This document shows, one piece after another, positions 1-64,000 of a stretch of DNA of 64,000 nt; the stretch's first letter is position 1; every line of letters starts with the position of its first letter. The position numbers were made by a program, and so were the translations under genes. The notes below the pieces were generated by a model that saw nothing but the letters and a program-made list of their open reading frames with translations, did no database searches and was not told where the DNA came from. The DNA is from a virus (taxonomy: Duplodnaviria > Caudoviricetes), in the IMG/VR virus record IMGVR_UViG_3300025678_000005; one strand, given 5' to 3'.

Positions 1-360
1 CAATGAACCCTGTGCTTCAGCATGCTTTAATGCCGTCTGTCAATCATATTTTGCATTACGTAGTTTATTTACCTCACTTATAAGTTGTAATGATGCAGAT
101 ACATTTGATGATTTGGTAAATGGATTCATAGATGATGTTTGTATTTTTTGTAATTTAGATACAAAATCATCTATGTCATTTACAAGTCCACCATTCTTTA
201 TTAAATATTCAAAAGTTGTCTTGTCTAATATTCCTACTCCAGATGTATCTTCTGCTTTCTTTGTTACAGGAGCAGATTTTTTAACTGGAGTAGAGAAATC
301 AGAAGTAAATGGAGTATATGTTAAAAATCCACCACCACTTTGCAATTTTTTTATTTTCAT
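1..360 (-). CDS. Cargo/ejection-type virion protein, N-terminal part (runs off the left edge)
   Basis: The listed stop at 40 is TGA and the frame stays open (YDWQTALKHAEAQGS...). Starts MKIKKLQSGGG; lies at the end of the late module. Confidence 0.6.
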
Positions 361-361
361 A

Positions 362-3300
362 CTATTTAAATATTTTAATCAAAGATTTTACAAGTAATTC
401 ATTATCATGTTGAATTGTTTTATAAAATATTTCCATATCCTTCATTTTATAACGAGTTTCAGATCTGATTTTTTCAACTTCTATTCTTCCAGCATCTGTT
501 AAACTACCACCTTTAGCATTTTTTAAAACTCTTGACAGAGGCATACCAACAAACAAAGCAGTATTAACAGTATTTCATTTTTTTTCTAATATTTTTTTCT
601 TAGTTTCTAATTCTTCTTTTCTTTTTAATCAGTTTTTATACTCATCAGTTTTTTGAAATTCTGTGTCTCAATCAGTATGATCAATCGCATATTGATCCAT
701 GTTTGGTGTGGTTCTATCAATATAATCCTGTTTTAGTTTATTAATTAAATTTTCATGTTCTTGATACTCATTCATTACATTTTGATATTCTTCATCATTT
801 AGCAAATTAAATAATTTTTCGGTATTTTCATTTTCTTGTGCTTCTTTATTTACTTTAGAAGTCCATCTTGATGTATATTTAGCTAGATTAGAAATATTTT
901 GTGCATTTACAAGATCCTCATTTGCATTAACAAGATTAATTTGTTTTCTTGCATTTGCAATATTAGCAGTATTATTTGCTGCAATAGCTGCATTTCTTTC
1001 TGCTGTTTTTGCATTAAGTGCTGTTTGTGCATTATTAAGATTAGAAATATATTCTTGATTTGCAGAATTATATTTATCACGTATTGCATTTGCATTTTTC
1101 AATCCTTCTAATTTGATAGATGCTGCCTTATCTATATCTGCAACAGAAGAGGCCACTCTATTTATAGTACCCATTACATTATTTGCCTGTTTTTCTCCAA
1201 GTACTAAATAAGGAGAAGAAATTTTGTAATTTTGATAAGGAATAGATGGTAAAGTATAAACACCTTCAACTACAGCATTTCTTTGATATTGTCCAGAGGC
1301 TTTATTTGCCTTATTTAATGTTCAAGCAGAAAATATATTAGCAAGTAACTCGTTAGCATTGTCTAAAACACTTTGTCTTATATATGATGTTTCTTTCTCA
1401 TTTGGATTTACGGTCTTTCCGTCTTGCATTTTACGTATTTTTCCACCAGATTTGAGTTGAATATTCATTTTCCTTAAGACTTTTTCTACTAATTCATGAT
1501 CACGATAATCTTGATAAACATTTCCTGTAGTAGATTTTACCTCTTCTGGATTAAAGTTTATTTTTACATCACTCTTTTTAAATACATTTTTTACTCCTTT
1601 TTTAACTTCTGGAATTTCTATAGCCTGTCTCTTAAAAGCACGTGTAGCTTTTCAATCTGCAGCCCAATTTTTTCCAACTGCAATTCCTCTCATTAAATTT
1701 GTTCAATCTTCTGGATTTGTATATGAAATATCGCCTCTCGTCTTTGTGTCTTTAATTATATTAAATGCACTATTTGCTGCTGGTGTCACAGTTGCTATTC
1801 TGGCTCCAGTAATCACAATTTTTGGTGTTTTATTTATTAATTCACCAGCACTTTTAACAGCAGCACCCAACGTATTGCTCCCTAAAACTGGAGTTGGAGA
1901 TGATCATATTCTTTTTACGACATCTATACCTTTTTCCAAATCTTTCAACTCTTCTTCGGCAAGATTTAATTTTTTAGCTTCATCCAACAATTTTGCTGCA
2001 TCAGATGCTTCAAGTCCATTCTTAGTTACAAAATTAGTAAGTGTTTGTACTCCTTTTGCATCAGAGCCCTTTAGAGGAATTCTACTGGCTTTCTGTATCA
2101 TTTTTCCAGCTTCAACTCCTTTTTGTGCCATCTTTCCAGCTTTAATTAAATTTTTTACCCCACCAAGACCTATTGTAGATAATCCAATGAAAGCATAATC
2201 CATTAAAGCATCCTTACCAACAACATCACTTCATTGAAAACCATCTTTAGATATTCTATTTGCTATATTAGCTGCTGCTGCAACTGATGCTCCAACAGTT
2301 CCAACAGGGCCTGGCGCAAATGCAGCTAAATCTCCAGCCATTGATAATCCAGTAAGTGCTTTTTGTTTATTAGACATCCCCTTTCATGTATTGTCAATAT
2401 TAATAGCAGTTCCTGTATTTAATTTTTCATTTTGTTTTTTATTTGCTTGTTCTGCTAATATTTTTCTTCTATATTCAGCAAAATTATTACCATTTTGCAT
2501 TTTTATGATTCCTCCAGTTTTTTTAATTTCTGTTGATGGTAAAATTCTATGATAGTCTGCAACAAGCTTATATATTTTCTTTTTTCTCTGTGTATTATTT
2601 TTTACTGTAGGATCATTAGCCAAAGCCCACTTTAATTGGGCAGCTGCCTTTGTCAGTTCTTTACCATAAGTTGGTGTTTTACCACCATACAATGCTTCTG
2701 TTAATTTTATTATATTTTTATCTGTATTTTCAGTTTTTAATTCTTCACTATAATTATTAACATTTATATTTGGAAAGTCTTTATCATAATCAATTACTTC
2801 TGTTACTTGATTACCCAAATCAAGCATGTTAAATGGTAAAGTATATTCTTGATTGGTACCTTTTAAATAGTATTTATTATTATTTCCTTTATAAACAATA
2901 ATTGTTTGATTATTTGGTGTTTTTATAACCAGATTTTTTGTAAAATCTCGTCTACCTAATAAATTTTTTGCATACTGTCCTTCTTGATTTTCTCCAGAAT
3001 ATCCTGTAACATTATATCCTGGAACATCTGTAATAATCTCTCTTCCAACATTATTAGTATATATATCTTGAGATCACACATCTGGATTTTCTTGATGTCT
3101 AGATGGTGTAAAAAATTCAAATCTTCCATTTTTATTAGTCCAAGAATATCCAAATCCAGGATGAAACTGATTTTCAATACCAAAATTAAAAAATCCAGTT
3201 GGCGTTGTTACTAAATAAGTTTTATTTGTTGGATTGTATCATGTTATAGCATTATGCTTTTTAGCTATTTCTGGTCACCAAGTAGCCTCTGGAGATGGAA

Positions 3301-4165
3301 GTCAATTATTATCTGCTACTTGTGTAAAACCATAATTATTTAAAAAGCTTTTTACTTTGTCAGAAATATTATATTTTGAATATATAGATTGGGCCCTACC
3401 ATATCTTTCTTTTTCTTTTAATAAATCACTTTTTTCTTTCTCTTTTTCAGCAATTTTATCTCACACTTCTTGAGTAAGTAAAAACTGATTTGGTGTTCAA
3501 TTAATTTCTTTTGATGTTGCTACAAAGCTATCTCAATCCTTTTTTCCTATTGCTTCAGCTACAGCATCTAGTTTAGATTTATAATCTGGATTAATAGATA
3601 GATTATTTTTTTCTGCATTTTTATTATATCTTTGTAATAACTCATTTGCATTTTCAAATACAAAATTTTTTATATCTTCATTATTTTTAAATTTTGAATA
3701 CGTGTTTTCCAAATCATATTCAGTTGCTAATTTTGTATTATTAATAAAGTCTTCAAGAGAAGCAATATTTATATTACTATAAGTAGGCTTTGTTTCTGTT
3801 TGCACTGGAGTTTTTTTAACATTTTTTAATGCGTTTCCATATATTGACATTGCTATAGACATAGCATCTTGATCATCCTTAATTTTATAATTTTTTGTTC
3901 ACCAGTTGGTCTTTATTTCATCCTGACTTCCAGCAAAATCTTGTTTAAATTTTTCAGGAACAGTATATGTGTTTGTAACTGGATCAAATTCAACAGTTCC
4001 ATTTTCTGGATTTGAAAATGTATCCCTTATTTTAGCCAAAAGATTTCTTACTTTTATTTCATCTTTGCTTTTTAATTTATACTTTGGCAATTCTTTTAGA
4101 AGCTGTTCTTCAAGAGCCTCTTTACTCACTATTCCACCAGGTGCTAATTTTTTTACTTGAGACAT
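362..4165 (-). CDS. Large (~1267 aa) cargo/ejection-type virion protein, code 4
   Basis: Track ORFs 3899-4165, 3533-3862, 2384-2827, 1904-2203, 668-1174 and 362-556 share one frame and are broken at TGA; final stop is TAG. Contains a Gly/Ala-rich hydrophobic segment and a coiled-coil region. Confidence 0.7.
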
Positions 4166-4191
4166 TGTATTTACTTTAATTAGTTAATAAT

Positions 4192-4217
4192 AAAAAGGAA
4201 GCCATTTTCAGGCTTCC
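4192..4217 (-). terminator. Rho-independent terminator-like hairpin
   Basis: GGAAGCC/GGCTTCC stem with a 7-nt loop, followed by T5 on the minus strand. Confidence 0.65.
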
Positions 4218-4229
4218 CTTTAAGATAGC

Positions 4230-4478
4230 CTATCTAATCCTATGCAGTTTTCCACCAGATTTTTGATAGGTAGGTTGTACCTGCTGTTGTGCAGAAGATT
4301 GTACTAATTGTAAAATCATCTGGGCTAAAACAGAGGCTGCTTCGGGGCCAAATTGTTGTACAATTTGTTGCGCAATCTCCATCAATTGTTCTTCTGGATT
4401 TGTCTGCTGTCCTTGTTGTGTTGTTTGTGTTGTAGCTCCAGTGGTGGTTCCACCTCCCTGTAATCTTGTTACCTTCAT
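4230..4478 (-). CDS. Small Gln-rich putative virion/cargo protein
   Basis: Intact ORF with RLQGGG at the N-terminus and YQKSGGKL at the C-terminus. Confidence 0.7.
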   Translation of the reverse strand: MKVTRLQGGGTTTGATTQTTQQGQQTNPEEQLMEIAQQIVQQFGPEAASVLAQMILQLVQSSAQQQVQPTYQKSGGKLHRIR

Positions 4479-4510
4479 TTTTTAATTGATTGATTAATTT
4501 ATTAATTATA

Positions 4511-5068
4511 TTATTTATCTACATACTCTGGTTCAGTATTTTCTTGTATTTCTAGAAAATCAAATAATTTTTCTCCCAGTGTTTTATAATCATTATCTTT
4601 TTTTGTTAAGTATGCTTTTTTTGCATATTTAATTAATTTTTTAGTGTGTTCTCTACTGAACAACCTCTCATTACCCTCTAATTCCATTTGCACCTTACCA
4701 TCTGCATCAAGCAATAACATTTTATCATTTGGATATAATTCCATTTCATCTCCAATAGAAATTCCAGAATTTCTATTAACTTCCAATACATAAGAAATAT
4801 TATCTACTTCTATTATTTTTTCTGAATTTGGTTCTCCATTGGCCACATATACAACTTTCATATCCTCATCTAAAAATATAATATCTAAAGGAATAATAGT
4901 GTCTTTCATTCAAAAACTAACAGTTTGTGGGGGGTCAAACACAAATAACATTCCTTCATTTTCTGGAAGATTTGTTATGTTTTGCAATCCAGTTTCTTTT
5001 TCTTCATCAGTTATGGCTATTTTTACATCATATGTTTTATTTGCAATAGCTATTTTTATTCTATTCAT
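4511..5068 (-). CDS. DUF192-family protein, code 4
   Basis: GL..LPENEGMLFVF...SF[W=TGA, 4910-4912]MKDTIIPLDIIFLD...YVLEVN matches the DUF192 FWMKNT motif. True start is ATG at 5068. Confidence 0.85.
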
Positions 5069-5071
5069 AAT

Positions 5072-6121
5072 TTATAATTTAATATATGGTTTATATGCAG
5101 ATAAAAATCCAGTTCCTTTAGTTTTAATAAGTTCCTTCGTTTTTGAAGTTCCAAGATTAAATGCAGCAGATGCTGCTGCATCTAATTCTTCTTCAGATAA
5201 ATTTGGATATGATCTCTTGATTGCATCTCTTCTACCTTTTAATATTGCTGCTGTTACAGATAAGGCATCACTTCATTTTAAATTAGATAATGTATGGACT
5301 TCACGATTTTTTTCATTATGTTTTGATACTGATGTTTTAGTATCTATTCAAGGTTCTAAAATTTTAATTTGTTTTCCTTTTACATCATCATAAGATGTAT
5401 CAAGTCCCCAAAATTCAAAAGAATCTACAGTAGAAGGATTTTTGCTTAATAATTCTTTTCCACCACTTTCATTATATCTACGTATCGCATGGTCGATTGC
5501 ACCTTCTTTAGATACTCTTGATGCAAGCACATTAACTGGAATATTATATCTATTTGCAATAACTATAGCACTGTCTCTTAATTCTTTATCTTTATCTCAA
5601 TATATTTGATTGTCTTTTGTTCTATTTCCAGTTCCTATATAAGGTAATCTAGTACCTTTTTTTCTACCAATTTCTATATCATTTTTATCGTAGTTTACAG
5701 CGAAACCATCGTTTGTATATTTTGTAAAACCTCAATCTTTTTCAAAAAGTCTCTGTATAGGTTTTCCATTTAAAATTCATTTTTTTGTGTATGGATTAAA
5801 TACAGGGCCAATTGTTTTTTCTACTTTATTGTTTGGAATAGACATTCCCTGTTGTCCCTTAGCAGTGTGTTTTCATTTCCTAGCATTTGCAGCAAATGTA
5901 GCTCTCTTTCTTATTGTTGGATTTGGACTTCTCTTACCTCTTGCTATACATTCAGCAGTAACTTTTCCTCCACAATAATCTGTAAATTTTCCTCTATTTG
6001 ATGGTTTAATATAAATTTTTGGTTTTCCACCATTTTTATACTTTTTAACTTTTGTAAAAAGTTCCTGTTTGTTAAAAGAACTAATTAAGCTACTTATATT
6101 TTCTATTATTTCTTTTTGCAT
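5072..6121 (-). CDS. Virion protein with basic N-terminal domain and possible lysozyme/SLT-like C-terminal domain, code 4
   Basis: Joins 5873-6121 and 5348-5530 through TGA. Contains KRATFAANARK[W]KH, then VSKEG...AASAAFNLG, which resembles the SLT AAYNxG motif. The domain call is tentative. Confidence 0.55.
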
Positions 6122-6188
6122 AATACTTATTTATATTTTATTAGTATTTATTTATCTTTTATAGTATAAATTTTGTTTCTAATATTAT

Positions 6189-7202
6189 TTATTTTACTTC
6201 TTCTAACAACCCAGTTTTATCATCTGTATTAAGCATTATTTCATTCGTAAGATATTTACCACATTCAATTGCTATTTTTTCTTTTTCTTCCTGATTATCA
6301 GCATTTTTATAATCTTTATAGAATTGTTCTAATTTATCAGTAACTTCTTTTGTAAATATTATTTCATTCTCTTCTATTTCAGCATGTTGTATAACATCTC
6401 CACCTTCTTTAAATGTTACAACTGGTATTCCTTTTTTTGTAACATCATCAGAAAGACCATCAGGCATATTATTTTTTCTAGCATGTAAAACACCTTCTGG
6501 TATAACATTTGATTTTTTAGGTTTTGCCTTTTTAACTAATTTAGATAAATATGCTGGGGATAATTTTTGTCCACCTTTTGCTACAAGTATTCTACTATCT
6601 ATACCTCCATTTAATGCATTTAAATTTTTTTGTTCTAGAACATTTTGCATATTTAATGCAGACCTCATATTTTGATCACCTAAATAACTTGTATAATTAG
6701 CACTTAAATTGTATTTATCATATGCATTAGTTAAATTATTTAATTTCTTTTTCTTTCCACCTCATGTTCCTAAGAGTGTTTGTTTTTTTCCAGCTCCCTG
6801 ATTGATTAATGTTTTATATGGACCAGTAAAAATATCTCTAGTACCTTGTTTTTTTGTTGATTGTCCAAAATATCTATTTGCTAAATCAAGTCCTTTTAAA
6901 GCTGCTGCTGCAGCCATTAATGGCGCATTTCCTGTTTGTATTGCTATTTTGGCAAACATATCTGTTCCACTAGAAAAAGCAGATTCACCACGGCTGATAT
7001 TTTGTGCCTGTGGTAAAATAGAACCAATTATCATTTCATTTAAATTTAATCCCAAATCCATTAATCCCTGCGAATTATTTTTATAGATAGAACTATCTTT
7101 TACAAGGCTGTCTGAAGATAAAAATTTACCAGCAGAGCTTATAGTGTCTTTTACTAACCCAGAAGATGGATTTTGATATTTTTGTATTCTTTTCTTATGC
7201 AT
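6189..7202 (-). CDS. Cargo-type virion protein, code 4
   Basis: Joins 6762-7202 and 6189-6668 in frame. C-terminal NVIPEGVLHARKN...AEIEENEIIF...DKTGLL domain recalled from crAss-like late genes. Confidence 0.65.
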
Positions 7203-7722
7203 AACTAATTGAATATAATGTTTTTACGGCGTTTACCAATACATATTTTGTGCCATCATATCTAATTCTAACCTTTAAATATTTATCTCTTATTTTTGAC
7301 TGTTTTAATTCAGTTTGTGCCAATACCATATTTTCTACAGGATCTGTATTTGTAAGATTTGGATCTCTTCTTAAATATAAATATGTTATTGTAATTGGCT
7401 GTATTTGTACTTTTCAACAATCTTCTATATATTCTAAATTTCCCTGCAATCTACCATATTTCTTTATTGATAATCCTTTTTGATATATTTGAATTATTTT
7501 ATCAGATAGTTTTATATCTTTTTTTATATTAATAGCTCTTATTACACTTGGAACAGCCAATCTATACTCTCTTTCTGTAGATACAATGCTAATTGGAATA
7601 TCAATATTTAAATCACTACATGTAACAATATATGGTATTTTTTGAACACCATATTTACCTTGTAATATTTTTTTATATTCTTTTTTTAAATAATCTAAAT
7701 AACTTTGTTCTATTGTATTCAT
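7195..7722 (-). CDS. Stand-alone C-terminal module of the muzzle/tail-stabilisation protein
   Basis: GRLQGNLEYIEDC[W]KVQIQPI...IRDKYLKVRIRYDG...SISYA-TAA, a C-terminus recalled from the crAss-like muzzle/stabilisation family. Confidence 0.6.
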
Positions 7723-7725
7723 ATG

Positions 7726-10398
7726 TTATTTTCTTATAGCAACCACGTGGTATATGCCATTATTATATAATAAAATCACAGAATCTCCCTTTGACATTTC
7801 TATATCAGTAACATTATTGGCGTCTTGGTCAACCATTTGCCCATTTGTAACACTTGTTAATCTAATTGTACCAACTGCATCTTTTCCAATTACCACCATT
7901 AAAGGAAACATTAAATTTGTATCGTTTCCTCCCTCAATTTCAGATTTAGACGCCAAGTCTACCTGTAAAAAAGAAGATACAACAGTAAATAAAAATATCT
8001 TTGTTTCATTTATATAAGAAGATATTATATCTGTATAAGCCTGCCCAACATACTTATTTGTTGTAGCAGAAAAACTTCCTCCAAATATTTTTGTACTTCC
8101 CATTAAATATGCAGCATAAGATTTTGACGCCCCTTCTGTTGTTTGGTCTATTGCAAATATTGCAGAAGAAATGCCATAACTACTACTGTTTCTCTCCTGT
8201 AATAAAGCAACAACAGAACCGTTTGATGCTATGCCAGTTGACATTGAAAATGCCGATGTATTACTTCCATTTGTAAAAATTCCTTCTGAAGTTAATTCAG
8301 AATAACTACTGGAATGTTGATACATACTATTAAATTGTCCTATGTATGACCAATAACTAAAATTACTTGGCTCTATTCCAGCAACTGGAGTTTCTTCATC
8401 CAACCAAGTATAAGTAAATATATATTCTCCACCATTATAAGATACTCTATCATCAGTATAATATACAGCCGTATCTGAATATGCTCCTTTTCAGTTCCTA
8501 TCTCTTACAATTATTCCTGGTTTCCTATATCCAGATAGCTGCATAATACCAACATCTTTTCCTATTCCAACATATGCATTTGACAAACTGCTTTCATCAG
8601 ATTCTTTTTGAAAAATACCTATACCACTCGATGTTGTTGCAAGTCTGGCTGAATAACGATTTGCTGTAGTAGACAGTCTGGATACAACTAATTTATCAAT
8701 ATATGCTGTTTTTGCTAATAATAGACCAGTCGCCACACTATCAAATTCGCCACCAAATTGTGTTCAATAAGATATATCTGTTGGTGGTATTCCAGTAATT
8801 ATAAAAGTAGTTTGCATAGTCATATAATAATGTCCTTGATATTCAACTATATCAACACGTTTTGTGCTGCCATAGTAAGTTTTTGTATTATCATATGTTC
8901 CTCTAAATAATGCTACTGGGCCACTTCCTTCTTTTCCGTCTTTTCCATTTTCTACTAAAGTAATCTGAATATATTTTGTAAATTCAAAACCAGTTCCATC
9001 AAATCTTCTTCCTGTTATATTAAGTCTAATAACAGTATTTATAGTAATAGGTGTTGTAAGAGCATTTAATTTACAATATATTTCATTTCCATTAGTAACA
9101 GCAGATATTCCATTAATAGTAATTTGTTCAGATGACGCCTCAACTTTATAAGTTGCTACATAAGTGAGTTCTGTATCATATTTTAATTCATTTTTTCCTT
9201 CATATACTTTAATAGTTACTTCAGTTTTTGATAAATCTTGGCTGTCTTTGGACAATACAACGTTTTCATTTGATAATATAGCATAAACACTTGATACTCC
9301 TTCCATAGTAGCTCTCACACCAGTATTTACATATTGTCCATTTTCTCATGAATATCAATAACCACCAATAATTTTAGGGCCTTTTACTTGTTGTACATTA
9401 TCAGTAAAATAAACACTATCCAGAAAAGCCGAGTAGCCAGATACTCCTGGGTATCACGATTGAATTGTATTTAAATCTCCAAATTGAGCAGCTATATTAA
9501 ATTTTGTTAATTCTCAGTCATTTACTCCTTTTAAATATCTTTGATATGTTTTAGTAGAAAATATTGAACTTTGTCTCGCAGAATTAGATGCATTACCAAA
9601 AACAGCAAAATGCATATATTTCATTGGAGACACTTGTTTTGTATAAGTATCAGATAAAGGTCTAAGAGAATATCTGAAAGTTTTATTTTGTTGGTCTAAT
9701 ATTTCTTCTACTTTAAAATAACATGTGGCAAATCCAGCAATATATATATTATTTTTTCCATCATCAGAATTAACTGTAGAATTAAGATATGCATTATCAG
9801 CTTTATAGATACCAATACATAAGTCATCTACAGCTATAGCACCTATTTCTCCTGTTTCTAATTTTAATGTAATTGTGTTTGATGATGTATTAACATAATC
9901 TATTATACCACCACCAGAAGAAGACCATGTTGTGCCAGCCTGAATATCTACTTTATTATATATTAATTCTGGTACTGTTAAACTCTGTTTTAAAGTCAAA
10001 GAATTTAACGTTGCATTTCCATATTGATCAACTAAAAATTGATCTGTATTGCCTATGCCAATTCCCTTTTTAAATGTAATTTTCTCCTGTGCTACATCTA
10101 CAGTTGTTTTTGATAAAAAATTATTATATGTACTATTTATAACATTATTTATTCATAGAGCACTATATACATTTGTATTAGTTGGTTGAACAACAGATGT
10201 AGTAGTAATAATTTCTATTGCCGAACTGTTACCTAAATTATTTATTTTTTCTACATAGTCTTGTGCTCAATACTGTAGTATTTTTAATAAAGTATTATAT
10301 TCAGAAGCAGATAAATAGTATTTTGAGATTGGCGGTGTTGTACTACCAGGATATGTTTCTTTGTTTGCCTGTAATGTTAATATATCAAGTATATTCAT
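7726..10398 (-). CDS. Tail fibre/spike-like protein (~890 aa), code 4
   Basis: Start MNILDILTLQANKE at 10398; joins four listed ORFs in frame. FLSKTTVDVAQEKITFKKGI, LTVPELIYNK and GKDGKEG resemble Bacteroidota phage tail proteins. Confidence 0.6.
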
Positions 10399-10400
10399 TT

Positions 10401-13400
10401 CTAGAATATTGCATTAAAAGGTTCACCAAAAGCTGCTAATGGAGATTCCTGTTCAATAGGAGTAGTTTGTTCTCCATTTATTTGTGTTACTATGTCATCT
10501 TTTAAAATTCCCCATTCATATCCATCACCTATAATCTCAAAAATAAATGATTCTGGTTGTACATTATTAGAGACTATTTTTAAATTATTAAATATTTTTT
10601 GTGTACTTGGCAATTCAGCTACAATAAATTCCAATTCAAAAGCATGTTGCTCTTTATATCAATATGTAGGCTGTATATTTCCTTGTTCTTCTATAGTTCC
10701 AGCAGCACCGTGTTTATATATATAATTGTTAGCATTTTTATGTATTTTTGTATTTGCAAATGTATAAAAAATATTGTTAATATTTTCAGAAAATTCAGGA
10801 AATCAAGAATATCTAGTTACTCACTTATTTAATAGTTCATTTCAACAAAAATGTCAACTATTACCTCTATAATTAAATACAAATAATACATCAGATTTAA
10901 ATGCATTATAATGTGTTTTTATGCTATTATATTCGATATTATTAATGGTGTCTGTTTCATATAATTTAATATGATCATTAAGATATTTTTGTATTTTTAA
11001 GTCTGAAATTAATTCTATTTTTGTTCCATCTGTTCTTCATATTTTTTTAGCAGTAGTATCTATACCATAAATATAACGAGATGTTTTTACAATAGAATCT
11101 TCAAATACAGAACCATACATATTAGATACCACTCTTGGATTGGATGGTAATACTTTGTCGGTATTTATATATACATTATCTCCAATCTCATTTTTAACAA
11201 GGGCTCTTTCATTTACTGGTATATATAATATACCATGTTCCATAACAGCAACTAGGGCTCCATATCATTCTACTAATTTTACTAATCCACCATATTCTAA
11301 AGAATAATCTACATAATTTTTAGAAAGAAATATTCTATTTCCATTAATAAAAGATGCTTGTTGTAATATATTAGAATAATATATTCTTGTAGTAAACGAT
11401 GTTTTTATAAAAGGTATATCTCCAAGATCAAAATAATATTTATCACCACTTGTTTTGCTAATTCCTGAATTCAATATTCTTGATTCTGGTAATTTATTAT
11501 TTTTATTCATAGCCTTTAATGGATAAAATGATCTTTTTGTTTTATGTATAGCTTCTTCTTGTGGTCTTGATAAATCTACATCACGTAAAGATAAATTAAC
11601 ATTACTACATATTTTAAATGTTATTCATGTGCCAAGTCCTACAGAATTGACATCTGTTTTGTTAATTTTATCATATCCAAATTCCCCATTATATTGAGCA
11701 TATTTCTTATAAGCTTTTGAATCTGCACTGATAATTGAATAATTTTTAACTTGTGAATCATCTTCATCATTTGCAAAAAGCTTTACCATATAATCAGATT
11801 TATATGTAAACAGTGGTAATAATTTTTTATATGTTAATTGTGTTTGCCCCTTGTCTCCATCGTTTTCATAAACTACAGTAGTTTCTAATTTTACTCTATA
11901 ATTTTTATACCAAGTATACAAATCTACAATTCTAGTATTTGTAGGTAAGTCAGAATCAATAAAGTTTCAATTCATTCTATGAGTATATGTACAAATATAA
12001 CAATCTCCACGATATAAAGAATTGGTAGAATATATATCGCTATTAACAGTCGAATTATTTTTTATAATATTTCATCCAGTTCTATCACTAATGGGAAAAT
12101 ATGGCCCAGGATCATTCATTCTTAATTTAAAATAATCTTTTCAATTTTTCTCAAATGAATATCCTTTCTGGTAAATATCATAATAATATCCCGCTTTTAA
12201 TGTTTTATTTGACCCAATATAAGTATTAAATTCTCCACGTATTTTTGATACAGAATTATTATACCCGACTAAATCACGTATTTGATTAGATGGATCGGCA
12301 AAATCTCCATAATATACGTCTACAGTTTTATAAGGCATTGATTCTTCTCCAGCCCTACTAGAAAATGAATATATATTATTATTTATTGTTTCTATTCCTG
12401 GTTCAATTAATAGTAATTCTGCAGAAATTAAATTTCTTGTTAAGTTTTCTATTTTTGTTGGACTTTCTAAATAATATTGTAATTTATCATTTTGTTGAAA
12501 ATAATTATTTTCTGGTTGTTGTCTTGTTTCTTGTAATACATATTCTGAAGAGTCAAAAAAAGAATTAAATAGTTCTGTTCTTAAATCTGCTTCTGGACAG
12601 ATTAATGCATTTTTTATTACATCAGTATTATTTAAAGTAAATATAGAACTTCCAAGTCTAGGTTTTTTTGCACCATCTTGATTTAAGAATGATTCTATAA
12701 TATATTTATCATGAGATATTGGAATTACTGGTAAATTTCCTTTTTTTGTTGTTCCTATGGCAATCCCTTGAGCTAAAATAGTTGGTATTCTTTTTTGTCT
12801 TACTATAAAAAATCCTTTTGTTGCTGTGGACAGGTTAAAAACTTCATTATCAAACAATACTTTAGGAAAATTAAATTTAATTGCTATTGGACAAATCTTG
12901 TTTGTATTATAAATATTATTACCATAATTAATTTTTATTACTCCTTTAGCATTTCAATCTGCATGTCCTTCTATTGAATAATCATCAAGTATTTTAATTG
13001 CATTTATTTCTGAAATTGTATTAAAAGAAAAAGTAGAAGCATTTATATTTTCTGTTAATTCTTTTATTCCCATAATATTAAATACAGGAGATAAGGTATA
13101 ATCATTCATAATATAGACAATACCAAATCTGTATATTTCATTATTTCAATAACCCAATTTATAATAAATATTGGATGCATTATAATATTCATAACCATCT
13201 TTAAAATTTAAACGCTCATCATATCTATGATTTAAATTTCCAATAGATTCATCTTGAACTAGCTGTGGTGTTATTGCCAAACTTCAAGTTTTTAAGATTT
13301 TAAAGAGTGAATAGTCGTTTTTAGTGTTACCTGAAAAAGTCATGTTTTGACAATTAGTAACTGTTCTAGTTGAATTAAACTCAGCATAATGAATATTAAT

Positions 13401-14174
13401 ATCTTCAACTGAAATTTCTTCATGAATTTCATAACCTGTAATGGTAATAGTAGTGTATAATCCAGTTATCTTAAATTTATCAGTGATTCTTTTAGCTGAT
13501 ATTATATTATCTTTTTCATCGCCAGTAGATCTCGTGTAGTACACACTAATATAATTATATGCTATATCTAAATTTTTTAATGTAAATTTAATACTTTTTC
13601 CACTGTTTTCATTAAATTGCCCTCCTCTGATAAATTTTGGTTGGTTAATATTTCCAATATAACAAACTACTCTTCCAGATTCTGCTATAAAATCAGACTC
13701 GTTTCCATCAGCATCAGATAATTTAAAGTAGAACGTATAATTACCAACAGGCATTTGTCCACCATCAAATACACCAAGAAAATCAACTCCAATAATAGAC
13801 TGTACTGATTTTACAAGACTAGTTTCAGTGATAAAATTGTCTTCTGAATAAATATTAGTATCTATATTACCTTCTCTATCTCCTACTTTGTATTTGTTAT
13901 TTTCTGTAATATAAAACCTGGAATTTACAAGTTTAACAGGATTAACTTTATCATTAATAATAATATTTGCAGAACCATCATATGCTTCTTCTATCATCAT
14001 CTCTACAGGAGAATCTATATTAATATTGGCAGCATCGGCAGATATATTTAAATCTGTTAAACTATTTTTATCTTTTTCTTTTTTATTTTGAAGAGCTCCA
14101 TATTCAAACTTCAAATCTCCTTCATCTGGAACACCTCTTATGTTTAAAGCTAAATTAAAATCAGGTATATTCAT
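10401..14174 (-). CDS. Muzzle/tail-stabilisation protein, main body (~1257 aa), code 4
   Basis: Six listed ORFs in one frame separated by TGA. Motifs YRGDCYIC, YGIDTTAKKI[W], FEFIV...KIFNNLKIVSN.QPESF. Ends in TAG. Confidence 0.65.
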
Positions 14175-14191
14175 AATTATTTATTTGGTAA

Positions 14192-16636
14192 TTATAATTG
14201 TATATATGTTTGTGGTTTATGGCTCTGTGTATTTGTATTGATTGTGTCATATAAATCAGTTGTTGGTACATAATCAGGATTTTTTAAATAAAATGTTTGT
14301 TGTTTTTCTATACATATAAAATCACCAAATATTTTACCATTGTCAATTTGATTTGTAACATAACAATAATCTTCACTCGCAATATTATCTAATGTTGGAA
14401 CCTCCGTAACAATAGCTTTGTTTTCAAAATTAACATAATATGCTTGTGTTGGCATGTATCCATTAATACCAGACTTCACACTAAATGGAGAAGAAGATGT
14501 TAATTCAATTTCTATTCAACAATATACAGAATCTCAATTTACATGGCAATCAGAAACACTAAATGCAAATGTTTGGCCAGCTTTTGCCGATACTGTAATC
14601 TGTTCATTAAATTTATTTAAAATACTTAAATATGTTTTACTTATTCTTCAGCTTTTATATACTAATGTATGTAATTCATAATCAGAAGATCCTTGATATA
14701 TTACATTGTAAAAACTTAATACTAATCCAAAATTAACTTTTGTTTTTATACTTTGTACATTATTTATTATATGACTGATTGATACAAAGCTAGTATTAGT
14801 AAATGTAATTGAAATATTGACATTTTTACTTGGATCTACATTAAATTTATAATTTTTTCCATCATTAGTTGTATATGGTATTCTTGAAGTGTCCTGAAAA
14901 ATGCTTATTATTGCGCCTGAAACTTGTGAAAAATCATCAGTAATTATTAATGGTAAGCTTAGTTGCATTGTGGTCTCTGTTTCATTACATTTAGTAGAAG
15001 AATACTGTACAATAAATTTCTCTATATAAGAATCTATAACAGGAACTAAATAAGAATATTCTGTTTCATAGTTGGCGTCTAATACAATTTTACTTATTTT
15101 ATAATTATTGCCAATTTCAAATGTTCCAATAACTAACATTTCGGGTGGTGCATCAGCCCTTGAATTGTCTTTAGACAGTACAAATCCAACGTATGATTCT
15201 CCACCATTTAAATTTAATCCACCATCACCAGGCATTCATTCATCAACCACTTTTAATGATATAATAGTAGAAAGATTTCCATCACAACGCTCCTCTACAG
15301 ATTCTAATCTATATCTAGATGTGGCTTTGCTATATGTAATTTGTTCTACCTGTATTGTTTCATTTAAAATTTCTGGTGATATAATTACTGTTCCGTAATG
15401 CCATGTTTTATATTTTTTATCTTCTATATCATAAAGTATATCATAAACTTCTTCTGAATCTACTTCATATTTATAATTAGGACAGATTAATATATTAAAA
15501 ATTTGTTCATCTGACAGCTCACCAATGTCAGTATATTCATCATCATCAGTATGTATAACACCAGAATTAGAATCAGTAATAAAATTGTAAAATTTTTTAT
15601 TATCATCATCGACATACACAGTATATCCAGAAATTTTTAATGCAGTTGAACTGTCATTTTTTGTATATTGATATTTAATTTTTTTTTCATTTACATCCAA
15701 ATAAGGAAGAGTGACTGGAATAAGCTGTGGAATATCAACAACAAGACTTACTAATAATTTTCCTTTATAATTATAAGGACAGTAATATTTAAATTCTTCA
15801 TTGTTTTCAAGAGCTCAATGTGTATGTTCATCATATGCATTTTCACAATTCTCTCTAACTCATATTTGATATTGATCTCAAATTGAGTCAGTTAAATCAA
15901 CAACTCCAGTTTTTAATAACATAGACACCTCTATTCTATATAATTTATTTAGTTCTAATGTGAGGTTTCCATCACTGTCAAAATTAGCTTTTTGAATTTC
16001 ATCAAAATTATTTCGAATGTCACCAGAATCGCCCGTTTTAAGTAAACTACTAAATGTTATATATTCTCCAGATTTAAAATCGGCACTTCCTATAGTAGTT
16101 TTTTTATTTATTTTATTAATATTTATATTAGCAGTTCCACTAAATTTATTCTCTTCATTTGGAATATTTATAGATGGATAACTTCCTATTTCAATTCTTT
16201 CATATTTTTTCTTTGCATTTTCAAGATCACCAAGATTTTCTCAATAATTCTCATTATCAAGAAGTGTTGTAGTTTCTGTATTTTTTATGCATCTATAAAT
16301 ACATCATTCTCCACTAATATTGCTTGCTACAATATCATCTTCTTTATATAAATTTCCAGATTTAAATTCTTGTAGGTTATGCACAATAGTTCTAGCAGAA
16401 ACAATATATAATACTCCACCATATTCTTTTATTCCAAGTGGATAATAATGATCTTTTAATTTTGCTTTTTCAGATATTATTGTATTTCCAGCATCATTCT
16501 GCAGTACAAGTTCATTCCCATCAAATGTTAAAAAAGTTCCATTTAAACAATCAACTAATACATTGTTAGGGGTAGTTAGAGGATTTAAATCACTAACCAA
16601 TCCTTCATTAAACACATTATTACTTTCTCTGTCCAT
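14192..16636 (-). CDS. Tail-stabilisation/muzzle N-terminal-like protein (~814 aa), code 4
   Basis: N-terminus NVFNEGLVSDLNPLTTPNNVLVDCLNGT...YPLGIKEYGGVLYIVS, later EIGSYPS. Four listed ORFs in frame. Confidence 0.65.
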
Positions 16637-17585
16637 ATAAATTTCTTAATTCTTTTCAGGATATAAATTCTTCATAAAATTTGTTATTTTGAGTATATCC
16701 TATATATTTACAATTTTCTATTTTAATCTCTGGAATTCAATAAAATCACCCATGAAAATCTTTTCTGTCAAATTGAAAAATAAAAAATTTTTTTCCTTTA
16801 TAAAAAAATTCTTCTTTTATTTTTCTTGCAAAAACTTTTTCAAATTTTATATTTTTTATACTTTTTTTGTTTAAATCAGCCCATTCGTGAATAACAGTGG
16901 AGCTAATTCCTATATAATAAACACCATTAAAATAATTTCTTTTTCAGTTTTCTATTATTCTTAGTTTTCTATCTCTTCTTTTATCGTGGTCTTTTAATCG
17001 ATTTACAGGATTAGATGTAAGAAAACCTATATATGCATATAAATCAACTTTTGTAGAAGTTAATGTAATTGCGCAACCATATTTGATTGCTGAATGCATT
17101 CTTCTAAATCCAAACAATAAAATATTTTTTATTTCTTCTCTTGTAAAATCTTTATATTTTTCTCAAACTCTATCTATAAAATCATTTATTGTTATATCTT
17201 TAGTTGTATAATATGCTATACCAGAATTTATTCCATCTAAAAATAATTTTCTTAGAGAACCTCCTAAGTAAATAGGAATGGCTTTTTGGTATGCTTTTGC
17301 TTTATAGTAATAATTAATAAAATATCCAGTAAATTCAGAAGCTATAATATCAATATCTTTAAATCTTCCTCTTTGTCTCTGTTTTTGAAATTTTTCTCCT
17401 GTTACTATTTCAAAATCAATATAAGCATTTTGGTTTGGTATATTAAATCTTACTCTTTTATTAATTACTTCTTCTAATATTAATTTTATGCAATAACTAA
17501 AAGGTTCTATTGAAACTTTTTTTAATTTAGTTGGATTTGTATATAATTCTGAAATTGACAGTCCATGATTTAATAGCACTCGCAT
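16620..17585 (-). CDS. IHF/HU-like conserved crAss late-region protein, code 4
   Basis: Frame is open through TGA to TAA at 16620. Basic and aromatic; lies between the ring and muzzle genes. Confidence 0.5.
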
Positions 17586-17617
17586 TAATTTTTTCTATAA
17601 ATATTTTTTAAATATAG

Positions 17618-18322
17618 TTATTTTATTGGTTTAAATGTTTTTCCAAAACGTTTTCTATCTCAAGATGTACTCACATTTAATAGTTCATCCATCGTATTTT
17701 GATTTATATAGTCAGGAACTCTTGCTTGGGAACACAGTCTCTTTCACTTGGCTTCTGATATTTGTGATAGCTGCATTGTATATTGATCTCTACTTAATCT
17801 TGCTTGTTTATAATCATATGCATAAGCACAATAAGCAGCTATTGCATCTATTTCTTTTTCATTAATATATGGCAAGCCAGTATCGTCTACAAGCACTCCC
17901 TTATAAAGAATTCTTACTTTATCAAATTCATCAGATAAATATAAAGTATTCTCTACTCTAAAATAATCTACATACTTTCCAGATATATATCCAAAAGGCG
18001 TATTATATTTTGCGTTTTCTACGTAAGATTCTATTCAACTATTTGGATTTGCAGTAGATATATTCATTGGACTGGTTCTTTGAAAATCCTCATAATTTGT
18101 AACAACGGCTTCTATAATATCACAATTGCATGGAAGCTCCACAATGATTTCTCCTTTTTCTGTTTTTGTAGGTCTTACTTCATAAACATATCACCTGTAA
18201 TTTTTATTTCCTATTTTGTCTCAAGCTATAATTCCAAGAGTTTCAAACTCATCTGGATCTAGCTCAAGACCATATAATTCTCTAGCTTGAGAATATGCTG
18301 CATTAAATGGATAATTTTTCAT
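17618..18322 (-). CDS. Tail ring/tubular protein (absent from the ORF track)
   Basis: MKNYPFNAAYSQARELYG...IIA[W]DKIGN...ILYKGVLVDDTGLPYINEKE..AIAAYCAY...S[W]DRKRFGKTFKPIK; 234 aa under code 4. Confidence 0.7.
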
Positions 18323-18987
18323 TATCGATATATTTGATTATTTGGTATTGGTGGTACTAAAAAAGACCTATAATATCTAATTTTCTTTTCAGTTACTCTT
18401 TTTTTAATTTCTGCTGATAAGAAAGTATAATTTTCTAAATCATCACCAGCACAACATGAAAAAGATTCTAATTGTCTTGGATCTTTAAATATTGCTATTA
18501 CAGAAACTACTTCTAATAAAGGTGCATTAAAGATTCAAGCATCATAAAAATTGTTTTCATTTGGTGTAGGCTCTATATAAACATAAGGTTTATTTGCACC
18601 TCTTCTTTTATATTTATGATATTGAAAAGATGTATTTGTATAAACCTTAAAAGCCACTGCTCTATCAACGCTCCCAATAAATTCAACAGAATCCTGTGCC
18701 AAATCATTTACAATTTGAGGAATCTCAAAATGTAATTGTGGAGGAGTGTATGTAATACTATTTGGACATTTATCTAATGATTTGCAATCTGTATGTATAC
18801 AGTTAATTGACATCAATAAATCATTTCTGGGAATTAAATTTCTCAAAGAATATTCTTTAATTATTTGCAGTCTTTCATCAATTACATCATCTTCTAATTG
18901 ATCTAGTGAAATGGTAGGACTACTAGTTATTCCAGCCAATCCAGACACAATATCATTATAAATAGCAGAGGTTATTTTTTTTAACAT
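18322..18987 (-). CDS. Tail ring protein, code 4
   Basis: MLKKITSAIYNDIVSGL...QLEDDVIDERLQIIKEY...YDA[W]IFNAP...IFKDPRQLE...PNNQIYR. Confidence 0.7.
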
Positions 18988-18999
18988 ATTTTTTAAAAT

Positions 19000-19027
19000 A
19001 AAAAAGAAGGCAGGCTTCCCTGCCTTC
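19000..19027 (-). terminator. Terminator after the capsid operon
   Basis: 9-bp stem GAAGGCAGG/CCTGCCTTC followed by T6 on the minus strand, 9 nt after the auxiliary capsid stop. Confidence 0.8.
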
Positions 19028-19035
19028 ATTTATAA

Positions 19036-20085
19036 TTAAGCTGTAACTGTAATAGTTATAGTTCCAGTATTGCCAACAGCATCTGTAGCCGTAATAACTG
19101 AAGATCCAGCAGCAACACCAGTTGCAAGTCCAGTAGAACTAACTGTTACTTTTGCTGGAGCTGCGCTTACAAAAGTAACTGGCCCAACCGCACCAGTTAC
19201 TGTAATCTGAACTGATTCTTCGACAGCAATAGTTGTCTTTGGTGCAGACAATTCAAGAGTTTCAGAAACATTTCCTCCAGTTACAGAATCAATAACACCT
19301 TCAAAATCAGATACTAAATCACTTTTTACATAGAATACATGATTGGTAATCGAATAGTGTCCTGCAACAATTCCATCATCTTGTTTGTCTACTTTATATC
19401 TTAATGTAAATTGTGTATAATTACCACCTAAAATAGGGCGTTCATCTTTATTTACACCAAAAGGCCTATTATTATCCAATGTAGGCAACATAATAGAGCG
19501 AATCATGTAATTGTCATCACCAAAACCAATTTTACCTGGCACAGTAACAGTCCCAGTAGCAGAATCAGTATATTCTGGATGTGTAATTGGATTATAAGAT
19601 GTTCCTTCAATAGAAAGTTTAATACTATCAAACCTTTGATAGTAATCTTTTGCCTGTAGTGTAATAACAGCACCAGTATTACTTGCGCTGATAAAATCTT
19701 CACCATAACGGCTCTTCAGCGCATTTATCTTATTAACTATTGTGGCAGCATCATTAGTTGCGTTGCCTGTTCCTACAATACTTATAAGTAACGGCTTTTT
19801 AAATGCTAGAAAAGAACTTGCATATTCTGCACGTACATCTCTAGACAGTTTTACTGCTATACTCAATATTGCCGTAGTGCCAGTTGGAATGGCTGGAATA
19901 GTTATTGTAGCTTCTTCAAGAACACCTGCAGAGTATGGTCTTTTATATACACCAACGATATTATCTTTTTTAAAAGTACCTACTCTTGAAACAACAAGAG
20001 CATCTCCAATTTTTTGAAATTTTGGAGTAGTACCATTTGAATCTAAATTTGAATTTATTACAGTTGTAGTTGTAAATTGATACAT
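19036..20085 (-). CDS. Auxiliary capsid protein with C-terminal Ig-like (Big_2-type) domain
   Basis: Contains GGNYTQFTLRY...ITNHVFYV and the Ig motif VTVSSTGLATGVAAGSSVITAT. No Trp codons, so it is intact in either code. Confidence 0.75.
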   Translation of the reverse strand: MYQFTTTTVINSNLDSNGTTPKFQKIGDALVVSRVGTFKKDNIVGVYKRPYSAGVLEEATITIPAIPTGTTAILSIAVKLSRDVRAEYASSFLAFKKPLLISIVGTGNATNDAATIVNKINALKSRYGEDFISASNTGAVITLQAKDYYQRFDSIKLSIEGTSYNPITHPEYTDSATGTVTVPGKIGFGDDNYMIRSIMLPTLDNNRPFGVNKDERPILGGNYTQFTLRYKVDKQDDGIVAGHYSITNHVFYVKSDLVSDFEGVIDSVTGGNVSETLELSAPKTTIAVEESVQITVTGAVGPVTFVSAAPAKVTVSSTGLATGVAAGSSVITATDAVGNTGTITITVTA

Positions 20086-20119
20086 TTTAATTTTTATTTA
20101 AAAATTTAAACAAAATAAT

Positions 20120-21274
20120 CTAATTTTTCTGTTGATTTGGAGACGCTGCTCCAGCTGGATTAGCAATACTTTGATGTGTTGGAATATTTGTTTGTAATCT
20201 TGGATCACTAGCATTTTCCATTAATAACATTACTAATTCATTTAATATTTCATAACAGACATAATCTGGAAATTCTAATTTTTGAGAAGAATCTTCTACA
20301 TTATCCACATCTTGTTGAGAAAGAATGACATATTGTGGAGTCTTAATATAATCAATATAAATTTTATTAATTTTAAAAGTTTTATCATCGAGTCCATATC
20401 TTATTTCCATTCTTACTTTTGATCTATTACCATATCTTTTCTGTGCTTCTTTATTGACTAAATCTATAATTGCACCTAGCTGTGTTATCTCTAATAATGC
20501 ACCTTGCTTTCATACTTTATAAACATCAGAGATGTACAGTTCTTCGTTTTGTCCAACCTGTTTTACATTTGCTGAAATGCCTAATTCAGTTAAAAGTGTC
20601 TTTAATTCTGAAAGAGTAGAGAATTGTTTTGCGTTTGGAAAAAGAACTCTCAGTTCTTCATCATCAAGAGGATCTAAATTATGTACAAATTCAAGAATAT
20701 TAACAGGATTAATATCTTTTTGTATAAAAAGTTTTGTTCCATTTCCAGGCGTTATTACTTCAACTTTAAATCTAGACAAGCTTTCTTGTGAATCTTCAGT
20801 TGGAAAAACTGGATTGACCGTAACATTATTAATATAAAAATATGGATTTTTATATGAGGGTCTCATATAAAAATTATTAATTATTTGAGAATGTATATCA
20901 GCAGTCAATCTTTTAGCTCCGAAAAGCACTGTTTCTCCATTTTTATAACATTTATATCTTGATTGAACTTTATATTCTACGATACAACTTGAAATATGAA
21001 AATAATCATCTGGAAGATCTACTTCATAAACTTTAGAATATAAATAAGCATCAACAAAATCATTATTTAATTGCGGAATTAACACAGCAGAGGATTTTAA
21101 AACCCTTATATCGTCTGTCCTCTGCTGGTTTAATTCATAAGTATTATAAATCTTATTAATATACTGATTTATTGCTTTATTTATGAAGTAATTATAATCT
21201 TCCAATAATAAACTTGGTGCATTTACTTTATTCAATTCCATTAGAGCGAACTCAAATAGTTGTTTTACAGTCAT
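20120..21274 (-). CDS. Ring/head-tail connector protein, code 4
   Basis: Joins 20510-21274 and 20120-20410 through TGA. ELNKVNAPSLLLEDYNYFINKA, LPDDYFH, EFPDYVCYEI...ENASDPR. Confidence 0.7.
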
Positions 21275-21286
21275 TGATTAAATAAA

Positions 21287-22102
21287 TTAATTTTCATTTT
21301 CTTTTACCACAGGATTAAATTCTGGATAAGTTTCTTTCTTTATCGAATCTACCAATTTTTTATATTTCGGATCTTTTAATAGTAAAACTGTTGCATCCTG
21401 TGTTGCACCAAGAAACTTTTCTTCATATTTATAAACACCATCTACTTTACGTATAACACCTCTATCTATGGCGTCAATCAAAAACAGTTGCAGTTTCCAA
21501 TCTTCTCCAGTATATAGTTCTATGATTTTTCTTGGTTGTTTTTCAGCATAATCTATTAAATAATCTAACACATCTGCAGGAACTGCATTATTAAGTGTTC
21601 TTCCTAGCACTTTACATTTCTTCAATCGGTCAGACTCTGAATCATTATATATAAATTTACATGCTTCAAATACCAATTGTTTTCTATCCATCTTAATTTT
21701 AGTTAATTCTCCTGGCCTTTCAACATATAAATCGGCCGCACCATATCTCTTTACATCCCCATCTATAATAAGATTGCCAGTTTCATCTTTTTCAAATCTA
21801 TCCCTTGCAATTCATTTGCAATATTCTATAGCTTCTCAATTAGCTCGATCAACTACATCATCAAGATTAAAAACAGTTCCATCTACAATCTCAAACACAA
21901 AATCGACAGGCACATAATGTACAAGTCCAGAATTCATATCAGCAACTTCTTTTTCAGAAAGAATCATATCTCCATTTGAATCAACCATCTTTACACAGGA
22001 CGGATATTTTCCAGTCCTAGGATTTTTACAAGGCTGTATGAAATATTTTTGATTTACTTTTCCATACACGCTTCGTATAATAATTACATTATCCATATTC
22101 AT
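21287..22102 (-). CDS. Conserved protein after the MCP (portal-vertex/capsid-associated), code 4
   Basis: Two listed ORFs join through RAN[W]EAIEYCK[W]IA; lies directly downstream of the MCP. Confidence 0.6.
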
Positions 22103-22147
22103 TTTTTATTATTGAGTAGTTAATTATCTAATTATTGTATTATATAT

Positions 22148-23575
22148 CTAGTTTTCTTCCAGTATAAAGGATTTATACGGTGCAAACACTGCAATACCAG
22201 AATAACCTGCCACAATCAAAGAAGATCCAGCAACAGGAGAGCTAACTACTCCAGATGTAATTCCATCAATACCACCAATTCCAGGGTATTTTGAAGTAAT
22301 AAATTCAGCTCCTTTAAGGGTAAATGCTGCAATTGCGGGCTGTCCAGTTTCCATATCGGGAGACATGTCTAAACAGATTCCATATCCCTTATTAGGATAT
22401 TCTTTTGAAAGAGCTCTGTCTACCATAAACGTAAGAGTGTTTCCAGCAACTTCATAAGAAACAAATGTTCCACCTACCTTGATAGGATTTTCTATCTTAA
22501 CCATGCTTTGAGTTGCTTTTGAATACAGTAAAGTTGGAGTAGAACCCCAATTGCTTAACCATGCTCCCAAAGCAAAATTAACTTGTCCCCAAAGCCTATC
22601 ATTTACAACAAAGGTATAATTATTTCCAGTAGAATTTGCTGCTCTTTGATTCATACTGTCTAATACAGTATTCATGACCATCGTATTCATTTTTACATAA
22701 TTAAACTTTGATGCAAATCTTTCTATTTGAGGAATCAATCCATCTCCTGCAATTAATGGACGTCCATCTTCAGTAAGAACAGTGGACTTTCCATTTTTAT
22801 CCATAGTAGATTTTCCCTCAAGAAGGTGATTGTTTTTAACAATTTGGAAATTAGTTAAAAGATCTTTTTCCATGCTGTTCAGCTTAAAGATCTTTTCTTT
22901 TAATTCACCATTTTCACTTCCTTCTGCAATTTTGATAAATCTATCTTCCATCTGTGCGTATCTAGACGAAAATGAAATATCATTTCTATGTTCAGTTATC
23001 CACTGACGATGTTTTTCCACATTGCTTTGATACTTGGAATAGCCCTTTTCGTGATATTCGGGCATAATATTGCTTAAGAATCTGGTAGTTTTTCCTTTTT
23101 TACATGCATCTGTATTTAATACAGCTGTATAATCAGGATCAATTAATTGTACTACATATTCTCAAAAATCATCTGCTTTTCTTACAGGCTCTGCCTTTAC
23201 AATGCACTGTTGTCTGGATTCATCAATTTTAAAGGTATCATATTTTTCATAATACCTGCGATTGAAATATACCACAAAATCGCTACCTGGGCCAGACCAA
23301 GCAACATCAGCAGCAAATTCAATTCTTTCAATAAAATCAATATCTATTTCTCATTCAATGGCCATTGAATTGATCGGCTGAAATTTATTTACAGTTTTGT
23401 TGTTGTAATAAATATTCAAAAGGGCCTCAGTCAGAAAAGTTGTAGTGTTATGAGGAGACATTCTCGCCATAACTCCCATCATTTGTGGACGCAACCCTAA
23501 AAATTTGTAAAAGTCCTCATAAGTCCTACTATGGGCCAATTCGGGTTTTACGTTTACATAACTTGCTATTACCAT
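22148..23575 (-). CDS. Major capsid protein (475 aa, code 4)
   Basis: RTYEDFYKFLG, MPEYHEKGYSKYQSNVEKHR, GDGLIPQIERFASK, SSPVAGS. In-frame TGA at 23351-23353 and 23162-23164. Confidence 0.9.
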
Positions 23576-23577
23576 TT

Positions 23578-24501
23578 TTAAATTAAATCGTTAATATTAA
23601 TAGTTTTTTTGTCATCATTATTCTCTTTAATGATAACTTTTTTATTTTTATCTTCTGCTTTTAGTTTATTTATCTCTTCTTCATATGCATTTCTTAAAAG
23701 ATCAAATGATTCTTTTCCATAGCGTAAAAACCATGCAGCCTCATATAATTTTTTAGGATCATTTAAAGCTTTTGTAAAATCACTTTCTCCAGTTGCGTCT
23801 GTATCTAATAAAAATGATAGTACTTCATCTTTTTCTTCATTATCTAATTCAATGCCATAAAAATCTGGAGTATCTAATGCTACATTAATCATTTGTTGTT
23901 CAAACTCTTCATATTTACTTGCATTATATTGTTTTTCTGCTTCCCTATACTCGTTACGTAATTTATCTACTTTTCTTTTAAACATATCTTCATTTTGCAT
24001 TTCTTTTTCTAATTCTTGAACCAATTCATCATCCGTCAGATCAAATTTAGTTTTTAAATCTAACATGAACAATTCTTCATCTGTATAATCATCTATTTGA
24101 TAAGAATCAGTAGAATTATCTTGTATCTCATTTATTATTGATTGTTTATATTGATCTAAAAACTGATTTATTGAAGTGTTATTTCTTTTTAAAGTATTTA
24201 AAAATTCTTGTTCTTCTGTAGTTAAAGTACTAGTTTTTGGAGCATCTGCAGATAATATTTCTATTTGTTCTTCTGGAGATAACTCATAAAAATCTAAAAC
24301 TTTTGTTGTATCATCTTCAACAATAGTTACTTTATTATCTTTAAATCCTTTAGCTTCTAATAGTTTATCAATTAAAGAATTATTTGTTTGTCCCTCTGAA
24401 AAAAAATCTTCAGTTTTAGGTTCTTCTTGTACGTCTTCATCGGATGTAAAATCATCCAGTCCTATACCATCAGTTATTAAATCATCTAGCGTTGTTTCCA
24501 T
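23578..24501 (-). CDS. Acidic scaffold-like protein upstream of the MCP
   Basis: Very D/E-rich, LNDPKKLYEAAWFLRYG, conserved position before the MCP. Confidence 0.65.
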   Translation of the reverse strand: METTLDDLITDGIGLDDFTSDEDVQEEPKTEDFFSEGQTNNSLIDKLLEAKGFKDNKVTIVEDDTTKVLDFYELSPEEQIEILSADAPKTSTLTTEEQEFLNTLKRNNTSINQFLDQYKQSIINEIQDNSTDSYQIDDYTDEELFMLDLKTKFDLTDDELVQELEKEMQNEDMFKRKVDKLRNEYREAEKQYNASKYEEFEQQMINVALDTPDFYGIELDNEEKDEVLSFLLDTDATGESDFTKALNDPKKLYEAAWFLRYGKESFDLLRNAYEEEINKLKAEDKNKKVIIKENNDDKKTININDLI

Positions 24502-24962
24502 TATTCAATTATCATATTACACATTAATAACAATTCTAAATCTTTTGATGTTAAATTATCTGGACAGGCATCTAATTTTATTTGCCTTAAATTAATATCT
24601 TCGTCAAAATCTTCTTTTAGAATTTCATTAAATTCTTCCATTAATTCTCCATATTTAGTTATATCTTGTTGATATTTTTCAATCAATCCTTGCAGTTTTT
24701 CTGAGTATTCCTGCATATTATCATCTGTTACATGAATTGTTCCATCTTGTTCTGGTTTACCAAGTTGCATAATTAGGTTATTTCTTTCTTTCTCAAATTC
24801 TGCAACAGTCTCCCTGTTGTTTTCTTCTAAAGTAGTTAAACTATTATAATGTGGTTTAAGCATTTCTATATTTTTTAATATTGCATACTTAAACTTGACA
24901 TTTCCATAATCTTTTAATTGTAATAGTGTTTTGTAAAGATCATAAACATTACCCTTTGTCAT
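24501..24962 (-). CDS. Hypothetical helical protein (DUF1617-like)
   Basis: Intact ORF, KFKYAILKN...FEKERNNLI. Confidence 0.55.
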   Translation of the reverse strand: MTKGNVYDLYKTLLQLKDYGNVKFKYAILKNIEMLKPHYNSLTTLEENNRETVAEFEKERNNLIMQLGKPEQDGTIHVTDDNMQEYSEKLQGLIEKYQQDITKYGELMEEFNEILKEDFDEDINLRQIKLDACPDNLTSKDLELLLMCNMIIE

Positions 24963-25008
24963 AAATTAATTAATTTTTAATTAACAAAAAATTATCTATA
25001 ATAAAATA

Positions 25009-25016
25009 CAAATTTA
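25009..25016 (-). promoter_or_regulatory. Bacteroidota-type -7 promoter element for the capsid operon
   Basis: TAAATTTG (TAnnTTTG) in an extremely AT-rich intergenic gap. Confidence 0.5.
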
Positions 25017-25128
25017 TTAATATTATTAATAAAAAATAATATATTATATAGAAAATATTTAAATTATATCATATTATAATACTTTATTAATAATAATAAT
25101 ATCTTTTGATATTAATTGATAAAATTCA

Positions 25129-25716
25129 TTATAAATTATTATCTATTTTATCAATAGCAATTATTAATGTATCAACTAATTTAGAATTGGTTGCTGGATC
25201 CATTAATAATTTTACATCTTCCTTATTATCTTGAAATAATCATTCTATTAAAATAGCTGGACATGTTGTTTTTTGTAAAATAGTAAAATTTTCTTCCATG
25301 TCTAAATCTCCATCGCTTAAGTCAAATCTTCCTTTTATTTCTGAAAACGCCCTTTTTAATTCTTCTAAAAATATTTGTGCATACTCATCTGATTTTGTTT
25401 GTCCCTTTGTAGTATAAATAGAATAGCCCCTGGCATTAGATCATTGTCCATTGCTTGCGGCATTTGAATGTAATGAAATAACTAGTTTATTTTTTCTTTG
25501 TATTTTATTTGCATTATCTGCTCGTTTTGTTAATCCTATTTCTCTATCAGAAGCGTTTGTTTCAAATACTTCATATCCTTTTTGTTTTAATTTATATTTA
25601 AGCTCTTTTAATACTTCTCTAGATCATTTATATTCTCTAAATAATCCATCTGGACTTCTTTTTCCAGCAACTTCTTCTCCATGTGCTGGATCTAATATTA
25701 TTACTAATTTTTTCAT
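25129..25716 (-). CDS. Endolysin, N-acetylmuramoyl-L-alanine amidase (Amidase_3); absent from the ORF track
   Basis: IILDPAHG..GKRSPDG..REYK[W], R...AN, ISLHSNA, ENFTIL..T.CPAILIE[W]LFQDN. All 3 Trp codons are TGA; 195 aa. Confidence 0.9.
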
Positions 25717-25720
25717 ATTA

Positions 25721-28700
25721 CTATTGTTTTCAACTATTTGGTTTTAATTCTTCTCTTACATTATCTGCATTTGTTATATTAGATTTTGGTACACCAAATA
25801 AATAATTAGAATAATCTACTAATAATTTATATATATTTTTATCAAATGTTGGAACAGATCCTACCATTAAATAATTATTATAAAACATACTATTAATACT
25901 ATTAATATTATAATTATTATTAAATAAAGATTGTTGTACTACATATAATCCTCTATAATCATCAACTGTGAGTAACGTAAATGCAAATAAACTAGATACA
26001 TTCATTAATTTAGTATTGTATTTAAACATATTAAAATTAATTTGTGATACACTACTTCCAGTAAATGGTTCTCCAATATAATGTAAATTATTAAATTTTG
26101 TATTAGAAAACATTTTTGAAATGTTCTTTAAATTAGGAAGACCATCAAATAAATCAGCATTAATATCTACTCCAGTATATATTTCAATTTCACTAAATAA
26201 AGATGGAAGATTTTCTATTGCAATATTATATCGCAATAAATCTGGAGGAAACATAATTCCTCTTTGCATATTACCATTACTATCTATAATATCAGCATTT
26301 AATCCAACATAAGCATCAAATGTTGTATTTTTAAAAGTAGAGTCAAAAGTTTTATTATCAACTAAATCTTCTAGCAACCTTGCTGGTATTCTACCTGTAA
26401 GACCATTTATTTCGTTTGTTTCAGTAATAATATCTCTACCATATTCGTCTGTTGTAATTATCTTTCTCTTTCAAGTTAAATTATTTAACACATTGATTAA
26501 AGTAGCATCAGAAGAACAATATCTAAATAAATCTGTTGGAATCATGTAATTTTGATATGCAGTTTTATATCTTGTAATATCACTTTGATTTAATACTGCC
26601 TTTTGTAAAGAATCATAATAAAAATAATCTGGAGTTAGTCTTTCTATTACATCTTGTAAATCAGTACCATCATTTAAAACAGGTTCATTAGAATGTGCTC
26701 CTTCTCATCCATATCCATCTAAGTATCAATCATCAAATGCATATTCACCTGGATTATATCTAATATTTTTAACATATAAATCTGGTACAATGTATCTTAT
26801 ATATTGATCATTTTCTTTAACATATACTTCTTCATTCGAGTATCCATTATAATTATATGGAGTATATCCATCTATACTATATTTATAAAATTGTATATTG
26901 CTTATATCGTATAATACATATGTTCCATTATTTAAAATATATTTTTCTGTAATATCATAATTAGTTGCCGTAAGTGGAATATATTGGTTTTCATCTCTAT
27001 TATAATTATATGATTTTTTTAAGTTAGTAACATCTAATTTAAAAAATACTTTATTTCCTGGGCTATCAATTATTCCATCGCTTCATGTAGTTTTTCTTCC
27101 ATAAATTTGTCTTCCAATAGCTACACTTCTAGTAATATCATATCCAAGACACCAACAGCCAGAAAATATATTATCCATTGTTTTTATAGTTCTTTGCAAT
27201 TTATTGTTATTAACCATAAAGAATAGCCTATATGGTATAACATCATATAATCCAGAATTAGAAAACATACCAGAAACATCTTCCAATTTACAATTTTTAA
27301 ATCCTTCTCCAACTAATTTAATTTTTAATTGATTACATCCATAAAATAAATTTTTAGTTATTTTTAAATTGACACAATCATCAAACATACCTTTTGTAAC
27401 ACCATCATCAATATATGTTGCTGGAAAAACATAAGAATTTCCACCATTTGTTAAATTTAATCCACTAAAGAACGATTCAATACTAATTAGATTTATACAT
27501 CCTTTAAATATATCAGCAGGTATAATTCCAGAATCTTCTTCATGCACTTTTAACCCACGAAATATACCAATAGCTTGTCTAATAGATGTATTTATATTCT
27601 TAAATAAACTTCCCATTTCAGAAATTCTAATCTTTGCATTATTAGATGCTCCAGTATCGAAAGGAGATTTAATAGATGTAAAAACTGGAATATAGTAAGT
27701 TTTATTATCTTTTACTATAACATTATTAATTCCTCCAAATACATTATTTTTTATTTCGCCAATTAAATTTATACCATTATAAAGAGTATTATCAATAACT
27801 GCATCAGAAATATTTTTTGAAGTATGAAATAATAAAGTATTATTATCATAAGATATAATATCCATATTAATATGAATACACCCAGCAAAAACATTGGATG
27901 GATATATTGTATTTAGATTTATCAAATCAACAAAGAATGTTTCAGAATTTAGATTTCCTTCTTCTGGAGCACCATTTACTAAATTTCTAGTATCTACACA
28001 ACTTTTTAATGAAGTACATCCTCTAAACATATTATCTATATTAACCAGACTTGGAAATACAGTCTTTGTTCCATCATAATATGAACTAAATACTTTATTA
28101 TCAATTCATTCAATTTTTGTTCCAGAAAATGCTGATTCTGCATTCATTAAATTTGGAACAAAATCTAATATTCCCCAAGTAAAATCATTATTTTTATCAT
28201 AATCATTAGATCTTGAGTAAAAAATTCCAGATAATCCTGTATTACTAAATGCTTCTTTTATAACATTAATTCTTCTACAATTTCTAAATAAATCATATTG
28301 TATATTACCATTTATATTTCAACAATTTCTAAACATTCCTTCAATTGAAGTAATATTTTGATGTAATCTTAACTTTATATAATTAAAATCATCATACGAT
28401 AAACTGCCACAATCACCAAACATTTCTAATAAATTAGATAATCCATCATCAAATTTAATATTAGTTCCATTTGCATCAGTAATAAAATTTGTACCATATA
28501 TTTGATAAGTAGTCAATTCATTTAATATAAATTGTGAACAATTCTTAAATACAGCATAACCAGTTATATTAAAATTACCAATAACTCTTCTTAAAGAAGT
28601 ACAATTATAAAATGAATTATACTCTAAATTTATATAATGATTAGGTATATTACTACATTTTACTTTAGTTAAATTTCTACAATTAGAACAATTTATCCTT

Positions 28701-31700
28701 GATAAATTAGTGAAATAAGACAATTCTAAATAATTGTATTGTTGATCACCATATGTAAAACTTGAAATAGTTGTATTTGAAATGTCTATATCTCTTAAAC
28801 TTGTAAATACAGGATTATTATTTCCATCAAAAAGTACTGGAAGAGTTAATTTAGATATTTTAGTTCCTGATATATTTAATGTTTCCAGGTTAATTGCTCC
28901 TATTAAATTAACTACTAACCCTGGATTATTTTGATTAGCAATATTAAATTCCTTTAATGATGGACAATTATCTATATTAATTTCTATTAGAGGAGATATA
29001 CTATTATCAATAGAAGTATATGGTATTCTAATACTATTTAAAGAATTACAACTAATAATTTCTACTGTCTTTACATTATTTGGTATATTTAAACTTAATA
29101 ATGAATTACAATTTATAATTTTTACATTAGTCAAATTAGCACATCCTGTTATATCAAGATTTTCTAAAAAGGCTTGATTATTTAGCTCTAATGTTGTTAT
29201 ATTTGTATTAGAAAGATTAAAAGTCTTTAAAGATGCATTATCATTTAATATAACATTAGTTATTCCAGAATTAGAAATATCCAAGTAGTATAAATGATCA
29301 CACTCACTAACATCTAAAGTATATACAGCATTGTTAGCAAAATGTACATTATGCAAAATTAATTTTTCAATATTTTTTAATCCAGCATTAGTTTCTTTAT
29401 CATAAACACCATATGCAAGAAAATCATTTGCTGGTATATTACTTAAATTAGATAGATCTAGTTCTTTTAATAAAGGCAAGTCTATATTTGTCAGTGCAGT
29501 TCAAAAATAATCTTTAAAATGTATAAATTGAGTAATATAATTATTTGCATAAATATCAACAATTGTTTCTCCACCAGTTACAGGAACTACTGCATCAGTG
29601 CTGTTTTCATCCAATCAAAAACTTCCACTTGTTTTGTCATAAGATCATCTATATAACATCTTTGATATTGTAGACATGGTAACAGTTAATAATGGTTGTG
29701 ATTGAGAGCCAACAGCTTTATTTTTATTTCATTTTTGATTTACAGGACTTTTTATTGTATCTCTTAAATAATTTTTCCCCTTAGAATATCCATATACTCC
29801 ATCCAAGAAAAATATCCTTTTTTTAAATCAATCTTTCACACTAATAACTCTATTTCCATGTAAAAATTTTAATTGTGTAAAATCTGTACTGTCAATATAA
29901 GCATTTGTTACACTATCATATGTTTGTGCTATTTTTAGGTATTTTACTTTATAATCGTAATTAAACAAAATAGCTCCAGTCTGGTCTGTATAAGCTTCAT
30001 AATAATCTTTAATAAATTTTTCTGGATCAGAAAATAAATTTAATCTTAAATCTGCATATTTATTTTCTAATATCATTCTATCAGATATATTACCACTATC
30101 TTTTAAAGGCAAGTTTTCTAATACTTCTCATATACGATTTCAATTAGAAGCAAAATATTGTCTTATATTTTCATTTGAAGAATAATTTAATTCGCTTGTA
30201 AATGTAGTCACACCTGTATCATTAGCTGGAACATTATATCATCTATGTAAGTGTGCTCAATAGGCAACAATATCTTGTCCAGCATTATTCAATTTGAATG
30301 CTGTATCCATATCATAAAATGTAGTATATCAGATATTTCCACCCCAACTTCTAAGAGTTAAGTTCTTACACATAGAATCCACCATACCAAATATCATTGC
30401 TATCATAAAATAACCAACTGCATTATTTCAATTCATTCTAGAATCAAAAGCAGAAAAATTATAATATGCAGAATTATATTCATATGTTTCTCCAGGAATT
30501 GGCTTAGTAGGCGTTTGTCCTAAATCATCCATAGTATATCTTTGTGTACTTTTTAATGGCATTCTAGCCAATTGATAATACAACTTTTGTACTGCTTGAT
30601 AAGCACTGTCTTTGTCTTTGCTTGTATATGGAACATCAAGCATAAATTTAATGATTGCCATATCATCTTGCTGAAAAGCTCCCTGTGCAGAATTATTTTG
30701 ATTTACTTCTAATGAATAAGTTCCAGTTGTTGATGTATTTCAATAATCTTCTATTTCAATATAATCTGAAATTAATGTTGGGCCACCACCTTCAGTTACT
30801 TTTGTAAAATCAGTTAATATTTTTAATCCCAAATTAAATAGTGCATATCTTCCAAGATTAAAATTATAAATGCCCATAAATCTAGTTTCTGCAATATCAT
30901 TTTCTGATTCTGGTGCAAATTTAATAAATAATAAACAAGGAAAACCATCTGAAGTGTGTTTAATTTTACTTACAATTTCCTCATATTTTTCAGTAGACGG
31001 AAATAAACTTGCTGGCAATTTCATTGGCGGAGTAGGTTCTAGTGGCATTACTTGTACTCCATTTGCATTTTTTACTTCTCCATTAACAATTTTACCTATT
31101 ACAACATTATTAACATGTGCAGAATCCATCACGTCTGCTTTAAGTGTAAATTCATTTTCTGGTAATCATTCTGGTATTGGCATGAACAATTGTTTTTTAC
31201 CAGTTTCATCCATATCCCCTAAATATAATTCATAGTTTTTTGCATTATAAGATAAAGAAGATGTTCCTTGTAATCCAATTCTTACACCATTACTTGCTCC
31301 TACATTTGATGGTGTTTTAATTAAAACACTCCCCAATTTATTTTGAAATCTAATGGTGCATGGAAAAGTAGCATTCATAATTTTATCCTTCTCTTCTGCT
31401 GTAAAAATTGCTGTAGAATATGCCTTAAAATCTGTTCTATTTATACTAGTCTCTTCAATCATAACAATTGGATATGGAGTATTTACTTCTATTTGTGAAA
31501 CCAATTTATCATATAATTCCTGACCATCATAAAAAGCTTGTTTTGTTTTGTTTCAAACAAAACAATCACCAGAAGAATCAAACAAATTCTTTGTTCTTAA
31601 TTCATTATCAAGTGATTCAGAGACATAACCATTAATTAAAAGTGCCTGTTCTCTCGCAGAAATATAATTTTTTACAATAGAATATTCTGATTGAGAGGAA

Positions 31701-33646
31701 GTATATAATTTTATATCATATATAATAATATTTGAAAAATCACTCAATATTCCATTATTATTTTTACATCCAAAAAATAAATTTTGTCCAAACATCCAAT
31801 CTATATCAGATTGTGCAACTCTAGTAACAGCAGATAAAACGCCATTAATATATATTTTGAAATATCATGCTTCTTTGCCTGGCTGTTTATTAATTAAAGA
31901 CACATCAATATCAATAGTTAACAACTCATCCTCTGGAAGATCTACAGATATACTGCCTGCAGCACCAATCTTAACAGTTGCTTTTGTTGTAGTAATTTCT
32001 ATTCCAGAATCTAAAGAGTCATCTTTATATCTAGCTATATTCATTACAGTGCCACCACTTCCTTTAAAAGTACAAGATATATTAAAACCAAAAGTAGTTG
32101 AAAAAAATCCAAAATTATTAATATCATAATTAGGAAACATTTGATTAGCTACATCTATATAAGCATATGAACCATTTTTTAATACAATACCTGGCGTTTT
32201 TTCTCCATCAGTATCATTAATAAATCCAGTAGATATTCCATTTGTCTTTTTTAAATATAAATCTACACTACCATCAAATTGACTGGCAAAAGATCCTTCA
32301 TATGCAAATATTCCTGTATTTGATATTGGATACTTTCAACTAGTATTACTTGACTGTGGAAAACCAGTTACCTTTGAATAATATGCCAATAAATTTTTAT
32401 TAGTGTTATCGGCATACAAATCAATTTTTACTGCTTCTGTTATTTTTGCATAAACTTGCTTTGTATATTGTGCTGTTGAATCATCTGGACTAGATATAGC
32501 ATAGGCATATAATTCTATAAGTAAATTATTATTTACATCAAAAGATACCGTGCTTATTGAAAAAGTATTATTTGTTCCCTTATTAATATTTGATATAGTT
32601 CCAGACAATAATGAATTTCCTATTTTTTCACCATTTTCTTCTAAATATATATTATATATTATATTAAAAGTAGTATATTTTGTTGGAGCGTAACTCAAAT
32701 AATAAGTAAAACTTAATTGAGATCCCTTTGATGTTTCAGTTAAACTGGTATAATCTTCTGATATTCCATCTGTAACAATAATTAATGAATTTGAGTCTGC
32801 AATAGTAATACTAAATGTTAAAATATTTGATTTTAATTCAGTTCCATTTAATATTGTGCTTGCATATGCAGTAAAATTAAATTTTTGTCCAGTACGTATA
32901 TTAGAAAAAAATATGTTTCCTAATAATATATCTTTTAAATCATATCTTAATGATTTCTGTTGTGTGGTTATATTTGATTGTTCATCTATTACAATATTAT
33001 TTACTGAAAATTTAAAATAAGTTACTGCTCCCGTAATATTATTTGTTATATCTATTACAAGAGGTATTTGTGAAGTAGATCCTATAATAATTGTTTTTGG
33101 TATATTGCTTTGTGTTTCAATTCTTATAGCTCCATATATTACATGCAAATATTGTGGCACCGCATAATTAGATAGTGAATCATAAGCAGTAATTTCATAA
33201 TCAGTATTCTCTGTAATACCAGATAATGTTATTTGTATTCAAGATAAAGAATATTTTTTCTCTGTATATATAATTTTTCCAGTAACTGTATTTTTAATAA
33301 CTATAGTAAATGGTTTTGAAATGGTTCCATTATTAATTAATAAATTAAATTTTACAGTTGAAGAAGAGGTATAAACAGTATTACCACCATCAATTTGAAT
33401 GGTAATATTGCCAGATTCTCCTCCTCCACCTCCAGTTCCACCATGCGCACCATTTATATATATTCAAGCTAAATTATTTTCTAGTTTTTGAATTTTATTA
33501 TATAATTTAGTAAATCCTTGACTAATAGATATAGAATTGCCTTCATTACTTAAAAAGGCTGGATTAGATAATTCTAAATCTACAGCATTAGAAGCACCAT
33601 CAATAATTCATTTCTGTAATATTTCATCAAAATGTTTTATTTTCAT
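25721..33646 (-). CDS. Giant (~2641 aa) protein: beta-rich N-terminus, CotH-like kinase domain, LRR/BspA-like repeats; code 4
   Basis: Ten listed ORFs, those checked all in one frame from ATG 33646 to TAG 25721. LQGTSSLSYNAKNY, FTLKADVMDSAHVNN, DGFPCLLF, FMGIYNFNLG, VDSMCKN, FYDMDTA; then LxxLdLs and MFxxC repeats. Confidence 0.75.
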
Positions 33647-36600
33647 TACTGTAATTTTTCTACTATTATATTATTATTTGGATTGGACGATCCATTTGAT
33701 TTTATTTTTGTTAATTGATTGACTGAAATAGGAACATTGTATTTATATGTTCAAGAAACAGATGGTTGTCCATTTAAAATTATCTTATAAACTTGTCCTA
33801 GTATTCTTTGTCTTGTATTTGTTGTTCCAGTTTCAGTTTCATTTCCATTTCCTATACTTCACATAATATAGTGTGGATTTTTTTGTGCAGAATTTACTGT
33901 AACTGTTACTGTATTTGTAAGAGGATCATAAGTTTCATTTGATACAGGATAATAGTTTTGTAATCAAGGAATATTTTTTGCTGGAAGTTCCTTATTTGAT
34001 ACTAATTTATATCCAGTTGCCTGATTCATTACATATTTTACATAATGTTGTGTGTTATCATTGCTTAATTGTACACACATTTTTCCTCTGTCTGAAAGAT
34101 TATTATATCAAGTAGGATAGATATTGTTAACAGGGTCATATGTTGGATCATATACAATAGGCTCCATGGTTGCATCTGGATTATCTCTTAATAATCTAGT
34201 TTCAGCATAAGTATGTTTATGTCCGCATAAACACATATCAAATAAGTTGTCTTCTAAAAATTTAGAAAATCAATAATTCCCTACTGTATTTAAATGAGAT
34301 CCACCTCTTTTAATTCCTGAATTTCTTTGTAAAATGCCTTGTGTATCTGGTTTTACATATGAATATATCAAATCTGCAGTTATAATACTAAAAGGAGATT
34401 CATGACAAAAAGCTATCTTTCAGTTAATGGTTGAATCTAAATAACTTAAATCATTATCACATCAATTTTTTATTGTATTTGTATATATATTAAATCCAGT
34501 AGCATCATTAAATATATCTTTTCTAGCTGTTTCTGTAATTTCAGAATTCATGCTTAGATAATAAGTATTACCATATATAAAACTATATAAAGAGGGAATA
34601 TAAATGCCTTCTGCTGTTTGTGGAATAGCATATGGATGTTCAAAAGTATAAAAATATTCTACATTTTTTGGATTTACTTTGCTAATATCATTTCCAACAC
34701 CTAAAGTATATACATCTAATGGACATAAATCATTATTTCCAACAGTAAACATATATTCATAATCTTTAAATAAAACATTGGCAGCATTAAAATGATCCAA
34801 TCATTCATTTATTCTATTTCCATTTTGAGTAGCATCTCCTGTATGTAATACCCAATCAAAAGTTTCATTATTTTTTATATATTCACACGGGAGTCTAAAA
34901 GTTTCATATTCTTCTGCATTAAATCCCTGTGGATCAGTTATATGTGCAACATTATATCCATTTTCTATTACCACATTTCTATTTCTTAACGTAAAAGATC
35001 TTTCTTCAGACCAAAATCCTTCTCTTCCTACTTTATATTTATATGTTTTACTTGTTGTGGGTTCTGGAAAATCTTTAATAAATTTATGTGTTGTAAAAGC
35101 AGTACCATCTGTTGTAATGGATCTTATTCTATTATAAATAGGACTATTTCAATTTTTATTGGATGTCCTTCCATCTCCAGATTTAAATGATTCAAACTTA
35201 TTGACCTCCGTATAATTTCCATTATCATCAGCAAATCAAATATATTCATCATAATATCCTTTAGATACTCAAGTAAAACATCTTGTAGTATGTGCATTAT
35301 ATCCAAAAGAACAAGTAATTATATTTACTCCTTCTTTTAAAAGAGTTTTATTATAAAATAAGTTCTTTTCTTTTGTTGGTGTATATTTTGTAAAGTCTAT
35401 TTTTGGATTTAATTGTCCTATATTAATGTAGGTAAAATCAGCAGAATTATCTCTAGCAGTAGCAGCTTTTATTGCTTGACTTACAAAATCCATAGTATAA
35501 TATCTTAAAATAAGTATATTCCTGCCTTTTACTGGAAATGGAGACTTTTCTGCTGGCATATTTATATTAGATATTTTACCTATACCAAGCAGATCAACAT
35601 AATAATGTGCAAACCCATCTGTGCTTCAGGGTGCAGTTGTATTAAGCATATTTTCTTGAAAATATCCATCAGTTTCTTCTCCAGATAAATAAAAAGAACA
35701 ATTGTCAGCAAATCTTATTAATCCATTCTCATCTCAGATATTATAATCTGGATCAGTTGTTTTAAACACATCTGGATGATAAGTTTGTTCTTTTGTTCAT
35801 TCCATGTCATAATTTAATACTTTAATATAAGTTGTATTTACATCCATAAATGAACATTGTGCCCCCCTAATAGTAAAAGTACCTTTTGATTTAATTACTC
35901 CTTTTAAAGGCAATGTAATCCATTGTCCTGATGTACTTTCTGTATAATGTAAATATAGTCCTTTTAGATTTAAATCCACATTAGTTAGATTTGATATTAC
36001 TATAAAATTATGTGAACATGGATTATAGTCTTTTGATGTTCCAGAACCACCAGCATACACTGTATCAATATAAATCATTGGAGATCCAGAATTTCCAGTT
36101 AAATCACTTAAAACAGGAAAATATGGTAATGTATAATATGTATTTTTTGATAATATTTGTGAATTACCAGCCAAAGTTTTTTTATCCAATCTATAATCAT
36201 ATAGATCCAATTTACCATTTTTTACACTTAATCTATAAGTATTTTCTAAGTTGCTCATATCTCCAAATTCTATTCCTACTATCTTTGTAGTAGCATTATT
36301 ACCTGAGCCTACTAGTTGTGTTAATATTTGTTCCATTGTTTCATCAGTTGGTGGTTCTTCTGTTCCATTTGAAGAACCTATTTGTATTAAATTATTTGTT
36401 TTTGGATCTTTAATTCATAATTGTTGTTTATCATAACATCATAATAATTCTTTTGGTAAAAAATTATTTTTATTGGCCATCATCTCTGCATATGTTCCAC
36501 TTTTTATACAAAGATGTGTTCCATTTGGTATTAAATCTTTATACTCTACAGGCTCTTCTTCAGTAACTATATTTTCTAATAATGTATCTAAATCTTCATC

Positions 36601-37230
36601 AGTATTTGATCCAAAATCAGGTTCTTCTGTAGTATGTCCAGTATATTCACTATAATGATTATTATTAAAATCACCAAAATCCATTTGATTACTAAAAGCT
36701 CATTCCAATCTATTTACTTTTTCTTGTAATATGGATATAACTTGTAGCAATTCCGTTATTATTGCATTCTCTGAACTAAAGGTATGATTATCTGATGTAT
36801 CTATTCATATTCCTGTAGAGTCTTCTGGTGGTGTAGATTGAATATATATTTTTGTAAAAGATTTTCAAATTTCTCCATCAAAATATCTTAAATCATTTAC
36901 TTCTTTAACAAAAACCAATTGTCCTGGAATTTTATAATCATCATTAGCTAAATCATTTAATAGGTTAACTTGTATAATTGTAGCTCCACCACCAGATCCA
37001 CTTATATTAAAAAGTTCTCAAGTTCCATTTGTATATTTATATATTTTATTGGTTTCAGATACATAAGCACACATACCAGTTCTTACTTTATTTGTATTTA
37101 ATAAAGCAGTTAATTGTGTAATAGTGTCTAATTGTATATAACCACCAATAAGATCTCTAGTATCAGCAATTGGAAAAGAACCATTATTTTTAGGTTTTAA
37201 TTGGCTTATTAATTCTATATATTCATTCAT
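33646..37230 (-). CDS. Large (~1194 aa) protein with lamin-tail-like, FN3-like and purple-acid-phosphatase/metallophosphoesterase domains; code 4
   Basis: ITDPQG, HTGDATQNGNRINE[W], VGNND, FCHESPF, LCGHKHTY; SHNFIVISN...DLNLKGLYLHY (LTD-like). Stop overlaps the next ATG. Confidence 0.75.
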
Positions 37231-37668
37231 TTATTCTACAAATAAAGTATAAATTATTTCTAGAAAACTTAATGCATCAAGCTTAGAACCATTAATGTCT
37301 ATGTCATTTTCAGAATTAACATCTACTATTTGTGCATATTCATCTTCTGTAAATTTCTTATCAAATTTAACCTCTTCTTTTCCTTTCTCAATTAAGAATT
37401 GATTATATTCATCTGTTAATTTTTTATTTAATTCTTCTAATCTTTTCTTTTGTTTTTCTGTTGGTTTTTCTAAACTATTTAATTCTAAAAATTCTTCAGT
37501 TTGTAGTTGTTTTATCATTTCAATACAATCATTATCGAATTGATTTTTAATTTTATTCAATTCAATACGCATCATCATTATCTTTACTTTTAGATTTTTA
37601 TCAACATCATCTTTTATTAATATCTTATTAATAAAATTTTGTCTTATTAAAGCCTCATTTAATGTCAT
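37231..37668 (-). CDS. Hypothetical helical protein
   Basis: Intact ORF abutting both neighbours. Confidence 0.6.
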   Translation of the reverse strand: MTLNEALIRQNFINKILIKDDVDKNLKVKIMMMRIELNKIKNQFDNDCIEMIKQLQTEEFLELNSLEKPTEKQKKRLEELNKKLTDEYNQFLIEKGKEEVKFDKKFTEDEYAQIVDVNSENDIDINGSKLDALSFLEIIYTLFVE

Positions 37669-37669
37669 A

Positions 37670-37927
37670 TTATTCTATAAATTTAGTGTAATCATTTTTC
37701 ACTTCTTCTAGTACATCAAAAATATCTTGTAATATTTCATTATCTATCATTCCATCATTTACAGAATAAGATGTTGGATACATGCCAGAAACATTTATAT
37801 TATTATATGTAAAATAATAAGATATTGTATTTGGTGTAGTTGTGTTAGATAACTCAAAATTTACGTAAACATTAACATCATTTACTTGTAAATTTCCTGA
37901 AATTCTTTTAACTTCTGTTAAAGCCAT
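37670..37927 (-). CDS. Small protein downstream of the tail fibre (possible fibre chaperone)
   Basis: Intact ORF; function inferred from position only. Confidence 0.5.
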   Translation of the reverse strand: MALTEVKRISGNLQVNDVNVYVNFELSNTTTPNTISYYFTYNNINVSGMYPTSYSVNDGMIDNEILQDIFDVLEEVKNDYTKFIE

Positions 37928-37929
37928 AA

Positions 37930-40900
37930 TTAAATTTCCTCCATAATTAAATTTCCATTTTCTATACTAATATTATATGATTTATCAGTATTTTTATCTT
38001 TTAATGTAATATGATCTTTTAAATAATTTATTTGTTCTTGTTGTTCTTTAATTGCATTTGTAAGTAGTGCTACCATTTGGCTATATTTAACTCCATCAAC
38101 AATATCATCTTGATATAGAACAAGTTTATCATCAATCTCTTCAACTTCTTCTGCTATAAAACCAAAATCTTCTTTGTTATCACTTTTTCATTTAAATTGT
38201 CTTGGTTTTAATTTTAATACAGCATTCAATCCTAAATTAAAATCAATTATATCATATTTATATTTTTGACTTGAAGAGTATCTAACTAATTTATATACAC
38301 CAGAATCTGATGTAGCATATACAGCTGTTCCAGTACCTGTTGTTGGGAGTCCTAATTTAAGGTCTCCTGGTATTTTAACTGTATTAGTAAAATTACTGTT
38401 TACATTTGTAATTGTTAGACCAGAACTACAATCATTAGTAAATGAAAATCCACAAATTTCATTTAATGTTTCATCAACATAAGAAGAACTATAATATACA
38501 TATATAGTACTAGCATCATAAATTGAAACAACTCTAATCAAAATATTAAAATTTGAACTTTCAATATCCTGCCTCATATTTGATCATTGTAAATATGTAG
38601 TATATAGTGTTGAGCTTGCAGGAAAAGAAATTGGGCCACTGTTAGATAATTCGTTAATGTGACCATTTTTATCAATATATCCAAAAAAAATTGTCGCAAC
38701 ATTTAATATGCTAGATGATATATTAATAGTAATGCGTAAGTTTGTAATGCTTGATCCAGATCATAAATTAAATGAAAATCCATTAAAGACTAATCAATCT
38801 GATTCTTGATTTTCACTCAATGTAACAGAATTATTATCTCAATTTGGCCCATTATCATAATCAATATTTGAATAACTAATAGTACCTGTATTATTTGTTG
38901 ATCTTGTTTTTGTTCCAATTGATGTTAATTTTACAATTGCATTATTTGTTGAAGGATTGTGTACATGGAATTTAGTATTACTATTAATATTGGCAATCCC
39001 TATTCCAACATTACCACCACCAGTTGTCATATAAACATTAGAATCAGAAAAATGATTTAAATAAATATTTCCAGCAGTATCACCAGATGCTTTATAAGAA
39101 TCAATATGAAAATTTCCACCATCAGATCCAGAAGTATTGGTTCTTGCCAACACACCAATTCCTCCAGTTGTATTTGTTATTATAATATCTCCATTAACAT
39201 TGGACGTTCCATCAAATAATTGTCCTCAAAGAGTTCGAGTGGTCTGTAACTTTGTTGCAGACGCTACATTATCAGTTACTAGTGCCAACTTTACTCAATC
39301 AGTTGCTGTACCACTAACTCTTTTCCTTGTAAAAATATCATTTGAATAAAAATCAAAAGCCAATGCTCTATTATAATATGTATCTCCATTACCGTGATTT
39401 AATTTAATAACTGACCATCAATTATTAGTTGGTACATTTCCATATGAATCTACTGTATTTGTTTGTAAAAATTGTACTTTATCGGTTATATTATTAGCAT
39501 TATTATAATTAATCAAATTAGCAGTTACAGATCCATTTGTATATCCACCTAAACTATAAGCATTTATATTATTTAAATTAGAATATAATATTCTTCATCC
39601 TGGAGAATAATCTACTCCATTATTTTGATATATTAATGTACTGTTTATTATACCATTAGATACTCCTGTAGTTGATGGTGTGTGTATAACTATAGTATAA
39701 TAACTGGAACTTCCAAATGTTTCTACTGTACATCCAGCTAAATGTAAATTTCCAAATCCAGTATCTGTAATATAATTATTTGCAGCATAAGTTCATTTTC
39801 CTCTGGCAATTCAATGTGGTTGATTGAATGCTCCTAACGAAGTTAACATTGATACAAAAGCAGCAGTAGTTATTCCAGTTTGAGATCCACCAAAAGAATA
39901 TGAATCAGAAAATGCTCTAGCAAATCCATTTGATTGTATTCCATCTAAATATTGAGAATTTAAATTAGTCACAAGAGCATTAGATGATAAAATAAATGGA
40001 GGATTGCTTCCATTAACAAACGTAGATACTATTTGTCCAGATGCTGATAATGTTCCTATACCAGCTAAATTTAATGTACCACTAGATCTATTTATATTAA
40101 CAGCAGTAGTTCCTATATACATAACTTGATTTATAGCGGCAATACCAGCAGCAGATAAACTGTTATTTACTCAATTAGTACCACTTCATTTTAATATATC
40201 ATTATCAGTAAGTGTTGAAATACTAACATTAGATAAAGAATTTAAAGAATGATTATGTGACGATAAAGCATAACTACTACTATCTAATGATCATGAATTA
40301 GTTGCTGTTTTTTTAAGAAATCCAACAGAACTATCTGATAGAGCAGCAATAGCATTTAAATCACCATCCAAAGGTTGATATACTCCAGCATGATCATGTG
40401 TTAAAGATGCTATTCCAGCCTCTGATAATGTATTATTCACTCATTTAGAGCCATCTCATTTGAGAATTTCACCAATAGTGTTAGAATCAATTGTAACATT
40501 GGATAATGAATCCAATATATGATTATGTGTTGAAGTAGCAAAACTTGATGAATGATAACCATCCAATAGATCGGCATTTAAATTAGCAACTAATGTTGTA
40601 GAAGTAACTGATAATGGTGCAGTACCTGTTGTTGCTGTAGATATTAATTGGAACCCTTGAATAGCTCCACTTGCTGTAATATCAGTTACAGAAGTTAATG
40701 CTCCTGATACATTAGCGGTACCATTAAAACTTTGTCCCCAAATAGTTCTTGCTGTTTGAAGTTTGGTTGCACTACTCGCATTCCCACTTAAAGCTCCATA
40801 AAATGTATTTGCATATATATTTATTAAACTAGTTCCTCCGCCATAAAAACCATATTCTGTAAAGTTTCCTCCGTCGTTATAATTTACATATAATCTACCA

Positions 40901-41909
40901 CTAGCTAAACCTCCTCCAATATTAACTTCATTACCAGCATGTAATGAAACTGCGGCTGCACTTGTTGCTGTAGCGGCATTACCAATTAATGCCCCTGCAA
41001 ACGTCGGAGCTGTTACTATACCTGTAAATGTAGGCGAAGCAATATTTGCTTTTAGGTCAATAGCTGCCTGAACGTCTTCAGGTGCTGGTGTCCAGTCTGT
41101 GGCTTTGTTGCCTTTCTCTATTTTTATTGTGTTATTTCCACCCAATCGCCTGCATTAACAACTGTAGGGCGTGTCATAAACCAACTGCCTGTGCTCAAAT
41201 CGAAATTCGCTGAACCTGTTATTTTAGCATATGCTTTGACAAATGTTTCTTCATTCAAAGGTTGTTCATAAGTGAAACTTCCAAAGCTGGTATTTGCAAC
41301 GCCAGTATTCATTATATAGTTATATGCTAGAGGGACTGTCCCCCTAACTAGCAAGGAAATTGTATACTGTTCTCCTGCTCGCAACAACATTTTTCTTGCA
41401 TTCGAACCTTGTTGAATACTTATATACCCAGAGCCATTGTCGGTTGTCTTGACGGTTGTAAGACCTTTATATTCGCCAAAAGATATAGTTCCAAATATAG
41501 TTCCATCTGAGTACGGAACCCACTCTTTAGAATTTGTTAACCGTGCTAAATTCCTGCCACCTATCTGAATATTATTTACCGCCGTTGAGATGTCTGAAGG
41601 GGTTGCTATTCCTGCTTCTACTAATGTATTATTAATCCATTTACTACCGTCTCATTTAAGTATTTCACCAGCAGAATTTGAAGTAATAGTAACATTAGAA
41701 TGACTGTCTAATGTATGTGCAGAAGGTGCAAAAGTTGTTGGTTTACCTCCTATATAATTTCATAAGGTGTCAAAGAAGTTACCATGAGTCCAAATTCTTT
41801 TAGTATCTTGAATAAATACTATAGATTTACTATCAATTAATCCATTGGCTAAATCTGTATCGAATCTAGCTTGTGTAGCATAATTAAGAAATTTTGTTTT
41901 ATAAGCCAT
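37930..41909 (-). CDS. Long tail fibre/receptor-binding protein with C-terminal Peptidase_S74 chaperone; 1-nt frameshift near 41127
   Basis: Starts MAYKTKFLNY; ends SSQKYKYDI...LKPRQFK[W]...FGFIAEEV...KYSQMVALLTNAIKEQQ. The span is 3980 nt, one short of a multiple of 3. Confidence 0.75.
40140..41720 (-). repeat. Three diverged ~40-aa repeats within the tail fibre (about 40140-40258, 40405-40530, 41602-41720)
   Basis: Consensus HxLxSxSNVxI...ILKWxGxxWxNNxLxxAGIA. Confidence 0.8.
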
Positions 41910-41918
41910 ATATTATTA

Positions 41919-44168
41919 TTAATAAGCATACGTTAATGTTCCATCAGACGCAATCTCGGCCCATCCCATTTTAACTTCTAAATTGGTAGTATCTCAGAAG
42001 AATTCTTCTCCAAATTTTAATGAATTAGTACCAATAGATGCTGCTGAAGTTGGATTTGAAGTTGTTCTTAATAATATATCTCTTCAGCTATCAGTTGGAT
42101 ATTCCCATTTAGGAAGACCTGTAGTAAGATCAAATGTTAAAACTCAATTATCAGATGTCGGATTAGCCAGTGCAGATAATGTATTAGTATTAGATCCATA
42201 TAGTATATTTCCTTTTCCTATAGAAGACAACCCAGTTCCTCCATAAACAACTCCTATTACAGAACCATTCCATGTTCCAGTTGTAATTGTACCTACTTTA
42301 GTTATTCCAGTACTTGCTGTGGTAAGATCAGAAATATCTGAAGTTACTATTTGATTTCATGCTGGAGCAGCACCAACAGTTCCAGTTCCAGTTTGAGTTA
42401 AATATTTTTTAGTAGTAGTGGTGTTTGGAGCCAACATAGATGTAGTATCTACATTAGACTGATAAGGTAATGAACCTAATACACCACCAGCCAAATTAGA
42501 AGCTTTATTAATTATATCAGTTGTCAATGCAATAATTCCACCATTATCTGGAAGAGTTCATGTTCTGTTTGCGGTTAAATTATTTCAAGTAAATATTCCA
42601 GTAAAAGCACTTGTAGCAGTACTATTTGGAGATATTTTAAATGTATCTGTTCCAGCTGTAGCATGTGTAAAGCTGACATCACCAACAAAAGTGGGACTTG
42701 TATTAAATACTACTTTTCCACTTCCAGTCTCATCACCAAGTATACTTGCTAATCCAGCAGAAGTATTAATATTAGAAGTATAAACTACTGTTCCTCCACT
42801 ACCAAAAGATATAGTAGAACCGTCTGTTCCACTTAATGTTACAGAATTATTTACCGTAAGAGTTTTTCCACTTGCAATAGTTAATGTTCCAGTGGTAGTT
42901 GTAATATTTAATCCATTTATAGATGTAGCAGTAGCAGCACCTAATATTGGTGTAGTAAAAGTTGGACTAGTTGTTAATGCTACTACATTTCCTGTTCCAC
43001 TTAATGTATAATTAGCAGATGCCACTCCACCAGAAGTTACAGAAATTAAAGATGTACTTGCTGGAGTAGACAAATTAAGCAAACTAAGTCCAGCCGTTGA
43101 AGTTGTTAAATTGGTTTGTATAACATCCCAACTATTTCAAGAAGATGCAGTAATACTACCATAAGCAACTGCAGCAGTATTATCTGTATTACAAATAAGC
43201 ATATCTCCTACTTCAACTGGTTTAGTATTATTAAAATTACCAGCTACAGATACTTTATATGTATCTCCTTTATTTGCAGCAGGTAATCCACTGGAAGTAG
43301 CATCTAATACACCTTTATAAACCATTGCATCTGTAGTAGCTATTATACTATTAACAGCTGAATAAACAGCTCCAGATGTAATTAATTTTGTGCTTCCAGA
43401 TGCTATAGAGCTATCTGCCTGCTGTCATACTGGTGCTCCGCTTGTAGTTGGCGTAAGATAGTAATCCGTTCCAGTTGTTCCAGAGGAAGTAGGAGCATAA
43501 AAAGTAGATGATTTTGCAGCACTATTATTATAAACAACAGCAGTTCCATTAATAGTTAATGTTAATGAATTTTGTAATGATCCAGAGAATATTAAAGCAT
43601 ATAATGTACTTGTTGATAAATCAACTTTTAAATTAGTATTAAAATTGGTTTCAGCAGAATTTGTTGTAGTAGCAGATGTTCCTGTTAATAAATAAGCAGT
43701 AGTAGAAGTAGTATTTAGATTCTGCTTAACTTGATTTAATGTAGCTGTTCTATTAGTTACTCCAGTATAATGTCCATATTTATCGAATACAAGTTGTGGA
43801 ACTGTTATAGAAGTAGAAGAATCTGCACTCGGGCCAGCAGATTGTGCTGCACTAAAAGGAGCACTATGTGTAAGAGTTGCAGCCCCATTAGTAGTTGTGG
43901 AGGATATAATAGTGTCTCCAGTTATTGACACTACACCAACATCAAAAGATGTTAATGTTTTATTAGATGCATCTTTTAGTGTAACAACTGATCCACTTAT
44001 ACTTGATGTAAATAATGGACTCGCAGAATCATTAAATATTCTAAAATATTGTCCATGTGTTCAAAGATAGCCATCTTCTGTAAATACTATTGATTTCTGA
44101 ATGGTATCTTTAGTTGGATAGGCGGTTTCAAATCCAGCTTTAGATTTTGCATAAATTAATTTACTCAT
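41919..44168 (-). CDS. Thr/Ser-rich tail fibre protein (749 aa), code 4
   Basis: Three listed ORFs in frame. DAMVYKG..GDTYKV..VEVGDMLI, DETGSGKVVFNTSPT, GTITTGTWNG..IGVVYGGTG. Confidence 0.75.
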
Positions 44169-44173
44169 TTTTA

Positions 44174-45391
44174 TTATATTATTTCTTCAATATTAATTGA
44201 TAAATTATTGTTTTCCAATAAGAAATCGTTTGTAAAATTTAAATTATTTCTTACAGAAACTTCTTGATTATCTTTATTAATTGCCTTTATATCTACAGAA
44301 GAAAAAATTAATTCTCCAGTTTCTGTATCTATTCTGCCAGTTAATCCGCCCTCAGTTTTTATTTTTACATTTTGACCAGCTATAACTTCAATTCCCAAAA
44401 AAGAGTCGTTAACCTTAATACCATTAATAGTTCTATTATCTATTTTTGTATTTAATTCATCTTTTACCTTTCATACCATATAAGGAGATGCAGCTATGCC
44501 ATTTGTTATATCTGAAGCATTCTTATCGGCAGAATTACTGGGTGGTGCTGGTATACCATTTAATTCTTTTTGCAGTTTAACATGTCCATATAATTCAGTA
44601 GAAGCTCCACCATATTCTGGATTTTCAGATAAGTGTATTTTTGGAGTGGCTTCACCAGAAACATTTCCCTGTAAATCTCCTATAATTAAACCATTTATAA
44701 CTTTTAAATCACCAGAAGTAATTGTTATATCATTATTTGTTACCAATCCTCCAGATATAGAAAGGATCTTTGTATAATCATTATATAATAATCCAGATGC
44801 TTTTCTTACTTGATTAATATCTGTATTATTGCTACTTTCGTTAAAAGATAATAAAATATTTCTATCTACATCCACTGTTGTAGGAGCAATTTGTGCTACA
44901 TAATCTCGAATAGATACAATACTATTTTTTATATTAGTAATATGACCATATTCATCAATTGTAATATTAGGTACATAAAAACTACTTGCATTTGATTGAT
45001 TATCTGAACCATAAATTCCTGTATCAGCACTACTTTTCTTATGTAATAGTTTTTTTGTATCTTCTACTCATTCAAGTGGATATTCTGTGTTAATATAACT
45101 TAAAGCATTACTTGATAATATAATATCATTATTTATTCCTTTATTTATACTAAGACTTGTTCCTATAGTTTGTAAAGTAAAAAAACTGTCTCCAATATTT
45201 ATAGTTACTTTTCCATTTGATTCATTTACAGATACAGTTGGAAATCCCATACTAAAGTATATTCCCTTAGTTCATAATTCTTTAGTGTCTTCTATAAATA
45301 CAATTGGATCAAGTCCTACGGGTATATTTTGTTTTTCTCTCTCAAAAGCTGCTTTTGTTTTTGCTAAAACAAACTTGCTTGTAATACTCAT
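44174..45391 (-). CDS. Tail fibre/hub protein (405 aa), code 4
   Basis: IVFIEDTKEL[W]TKG N-terminal motif, ITIDEYGHIT, YGGASTELYGHVKL. Confidence 0.7.
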
Positions 45392-45733
45392 TTATTCTAT
45401 TGTTTGTGTAGTTAAAATAGAGTCAATTATAGATAAAGAATCCTTTATCTTTTGTTGACTATTTATATAATTTCCATTTGCTTCTGATTTTATATCATTT
45501 CCAGATAGTACTGGATTATTTTTTATTAATTTTCCATTTATAGTATAATTTTCTATATTTTCTACTCTATCAATTAAAGCATTTACTCTTTCAATTGTAG
45601 TAACATCATCAACAAATGTAATTCATTCATTACCATCATACAACAACATTTTATTATCTTTTACTCATACATGATATATTGTTGGAGGAGGATCAGATCC
45701 TCTTCATAAATTTACCTGCCTATTATTTATCAT
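45392..45733 (-). CDS. Small tail-associated protein (absent from the ORF track)
   Basis: MINNRQVNL[W]RGSDPPPTIYHV[W]VKD...YDGNE[W]...INGKLIKNNPVL; fills the gap exactly. Confidence 0.65.
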
Positions 45734-46796
45734 AAATTGTAATATTTAATTGTCCCAACCCTTTATATTTTGTTCTATATAATGTATATCTAACACTATT
45801 TAAAAGAAAAGTACCAATAGTCAGAAATCCACCAATAATATTATCAACAGCTATTCTATTTTTTGTATTATAAGGTAAGAAAATATATATATAATTATCT
45901 ATACCAGCGGTAATAGAAAAGTCTTTGTCTTTTGTTTTATACATGGATACTGTATTACTTGAAACACCATAATAAATTGGATAGTAAATATTAAATATAA
46001 GTGTCTTAGTATAATTTTTATTATCTATGGTATATTTTAATACAAAATTAGTTGAATGTGTAATATTAGGTATTGTTAAAGATCTTTCATTTATATCAAT
46101 AATATTATTATTTATTGATTGAAATGTTACTGGATTATCATAATCTCAACTTAAAGTAATATTTATAGGAATTTCATCTATAAAAGCATATGATTTATCA
46201 GATGTAAAGAATTTTAAATTAAAAGCATTTAACTCATCAATTTTAATATTAACTCACTCTGTATTAGCAATCTGTGATGAATTATCAAATAATTCTGGAG
46301 TTGGTACAGTAGGTATTCCTTTAAATGCTGGAGAAAATATATTTGCCTTTTCATCCAGTGCCATACGAATATCATATCCTCAATTTCCAAGCCTTATATT
46401 TAATTCATCAATTAAATTATTAAATTTTGATATTTCTAAATTAGATATTAATTCATATAAATCTGTTTGGTTTATAATATTACCATGTATATTTCCTCAA
46501 ACTAAAGTATATTCATCTGAAACGCCAAGGTTTCTTCTTGCAATTGCTCTTTCATATTCATTAGAAAGCTCTGAAAAAAGATTTATTATTTTAAAATATT
46601 CTTCTTCTTTTTTATAATAATCTGCTGGATCGCAAGTATCACATTCTTCTTCTAATACAACATCCTCTTTCTCAAAAACAATCACATTTTCAATTGGATA
46701 ATCTAGAAGTTCATCCACAAGATTCCCATTTAAAACCTGTGTATCAGGTTCTATATTGTCAATTGATAGAATATTAAAATCTTCTAGTTCATCCAT
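45723..46796 (-). CDS. Tail-hub/fibre-associated protein, code 4
   Basis: NLFSEL...ARRNLG, [W]GNIHGNI..QTDL, KANIFSPAFKGIPTVPTP...QIANTE[W]V. Confidence 0.65.
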
Positions 46797-46798
46797 AA

Positions 46799-47764
46799 TT
46801 ATATAATTATAATTTGTTGTGCATATGTAATTGGATCTAAAAATGTTAGAATTGTAGCTTCATTTACTTTATGAATTGTTTTTGTTATGGTTGTAGAAAA
46901 TGATGTATTTCCTATTGGAATTTTTTTATTATATATTGAACCAGAAACATAACATACTGGCTCATTAAAAAAATTATTTGCAGAGCCTCATCCAAGTGTT
47001 GTGTCATGACAGCCTCTTATAAAAGTATTATTTATACATGCATTTTCTAATGTATTATTGTATGTATCACCTATAAAAACATTGTTATAACAACCAGAGC
47101 TTAATTTATTATACTTTGTGTTTTGTAACTCAGACGAATCAATAACATTGCCATTAATTACATCTGAAAACGTATATAAATCTATATATGAAGTTTGTAT
47201 TGAAAAATTTGAATTTTCTAATTCACTAGATGTTCTTCTAAATTTAATATTTTTAAAATCATATTTTGCCGAATTACCATTATTATCCTTTAAAAAAGTA
47301 ATTGATCCTTTTGAAGATTTGCTGTCTGGAAAAATTTGTTTTGTTTGATTATATTCAACAATTCATTCTGGATGGGATAGTATAACTGCTTTCTTATTCA
47401 AAAGATTTGGAGAATCTGCCGTAACCAGTAATTGATATACAGAAGATGGATTTGCATCCAACCCTCAAGTAATATTAACTCCTTGGGAATTCTTTACATT
47501 AGAACTATAAATTGTTTGGAAATCAGTAATAATATATTTAGCTCCAGTAATTAAATTATTATGTATAAATAAATCATATAAATTACTATAATTTATTTCT
47601 ATTGGTGCTGGCTCAAGCGTTCCTCCAGCATAATCAATTATACCAATATTTCTCCTAAGCTGTGCCTGCTCAAGATCAGTAAGCCCAGATAACAATTCTG
47701 CCTTTTTAAAATAATTATTTAAATCTGACAGACACGCATATCTTTTAACTACAGGTTTTGCCAT
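46799..47764 (-). CDS. Tail-associated protein, code 4
   Basis: LRRNIG, LITGAKYIITDFQTIY, KDNNGNSAKYDFKNIKFRR, then N/F-rich beta-helix-like repeats. Confidence 0.65.
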
Positions 47765-47765
47765 A

Positions 47766-47951
47766 TTAACTATTTATTACAAATTCATATATAGCATCAA
47801 TATTTGTTAAATATTGATAGGTTTCTACAAACATTATTTTATTTAAAATATGACTATAGTCTACAGTATATCCAATACTTTCTTTATCAAGCCACTTGTT
47901 AAAAGAATCAATGATATTTAATTTTACATTAGTTAGTGCATCCACAATCAT
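47766..47951 (-). CDS. Small conserved tail-region protein
   Basis: Intact ORF overlapping the end of the upstream gene. Confidence 0.5.
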   Translation of the reverse strand: MIVDALTNVKLNIIDSFNKWLDKESIGYTVDYSHILNKIMFVETYQYLTNIDAIYEFVINS

Positions 47952-48666
47952 AAGTTATTTTAGTATCACATAAAAGACCACATTTTGATACTCTTTCAAG
48001 CATCTGTTGTGCTTCATAATATCTTGAAAAGGAAACTAGATATTTAATAGAATTAATTGCCATTCAAAACAAATCTCTATTGAATATTTTCTGTTTTATT
48101 GCATTATCATTTTCATTACAACTTTTTTGTAAATTTAAGAATAAATCTTTACATAAAATACCAAAACATTCATTTAAATGATATATGATAAATTTACCCT
48201 TTTCAGCTCTAATAATTGTAGAAGTAGCACTTGTTTCATTTAAAATATCATCTATAGTAACTTCTATTCCCTGTGGGTAATTTTTAAATTTATTACCCAA
48301 AGTATCATACCAATATATTTTAGAATATGCATCAAATGATTCTGATGAATGTCTTTCTAAGTACATTATCCAATTTTCATTTGGAATTATTAAATGTATG
48401 ATTTTGTATAGCCCATCATGCAAATCAGTAAAATAAGTTCTGTCTATTTCTGTTTCATGATTATTTATATTCATTGCTTCATATCTAGCATTGCCAACAG
48501 AATCAAGGCTATATAATACATTAACAGTAACAGTTTGACTATAAGTATAATTTCTTGTGCTTACAATTAATTGATCCTCAGTAAGGTATTCAGAATTATC
48601 ACTTTCTAATCCTTCTACACATATACCATAATTTTTAGTTTCAAATATATTAAATACTGCATCCAT
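47929..48666 (-). CDS. Tail-hub-type protein with Cys-rich C-terminus, code 4
   Basis: Reads through RDLF[W]MAINSIKYL...EAQQMLE...CGLLC...DCGCTN-TAA. Confidence 0.65.
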
Positions 48667-48668
48667 AA

Positions 48669-48905
48669 TTATTTTTTTGTTATTTTAGCGGATAGTCCTA
48701 CAGCTGCACAAAACGTAATAATATATCCACATATTTTAAATACTATTTCAGAAACTCCATATTCTTGTAAATTAAAGGCTTTGTCAGCCATCAATACTGC
48801 AACGGCAGATGAACCAATTATGGTTGCCAATTTTAACACTTTTTGTCAAAACTCTGGACTCTCTGCTTTTCATCTTTCTTTAAGTTCTTGAATTCAATTA
48901 ATCAT
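48669..48905 (-). CDS. Small two-TM membrane protein, putative holin (absent from the ORF track)
   Basis: MIN[W]IQELKER[W]KAESPEF[W]QKVLKLATIIGSSAVAVLMA...ICGYIITFCAAVGLSAKITKK. Confidence 0.6.
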
Positions 48906-51093
48906 TTTTTATTTCGTCATTTCTTTTGTTTGTATCAATAAGCTGAACTCCCTCCAACTCTACTCTCTTTTGTTGTAACTTAACTAATTCTTCCTTATAA
49001 TTACTATCTGTTTTGGCTTTATATCACTGTATTTGTTTTTCAAATTCTAATTTTTCATTTTCAAGTCGTAGTTTCTCTTCATTTAAAGCCTCTATCTGTT
49101 TTTGAAGTTGCTCTGATTGCTTTGTTGAATCTTTTAAGGCACCATCTAGTTGTTGTAGTTGTTCTATAAGTTTTTCAACTTCATTTTTTTCATTCTGTTT
49201 TTTTACTAAAGATGATTTTACGGTTTCCTTCATCTGTGTCAGGCTACTAGATGTTATAATATCTACTAATATATCTGGATCTACCATATTATTTTTAGTT
49301 AGTTCTATTCCAAATTGTTTTATTAATTCTTGGTCTCTTATAATATCTGATGTATCTACAATACTTATGTCAAAATCAGTAAGTGTAAATTGTTCTGGCA
49401 ATGCAGTAAATACCTTATTTAATTTTTCTCCAAGAATGAGTGTTCCAGATAAACCATTCTTATATACTTTTTTTGCTACATTTAAAATATCAATAAGCAT
49501 TTCTGCTGTTAGAGTATTCATTATCTGATAATATTGTTTTGTAATATAGGATGATTGTCTAACACCAACTTGTACATTTGTAACAGCATCTCTTTGCTCA
49601 ATACCACCAAGTCTTTCTCGAAATACACCAGTTATTAGTGAACAAGCGTCTTCATTTCTCTGAATTGCAAGGTCTATGGCTTGTATAGCCTGTATTCTGA
49701 CTGTATCATCAAATCCACCAAATATTGTATTTGGCATGGAAGGCATACCTTCCTGTGTAGAATCGATCAATGCCATACCTGTTTTTTTATATGCTTTTCA
49801 TTTTAAAAGCCTTTCTTCTGGTGTATTTCCAAGAAAAGCGGGCAAATAACCAACATCAATTCAATCTCCAACAGTTCCAGATTCTGCTATAATATTGTCT
49901 TTGTAAAAATATAATATATCATTTCTGTCTTGTAAATCGGCAGTTTTAAGCATAATTGAAAACGGATCTCCATTCCTGTCAGAATAGAAAACACCATTAA
50001 TAGATAAACTTGTAGACTTTGGATCATCAATACTTCTTATTGCATCTTCATCTTTTCCATGTAAAATATAAATAGAACCTCCAATTCTAACTCCACTATA
50101 TCGATTTACAATATAACTTCCATCCTCTTTCTCCGTTTTTAACCATTCTACTTCATAACATGGAAAAGTTCTCATTTGCTTTGCAGTAGATGTTTGATAT
50201 GGAAGTAGTGGAGATACTTCAAATCCACCAAGAATTCCATCACTTTGTGTAGTATTATTTACAGAATTATCAAGTGTTCTGACATAAGTAAAGCTTCCAT
50301 TAGCCTCTAATCCTGATTTTGTTTCCAAACTCTCAAGATCATCTTTTGTTAAAAGATCTCCATATTTGGCAAGAATTTGGTCTTTTGTTAAATATTCTCT
50401 GATTACAGCTCTTGAAGAATTTTTTAAATAGATAGATTCTACATTTCTATCTACAAAAGTATTAAGAGGATTTAATACTTTTAAAACAATATTAGTTTTA
50501 GATGGAGATGGTTGAACACGGTAGTATGCCATTCCAGAAACTAATAGGTCTATTAATAATGTTTTTCTTTGGTTTAAAAAATCAATTTTTCTATTTTGTA
50601 ATACTCAATTAACAATATTTTGTCCAGCAATTTCATAATCAGAAATAAAATTATTTTCTATACTTTCTTTTAATTTTTCCAGTCTATTTTCTACTTCCTT
50701 GTCATAACCATCCGAACTTATATTATTATAAATTCTGTCTTTTAAATATTTACGTAATTCACTTGCTATTGCATTATTTATAGCTATTTGTTTTTCTTTA
50801 AATATGTTTGATAGTGTAGCTTCATCTTTACATGTAACTCTAGGCAACAATTCTGTTGATATATATTCTCCAACTAAAACATCTACATGTTTTCTAACCA
50901 TTGGTATAAATTCAACAGATGTTGGCGTTCCTATTCCATAATTAAATTCTAGATGTCTATACTGCTCTGGGTCTCTTTTACCATGGTAATAGTTGTAAGC
51001 TTTTAAAACCTGTACTTTATCATATACAAGTTCAGATATTGCCTTATTTATAATATCTATATACTCTTGTTCCTTTTTTGTTCTATTTTCCAT
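48898..51093 (-). CDS. Portal protein (731 aa, code 4)
   Basis: AYNYYHGKRD..Y..L..NYGIGTPTS, [W]KAYKKTG, ITGVFRERLGGIEQRDAVTNV; C-terminal coiled coil. Confidence 0.9.
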
Positions 51094-51096
51094 AGT

Positions 51097-51372
51097 TTAT
51101 TTCTTATTAGGTGTACGAATTGTTCTATAATATTCAAAACGAATATAATTACGTGTTGCCAATTCATTATATATATATTTTAAAAAATCTTCATCATTAG
51201 ATGCTTCACAAATTAAAACAGTCGGATACATATAACTTGGTATTCCCAATTTTAATGTATATATAGAATCTTCTTTAATTACTTCTAGAAGTCCATTAAA
51301 AATTGCTCCATATTGAGTCTTTATAAAGTCACGAATCCTGTTCTCCAGGTCTTTCCTGTAAATTTCGTTCAT
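51097..51372 (-). CDS. Small conserved protein between TerL and portal
   Basis: Intact ORF in a conserved position. Confidence 0.6.
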   Translation of the reverse strand: MNEIYRKDLENRIRDFIKTQYGAIFNGLLEVIKEDSIYTLKLGIPSYMYPTVLICEASNDEDFLKYIYNELATRNYIRFEYYRTIRTPNKK

Positions 51373-53386
51373 AATCGTTTGTTGGAATTATTCCATAATG
51401 TTTGTATCCTCTGAAATCTGTTCATCATCCCACATGATGAAATTCTTTATTTTTCTTTATTCTCTCTTTTGGTTTTAATACAGCCAATTCCTCATCTCCA
51501 AGTTCAGCCATTCCCATTGCTGCCACAATATCAAATTCTTTCTTTTTTGCATCAGAATATCTTAATAATTGATCAACCATGTCCCTAAAATGCATCGTAT
51601 GTGAGTAATCAAGAATAAAATCATATAACAATTCTCTATAATGTGTAATTGTTTTAACTGTTGCTGGAGCGCCATACATATTTGAATTTCCCTTTACTAC
51701 ATCCGTCATTGTAGACCTTGGTCTTTTCATTAATAAATGTATCAGTTTATTATCTCTAAAATAGGTTAATATGGCTGTTCTCGTAGATTCAAGTACTGCT
51801 TTGCAACCATAATATACTAATAATTTAGCAGCAGTATCATAAGCTTCTTTTAAATATTTTGGCCTATCATTATACATTGCTACATACATTGGATCTTTTA
51901 ATCCAAATATTCTTTTTTTGATTACAATACAAAATTTAGATCCACCAGAACCAGAAGCAGAATCTTCAAGTCCTATATCAATAGAGTCTATTCCACCAAC
52001 ATATAAATTATCATAATATTCTCCATCTTCTGTTTTAATTGGATGTTCTATGATAGAAATTTTTCCAAATTTAGCATCTTCAACTCACTCAACTCCAATT
52101 ATTTCGTCTTTTTCATTTCTTTTCCAAACCAAATAACCTACTGAAGGTTTTTTTGTATTTTTATGTACTTCAATATTTGTCATTTGGTTTGCCAGTTGTT
52201 CTTGGGGGAAAAAATTATCTCCTTCCAAACTAAAAGCCTCATCTAATGTAAAACAGTATTCTGCTTTATAAATCATTAAGTCCTTTGGCTTATGTTCAAG
52301 AACTTTTCTTTCTTTTTCATAATGAGCCTTTGCCAAATCTGGATCACACCACCCTCTATTATCAAGCAATTCAAAAACAATTTTAGTTGCTGGAATAAAG
52401 AATGCAGAAAATGTATAAGATCCATCTTTAGTATAATTATGTCTATATTTTAAAATATTATATGCTTCTGGGTCTGTTACAATATCTTTTAACCCAGCTA
52501 ATTGTGGCCCAGTATCTCCACCAGTTCCTCACACAATTCTAGTTCCTACTCTACTTCCTCCTAATACTTTAATTAATGCTTCTCCCTGAATATATTTACT
52601 TTTTAAATTTGGATCAGATCCAGCCTCTTCAAATAATAGCCTTTCTGTTCTATCACCCCTTATTTTTTCTGCAGAGTCTGCAATTACCCCCTCTATTTCT
52701 GACATATGTCCTTTTTCAGAACCATCCTTTGTTTTTTTGGATGCTCTTTTATACGTATTAGTGTCAATTGCCATTCTTAAATGCTTAAATCCTTTTTCAG
52801 TTTCTTCATTTAATCAGTTAAGCTGTGCCCATATTTTAGATAAAATTGGAGACAAATGTCTTTCTGATGGAGCGGTAACAAGAGTTCTATAATTAGGAGT
52901 AGTTGTATATGGTCTTACAGCCAACTCTGCACCTATTTCAGATAAACCAACACCTCTTGATTTTATAAGCCCAATATCATATCCCAACAATTCACACATT
53001 TCAACATAATGAAAATATTCATATTGAAATACTAAGAACATTGGAAATTCTATTTTTCTACCCCTGCTCTTTTCATTTCTAGACCCTTTTAGTCTATGAA
53101 AATTTAATCAAAAATAATTATCACCAGAAATCCTATATCCATTTGATTCATAACCTTCAACGCATCTCCTAATTCTTTCAGATCAAAAATCTCTATAAGA
53201 TTGTGTACCAAACACTGTATCACTATATTTACCAGTATTCATTTTATGTATAGCGTCCTCTCTAAATCAATCAGGATTAAAGTCCAATCCACTTGTTTTA
53301 TTAATTGGTATATATTTTGTTAACTCATAAGATAAATTAGTATCAAAATATTCTATAGGATCAGTTATTTTTACATCTCATTCCAT
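51296..53386 (-). CDS. terL: Terminase large subunit (696 aa, code 4)
   Basis: Walker A region IKSRGVGLSE, Walker B LLFEEAGS, motif III [W]GTGGD, nuclease YVGGIDSID and FDIVAAMGM. Confidence 0.9.
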
Positions 53387-53392
53387 ACATTG

Positions 53393-53950
53393 CTAATCAA
53401 AAAATCCTTCTTCTACATCACCTCTAAGTGTAGATTCTTCTTCTAAATCTTGTTTAACCTGCTTTTCAAGAGATTGTAAACTAATTATAAGGTCTTTACA
53501 TCCTTTAATCTCGGCAATTAAATCTTTTGTTTTAACAATTGGTTTGTTTGTAGCTGGGTCTCTCTCACTAACGTCTACATTTTGTAAATAATGTATAACA
53601 GTTTCTACAGATGCCATCGCTGCTCTTAAAAGTCTAATTGACAATCCAGAATTCTGAATTTCATCATATTTTCTGCAGGCAGCCCTAAAATCTGGATCAC
53701 CAAATTCTTCCTCCGTTAATCCAGAACTATCTAAGGCACTTAAATGTCTGTCTTGTTCCATGAAATTAAAAAATGGACTTTCCCAATCAAAAAATAAATA
53801 AATGTATGTGAATTCTTTAAAAGCAAGTCTGTCGTTTTTATATTTTGATCTGCTTTTATTTATTAACGTAGCAAACTCTTTTACTAACAATATTTCATCT
53901 TTATTTAAAGATAACTTAGCATTAATTTTATCATATGTAAAAAACTTCAT
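53393..53950 (-). CDS. Conserved protein upstream of TerL (candidate small terminase subunit)
   Basis: AFKEFTYIYLFFDWESP...RGDVEEGFFD; position directly upstream of terL. Confidence 0.55.
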   Translation of the reverse strand: MKFFTYDKINAKLSLNKDEILLVKEFATLINKSRSKYKNDRLAFKEFTYIYLFFDWESPFFNFMEQDRHLSALDSSGLTEEEFGDPDFRAACRKYDEIQNSGLSIRLLRAAMASVETVIHYLQNVDVSERDPATNKPIVKTKDLIAEIKGCKDLIISLQSLEKQVKQDLEEESTLRGDVEEGFFD

Positions 53951-53995
53951 AATTAGTATGTGCTTTTATTTTATATAAACTATCAATTATTAAAA

Positions 53996-54517
53996 TTATA
54001 GTTTTTTCTTTAAATGTTTATTTATAATATCAGTAATAGGATTTTCTATTTTATTGGGGTTGTTTTTTGAATCAATGTTTTCTTTTTTATTTTGAATATT
54101 TCCGCCATTCTTATCCTTCTCTGCTTTTGAATTTTTGCACCCACAAGCACAAACCTCTACCATTTTACCACCAGCCCTTTTCAATACAATATCACACCCA
54201 CATTTACACTTCTTTCCAGTTGATTTTGTTTGATACTTTTGAAGCTTTTTTAATTTCATTCCCTTTTTAGCAAGGGCCGTTTGATCTTCTTGATTTTTTT
54301 GTGATTCTATTAAACTTGTAATAGCTGTTTCTGGATCCTCTGCATAGTTTTTTCAAAATTCTTCACTAAGAGATGGAATTAGTTGTGAGAACATATTTAC
54401 ATATTCTTCTTTTAAATTCCCATTTTCATCGGCAGCTTCTTCTTCGGATACTCCCATTAATGTTAAATAATTTCTTGCAAAATCAGAAATAAGATTTTGA
54501 AATTCGTTTTCGTCCAT
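53996..54517 (-). CDS. Hypothetical protein with Cys clusters and basic GG motifs, code 4
   Basis: Extends upstream through TGA to MDENEFQ; contains CKCGC and CACGC. Confidence 0.6.
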
Positions 54518-54536
54518 ATTATTATTTTAATATATT

Positions 54537-54764
54537 TTATAATTTAATTAAATCTTTTGTGTTAAATATAGCTTCCTGTAGTTCTCCACTAACAGTAAAT
54601 CATCTGCATAAAATTCCCTGGAAATACTCATTCATTGTATGATCTCTAGTTATAACAGTTTTGCTTATTTTTTTAACTACAAGCATAATTGGTTTATTTG
54701 GTATTTCCTGTCTTATTGTTACCAAGTCTCCTGGTAAGAAAAATTGTTTAGTCTCGTCCGCCAT
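54537..54764 (-). CDS. YodC/DUF2158-like small protein (absent from the ORF track)
   Basis: FLPGDLVTI...PIMLV...ILCR[W]F...LQEAIF. Confidence 0.65.
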
Positions 54765-55260
54765 AAAATCTATCTTTTAATCCTTCATTTAAAACACATA
54801 ATAGTTGTGATTCAGAAGTAATTACATATCCAAGTGACATAAAAGGCAATGGATAGACTGTACGTGTATCATAATATACATCATCTCCAGGTTTAACATA
54901 TTTACATTCTGGGCCAACCTCTATTACTTTTGCACATCCAACTAATACTTTTAACTTATCTTTTTCTCCAGAATCTGGATTTAAAAAGTCTCCATGATAA
55001 TCTACAATAATATTCCCATCTACTATTTTTCTATATGGATTTTCTGGATAGGCCATTAAAATAACCCTATTTTGCATTGGAATCATCTCTAATTTATCGG
55101 CCTTCTCATCAATTTCTTTTTGTTTCTGTTTTTCAGCTTCAAGAAGAATATTATTAAGTTCTTCCATTTCACGTTTTTCTTGAATACTTAATCCATTAAT
55201 ATCTACAAGATTTTTACTATTAAAAAAAATCTTGTTGTTCATGTTTTCATACTTACTCAT
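54748..55260 (-). CDS. GroES-like co-chaperonin
   Basis: PMQNRVIL...AKVIEVGPECKYVKPGDDVYY...ESQLLCV. Confidence 0.7.
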   Translation of the reverse strand: MSKYENMNNKIFFNSKNLVDINGLSIQEKREMEELNNILLEAEKQKQKEIDEKADKLEMIPMQNRVILMAYPENPYRKIVDGNIIVDYHGDFLNPDSGEKDKLKVLVGCAKVIEVGPECKYVKPGDDVYYDTRTVYPLPFMSLGYVITSESQLLCVLNEGLKDRFYGGRD

Positions 55261-55266
55261 AATTTT

Positions 55267-55542
55267 TTATCATTTATTCATTGGACATTTAGCATCTGGC
55301 ACTCTACATTTTGAAGCAAGTATACAACCACAACCATGTATATATCCAGGTTCTTTAGAAGAAGAAATCTCTTCTGTTTCTGGATTTATATATAGTCTTG
55401 GATTACAAACCTCTCCAAAAATATTATCTATTTTGTGTAATTTACAACATCTACATATTTTAATTCTATTATTAAATAATTCTTCTTCTTTATTGAAAAC
55501 ATTATTTAAAGTTCCTTCTATTATTTGCTCAATATTAAACAT
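55267..55542 (-). CDS. Small Cys-rich Zn-binding protein
   Basis: RIKICRCC...GCGC...CPMNK[W]-TAA; a CPxxKW C-terminus is typical of this family. Confidence 0.7.
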
Positions 55543-55961
55543 ACTATTAAAGTTATTGCTGCGCTTCCTCCTGCTATAAATGGAATTGATCTTTTTTGTC
55601 TATTATATGATTTAATAACATTGGAATTAATTTCAAGCAATTTATTATATTCAATTTTTTGCTCATCTATTCACTTGTTATTCAACAATATAATTGAATC
55701 TTTCAAAACAATTTCGCTGTTTTTTACAGATAACAATGAATCTTGTATATTAGTATATTCTATACTTCATTCATATAATTCTTTATACTTTTCAAGATCA
55801 GTTACATATAATCTTAAACCAAGTAAATCTTCTTTAAAGAAATTATAAGTTATTACAGTGTCCGAATTATTTTCTCACACTGTTCATTTTGACGATTGAG
55901 TCCAGCCATTCCGCATGATTAACAGCAGAAGCATCATACACAAACTTAATTTTTTTATCAT
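55521..55961 (-). CDS. Secreted coiled-coil protein with C-terminal hydrophobic segment, spanin-partner-like (absent from the ORF track)
   Basis: Signal-like MIKKLSLCMMLLLLIMRNGWTQ; 4 in-frame TGA; ends IPFIAGGSAAITLIVCLILSK; overlaps the upstream gene. Confidence 0.55.
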
Positions 55962-56208
55962 ATTTTATATAAATAATTTGTTTTTCGTTTTTTAAAGAAT
56001 CTATTTTTTCAGTTAATATAGAATCTTTTACTTTTAATACAGTATTAATACTGTCTAATTTTGATATTTTTAATTCATATTCATTTATTATTTGTTTTCT
56101 ATCTTTTTTATATTTGTTTGAAAAACAAAAAATTATTGATATAAATATAATCAATATCAATATAATTTTAAAATACGATTTTATTTCTTGATGCTTTAAA
56201 TTTATCAT
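55867..56208 (-). CDS. i-spanin-like protein (N-terminal TM plus coiled coil)
   Basis: IILILIIFISIIFCF followed by a heptad-rich region. Confidence 0.55.
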   Translation of the reverse strand: MINLKHQEIKSYFKIILILIIFISIIFCFSNKYKKDRKQIINEYELKISKLDSINTVLKVKDSILTEKIDSLKNEKQIIYIKYDKKIKFVYDASAVNHAEWLDSIVKMNSVRK

Positions 56209-57058
56209 GTTCTAATTCTTTTTTATAGTATAATAACATTCTTTCCACATCATTTTTTAAATAATTACATGGATAGTAGTTAATATTATCTGCATGATCA
56301 TAATGCGCTATCGTCAAAGATTTAATAATTGCATCTGGATTATTTTTTTCTATTATCCATGCATATGTTGACAACTGTAAACTATATTGCCAATAATTTG
56401 AATCCATTAAATTATTCAATGGAAACTTCATCATTACATTTTTCTTTTCTTTTCTATCATAAAAAGATTCCATATCTATTTTTGAAGAAGACTTATAATC
56501 TACAACATGTATTTCATTATTATCAACAATAACTAGATCTGCTTGTCCAGCTAATCTAAAACTACTATCTTTTGTAATATGTGATAATAAAATTTCTGGA
56601 TATATGGCTTGTGTTCCTAATTGTATTGTGTTAGTTGTATTAGGTAAAAATTTACCTCCTAATTTTAAATAACTTAATTCCTTAATGTCACCAACCAAAT
56701 TACCAGATTCTAATTCTTTATGTAGTTTTGTTCCTCTAATACAAGATTCCCTTGATTTGTTATTCCACTCTTCTATTACTTGCTGCTTTGTTATTAAAAA
56801 TATGTCTTTATCAATAGACCACTCATCCAAAAGAGATTCTTTAAAAGTTTTTGTATCTAGAAGCCACATCTTGAATTCATGAAATCTTGGACTTATCTTT
56901 TCAAGAGCTTTATAGGATGCCCAAAAATCACTATCGAATGTTGTAAACTTATGTATTAAAGTAGTAACAGAAATACATTCTTGTAATGTATTTTTTGTTA
57001 AATATTTGTGTGAAGCATCTTCATAAATAACATCTCTATTTTCCTTGTCAATATTCAT
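56168..57058 (-). CDS. PD-(D/E)XK (RecB-like) nuclease
   Basis: HKY, SVTT, RGTKLH, E...LAGQADL...VVDYKS, YSLQLSTY. Confidence 0.85.
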   Translation of the reverse strand: MNIDKENRDVIYEDASHKYLTKNTLQECISVTTLIHKFTTFDSDFWASYKALEKISPRFHEFKMWLLDTKTFKESLLDEWSIDKDIFLITKQQVIEEWNNKSRESCIRGTKLHKELESGNLVGDIKELSYLKLGGKFLPNTTNTIQLGTQAIYPEILLSHITKDSSFRLAGQADLVIVDNNEIHVVDYKSSSKIDMESFYDRKEKKNVMMKFPLNNLMDSNYWQYSLQLSTYAWIIEKNNPDAIIKSLTIAHYDHADNINYYPCNYLKNDVERMLLYYKKELEHDKFKASRNKIVF

Positions 57059-57061
57059 ATT

Positions 57062-57745
57062 TTATTTTAATTTTTGCTTTAAGTCTTCTAAATTAATTAA
57101 AGAACTTATAATTTGTGCTGCTTCTGTTACTTTTGGTAATATTTCTTTTTTATTCAAACAGCTACCTTTAGATTCTATTGAAATAAACCCAAGTATTGTA
57201 TCAATACCATATAATGGAAAAAAAAGAACAGATTTTACATCTTTTAATATACTATATAATACTGGATATGAATCTTTTATATCTTGTATGTCTTCTATAC
57301 AAAAATATCCTTGCTCCTCTAATTCATCTATGAAAGATGCTAATAATGACATATTTATTTTATTATATGCATCTGCCGTACTCAATATTCCATCAGATAC
57401 TACTTCATACGTAGCATTAACAAATAAAAAAGGCATTCCACTTAAATTGTGAGAACTATTAGAAAATTCAAATAATAAAATTCTGTCGGCCCCAGTTTCG
57501 TCTAATAAAGTTGCTAATATTTTTTGTATTTCTTTTGATGCTTTTCTTCTTTTTGTTGAGGCTGTTTTTTTATGTTCATCTACTGAATCTAATTTATTTT
57601 GAACTATTTCCCTGGCTATGTCTGGAAAAGTTTTAATAAGAAATTGTATTATAAGTGTAATAAAAATTAATAATAAAAAAAGCATTCCAAATGTAGATCC
57701 ATAGCTACTAGAAATACGTTCAAAAAATTTAAAAAGTCCTTCCAT
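57062..57745 (-). CDS. Single-TM protein with GAF-like domain (architecture of T4 holin T)
   Basis: N-terminal amphipathic segment plus TM, then ADRILLFEFSN...YEVV...KSVLFFPL..ILGFISIE. Confidence 0.55.
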   Translation of the reverse strand: MEGLFKFFERISSSYGSTFGMLFLLLIFITLIIQFLIKTFPDIAREIVQNKLDSVDEHKKTASTKRRKASKEIQKILATLLDETGADRILLFEFSNSSHNLSGMPFLFVNATYEVVSDGILSTADAYNKINMSLLASFIDELEEQGYFCIEDIQDIKDSYPVLYSILKDVKSVLFFPLYGIDTILGFISIESKGSCLNKKEILPKVTEAAQIISSLINLEDLKQKLK

Positions 57746-57777
57746 TCAATCAATTTAATTTGGTAAAATTTAATTTA

Positions 57778-57785
57778 CAAAGTTA
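57778..57785 (-). promoter_or_regulatory. Bacteroidota-type -7 element heading the lysis/packaging operon
   Basis: TAACTTTG 32 nt upstream of ATG 57745. Confidence 0.55.
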
Positions 57786-57935
57786 TTAACTTTTAAAATA
57801 AAAAAATTAATATCATATTAAATATTATAATTAATAGTGAAATAAATAAAAGAGCTAATATAATTTAATATTAATTAAAACAAATAATTAATAAAATATT
57901 ATATTACTCTTTTATAATAATAATTCTTTAATATA

Positions 57936-60194
57936 TTATAGATGCAATATTTCACAGGAATTGCCATTACAAGCCTGTGCAGAATAATGATTAATTTCTT
58001 TATATTCTGGTTTTGTTAAAATAGTATTAAATTTAACTGTTTTAAATTGTCTGTTAATAACTTCTCATTTGTGTAAAAGATTCAAATCCTTTAAACAATA
58101 TATAGTCTTTTGTAAATCTCCACCAAAATAATTATTTGCAAACTTTTTAACTCTGCTAATCCAATACTTTTTTAATATTATTTGTTCCTTTGTTCCAGTT
58201 ATTTGTAGTTTTCTATCTTTAACCAAATCACATGCAGCTCATAAATTTTCATTAAAGTAATGCAATCCATCAACTATTAAACCAGAAGCAAATAATACAC
58301 CACGACCATATCTATCCATTAGTTCTTGTTCTGCAAGTATAGATGTATATGGAGCTTGATTATAATCTTTATCTATAGAATCAGTAACAAATGATACTGC
58401 TGTAAAATATTCTCTATTATCTCATATATAATCTATCATTTCTGAAAGATTATCTATAATAACAGTATTAGAAGTATTATGATGTGTTCCTTTATAAGCG
58501 CCAAGTTCTTCATTTACACCAATATTTACTCAATTTTCCTGTACAAATTTTATTAACTCAAGATGTTTTATTCCTTTTAAATCTTGTTTATATAAACCAT
58601 CTGTATTGTTTTCTATTGGAATAAATATAGCATAATCAGAATTATTCTGTGAGTCTAAGGCATCTTCTAATAAAAAAGACATATTTTTATTTAACCATTT
58701 TGCTATTTCATTTGATTTATTTATTCGCATTATTCTAAAATATTTTTTTGCATGTTCTGGATGTATGCCAGAAGCAGTGCCAAGAATAACGGAAGAGTTG
58801 CCAGAAGGTTTTACACAAGTCAATCTGGCTGCTGGAGATACATTTATAAAATTACCAATGACTTTATTTGTTTCTTTAATTACTTTAACTCCGTGTTCTA
58901 ACCATTCCTCATTAAATAACTTTGTATTATTCATCCACCCTGTAATAGAAATACCCAGCAGTGAATCTTGTTGAACTATTTCTTTTGTTGTGTCACCCAA
59001 ATAATCAAAATTATTATAACCACACTGTACTGTTCCAAGTATAGCAGCAGCTTTACAGGCATCTATGAATTTTTCTTCAGTAGTACAATTCTCTGCATTT
59101 ATCTCAGTTAAATTGCAAAAAGAAACTCCAAGATCTTGAAGATGATCTTTTATAAATTCTTCTAATTCATTATAAGATAATTCATTTATCTTTTTATCAA
59201 ATCTTTTATAAGCTATTGGATGTTGTAAAATTTCAAAACAAGGATTGAACATATCAAATCAAGAATTTGCAAAAGCAAATCCAATATCGTTTTTTTCATT
59301 ATTTAAAGAAATAATTTTATCAAATTGTTCTTTACTTGTTTCATTTCTTAATAATAAGACAGAATTATTTGTTCTGCTTCTTTGTGGATTGTCTATCCAC
59401 CAATTTCCAGTCTTGGCATTAATCATCTCTTCATCATTAATATCAACAATCATACACATTGCTGACCTTCTAATACCACCACTTAATACTGCTTCAGATG
59501 CAAAACATAAAATGTCACAAACAAGTATTGGTCTAATAACACATCCTTCTGTCTTTATTCAATTGTCAAGTAATTTTTCTATATTATTAAGTGCTTTTCT
59601 AAGGCCTTCCGATCCAGGGGCTTTAAATCCACCAGATATATAAGATCCTTCTGGTCTTATTCTTGAATAATCAAATTTTATTTTTTTACCAGCATATTGT
59701 GGAAAAGGTTGATTTGTGCTAAAATAAGATGACATTAAAACACCAAGAGCATCTGCTCAACTTTCTATATTGTCTTCAATATAAAAAGTCTCTGTTCCAG
59801 TAGTTCTTTCTTGTAGTCTTGGTAAATTATTAACAAATGGAAGTAATAATCCTATTCCAACACCACAACCACACAAAGAAAGATAAAACACTTCTTGAAA
59901 TACTCTTGGCCTTGCAGCATATATTGTAGAACAATTATATAATCTTGCATTATGTTTTTCTATTTGTTCATTCCTATATTGCAAACTTCTTTGTGATGCT
60001 AAAACATTTTTTGATTTCATTTGCTTAAGAGCAAATTCTAAATATCTATTTAAATCTTCATTATTATAATGCTTGATATGTCCAGATATAATATCCTCAC
60101 AAGCCTCCTCTCATGTTTCATATCTATCATCTTTCCATTTCAGGTAATCTGAATACAGTTTTAAATCACTTAAAAATTTTTTTCCTTTTTCCAT
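57936..60194 (-). CDS. nrdJ: Ribonucleotide reductase, probably class II (B12-dependent, monomeric type); 752 aa, code 4
   Basis: YET[W]EEAC, SQRSLQY..YNC, FNPCFEI, FCNLTEIN, TCVKPSGN, C-terminal ACNGNSCEI. No beta subunit nearby. Confidence 0.8.
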
Positions 60195-60215
60195 ATAATA
60201 TAAATATAGTTTATT

Positions 60216-60250
60216 AAAAAAGCCCATTATTCCAATATAAAATAATGGGC
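60216..60250 (-). terminator. Terminator-like hairpin directly upstream of the RNR
   Basis: GCCCATTATT/AATAATGGGC 10-bp stem followed by T6 on the minus strand. Confidence 0.7.
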
Positions 60251-60322
60251 CTGTAATTGGTTAATGTGAGATGTTTATACTTTAAAATATTCTAATATTT
60301 TCTCTTGTCACATACCGCATAC

Positions 60323-60490
60323 TTATAATCTATGATAATTTTTTACCTTATCTCCTACTAAATCTGGCTCGTATTCAAGTAATGTCTGTCTTATAAATTT
60401 TTTTGATGGGTTGCCCAACATTAGTTGTATGCCAGCATACGTATATCCTTCTTTTCTCAGTTCTATAATTTTCTCTTGTAGTTCTGTCAT
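60323..60490 (-). CDS. Small HTH protein
   Basis: MTELQEKIIELRKEGYTYAGIQLMLGNPSK. ATG 60490 is preferred because the listed GTG start overlaps the tRNA. Confidence 0.7.
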   Translation of the reverse strand: MTELQEKIIELRKEGYTYAGIQLMLGNPSKKFIRQTLLEYEPDLVGDKVKNYHRL

Positions 60491-60508
60491 TTTATGTACT
60501 TTTAGCTG

Positions 60509-60581
60509 CACCCTCGCCCCGATTCGAACAGAGATCTGACAATTTTGAAGATTGTGGTTTTACCAATTAAACTACGAAGGT
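60509..60581 (-). tRNA. Opal-suppressor tRNA, anticodon TCA (predicted tRNA-Trp(UCA))
   Basis: Acceptor ACCTTCG/CGAGGGT plus discriminator G; D-arm GTTT-AATTGGTA-AAAC; anticodon arm ACAAT-CT[TCA]AA-ATTGT; T-arm CTCTG-TTCGAAT-CGGGG. Short variable loop; no encoded CCA. Confidence 0.93.
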
Positions 60582-60597
60582 ATTTATTTTTCATATA

Positions 60598-60605
60598 CAA
60601 AGTTA
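60598..60605 (-). promoter_or_regulatory. Bacteroidota-type -7 element for the tRNA
   Basis: TAACTTTG ending 16 nt before the tRNA 5' end. Confidence 0.6.
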
Positions 60606-60744
60606 TGTAAAATTATATGATATATATTAAAAAATTTATTGTTTATGAAAATATTACTTTGTTTTAATTGGTAGACATATTTCTATATAATTTTATTTGT
60701 TTTATATATTATTTTTTAATTATATTGCCTATAAAATAGAAATT

Positions 60745-60966
60745 TTAATTAATATCTTCAAATATTTGTTTTAAAAATTCAAATGTAAGAGCATTTAATT
60801 TTGTTGAAATATATTTATCTAAATCAAGTCCAGTAGAGTAAATTTCTATTGTCTCGTCATCAAATCTAATAGTTCAAAAATCTTTTTTAAATTCATCCAT
60901 TATACTGTTATAATTTCTAGAAAATACACTCTCATCTAATAGTTTAATTATTTCTTTTTTTGTCAT
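60745..60966 (-). CDS. Hypothetical protein (73 aa, one in-frame TGA)
   Basis: MTKKEIIKLLDES...KKDF[W]TIRFDDETIEIY...EDIN-TAA. Confidence 0.55.
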
Positions 60967-61089
60967 AATACATTAATTATATTGTTTTAAATATAATATT
61001 AAACATCTACACATCATCTTTACTATATGTATTTTTGTCATATAAAACTTATATTTTCTGTCATTTAGTCATTAAATCTATATTGGTAT

Positions 61090-61097
61090 TAGATTTG
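61090..61097 (+). promoter_or_regulatory. Possible -7 element for the Hsp20 gene
   Basis: TAGATTTG about 50 nt upstream of ATG 61147. Confidence 0.4.
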
Positions 61098-61146
61098 ATA
61101 TTTATATTTTAGATAATTTATTTATAAATCATTAAATCTTTATAAT

Positions 61147-61422
61147 ATGTTTACCGATATACTAAGTCAACTATTTAATAACTATCCAATTTCAACAGAT
61201 GATACTACAATCAGACTACTGGTTCCTGGATATGGAAAAGAAGATCTAATACTAGAACAAGAAAATAATACACTAACAATCAAAGATACAAATAAAGATA
61301 TTCTAAAGATAATAAGAATACCAAATGATATTGAATCTATTGAAGCTAAATGTGATAAAGGAATCCTAGAACTAAAACTAAATAAAAGTACAGAGAACAA
61401 GAAGGTGATTGCTATACAATAG
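61147..61422 (+). CDS. Minimal small heat-shock protein (Hsp20/alpha-crystallin)
   Basis: LVPGYGKEDL.L..ENNTLTIK...IP...IEAKCDKGILELKL.K...KKVIAI. Confidence 0.8.
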   Translation: MFTDILSQLFNNYPISTDDTTIRLLVPGYGKEDLILEQENNTLTIKDTNKDILKIIRIPNDIESIEAKCDKGILELKLNKSTENKKVIAIQ

Positions 61423-61696
61423 CAGTCACCTCTTCATTTATAGGTTTAAAAGCATTTTTAATTCTAATCATCTTTTCTATTTCTGGTATTAACAAAAATA
61501 ATATATCAGCAGCCTCAGTTACAGTTGGAGCAACTACTTCAAAATCTGCATTTTCTGGATTAATAATAGATGGAATACCCAATAATATTGTATTATCTAT
61601 ATTAGCAGTTATATGCATTTGCTTATTATAAGGTTCTAATAATTTATTTATTGTATTATAATTATCCAACATTCTATCCTCATCAAGTAGTATCAT
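61412..61696 (-). CDS. Hypothetical protein
   Basis: Intact ORF with plausible composition. Confidence 0.55.
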   Translation of the reverse strand: MILLDEDRMLDNYNTINKLLEPYNKQMHITANIDNTILLGIPSIINPENADFEVVAPTVTEAADILFLLIPEIEKMIRIKNAFKPINEEVTAIV

Positions 61697-62138
61697 AGTT
61701 TATAAAATTTAAATATTCAAAATTACCTGTGTTTCTAAAGATATTTACAATCTTTAATATTCTATATTAATCTGATTTTTAATTATTTCTACTTAAATTA
61801 TTATACATTATAATTTAATTGAAATGAAAGTACAAATATACATCTTTTCTATTAAAAAAATTAGAGTTATACACTTTAAATAAATACTTCAAATAATTAC
61901 TAATTACATCCAAGATTTTTATAAAATTGTGTTTTGTACAGTCATTTAGTTTGTGTATATTTATTTTTTATTATCATATTAAATATTTGTTGTTATATAG
62001 AAATTTTTTATAACCTACTATAAAAATCATTCATAAATAATATTTTATACAGTAAAATTAATATCAAAGTAATATATTTGTAACTTAAATATAATATTTT
62101 ATCTATACTTTTGTATATTATTTTAATAAAGCATTTTT

Positions 62139-62384
62139 ATGAAAAAACTATTCTTAATTTTATTTTCTTTTATTTTACCATCTTTCAATTTACCTGTTCC
62201 AAAATTTACAGAAAAACAAATTTTAGATGCAATAAGTAATTATAAACAATTTGCATTAAATTGTGTTCCAAAAAATTTAAAAACAGACACTATTGAATAT
62301 CAAAGAAATGATACAATATTTATTTTAAGATTAGACTACAACTATATTCCATGGGTTGTAGAAATAAAAAGGCCAAACAAATAA
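62139..62384 (+). CDS. Hypothetical exported protein
   Basis: MKKLFLILFSFIL signal-like start; TATATTTG at 62073-62080 upstream. Confidence 0.55.
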   Translation: MKKLFLILFSFILPSFNLPVPKFTEKQILDAISNYKQFALNCVPKNLKTDTIEYQRNDTIFILRLDYNYIPWVVEIKRPNK

Positions 62385-62398
62385 AGTTTGGCATTTTA
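62372..62398. terminator. Hairpin between convergent genes
   Basis: GCCAAAC-AAATAAA-GTTTGGC with A/T-rich flanks. Confidence 0.45.
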
Positions 62399-62659
62399 TT
62401 ATTTTACTGTATTATTTTTGTCTGCTAATGATGAACCTGTTGTATACCAAATCCTATTTTTTCAATCCATATATGGATAAACTGGACGGGGATCTACTGG
62501 ATTAACTATATCAATAGATGCTCTTACTGGTACAATTGTATATTCTTTATAATCAACATCCATTTTATTTAATTGTTCCATCAACTCATTTATTTTAACT
62601 TCATCTACTATTTCAATTGTTTTATTATTTGTATCGATTGTAAATTTCATAATATTCAT
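62399..62659 (-). CDS. Hypothetical protein (86 aa if TGA 62462 is read as Trp)
   Basis: MKFTIDTNNKTIEI...PYMD[W]KNRIWYTT... to TAA at 62399. Confidence 0.55.
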
Positions 62660-62694
62660 TATTAAAATTATATTTTTATTTATCTTATAGTATA

Positions 62695-63417
62695 TTATAT
62701 TACTATCTCATCATCAATCTTCTTCTCAATTTTATCAAGTCTCTTATTTAATCTCTGTATCTCATTAATTAATAAATCTACATCCTTTGCGGTAGCACTT
62801 GTTTTTTCTTTCAAATCATTAATATCTTCTTCGTGTTTCTTAAGTATCCATATAATGGCTTGTCCCAGAGCATTTAAATTAAATATCTTTTCATTAATAA
62901 TAATTCCAGTGGTAGAATCCTTTGCTTCCGTCCTAATAGTTGTTAAAAATCCCTTCTTTTCCAAAGACTTATGATACTTTACAATAGAATTATATGACAT
63001 GTTTATCTTCTTTGATAACTCATAATCTGTGTATGTAACTTTTCCATATCCAGGCAAATCTTTATACATATATTGTTGCTCTGCAATGATTAAAGCCTTC
63101 TCTTCTGTAGTTATATCTGTTCTATCTAAAAATTCATAACTGAAAGGCTCAAAACCCTTATACATGTTAAACACATATAGATTACTTCTGCCCCTCTTTT
63201 TTATCATAATATAGCTATACTTAACCAATTTATTAATTGCCTTTAGAACTGTTTTCTTGGATACTCCTGACTTCTTTACAATGGTAGACAAAGAAGGAAA
63301 ACAACTATAAGTATTTCTATTTATAAATTTCTTTATTGTAACATAAACTAATAAATCTTTTGGAGTTAATTCCTCATTTATTGTCATATCATTTGGTAAT
63401 TGTACATGTTGCTTCAT
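62695..63417 (-). CDS. Tandem winged-HTH Rep-initiator-like protein with C-terminal coiled coil
   Basis: LTPKDLLVY...CFPSLSTIVKKSGVSKKTVLKAI..L..Y.YI...GRSNLY (HTH_36-like), then a second HTH. No in-frame TGA. Confidence 0.75.
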   Translation of the reverse strand: MKQHVQLPNDMTINEELTPKDLLVYVTIKKFINRNTYSCFPSLSTIVKKSGVSKKTVLKAINKLVKYSYIMIKKRGRSNLYVFNMYKGFEPFSYEFLDRTDITTEEKALIIAEQQYMYKDLPGYGKVTYTDYELSKKINMSYNSIVKYHKSLEKKGFLTTIRTEAKDSTTGIIINEKIFNLNALGQAIIWILKKHEEDINDLKEKTSATAKDVDLLINEIQRLNKRLDKIEKKIDDEIVI

Positions 63418-63438
63418 ATATTATATTTTATTATTCTG

Positions 63439-63473
63439 CAAAGATACAAAAAAATTTTCAAATAACTACCAAA
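63439..63473 (-). promoter_or_regulatory. Bacteroidota sigma-A type promoter
   Basis: TTTG-N23-TATCTTTG, 21 nt upstream of the Rep-like ATG. Confidence 0.65.
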
Positions 63474-63515
63474 AGGACATCAAAAATATGAACATACTCT
63501 TTCAAAAAGTACCCT

Positions 63516-63547
63516 CTAACTATACTTAATACTAACTATACTTAATA
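63516..63547. repeat. Perfect 16-bp tandem direct repeat
   Basis: CTAACTATACTTAATA x2. Confidence 0.9.
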
Positions 63548-63682
63548 GGAAAATCTTTCTGAAATTTTTTAAAATTTTTTTTGAAAATTTTTTTTAAAAT
63601 TTTTTGTATGTCGAATGTATGAAACCAGTCTATTATCCTACCCCCAATAGGGTTTGATGTAAAACTCTTAAAAATTATTCTT

Positions 63683-64000
63683 ATGAAGACGTTAAAAAGC
63701 GGGATTGAGTTGTACGACTCAATACCTACAACTTTACGGCTACGGTACTCAAACCGCAGTCAGTTGCAAAAAGGTTCTACCTATACCGTTTTAGGTGTGG
63801 GTAAAATACCACTACGCAACGGAGGGTCATACGACGCCGTTGTTATGGAGAATAATGGGATAGAAACATACGTCTCTATTCCAACGTTTTTGGGGATTGT
63901 TTTCCGAAAGGAAGACAATGCCTGGACACGCAATTTGATCAACAACGGTGGGATAAATACCGTTGACAAATTGGAAACTTTGATCGATAAAAAGATCAAA
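63683..64000 (+). CDS. First gene of the divergent, higher-GC (probably early) region; 3' end outside the window
   Basis: Open from ATG 63683 to the edge (MKTLKSGIELYDSIP...); its single Trp is TGG. Confidence 0.65.
   Translation, partial: MKTLKSGIELYDSIPTTLRLRYSNRSQLQKGSTYTVLGVGKIPLRNGGSYDAVVMENNGIETYVSIPTFLGIVFRKEDNAWTRNLINNGGINTVDKLETLIDKKIK

Follow-up and report, generated by a model that had tools for sequence, protein, structure and literature searches.

Organization of the window

The window analyzed here comprises 64,000 nucleotides (bases 19–64018) of a 138.5-kb IMG/VR phage contig with a GC content of 27% and an estimated completeness of 75%. Positions 1–60227 hold a minus-strand arm of 45 genes, which combines structural, packaging, and lysis functions with a ribonucleotide reductase (RNR) and is read here with TGA as a sense codon. 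All 45 genes end in TAA or TAG, as the first-pass annotation had pointed out, but this is true by construction. With code 4, the median gap between consecutive genes of the arm is 3.5 nt.

The large terminase (TerL; 51296–53386, minus strand; 696 aa) contains ten TGA and four TGG codons, matches phrog_6681 (E 3e-64), and is shared with 59 relatives. It is 28–30% identical, over 86–91% of its length, to the terminases of cr55_1, cr10_1, cr1_1, and others. The portal protein (48898–51093, minus strand; 731 aa; four TGA; phrog_6547, E 2e-45) and the major capsid protein (MCP; 22148–23575, minus strand; 475 aa; two TGA and five TGG; phrog_11589) match PHROG families, and all three proteins are homologous to those of crAss-like phages. 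Also on the minus strand lie an N-acetylmuramoyl-L-alanine amidase endolysin (25129–25716; three TGA; phrog_435, E 1e-31), a DUF192-like protein (4511–5068) whose single TGA falls within the family's F/M-W-M-K/R motif, a tail-fibre protein encoded in a 1071-aa frame (37930–41145) with TGG and TGA exchanged between its internal repeats, and a fibre-related protein of 261 aa (41124–41909). A 146-aa protein (55521–55961, minus strand; four TGA, one TGG) starts with a signal or lipobox-like segment, contains a coiled coil, and ends in a hydrophobic tail; it is possibly a spanin. The PD-(D/E)XK exonuclease (56168–57058, minus strand) has six TGG and no TGA and is thus unrecoded within the arm. The RNR (57936–60227, minus strand; 763 aa; class II-like; phrog_367, E 1e-70; PDB 1l1l, E 4e-5) contains eight TGA and seven TGG. 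No function could be assigned to most of the small recoded open reading frames (ORFs), which are thus at most candidates for the small non-structural genes to which recoding had been said to extend.

The first gene of the recoded arm is an opal-suppressor tRNA with anticodon UCA (60509–60581, minus strand; 73 nt), identified by ARAGORN and by Rfam RF00005 (55.2 bits); it is the only tRNA gene on the contig. Between it and the RNR lies a 55-aa ORF (60323–60490, minus strand) with neither TGA nor TGG, which is consequently readable under both codes. Recoding had been claimed for positions 1–62659. It is shown for 1–60227 and is only possible for 60228–62659, where two minus-strand ORFs carry one TGA each and lack informative homologues: a 73-aa ORF (60745–60966; TGA at codon 31), for which no homologue was found among the related loci, and an 86-aa ORF (62399–62659; TGA at codon 66), which matches phrog_31330 weakly and over residues 4–62 only. 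The latter could encode a 65-aa protein that ends at the TGA. The boundary region between the two arms is occupied by a 240-aa HTH_36/DnaD_N-like protein (62695–63417, minus strand; no TGA, one TGG), and the first ORF of a plus-strand, standard-code arm begins at 63581 and reaches the window's end (63581–64000, plus strand); that arm runs on to about genome position 112,100.

Tryptophan as the meaning of TGA

TGA in the minus-strand arm is a sense codon that means tryptophan. We compared ORFs running from stop to stop and measuring 100 aa or more under table 11, under a code with TGA as sense, and under a control with TAG as sense. Reading TGA as sense raised ORF coverage of the window from 70% to 95%, the longest ORF from 393 to 2,649 aa, and the summed ORF length from 17,116 to 27,913 aa, while the number of ORFs remained steady (105 versus 104). 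The TAG control covered only 72% of the window and gained nothing, so the increase in coding density, which had been proposed as a check, is specific to TGA. The earlier statement that MCP, portal, TerL, RNR, and amidase are broken only at TGA is borne out by PHROG profiles, which match most of each protein once TGA is read through.

In-frame TGA occurs in 34 of the 45 genes and is absent from the remaining 11. With 191 TGA against 63 TGG, it is about three times as frequent as TGG, and roughly three-quarters of the arm's tryptophans are written with it; none of these genes contains an in-frame TAA or TAG. Over the whole contig, the minus-strand arm has 247 TGA and 76 TGG in 28,061 codons. The TGA positions are spread evenly along the genes (KS p = 0.22).

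What residue does TGA specify? In the columns that align with the window's TGA codons across 59 related viral loci, all IMG/VR contigs, we counted 509 TGA, 326 TGG, 134 TTT, TTC, TAT, or TAC, and about one GGN codon, and the window's own TGG columns show the same pattern. Summed BLOSUM62 scores at these columns single out tryptophan (W 308), followed by tyrosine (77) and phenylalanine (46), with strongly negative values for glycine (−102), cysteine (−91), and serine (−108); thus the outcome that would have spoken against the earlier proposal, TGA columns aligning to residues other than Trp, was looked for and tryptophan scored best. Standard-code homologues place TGG at TGA columns in the amidase, RNR, DUF192-like protein, and the TerL block. 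Three gut phages have TGG at all three amidase columns, those relatives whose RNR has no TGA have it at all eight RNR columns, and PDB 3m7a and 3pjy have W at the DUF192 column, which agrees with the earlier placement of TGA at family-conserved tryptophans. The nearest GenBank record, MT835470.1, an unannotated standard-code gut contig whose TerL shares 47% identity, has these genes uninterrupted by in-frame stops, and at 14 TGA columns it offers seven TGG and six Phe or Tyr codons. An exception is the spanin-like gene, two of whose TGA columns are Ile or Val in relatives. Counting TGA as Trp brings the arm's tryptophan content to 1.15%, as against 0.27% from TGG alone and 0.98% in the unrecoded arm.

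The motifs quoted in the first-pass annotation were all found at their stated coordinates (w, TGA): FwMK at 4910–4912, ETwEE at 60111–60113, and CPMNKw at 55270–55272. Its argument from repeats that exchange the two codons fared unevenly. GSKwVN (40441–40443) and GSKWIN (41637–41639) belong to a repeat recovered by BLAST, in which the TGG of the 261-aa protein stands opposite TGA in two copies within the 1071-aa fibre. RTLwGQ (39226–39228) and RTIWGQ (40738–40740) share 16 of 22 residues by eye, whereas the wTHG/WTHG pair is just a short motif whose homology BLAST did not recover.

It is scarcely credible that TGA stands for another residue or that the interrupted genes are pseudogenes or assembly errors. 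Code 25, in which the Gracilibacteria and Absconditabacteria read TGA as Gly, likewise makes TGA a sense codon in those organisms and their phages, but the aligned residues here are Trp and other aromatics, with a single GGA in about 1,060 aligned cells, and we reject it. Selenocysteine might be suggested by the ARAGORN label "SeC", which the tRNA receives because of its UCA anticodon, and by a long extra arm on the tRNA(UCA) of some relatives. However, tRNA-Sec has a long variable arm and an 8-bp acceptor stem and serves sparse UGA sites, whereas in the window's tRNA the variable loop measures 5 nt and the acceptor stem 7 bp, and the 191 TGA codons are distributed over 34 genes; this candidate was therefore also rejected. 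Decay or misassembly is at odds with 247 in-frame TGA in the absence of any in-frame TAA or TAG, and with the recurrence of the same TGA columns in 59 independent assemblies. Aligned columns, standard-code homologues, tryptophan content, and tRNA(UCA) form four independent lines of evidence for Trp; density, codon counts, columns, and tRNA together confirm the arm-wide recoding proposed from the first reading. Published metaproteomics has validated code 15 alone and does not mention code 4.

The suppressor tRNA and the replication arm

The tRNA(UCA) has an A1–U72 pair and discriminator G73, both features of bacterial tRNA-Trp; CCA is not encoded. It was found in 17 relatives, in all 17 on the strand of TerL and upstream of it; in those that also yielded an RNR gene, it lies immediately upstream of that gene. 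In four distinct relatives it carries an additional hairpin with UCCAA in its loop, a sequence shared by the anticodon loop of tRNA-Trp, and this resemblance points to tryptophanyl-tRNA synthetase (TrpRS). Neither TrpRS nor a release factor is encoded on the contig, although at 75% completeness the portion not recovered could still contain such a gene. The tRNA is preceded by a TAnnTTTG box, for which we saw no conservation in 13 relatives.

The plus-strand arm, most of which lies outside the window, encodes PolA, helicases, primase, ligase, dNMP kinase, and ThyX. Its 13,011 codons include 128 TGG and only 12 in-frame TGA, as against the 115 that the minus-arm rate would predict (Fisher p = 4e-45 for the TGA:TGG contrast), and the two arms thus differ in code usage. 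PolA, the helicases, primase, ligase, and ThyX are free of TGA, and 7 of 11 analyzed TGA fall within the final quarter of the ORF, which is the behavior of stops. The plus-arm TGA codons look like stops or artefacts of ORF calling, except for one in a late lysozyme gene on the plus strand at the arm's far end, which indicates that recoding tracks function and not strand. TGA appears to be kept as a stop in this arm, with Trp written by TGG only, so that an unmodified host with the standard code can translate the arm.

In conjunction, these observations lead us to the following model, which we hold with high confidence: most of the window belongs to the late arm of a dual-code crAss-like phage whose minus-arm TGA is read as Trp by means of its own tRNA(UCA). 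UGA in this arm would be decoded by the phage's tRNA, presumably charged by the host's TrpRS. The host itself probably uses the standard code, given that the plus arm is TGA-poor and that phages with similar TerL infect Bacteroidota. Translation of late genes may then be delayed until the suppressor has accumulated, as in the model of Borges et al.

Could the phage instead merely follow a host that uses code 4, with TGA as Trp, as in the Mycoplasmatota? In these bacteria the code applies to the whole cell, which has tRNA-Trp(UCA) and has lost RF2. The phage resembles them in the reassignment itself, in a UCA anticodon on a tRNA-Trp-type body, and in an A+T-rich genome, and 27% GC combined with heavy TGA use is what code-4 organisms display; here, however, a single viral arm is affected, and the host presumably retains RF2. 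In a code-4 host the phage's own tRNA(UCA) would be superfluous and the scarcity of TGA in the plus arm unexpected, and the best TerL matches among named phages are dominated by crAss-like phages of Bacteroides, Flavobacterium, and Cellulophaga, all standard-code Bacteroidota. We therefore consider a code-4 host very improbable.

RNR, timing, and the place of this phage among dual-code phages

The RNR lies 280 nt downstream of tRNA(UCA) on the same strand. Its recoding, which the first-pass annotation had singled out, sets this phage apart from its relatives: TGA:TGG is 8:7 here and 4:131 in the relatives, 10 of 12 of which have an RNR without TGA, while TerL is recoded at all 59 loci. The neighbouring exonuclease is still free of TGA in the window and nearly so in relatives (10:147). 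RNR is normally needed before the late genes, so eight TGA codons imply either that the suppressor is available early or that RNR is made late.

The first of these options bears on whether the code has a timing role at all. The suppressor might be present from early on, with TGG drifting to TGA under A+T pressure wherever read-through is tolerated, and the plus arm being TGA-free solely because it is translated in the first minutes. A half-recoded RNR would fit such drift, as would gene-by-gene TGA:TGG ratios without a clear gradient (MCP 2:5, exonuclease 0:6, TerL 10:4) and the weak bias in the +4 context of TGA (p = 0.016). On the other hand, the contrast in relatives between the nearly TGA-free genes adjacent to the tRNA, RNR and exonuclease, and the uniformly recoded TerL looks like selection by expression class, and the plus-strand lysozyme again places recoding with function. 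Drift without a timing role thus seems unlikely to us, and we favor the model that includes late-gene delay.

A two-code layout and a model for it are already in the literature for crAss-like phages, Zeta phages, and other clades (PMC7886860; 10.1101/2021.08.26.457843; PMC12386605), in line with the earlier remark that the phenomenon was already known in crAss-like phages. The contig adds to the known dual-code crAss-like and Zeta-like phages and leaves knowledge of the mechanism unchanged. As in TGA-to-Trp crAss-like phages, and the Zeta group in particular (Yutin et al. 2021, PMC7886860; Lera PV725988 and ct1yV3, PMC12386605), two opposed arms make up a large genome, in-frame TGA occurs in TerL, portal, structural, and lysis genes, a tRNA-Sup(UCA) is present, the replication arm is largely standard-code, and the gene set includes a class II RNR. 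Unlike in that group, TerL is just 28–30% identical to named Crassvirales, the contig has a single tRNA as opposed to about 25, and GC is lower. A complete 178-kb relative (G001) has the same two-arm layout and, with 27 tRNAs including UCA and CUA suppressors and a GC content of 32.6%, is like Lera (PMC12386605) by description, not by phylogeny. The Agate and Jade clades (Borges et al., 10.1101/2021.08.26.457843) are different phage lineages that also read their structural and lysis genes with code 4, carry a suppressor tRNA, keep replication genes in the standard code, have a close standard-code relative, and are proposed to gate late genes or lysis in this way; Jade phages encode a TrpRS–RF1–tRNA "code change module", of which only the tRNA was found here.

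For annotation, the consequence is that table 11 pipelines will misread this contig and its 59 relatives: 30% of the window seems non-coding, and all large virion proteins are shattered. Calling the minus arm by code 4 and the plus arm by code 11 yields a complete gene set. The phage is a clean, very A+T-rich addition to the dual-code crAss-like phages, in a clade with an identifiable standard-code outgroup, MT835470.1, and RNR, whose recoding varies between close relatives, should help to trace the spread of stop-codon reassignment. We tentatively speculate that this lineage shows recoding in the course of spreading from late genes into an earlier-acting one, RNR. If so, suppression in this phage would have to set in long before virions are assembled; this would speak against a strict "late-gene timer" and provide a natural series for a code change expanding across a genome.

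TGA as a sense codon in a crAss-like phage

The window corresponds to positions 19-64018 of a single, linear contig of 138,532 bp with a GC content of 26.7% (IMG/VR). Its large terminase subunit, TerL (51296-53386), shares 28–30% identity over ~90% of its length with the TerL of numerous named crAss-like phages infecting Bacteroides, Flavobacterium and Cellulophaga, 47% identity with that of the unannotated human-gut contig MT835470.1, and 55–65% identity with its counterparts in 59 related IMG/VR contigs. These TerL relationships therefore identify the source as a crAss-like phage. The two contig ends (genome 1-60 and 138473-138532) have a 27-nt segment in common with one mismatch, and the final 15 nt recur, as their reverse complement, close to the contig start; either a terminal repeat or an assembly fold-back could account for this.

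Stop-to-stop frames of at least 100 aa were surveyed over the 64-kb window with alternative stop sets. With standard stops, open reading frames cover 70% of the window, the longest having 393 aa and all together 17,116 aa; with TGA as a sense codon, coverage rises to 95%, the longest frame to 2,649 aa and the sum to 27,913 aa, while the number of frames holds steady (105 versus 104). Reading TAG as sense yields a coverage of 72%. TAA as sense also gives 95%, yet from overlapping frames (253 ORFs and 40,994 aa in 64 kb), and this alternative was rejected. Under code 4 (TGA as Trp), 45 closely spaced genes emerge on the window's minus strand, separated by a median of 3.5 nt, and 34 of these contain in-frame TGA (191 TGA versus 63 TGG). 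PHROG profiles cover most of each code-4 protein, including TerL (E-value 3e-64), the portal (2e-45), the major head protein, the amidase endolysin (1e-31), the tail fibres and ribonucleotide reductase, RNR (phrog_367; 1e-70). At the sequence level, these results confirm the first-pass annotation, which had read TGA as sense and anticipated the gain in coding density. TGA usage varies among the genes of this arm: fibre and giant proteins favour TGA by about 5:1 to 7:1, and the major capsid gene (22148-23575) favours TGG, with two TGA to five TGG. At the nucleotide following TGA, C is weakly depleted (p = 0.016), which gives no indication that leaky contexts at this +4 position are selected for.

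The earlier argument had also invoked paralogous repeats that exchange TGG and TGA at the same residue, and all of the motifs it quoted were located at their positions. The exchange is borne out for the GSK repeat, in which GSK-W-IN (TGG, 41637-41639) is aligned by BLAST to two TGA-bearing copies in the adjoining gene, which encodes a 1071-aa fibre. For the RTIWGQ/RTLwGQ pair (lower-case w, Trp written TGA), the contexts agree at 16 of 22 residues, from which we judged homology, but self-BLAST did not return the repeat; the wTHG/WTHG pair was not recovered by BLAST and amounts to a short shared motif. Recoding had been claimed for positions 1-62659 and is demonstrated for 1-60227, the two small ORFs beyond (60745-60966 and 62399-62659) each containing one TGA and having no informative homologue.

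Assignment of TGA to tryptophan

Which amino acid is inserted? We searched the window proteins, with X at each TGA, against the 59 related loci and recorded the codon beneath each X: TGA 509 times, TGG 326, TTT 81, TAT 28, TTC 20 and GGA once. Ignoring TGA cells and weighting 46 informative columns equally, the summed BLOSUM62 scores are 308 for Trp, 77 for Tyr, 46 for Phe, −91 for Cys, −102 for Gly and −108 for Ser, and the window's own TGG columns rank the residues identically. Gly, as in code 25, was excluded as the meaning of TGA, and so were Cys, Ser and Sec.

Since every one of the 59 relatives is itself recoded, we also sought homologues that use the standard code. PDB alignments of RNR and the amidase proved too distant for judging TGA columns; at ~25% identity, the residues aligned with the amidase columns were D, T and C. 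They were replaced by three unrelated gut phages, ~50% identical and free of in-frame stops, in which all three amidase columns are TGG. The eight TGA columns of RNR are likewise all TGG in relatives whose RNR lacks TGA, and the DUF192 TGA corresponds to the Trp of the F/M-W-M motif in PDB entries 3m7a and 3pjy. MT835470.1, a standard-code contig with no in-frame stop in its TerL–portal block, carries seven TGG and six Phe/Tyr codons at 14 window-TGA columns. The Trp content of the minus arm is 1.15% if TGA encodes Trp and 0.27% otherwise, compared with 0.98% in the plus arm. Homologue columns, standard-code TGG and Trp content thus agree with the earlier assignment of TGA to Trp in the minus arm, which is as secure as sequence evidence can make it.

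Among the small genes, recoding is densest at 55521-55961 (minus strand; four TGA, one TGG). The product, of 146 aa, combines a signal or lipobox-like N-terminus with a coiled coil and, on the C-terminal side, a hydrophobic segment; it may be a unimolecular spanin. At two TGA positions of this gene the relatives have Ile/Val; these columns are not Trp-like but would fit a variable position in a coiled coil.

The tRNA(UCA) and its counterparts in relatives

The sole tRNA gene in the contig encodes a 73-nt tRNA(UCA) (60509-60581, minus strand), ~280 nt upstream of RNR, and so heads the recoded arm. Its acceptor stem is 7 bp long and its variable loop 5 nt, and it has an A1-U72 pair and G73, the latter two features being tRNA-Trp identity elements for bacterial TrpRS. 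The gene was found in 17 relatives, in all of them on the TerL strand and upstream of TerL; wherever both genes were found, it lies just upstream of RNR without exception. Comparison by pairwise identity with the 27 tRNAs encoded by G001, a complete 178-kb relative, gave no isotype signal, the best matches being Thr, Met and Leu with ~42–49 identical bases. The Trp identity of the tRNA consequently rests on A1-U72/G73 and the codon columns. Searches of the contig for a release factor (PF00472) and TrpRS (PF00579) found neither, in a contig that CheckV estimates to be 75% complete and that may thus lack a quarter of the genome.

A TAACTTTG box resembling the Bacteroidota −7 element lies 24 nt upstream of the tRNA (60582-60620, minus strand). 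Thirteen relatives lack it at this site, their tRNA following straight on from the end of an ORF, and intergenic DNA holds no excess of the Bacteroidota-type box TAnnTTTG (19 of 290 matches versus 7% intergenic sequence). We therefore make no claim of a host-type promoter.

Four distinct relatives encode a longer tRNA(UCA) of 93–100 nt with an extra 6–8-bp hairpin in the variable region (L006:3281-3376, identical to L008; L015:1555-1654, identical to L018; L042:990-1082; L059:1331-1425). The loops of this hairpin, GUCCAAA, CUCCAAA or CUUCCAACC, resemble a tRNA-Trp anticodon loop, and in these loci, too, TGA aligns to Trp columns. Since the extra arm is missing from the window tRNA and from 11 other relatives, the clade has both plain and two-hairpin suppressors. 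G001 shares the two-arm layout of the window genome, with tRNA(UCA) at the head of its recoded arm, and agrees with the published phages Lera and ct1yV3 in size, tRNA set and GC content (PMC12386605). The positions of its tRNA genes include 19.8–33.6 kb, 161242-161337 and 172209-172306; among them are an amber suppressor (CUA), even though this genome recodes TGA, and a tRNA-Trp(CCA) of 84 nt whose variable region is enlarged.

Distribution of recoding and its proposed role

The two arms of the contig differ sharply. Genes of the minus-strand arm contain 247 TGA versus 76 TGG, and the 82 plus-strand genes at ~63.6–112.1 kb contain 12 versus 128; the minus-arm rate would predict 115 TGA there (Fisher p = 4e-45). 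The products of the plus arm include PolA, two helicases, a primase, an AAA_24 ATPase, nucleases, a ligase, a dNMP kinase, a radical-SAM protein and ThyX. Eleven of its 12 TGA precede the last gene; seven of these fall in the last quarter of their ORF and are most simply real stops, and the other four are close to ORF starts or at a possible one-frame join of two genes. The replication arm avoids sense TGA. The twelfth, in the last gene of the arm (genome 111559-112158, plus strand; L064:7559-8158), lies within a Phage_lysozyme2 domain at a GIAQ-x-N motif (GIAQ-TGA-N), near which phi29 gp13 has QW. One relative shares the TGA at the same column. This is the one convincing exception in the plus arm, and recoding therefore goes with late or lysis function rather than with strand.

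In the relatives, TerL is recoded in all 59 loci, and the genes adjoining the tRNA stay almost TGA-free: TGA:TGG ratios are 4:131 for RNR, with no TGA in 10 of 12 loci, and 10:147 for the PD-(D/E)XK exonuclease. The window exonuclease (56168-57058, minus strand) follows its relatives in using only TGG (0:6), although it lies within the recoded arm. The window RNR (57936-60227, minus strand), in contrast, has eight TGA, spread along the gene, and seven TGG (Fisher p = 5e-7). Judged against the relatives, recoding in this lineage therefore appears to have reached a gene of nucleotide metabolism. That replication genes vary in their recoding is already known, with TGA reported in PolB of a Zeta phage and in a helicase and RNAP of Lera (PMC7886860; 10.1101/2021.08.26.457843; PMC12386605), so the RNR case is local variation and no new principle. 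In L057 the match to RNR comes in three pieces with ~0.9-kb inserts between them (1141-5334), and the TerL match spans 2.8–3.0 kb instead of 2.1 kb in L049:7694-10472, L050:10001-12779 and L057:10001-13003. The inserts and the longer TerL spans probably reflect introns or inteins, like those described in Zeta crAss-like phages.

As the first-pass annotation had stated, TGA recoding has already been published for this phage group (PMC7886860; 10.1101/2021.08.26.457843), and Yutin et al. reported the same layout for crAss-like phages (PMC7886860). The TGA-to-Trp interpretation is supported here: by codon and homologue comparison, TGA is a sense codon for Trp in the minus arm, and a matching tRNA is encoded at a conserved position. 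In a suppressor-gate model, which is that of Borges et al. (10.1101/2021.08.26.457843), the host would be a bacterium that uses the standard code, probably a member of the Bacteroidota; the host TrpRS would charge the phage tRNA(UCA), the charged tRNA would compete with RF2, and virion and lysis proteins would be completed to full length only after the tRNA had accumulated.

Follow-up and report, generated by a model that had tools for sequence, protein, structure and literature searches.

A compact tRNA(UCA)-HTH gene pair with a structured RNA heads a TGA-recoded arm in the genome of a distant crAss-like phage

On the minus strand of the stretch analysed here (the window, 64,000 nt), a tRNA(UCA) gene, a gene for a 55-aa HTH-type protein starting 17 nt further on, an RNA stem and an intrinsic terminator follow one another in what we propose to be an operon, possibly led by a small conserved reading frame, ORF-X. 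The window corresponds to bases 19-64018 of IMGVR_UViG_3300025678_000005, a single record of 138,532 bp with 26.7% GC. Its portal, large terminase and major head protein matched crAss-type PHROGs, and the terminase was 29% identical to those of crAss-like phages and 47% identical to that of an unannotated human-gut phage contig; by these sequence matches, the source of the locus is a distant crAss-like phage, the host of which is probably a member of the Bacteroidota. A blastn search of positions 60200-60700 against deposited phages gave no match. CheckV estimated the record to be 75% complete, but a 78-nt terminal direct repeat (77/78 identical) at the record ends indicates that the assembly is probably complete nonetheless.

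The genome carries a two-code layout. The minus-strand arms (1-60.3 kb and 112-138.5 kb) contained long genes under table 4, including the structural, packaging, ribonucleotide reductase (RNR) and giant virion-protein genes, and their Trp codons comprised 245 TGA and 75 TGG, a TGA share of 75-81%. The plus arm (63.5-112 kb) had 11 TGA and 98 TGG codons, a TGA share of 10%, and many of these TGA codons lay 1-7 codons ahead of a TAA, suggesting that they are probably true stops with a back-up. The first large recoded gene downstream of the locus encoded an RNR-like protein (57936-60194, minus strand; PHROG 367, E = 1e-70) and contained 8 TGA and 7 TGG codons. All eight TGA codons aligned with a Trp conserved in six relatives, and this alignment establishes, at the level of sequence, that TGA is read as Trp in the recoded genes of the phage. 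The RNR gene had no TGA and 14 TGG codons in relatives and 3 TGA codons in L020, so that the family records stages of recoding, from 0 TGA codons in the relatives through 3 in L020 to 8 in the window.

The tRNA(UCA) gene (60508-60581, minus strand), which both ARAGORN and Rfam RF00005 detected, encoded a tRNATrp-like opal suppressor of 74 nt with the anticodon loop CUUCAAA, the UCA anticodon being at position 34, and scored 55.2 bits in Rfam against a gathering score of 29. Its cloverleaf, with A1-U72, G73, A9 and a canonical T-loop, bore out the original prediction of a complete tRNA with these features and a TCA anticodon; the CCA end was not encoded, and no other tRNA was present in the 138,532-bp record. 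Across 12 relatives, G73 was invariant and position 72 was a U in 11. For bacterial TrpRS, G73 is a major determinant while A1:U72 and G5:C68 are minor ones, and E. coli TrpRS is not required to discriminate C34 from U34 (PMC12135181). Compared with the bacterial tRNATrp described there, the phage tRNA shared G73, A1-U72, A9, the CU-NCA-AAA anticodon loop, a short variable loop and the 7/5 acceptor/T-stem layout, but differed in having a UCA rather than a CCA anticodon, a U-A rather than a G-C pair at 5:68 and an unencoded CCA. We took the bacterial Trp identity set to be present (G73, A1-U72 and A9, with U-A at 5:68). Given G73, A1:U72 and the tolerance of U34, charging by the host enzyme is plausible, and we infer from the tRNA sequence that host TrpRS charges tRNA(UCA).

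Heading the TGA-rich arm, such a tRNA would insert Trp at the ~245 in-frame TGA codons of the minus arms, in keeping with the opal decoding first proposed for the locus. The observation that neither a release factor nor a synthetase is encoded in the window extended to the whole genome: PF00472 and PF03462 were unmatched in the 138.5-kb record, and PF00579, which covers TrpRS and other class Ib synthetases, was unmatched in its six frames, while all control genomes were matched in the PF00579 search. The tRNA(UCA), which heads the left recoded arm, is thus the only recognisable code-change component of this phage.

Downstream of the tRNA, a reading frame from an ATG at 60490 to a TAA at 60323 (60323-60490, minus strand) contained neither TGG nor TGA and started 17 nt past C74 of the tRNA, that is, 18 nt past G73, as anticipated for a Trp-free 55-aa gene at that distance. 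The protein had 60 homologues of 55-62 aa with 61-85% identity and an invariant motif, LGNPSKK.I (alignment A1), but no Pfam family at an E value of 0.1 or better, no PHROG and no significant match among PDB sequences. Modelled with AlphaFold on the basis of 26 homologues, the protein reached a pLDDT of 86.9 and was predicted to form a three-helix bundle (helices 3-13, 18-25 and 30-40) with a helix-turn-helix. Its best structural neighbours were all DNA-binding HTH domains, of the LuxR/GerE, sigma region 4, resolvase, Tc3 and small-terminase N-domain types, although the matches were weak (Foldseek E of at least 0.3, Z up to 5.2), and its language-model neighbours were likewise DNA-binding HTH types. 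When 1.84 billion representatives were searched with the family profile, 149 clusters matched, the remote ones being proteins with tandem HTH_23, Sigma70_r4_2 or HTH_7 domains (Pfam) at E values around 1e-9. Since a direct Pfam or PHROG match is absent, while the fold and the remote profile matches are of HTH type, the HTH label of the original prediction stands only transitively. Compared with established small HTH domains (HTH_23, HTH_7 resolvase, Sigma70_r4_2, GerE/LuxR and small-terminase N-domain), the phage protein shares the predicted three-helix fold and a glycine-containing turn ahead of the third helix, but stands alone at a length of 55-59 aa, has its own invariant motif and lacks their Pfam match. 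Across 21 distinct small members of the family, Trp was encoded by 15 TGG and 0 TGA codons, consistent with a gene that can be expressed in the host code, as had been proposed.

Ranking the conceivable roles of this protein by fold alone, we regard that of a transcription regulator as the most likely. From the structural model, we infer that it binds DNA and has a regulatory target, which would most likely be its own unit or the recoded arms. No repeated operator-like motif for the protein was found in the genome, and the conserved boxes past its stop codon occurred once in the genome and covaried in an RNA-like manner. A master switch with an autoregulator would be a conjectural reading of the pair.

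Lack of linkage between HTH gene and tRNA in relatives had been named as part of what would refute the original prediction; the linkage held in every close relative that we examined: wherever upstream DNA was available, a tRNA(UCA) lay upstream of the HTH gene on the same strand. The gap between the two was 11-44 nt in six lineages (L082, L085, L090, L095, L124 and L125) and 17 nt in L129, where the aberrant T-loop of the tRNA was missed by both ARAGORN and Rfam. In seven lineages the HTH gene started 11-18 nt behind the tRNA, so it most likely lies on the transcript of the tRNA, and the amount of HTH protein would then track that of the tRNA. In six further lineages (L003, L081, L084, L088, L092 and L130), an HNH endonuclease gene of 130-290 codons, in the same orientation as the tRNA, separated tRNA and HTH gene, indicating that the two need not be closely spaced.

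In a set of 61 RNR-anchored loci, both features were present in 4 and neither in 55; 2 had a different tRNA(UCA) alone and none had the HTH gene alone. A different, long-arm tRNA(UCA) accompanied by the RNA element but by no nearby HTH gene was found in L020 and L010, and no HTH gene lay within 12 kb of the tRNA(UCA) in L020/L116. By sequence comparison, the pairing of tRNA and HTH gene is conserved, and the pair is likely to be a functional unit.

The same linkage might instead reflect descent, with the tRNA acting as the code switch and the HTH protein being an ordinary early regulator or DNA-binding protein kept beside it by gene order. Close relatives share the order ORF-X, tRNA, HTH, (RNR), PhoH, PD-(D/E)XK nuclease, so that the linkage may in part be inherited synteny, and this wider common order speaks for such a view, as do the toleration of HNH inserts between the two genes and the existence of distant HTH homologues with a C-terminal extension on short contigs that carry no tRNA (L131, L132 and L134). 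In L133, moreover, the HTH gene lies ~700 nt past a seven-tRNA array that lacks a UCA tRNA. Yet L137, the HTH homologue of which is only 49% identical, keeps the 17-nt gap although both flanking genes are different, the 11-18 nt spacing recurs in seven lineages, the HTH gene occurs without the tRNA in 0 of the 61 RNR-anchored loci, and even L133 adjoins tRNA genes. On balance, we hold neighbourhood by descent to be an unlikely account, though one to be reckoned with.

As far as gene order shows, HNH homing endonucleases have repeatedly hit the tRNA-HTH junction. T4 SegB is a free-standing homing endonuclease gene in a phage tRNA cluster, and the HNH genes found here resemble SegB-type genes in that they repeatedly lie next to a highly conserved tRNA gene and share its orientation, although the inserts occur in relatives and the window, which has none, presents the compact state. 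The HTH protein could therefore be imagined as the free-standing DNA-binding domain of an HNH enzyme, either as a remnant or with a role in binding the target site or protecting it. Besides the six lineages with HNH genes between tRNA and HTH, this idea draws on an HNH endonuclease in L139, the first 40 residues of which are 50% identical to the HTH protein and the first 11 the same, on an HNH protein in L084 with a similar HTH stretch (hhalign E = 4e-4), and on tRNA gene fragments on either side of a tRNA plus HNH insert in L092/L093. It sits badly with an intact stand-alone reading frame that over 20 lineages maintain with 61-85% identity, including lineages without any HNH gene nearby, and the similarity to the N-terminus of the HNH protein in L003 was not significant (hhalign E = 0.064). 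We give this origin only a very slim chance.

Beyond the stop codon of the HTH gene, alignment of 12 sequences (A2) revealed a conserved structured RNA (60253-60322, minus strand), a long-range stem in three parts (GUAU/AUAC, GGU/ACC and AUGUGA/UCACAU) that closes a variable interior of 35-70 nt. Across the 12 sequences, 91.6% of cells were paired and 12 pairs showed compensatory changes, values reached by 0 of 500 shuffles, while slid controls paired at 30-45%. The copy in the window folded with z = -3.9 and was the only one in its genome. An Rfam 15 search of positions 60100-60750 with E values up to 10 returned only chance-level rows (E of at least 2.3); with no Rfam match and an interior that is not conserved, a riboswitch or ribozyme is unsupported, and the box ends do not fit the RYYYAAC/GTTRRRY of an integron attC site. 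When IMG/VR was scanned with the pattern of the RNA boxes, 4 of 24 loci were true, namely three copies of one type and L116, which equals L020, and the other matches were due to chance, in unrelated GC-rich DNA. The stem directly followed the long-arm tRNA(UCA) in L020 and a tRNA-Asn in L085, and in L137, L127 and L128 the HTH gene had no RNA element directly downstream. Because it is found behind other tRNAs, the stem is to be assigned to the tRNA unit, as a mark of its 3' end, and not to the HTH gene.

Immediately after the stem, a terminator scan identified an intrinsic terminator (60216-60252, minus strand) consisting of a 15-pair hairpin with 4 GC pairs (60252..60220) followed by TTTTTT, which we classed as a GC-rich stem-loop with a U-run. 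Within 2 kb, the scan picked up two terminator-like sites where shuffles gave an expectation of 0.3, and the hairpin was conserved in relatives with compensatory changes. The strong hairpin originally noted is thus a terminator with stem and T-run, but as the end of the unit it is just the last part of a larger conserved structured RNA. Because the 3' arm of the terminator overlaps the first ATG of the RNR reading frame (60227), the RNR gene more likely starts at the ATG at 60194. The interval between terminator and RNR contained no TAnnTTTG promoter motif in the window, L003, L085 or L092, implying that RNR expression involves read-through of the terminator; in L082 and L088, a long spacer ahead of PhoH contained such a motif. 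We propose that the unit ends in a structured 3' region and that its terminator is leaky.

These features invite an attenuation or antitermination model in which stem and terminator gate read-through into RNR or PhoH and the recoded arm, the level of the protein or of the tRNA acting on the RNA or on RNA polymerase so that the recoded genes await abundant suppressor. Conservation of the stem with its 12 compensatory pairs directly before the terminator fits the model, as does its single copy in the genome, and so do the motif-free interval in the four loci and the long motif-containing PhoH spacer in the two others. On the other hand, the element of L020/L116 stands right behind the tRNA(UCA) with no HTH gene in 12 kb, whereas L137, L127 and L128 have the HTH gene without the element directly downstream; no alternative pairing of the antiterminator type was found to be conserved, the stem interior is not conserved, in contrast to ligand-sensing leaders, and the protein fold resembles DNA-binding domains. 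Gated read-through of this kind appears quite unlikely to us.

Upstream of the tRNA, the octamer TAACTTTG (60598-60605, minus strand), found with the pattern TAnnTTTG, is a candidate Bacteroidota-type -7 element that lies 16 nt ahead of the tRNA(UCA) and agrees with the -7 TAHHTTTG of sigma-ABfr promoters. Given that the G of the -7 element is located at -5 (PMC6847099), a transcript from TAACTTTG, if it is a promoter, would possibly start near 60593 and give the tRNA a 12-nt leader. The window contained 133 copies of TAnnTTTG where 121.7 were expected, and 20 of 100 shuffles gave at least as many; its density was 2.45 per kb in intergenic DNA and 2.09 per kb genome-wide; because the motif is present at chance frequency, TAACTTTG alone is not above chance, and a -33 TTTG at the expected spacing was absent.

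In relatives, a well-conserved promoter of the form TTTG ... TATCTTTGTA lay 17-48 nt upstream of ORF-X, and no promoter was conserved directly ahead of the tRNA. The TAACTTTG site had no more in common with the relatives' promoter than the -7 core and the bases just after it (TAACTTTGTATAT) and scored 2.4 bits with the matrix of that promoter, ranking 25th in its own genome, where four strong copies of that promoter (15.7-23.3 bits) were present elsewhere, for example at window position 63446 on the minus strand. Hence, of the host-type promoter in the original prediction, the element is there, but it occurs at chance frequency, without a -33 partner and with a poor score, and the notion of a self-contained promoter-to-terminator unit gives way to one in which the promoter of the relatives precedes ORF-X and the tRNA follows ORF-X. 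A host-type promoter would still drive joint transcription of the unit in the arrangement that we favour.

ORF-X (60745-60966, minus strand) encodes a conserved small protein of 73 aa, with the residues W31, R34, E41, Y52 and L65 invariant in an alignment of 10 homologues (A3), and ends 5-15 nt ahead of the tRNA in relatives. In the window, codon 31 is its single TGA and encodes the invariant Trp31; as this is its only Trp, ORF-X itself needs the suppressor, which speaks against the operon that we propose. Its model (pLDDT 85.6) had an alpha-alpha-beta4-alpha layout, for which Foldseek returned nothing better than E = 0.36, and comparisons with immunity proteins, secretion chaperones and the T4 MotA C-terminal domain were rejected, as their VIA-align Z scores of at most 5.7 are within the noise of the tool.

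How a lone tRNA could compete with RF2 would be explained if the small protein were a translation cofactor that damps RF2, helps TrpRS to accept the UCA anticodon, or binds or protects the tRNA. Such a helper would suit a probably complete genome in which release factor and synthetase were not found, in which 75-81% of late-arm Trp codons depend on suppression, and in which the HTH gene, judged from close relatives and RNR-anchored loci, is linked exclusively to tRNA(UCA) genes. The fold, the language-model neighbours and the remote homologues are, however, all of DNA-binding HTH type, and a helper may be unnecessary, as E. coli TrpRS need not discriminate U34 (PMC12135181). We therefore consider a role in translation very unlikely.

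Taking these observations together, we propose, with a probability of roughly 0.55 for the explanation as a whole, that a crAss-like phage carries, with its core in this stretch, a conserved operon for code change in which a suppressor tRNA, probably charged by the host, would be co-transcribed with a DNA-binding regulator and end in the structured RNA and terminator. Phage tRNA-Sup-UCA is known in TGA-recoded crAss-like and gut phages (Borges et al., bioRxiv 10.1101/2021.08.26.457843; Lera, PMC12386605). As these phages are portrayed in the relevant passages of those reports, they and the present one have in common a low-GC genome, a phage-encoded UCA tRNA, in-frame TGA at Trp sites in late or structural genes, early genes that fit the standard code, and a host presumed to use that code. 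By contrast, the zeta crAss-like phage Lera is credited with 26 tRNAs in the passages on it (PMC12386605), whereas the suppressor is the only tRNA here, and, set against the same accounts, recoding here extends to the RNR gene, and the suppressor comes with a constant protein partner and an RNA structure, on both of which the keyword-searched passages are silent.

A parallel in organization is the 'code change module' of Jade phages, which, as described in the relevant part of that preprint, combines a suppressor tRNA, TrpRS and RF1, all in the standard code, ahead of lysis genes that are recoded (Borges et al., bioRxiv 10.1101/2021.08.26.457843). Measured against that description, both are short standard-code blocks that place a TGA suppressor directly upstream of recoded genes, and both are proposed drivers of late expression. 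The TrpRS and RF1 of the Jade module are absent from this genome, and the partner is instead a 55-aa HTH-type protein, the block ending in an RNA stem and terminator. Suppressor tRNAs of TGA-recoded crAss-like phages and a tRNA/TrpRS/RF1 module are thus already described in these sources; relative to the same passages, the present locus is new in being the smallest unit of this kind and in joining to the tRNA both an HTH-type partner dedicated to it and a novel RNA structure, and it is conserved in many environmental phages.

How recoded phages impose their code on standard-code hosts is still largely inferred from gene lists. Here, the entire recognisable code-change machinery amounts to one tRNA, a companion protein and an RNA structure in ~400 bp, and because a unit of this size is small and clonable, the question of the code switch becomes directly testable. 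A more ambitious reading, which we think doubtful, is that tRNA, HTH protein and stem/terminator jointly serve as a dedicated device that times code switching or makes it efficient. In its timing version, the level of the protein or the tRNA would gate read-through of the stem and terminator, so that recoded genes would wait for the suppressor to build up; in its efficiency version, the protein would assist suppression as a cofactor and so shift the balance in the competition with RF2. If true, such a device would be the first case, other than synthetases and release factors, of an accessory protein or RNA that evolved specifically for viral stop-codon reassignment.

A codon comparison of the ribonucleotide-reductase-like (RNR) gene downstream of the tRNA(UCA) cassette, covering the window copy (57936-60227) and the related-phage loci L001-L080, revealed 8 TGA and 7 TGG codons in the window gene, 3 TGA and 11 TGG in locus L020 (identical to L116), and 0 TGA and 14 TGG in ~75 relatives, some of which already carried a tRNA(UCA). 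All 3 TGA codons of the L020 gene still matched conserved Trp positions in the alignment. The progression from 0 through 3 to 8 TGA codons looks like successive steps of recoding following tRNA acquisition. At the equivalent spot, the RNR-bearing relatives L020 (3564-3656) and L010 (4540-4634) carried a tRNA(UCA) differing from the window type, class II-shaped with a long variable arm (93-95 nt) and retaining G73, and no HTH homologue was found near either of these long-arm tRNAs.

In the TGA-poor plus-strand arm, at and beyond the window end (genome 63.5-112 kb), several ORFs read under translation table 4 contained a sole TGA located 1-7 codons upstream of TAA, exemplified by genome 73037-73408 and 101847-102236. 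TGA probably still functions as a stop there, with TAA serving as a back-up against suppressor read-through.

The small HTH protein of the cassette ended in ...NYHRL in the window (60323-60334), L085 and L092, while its counterparts in most relatives had four further residues, the last being Trp (TGG). The 55-aa HTH forms stop at ...NYHRL and have therefore lost the single Trp usual in the family.

The Bacteroidota-type promoter conserved upstream of the small gene preceding the tRNA in relatives (TTTG, spacer, TATCTTTG) had four strong matches in the phage genome, one on the minus strand at window 63439-63446, heading a DnaD-like replication-initiator gene (62695-63417), and three on the plus strand at genome 105231, 79905 and 107098, sequence matches that support a Bacteroidota host. 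Genome positions 1-78 were directly repeated at 138440-138517 with 77/78 identity, a terminal repeat suggesting that the genome is either closed or terminally redundant. The record ends in 15 bases that are reverse-complementary to a segment of this repeat and are probably an assembly artefact.

Selfish elements heavily populated the genes downstream of the cassette in relatives (L093:1632-4877, L084:6351-8153, L085:7132-7761 and L010:5400-5990), including inteins with LAGLIDADG domains inside RNR and PhoH, and GIY-YIG endonuclease genes adjoining RNR. In L092 (2400-2990) and L093 (740-1331), a complete tRNA(UCA) and an HNH endonuclease gene lay between 5′ and 3′ tRNA fragments, as if an endonuclease cassette with its own tRNA copy had inserted into a resident tRNA gene.

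The tRNA(UCA) of locus L129 (2911-2982) had normal acceptor, D and anticodon arms and a T-loop of GGCAGGA rather than TTCGAAT, and was detected by neither ARAGORN nor the Rfam tRNA model, exemplifying why the suppressor tRNAs of recoded phages are under-counted.
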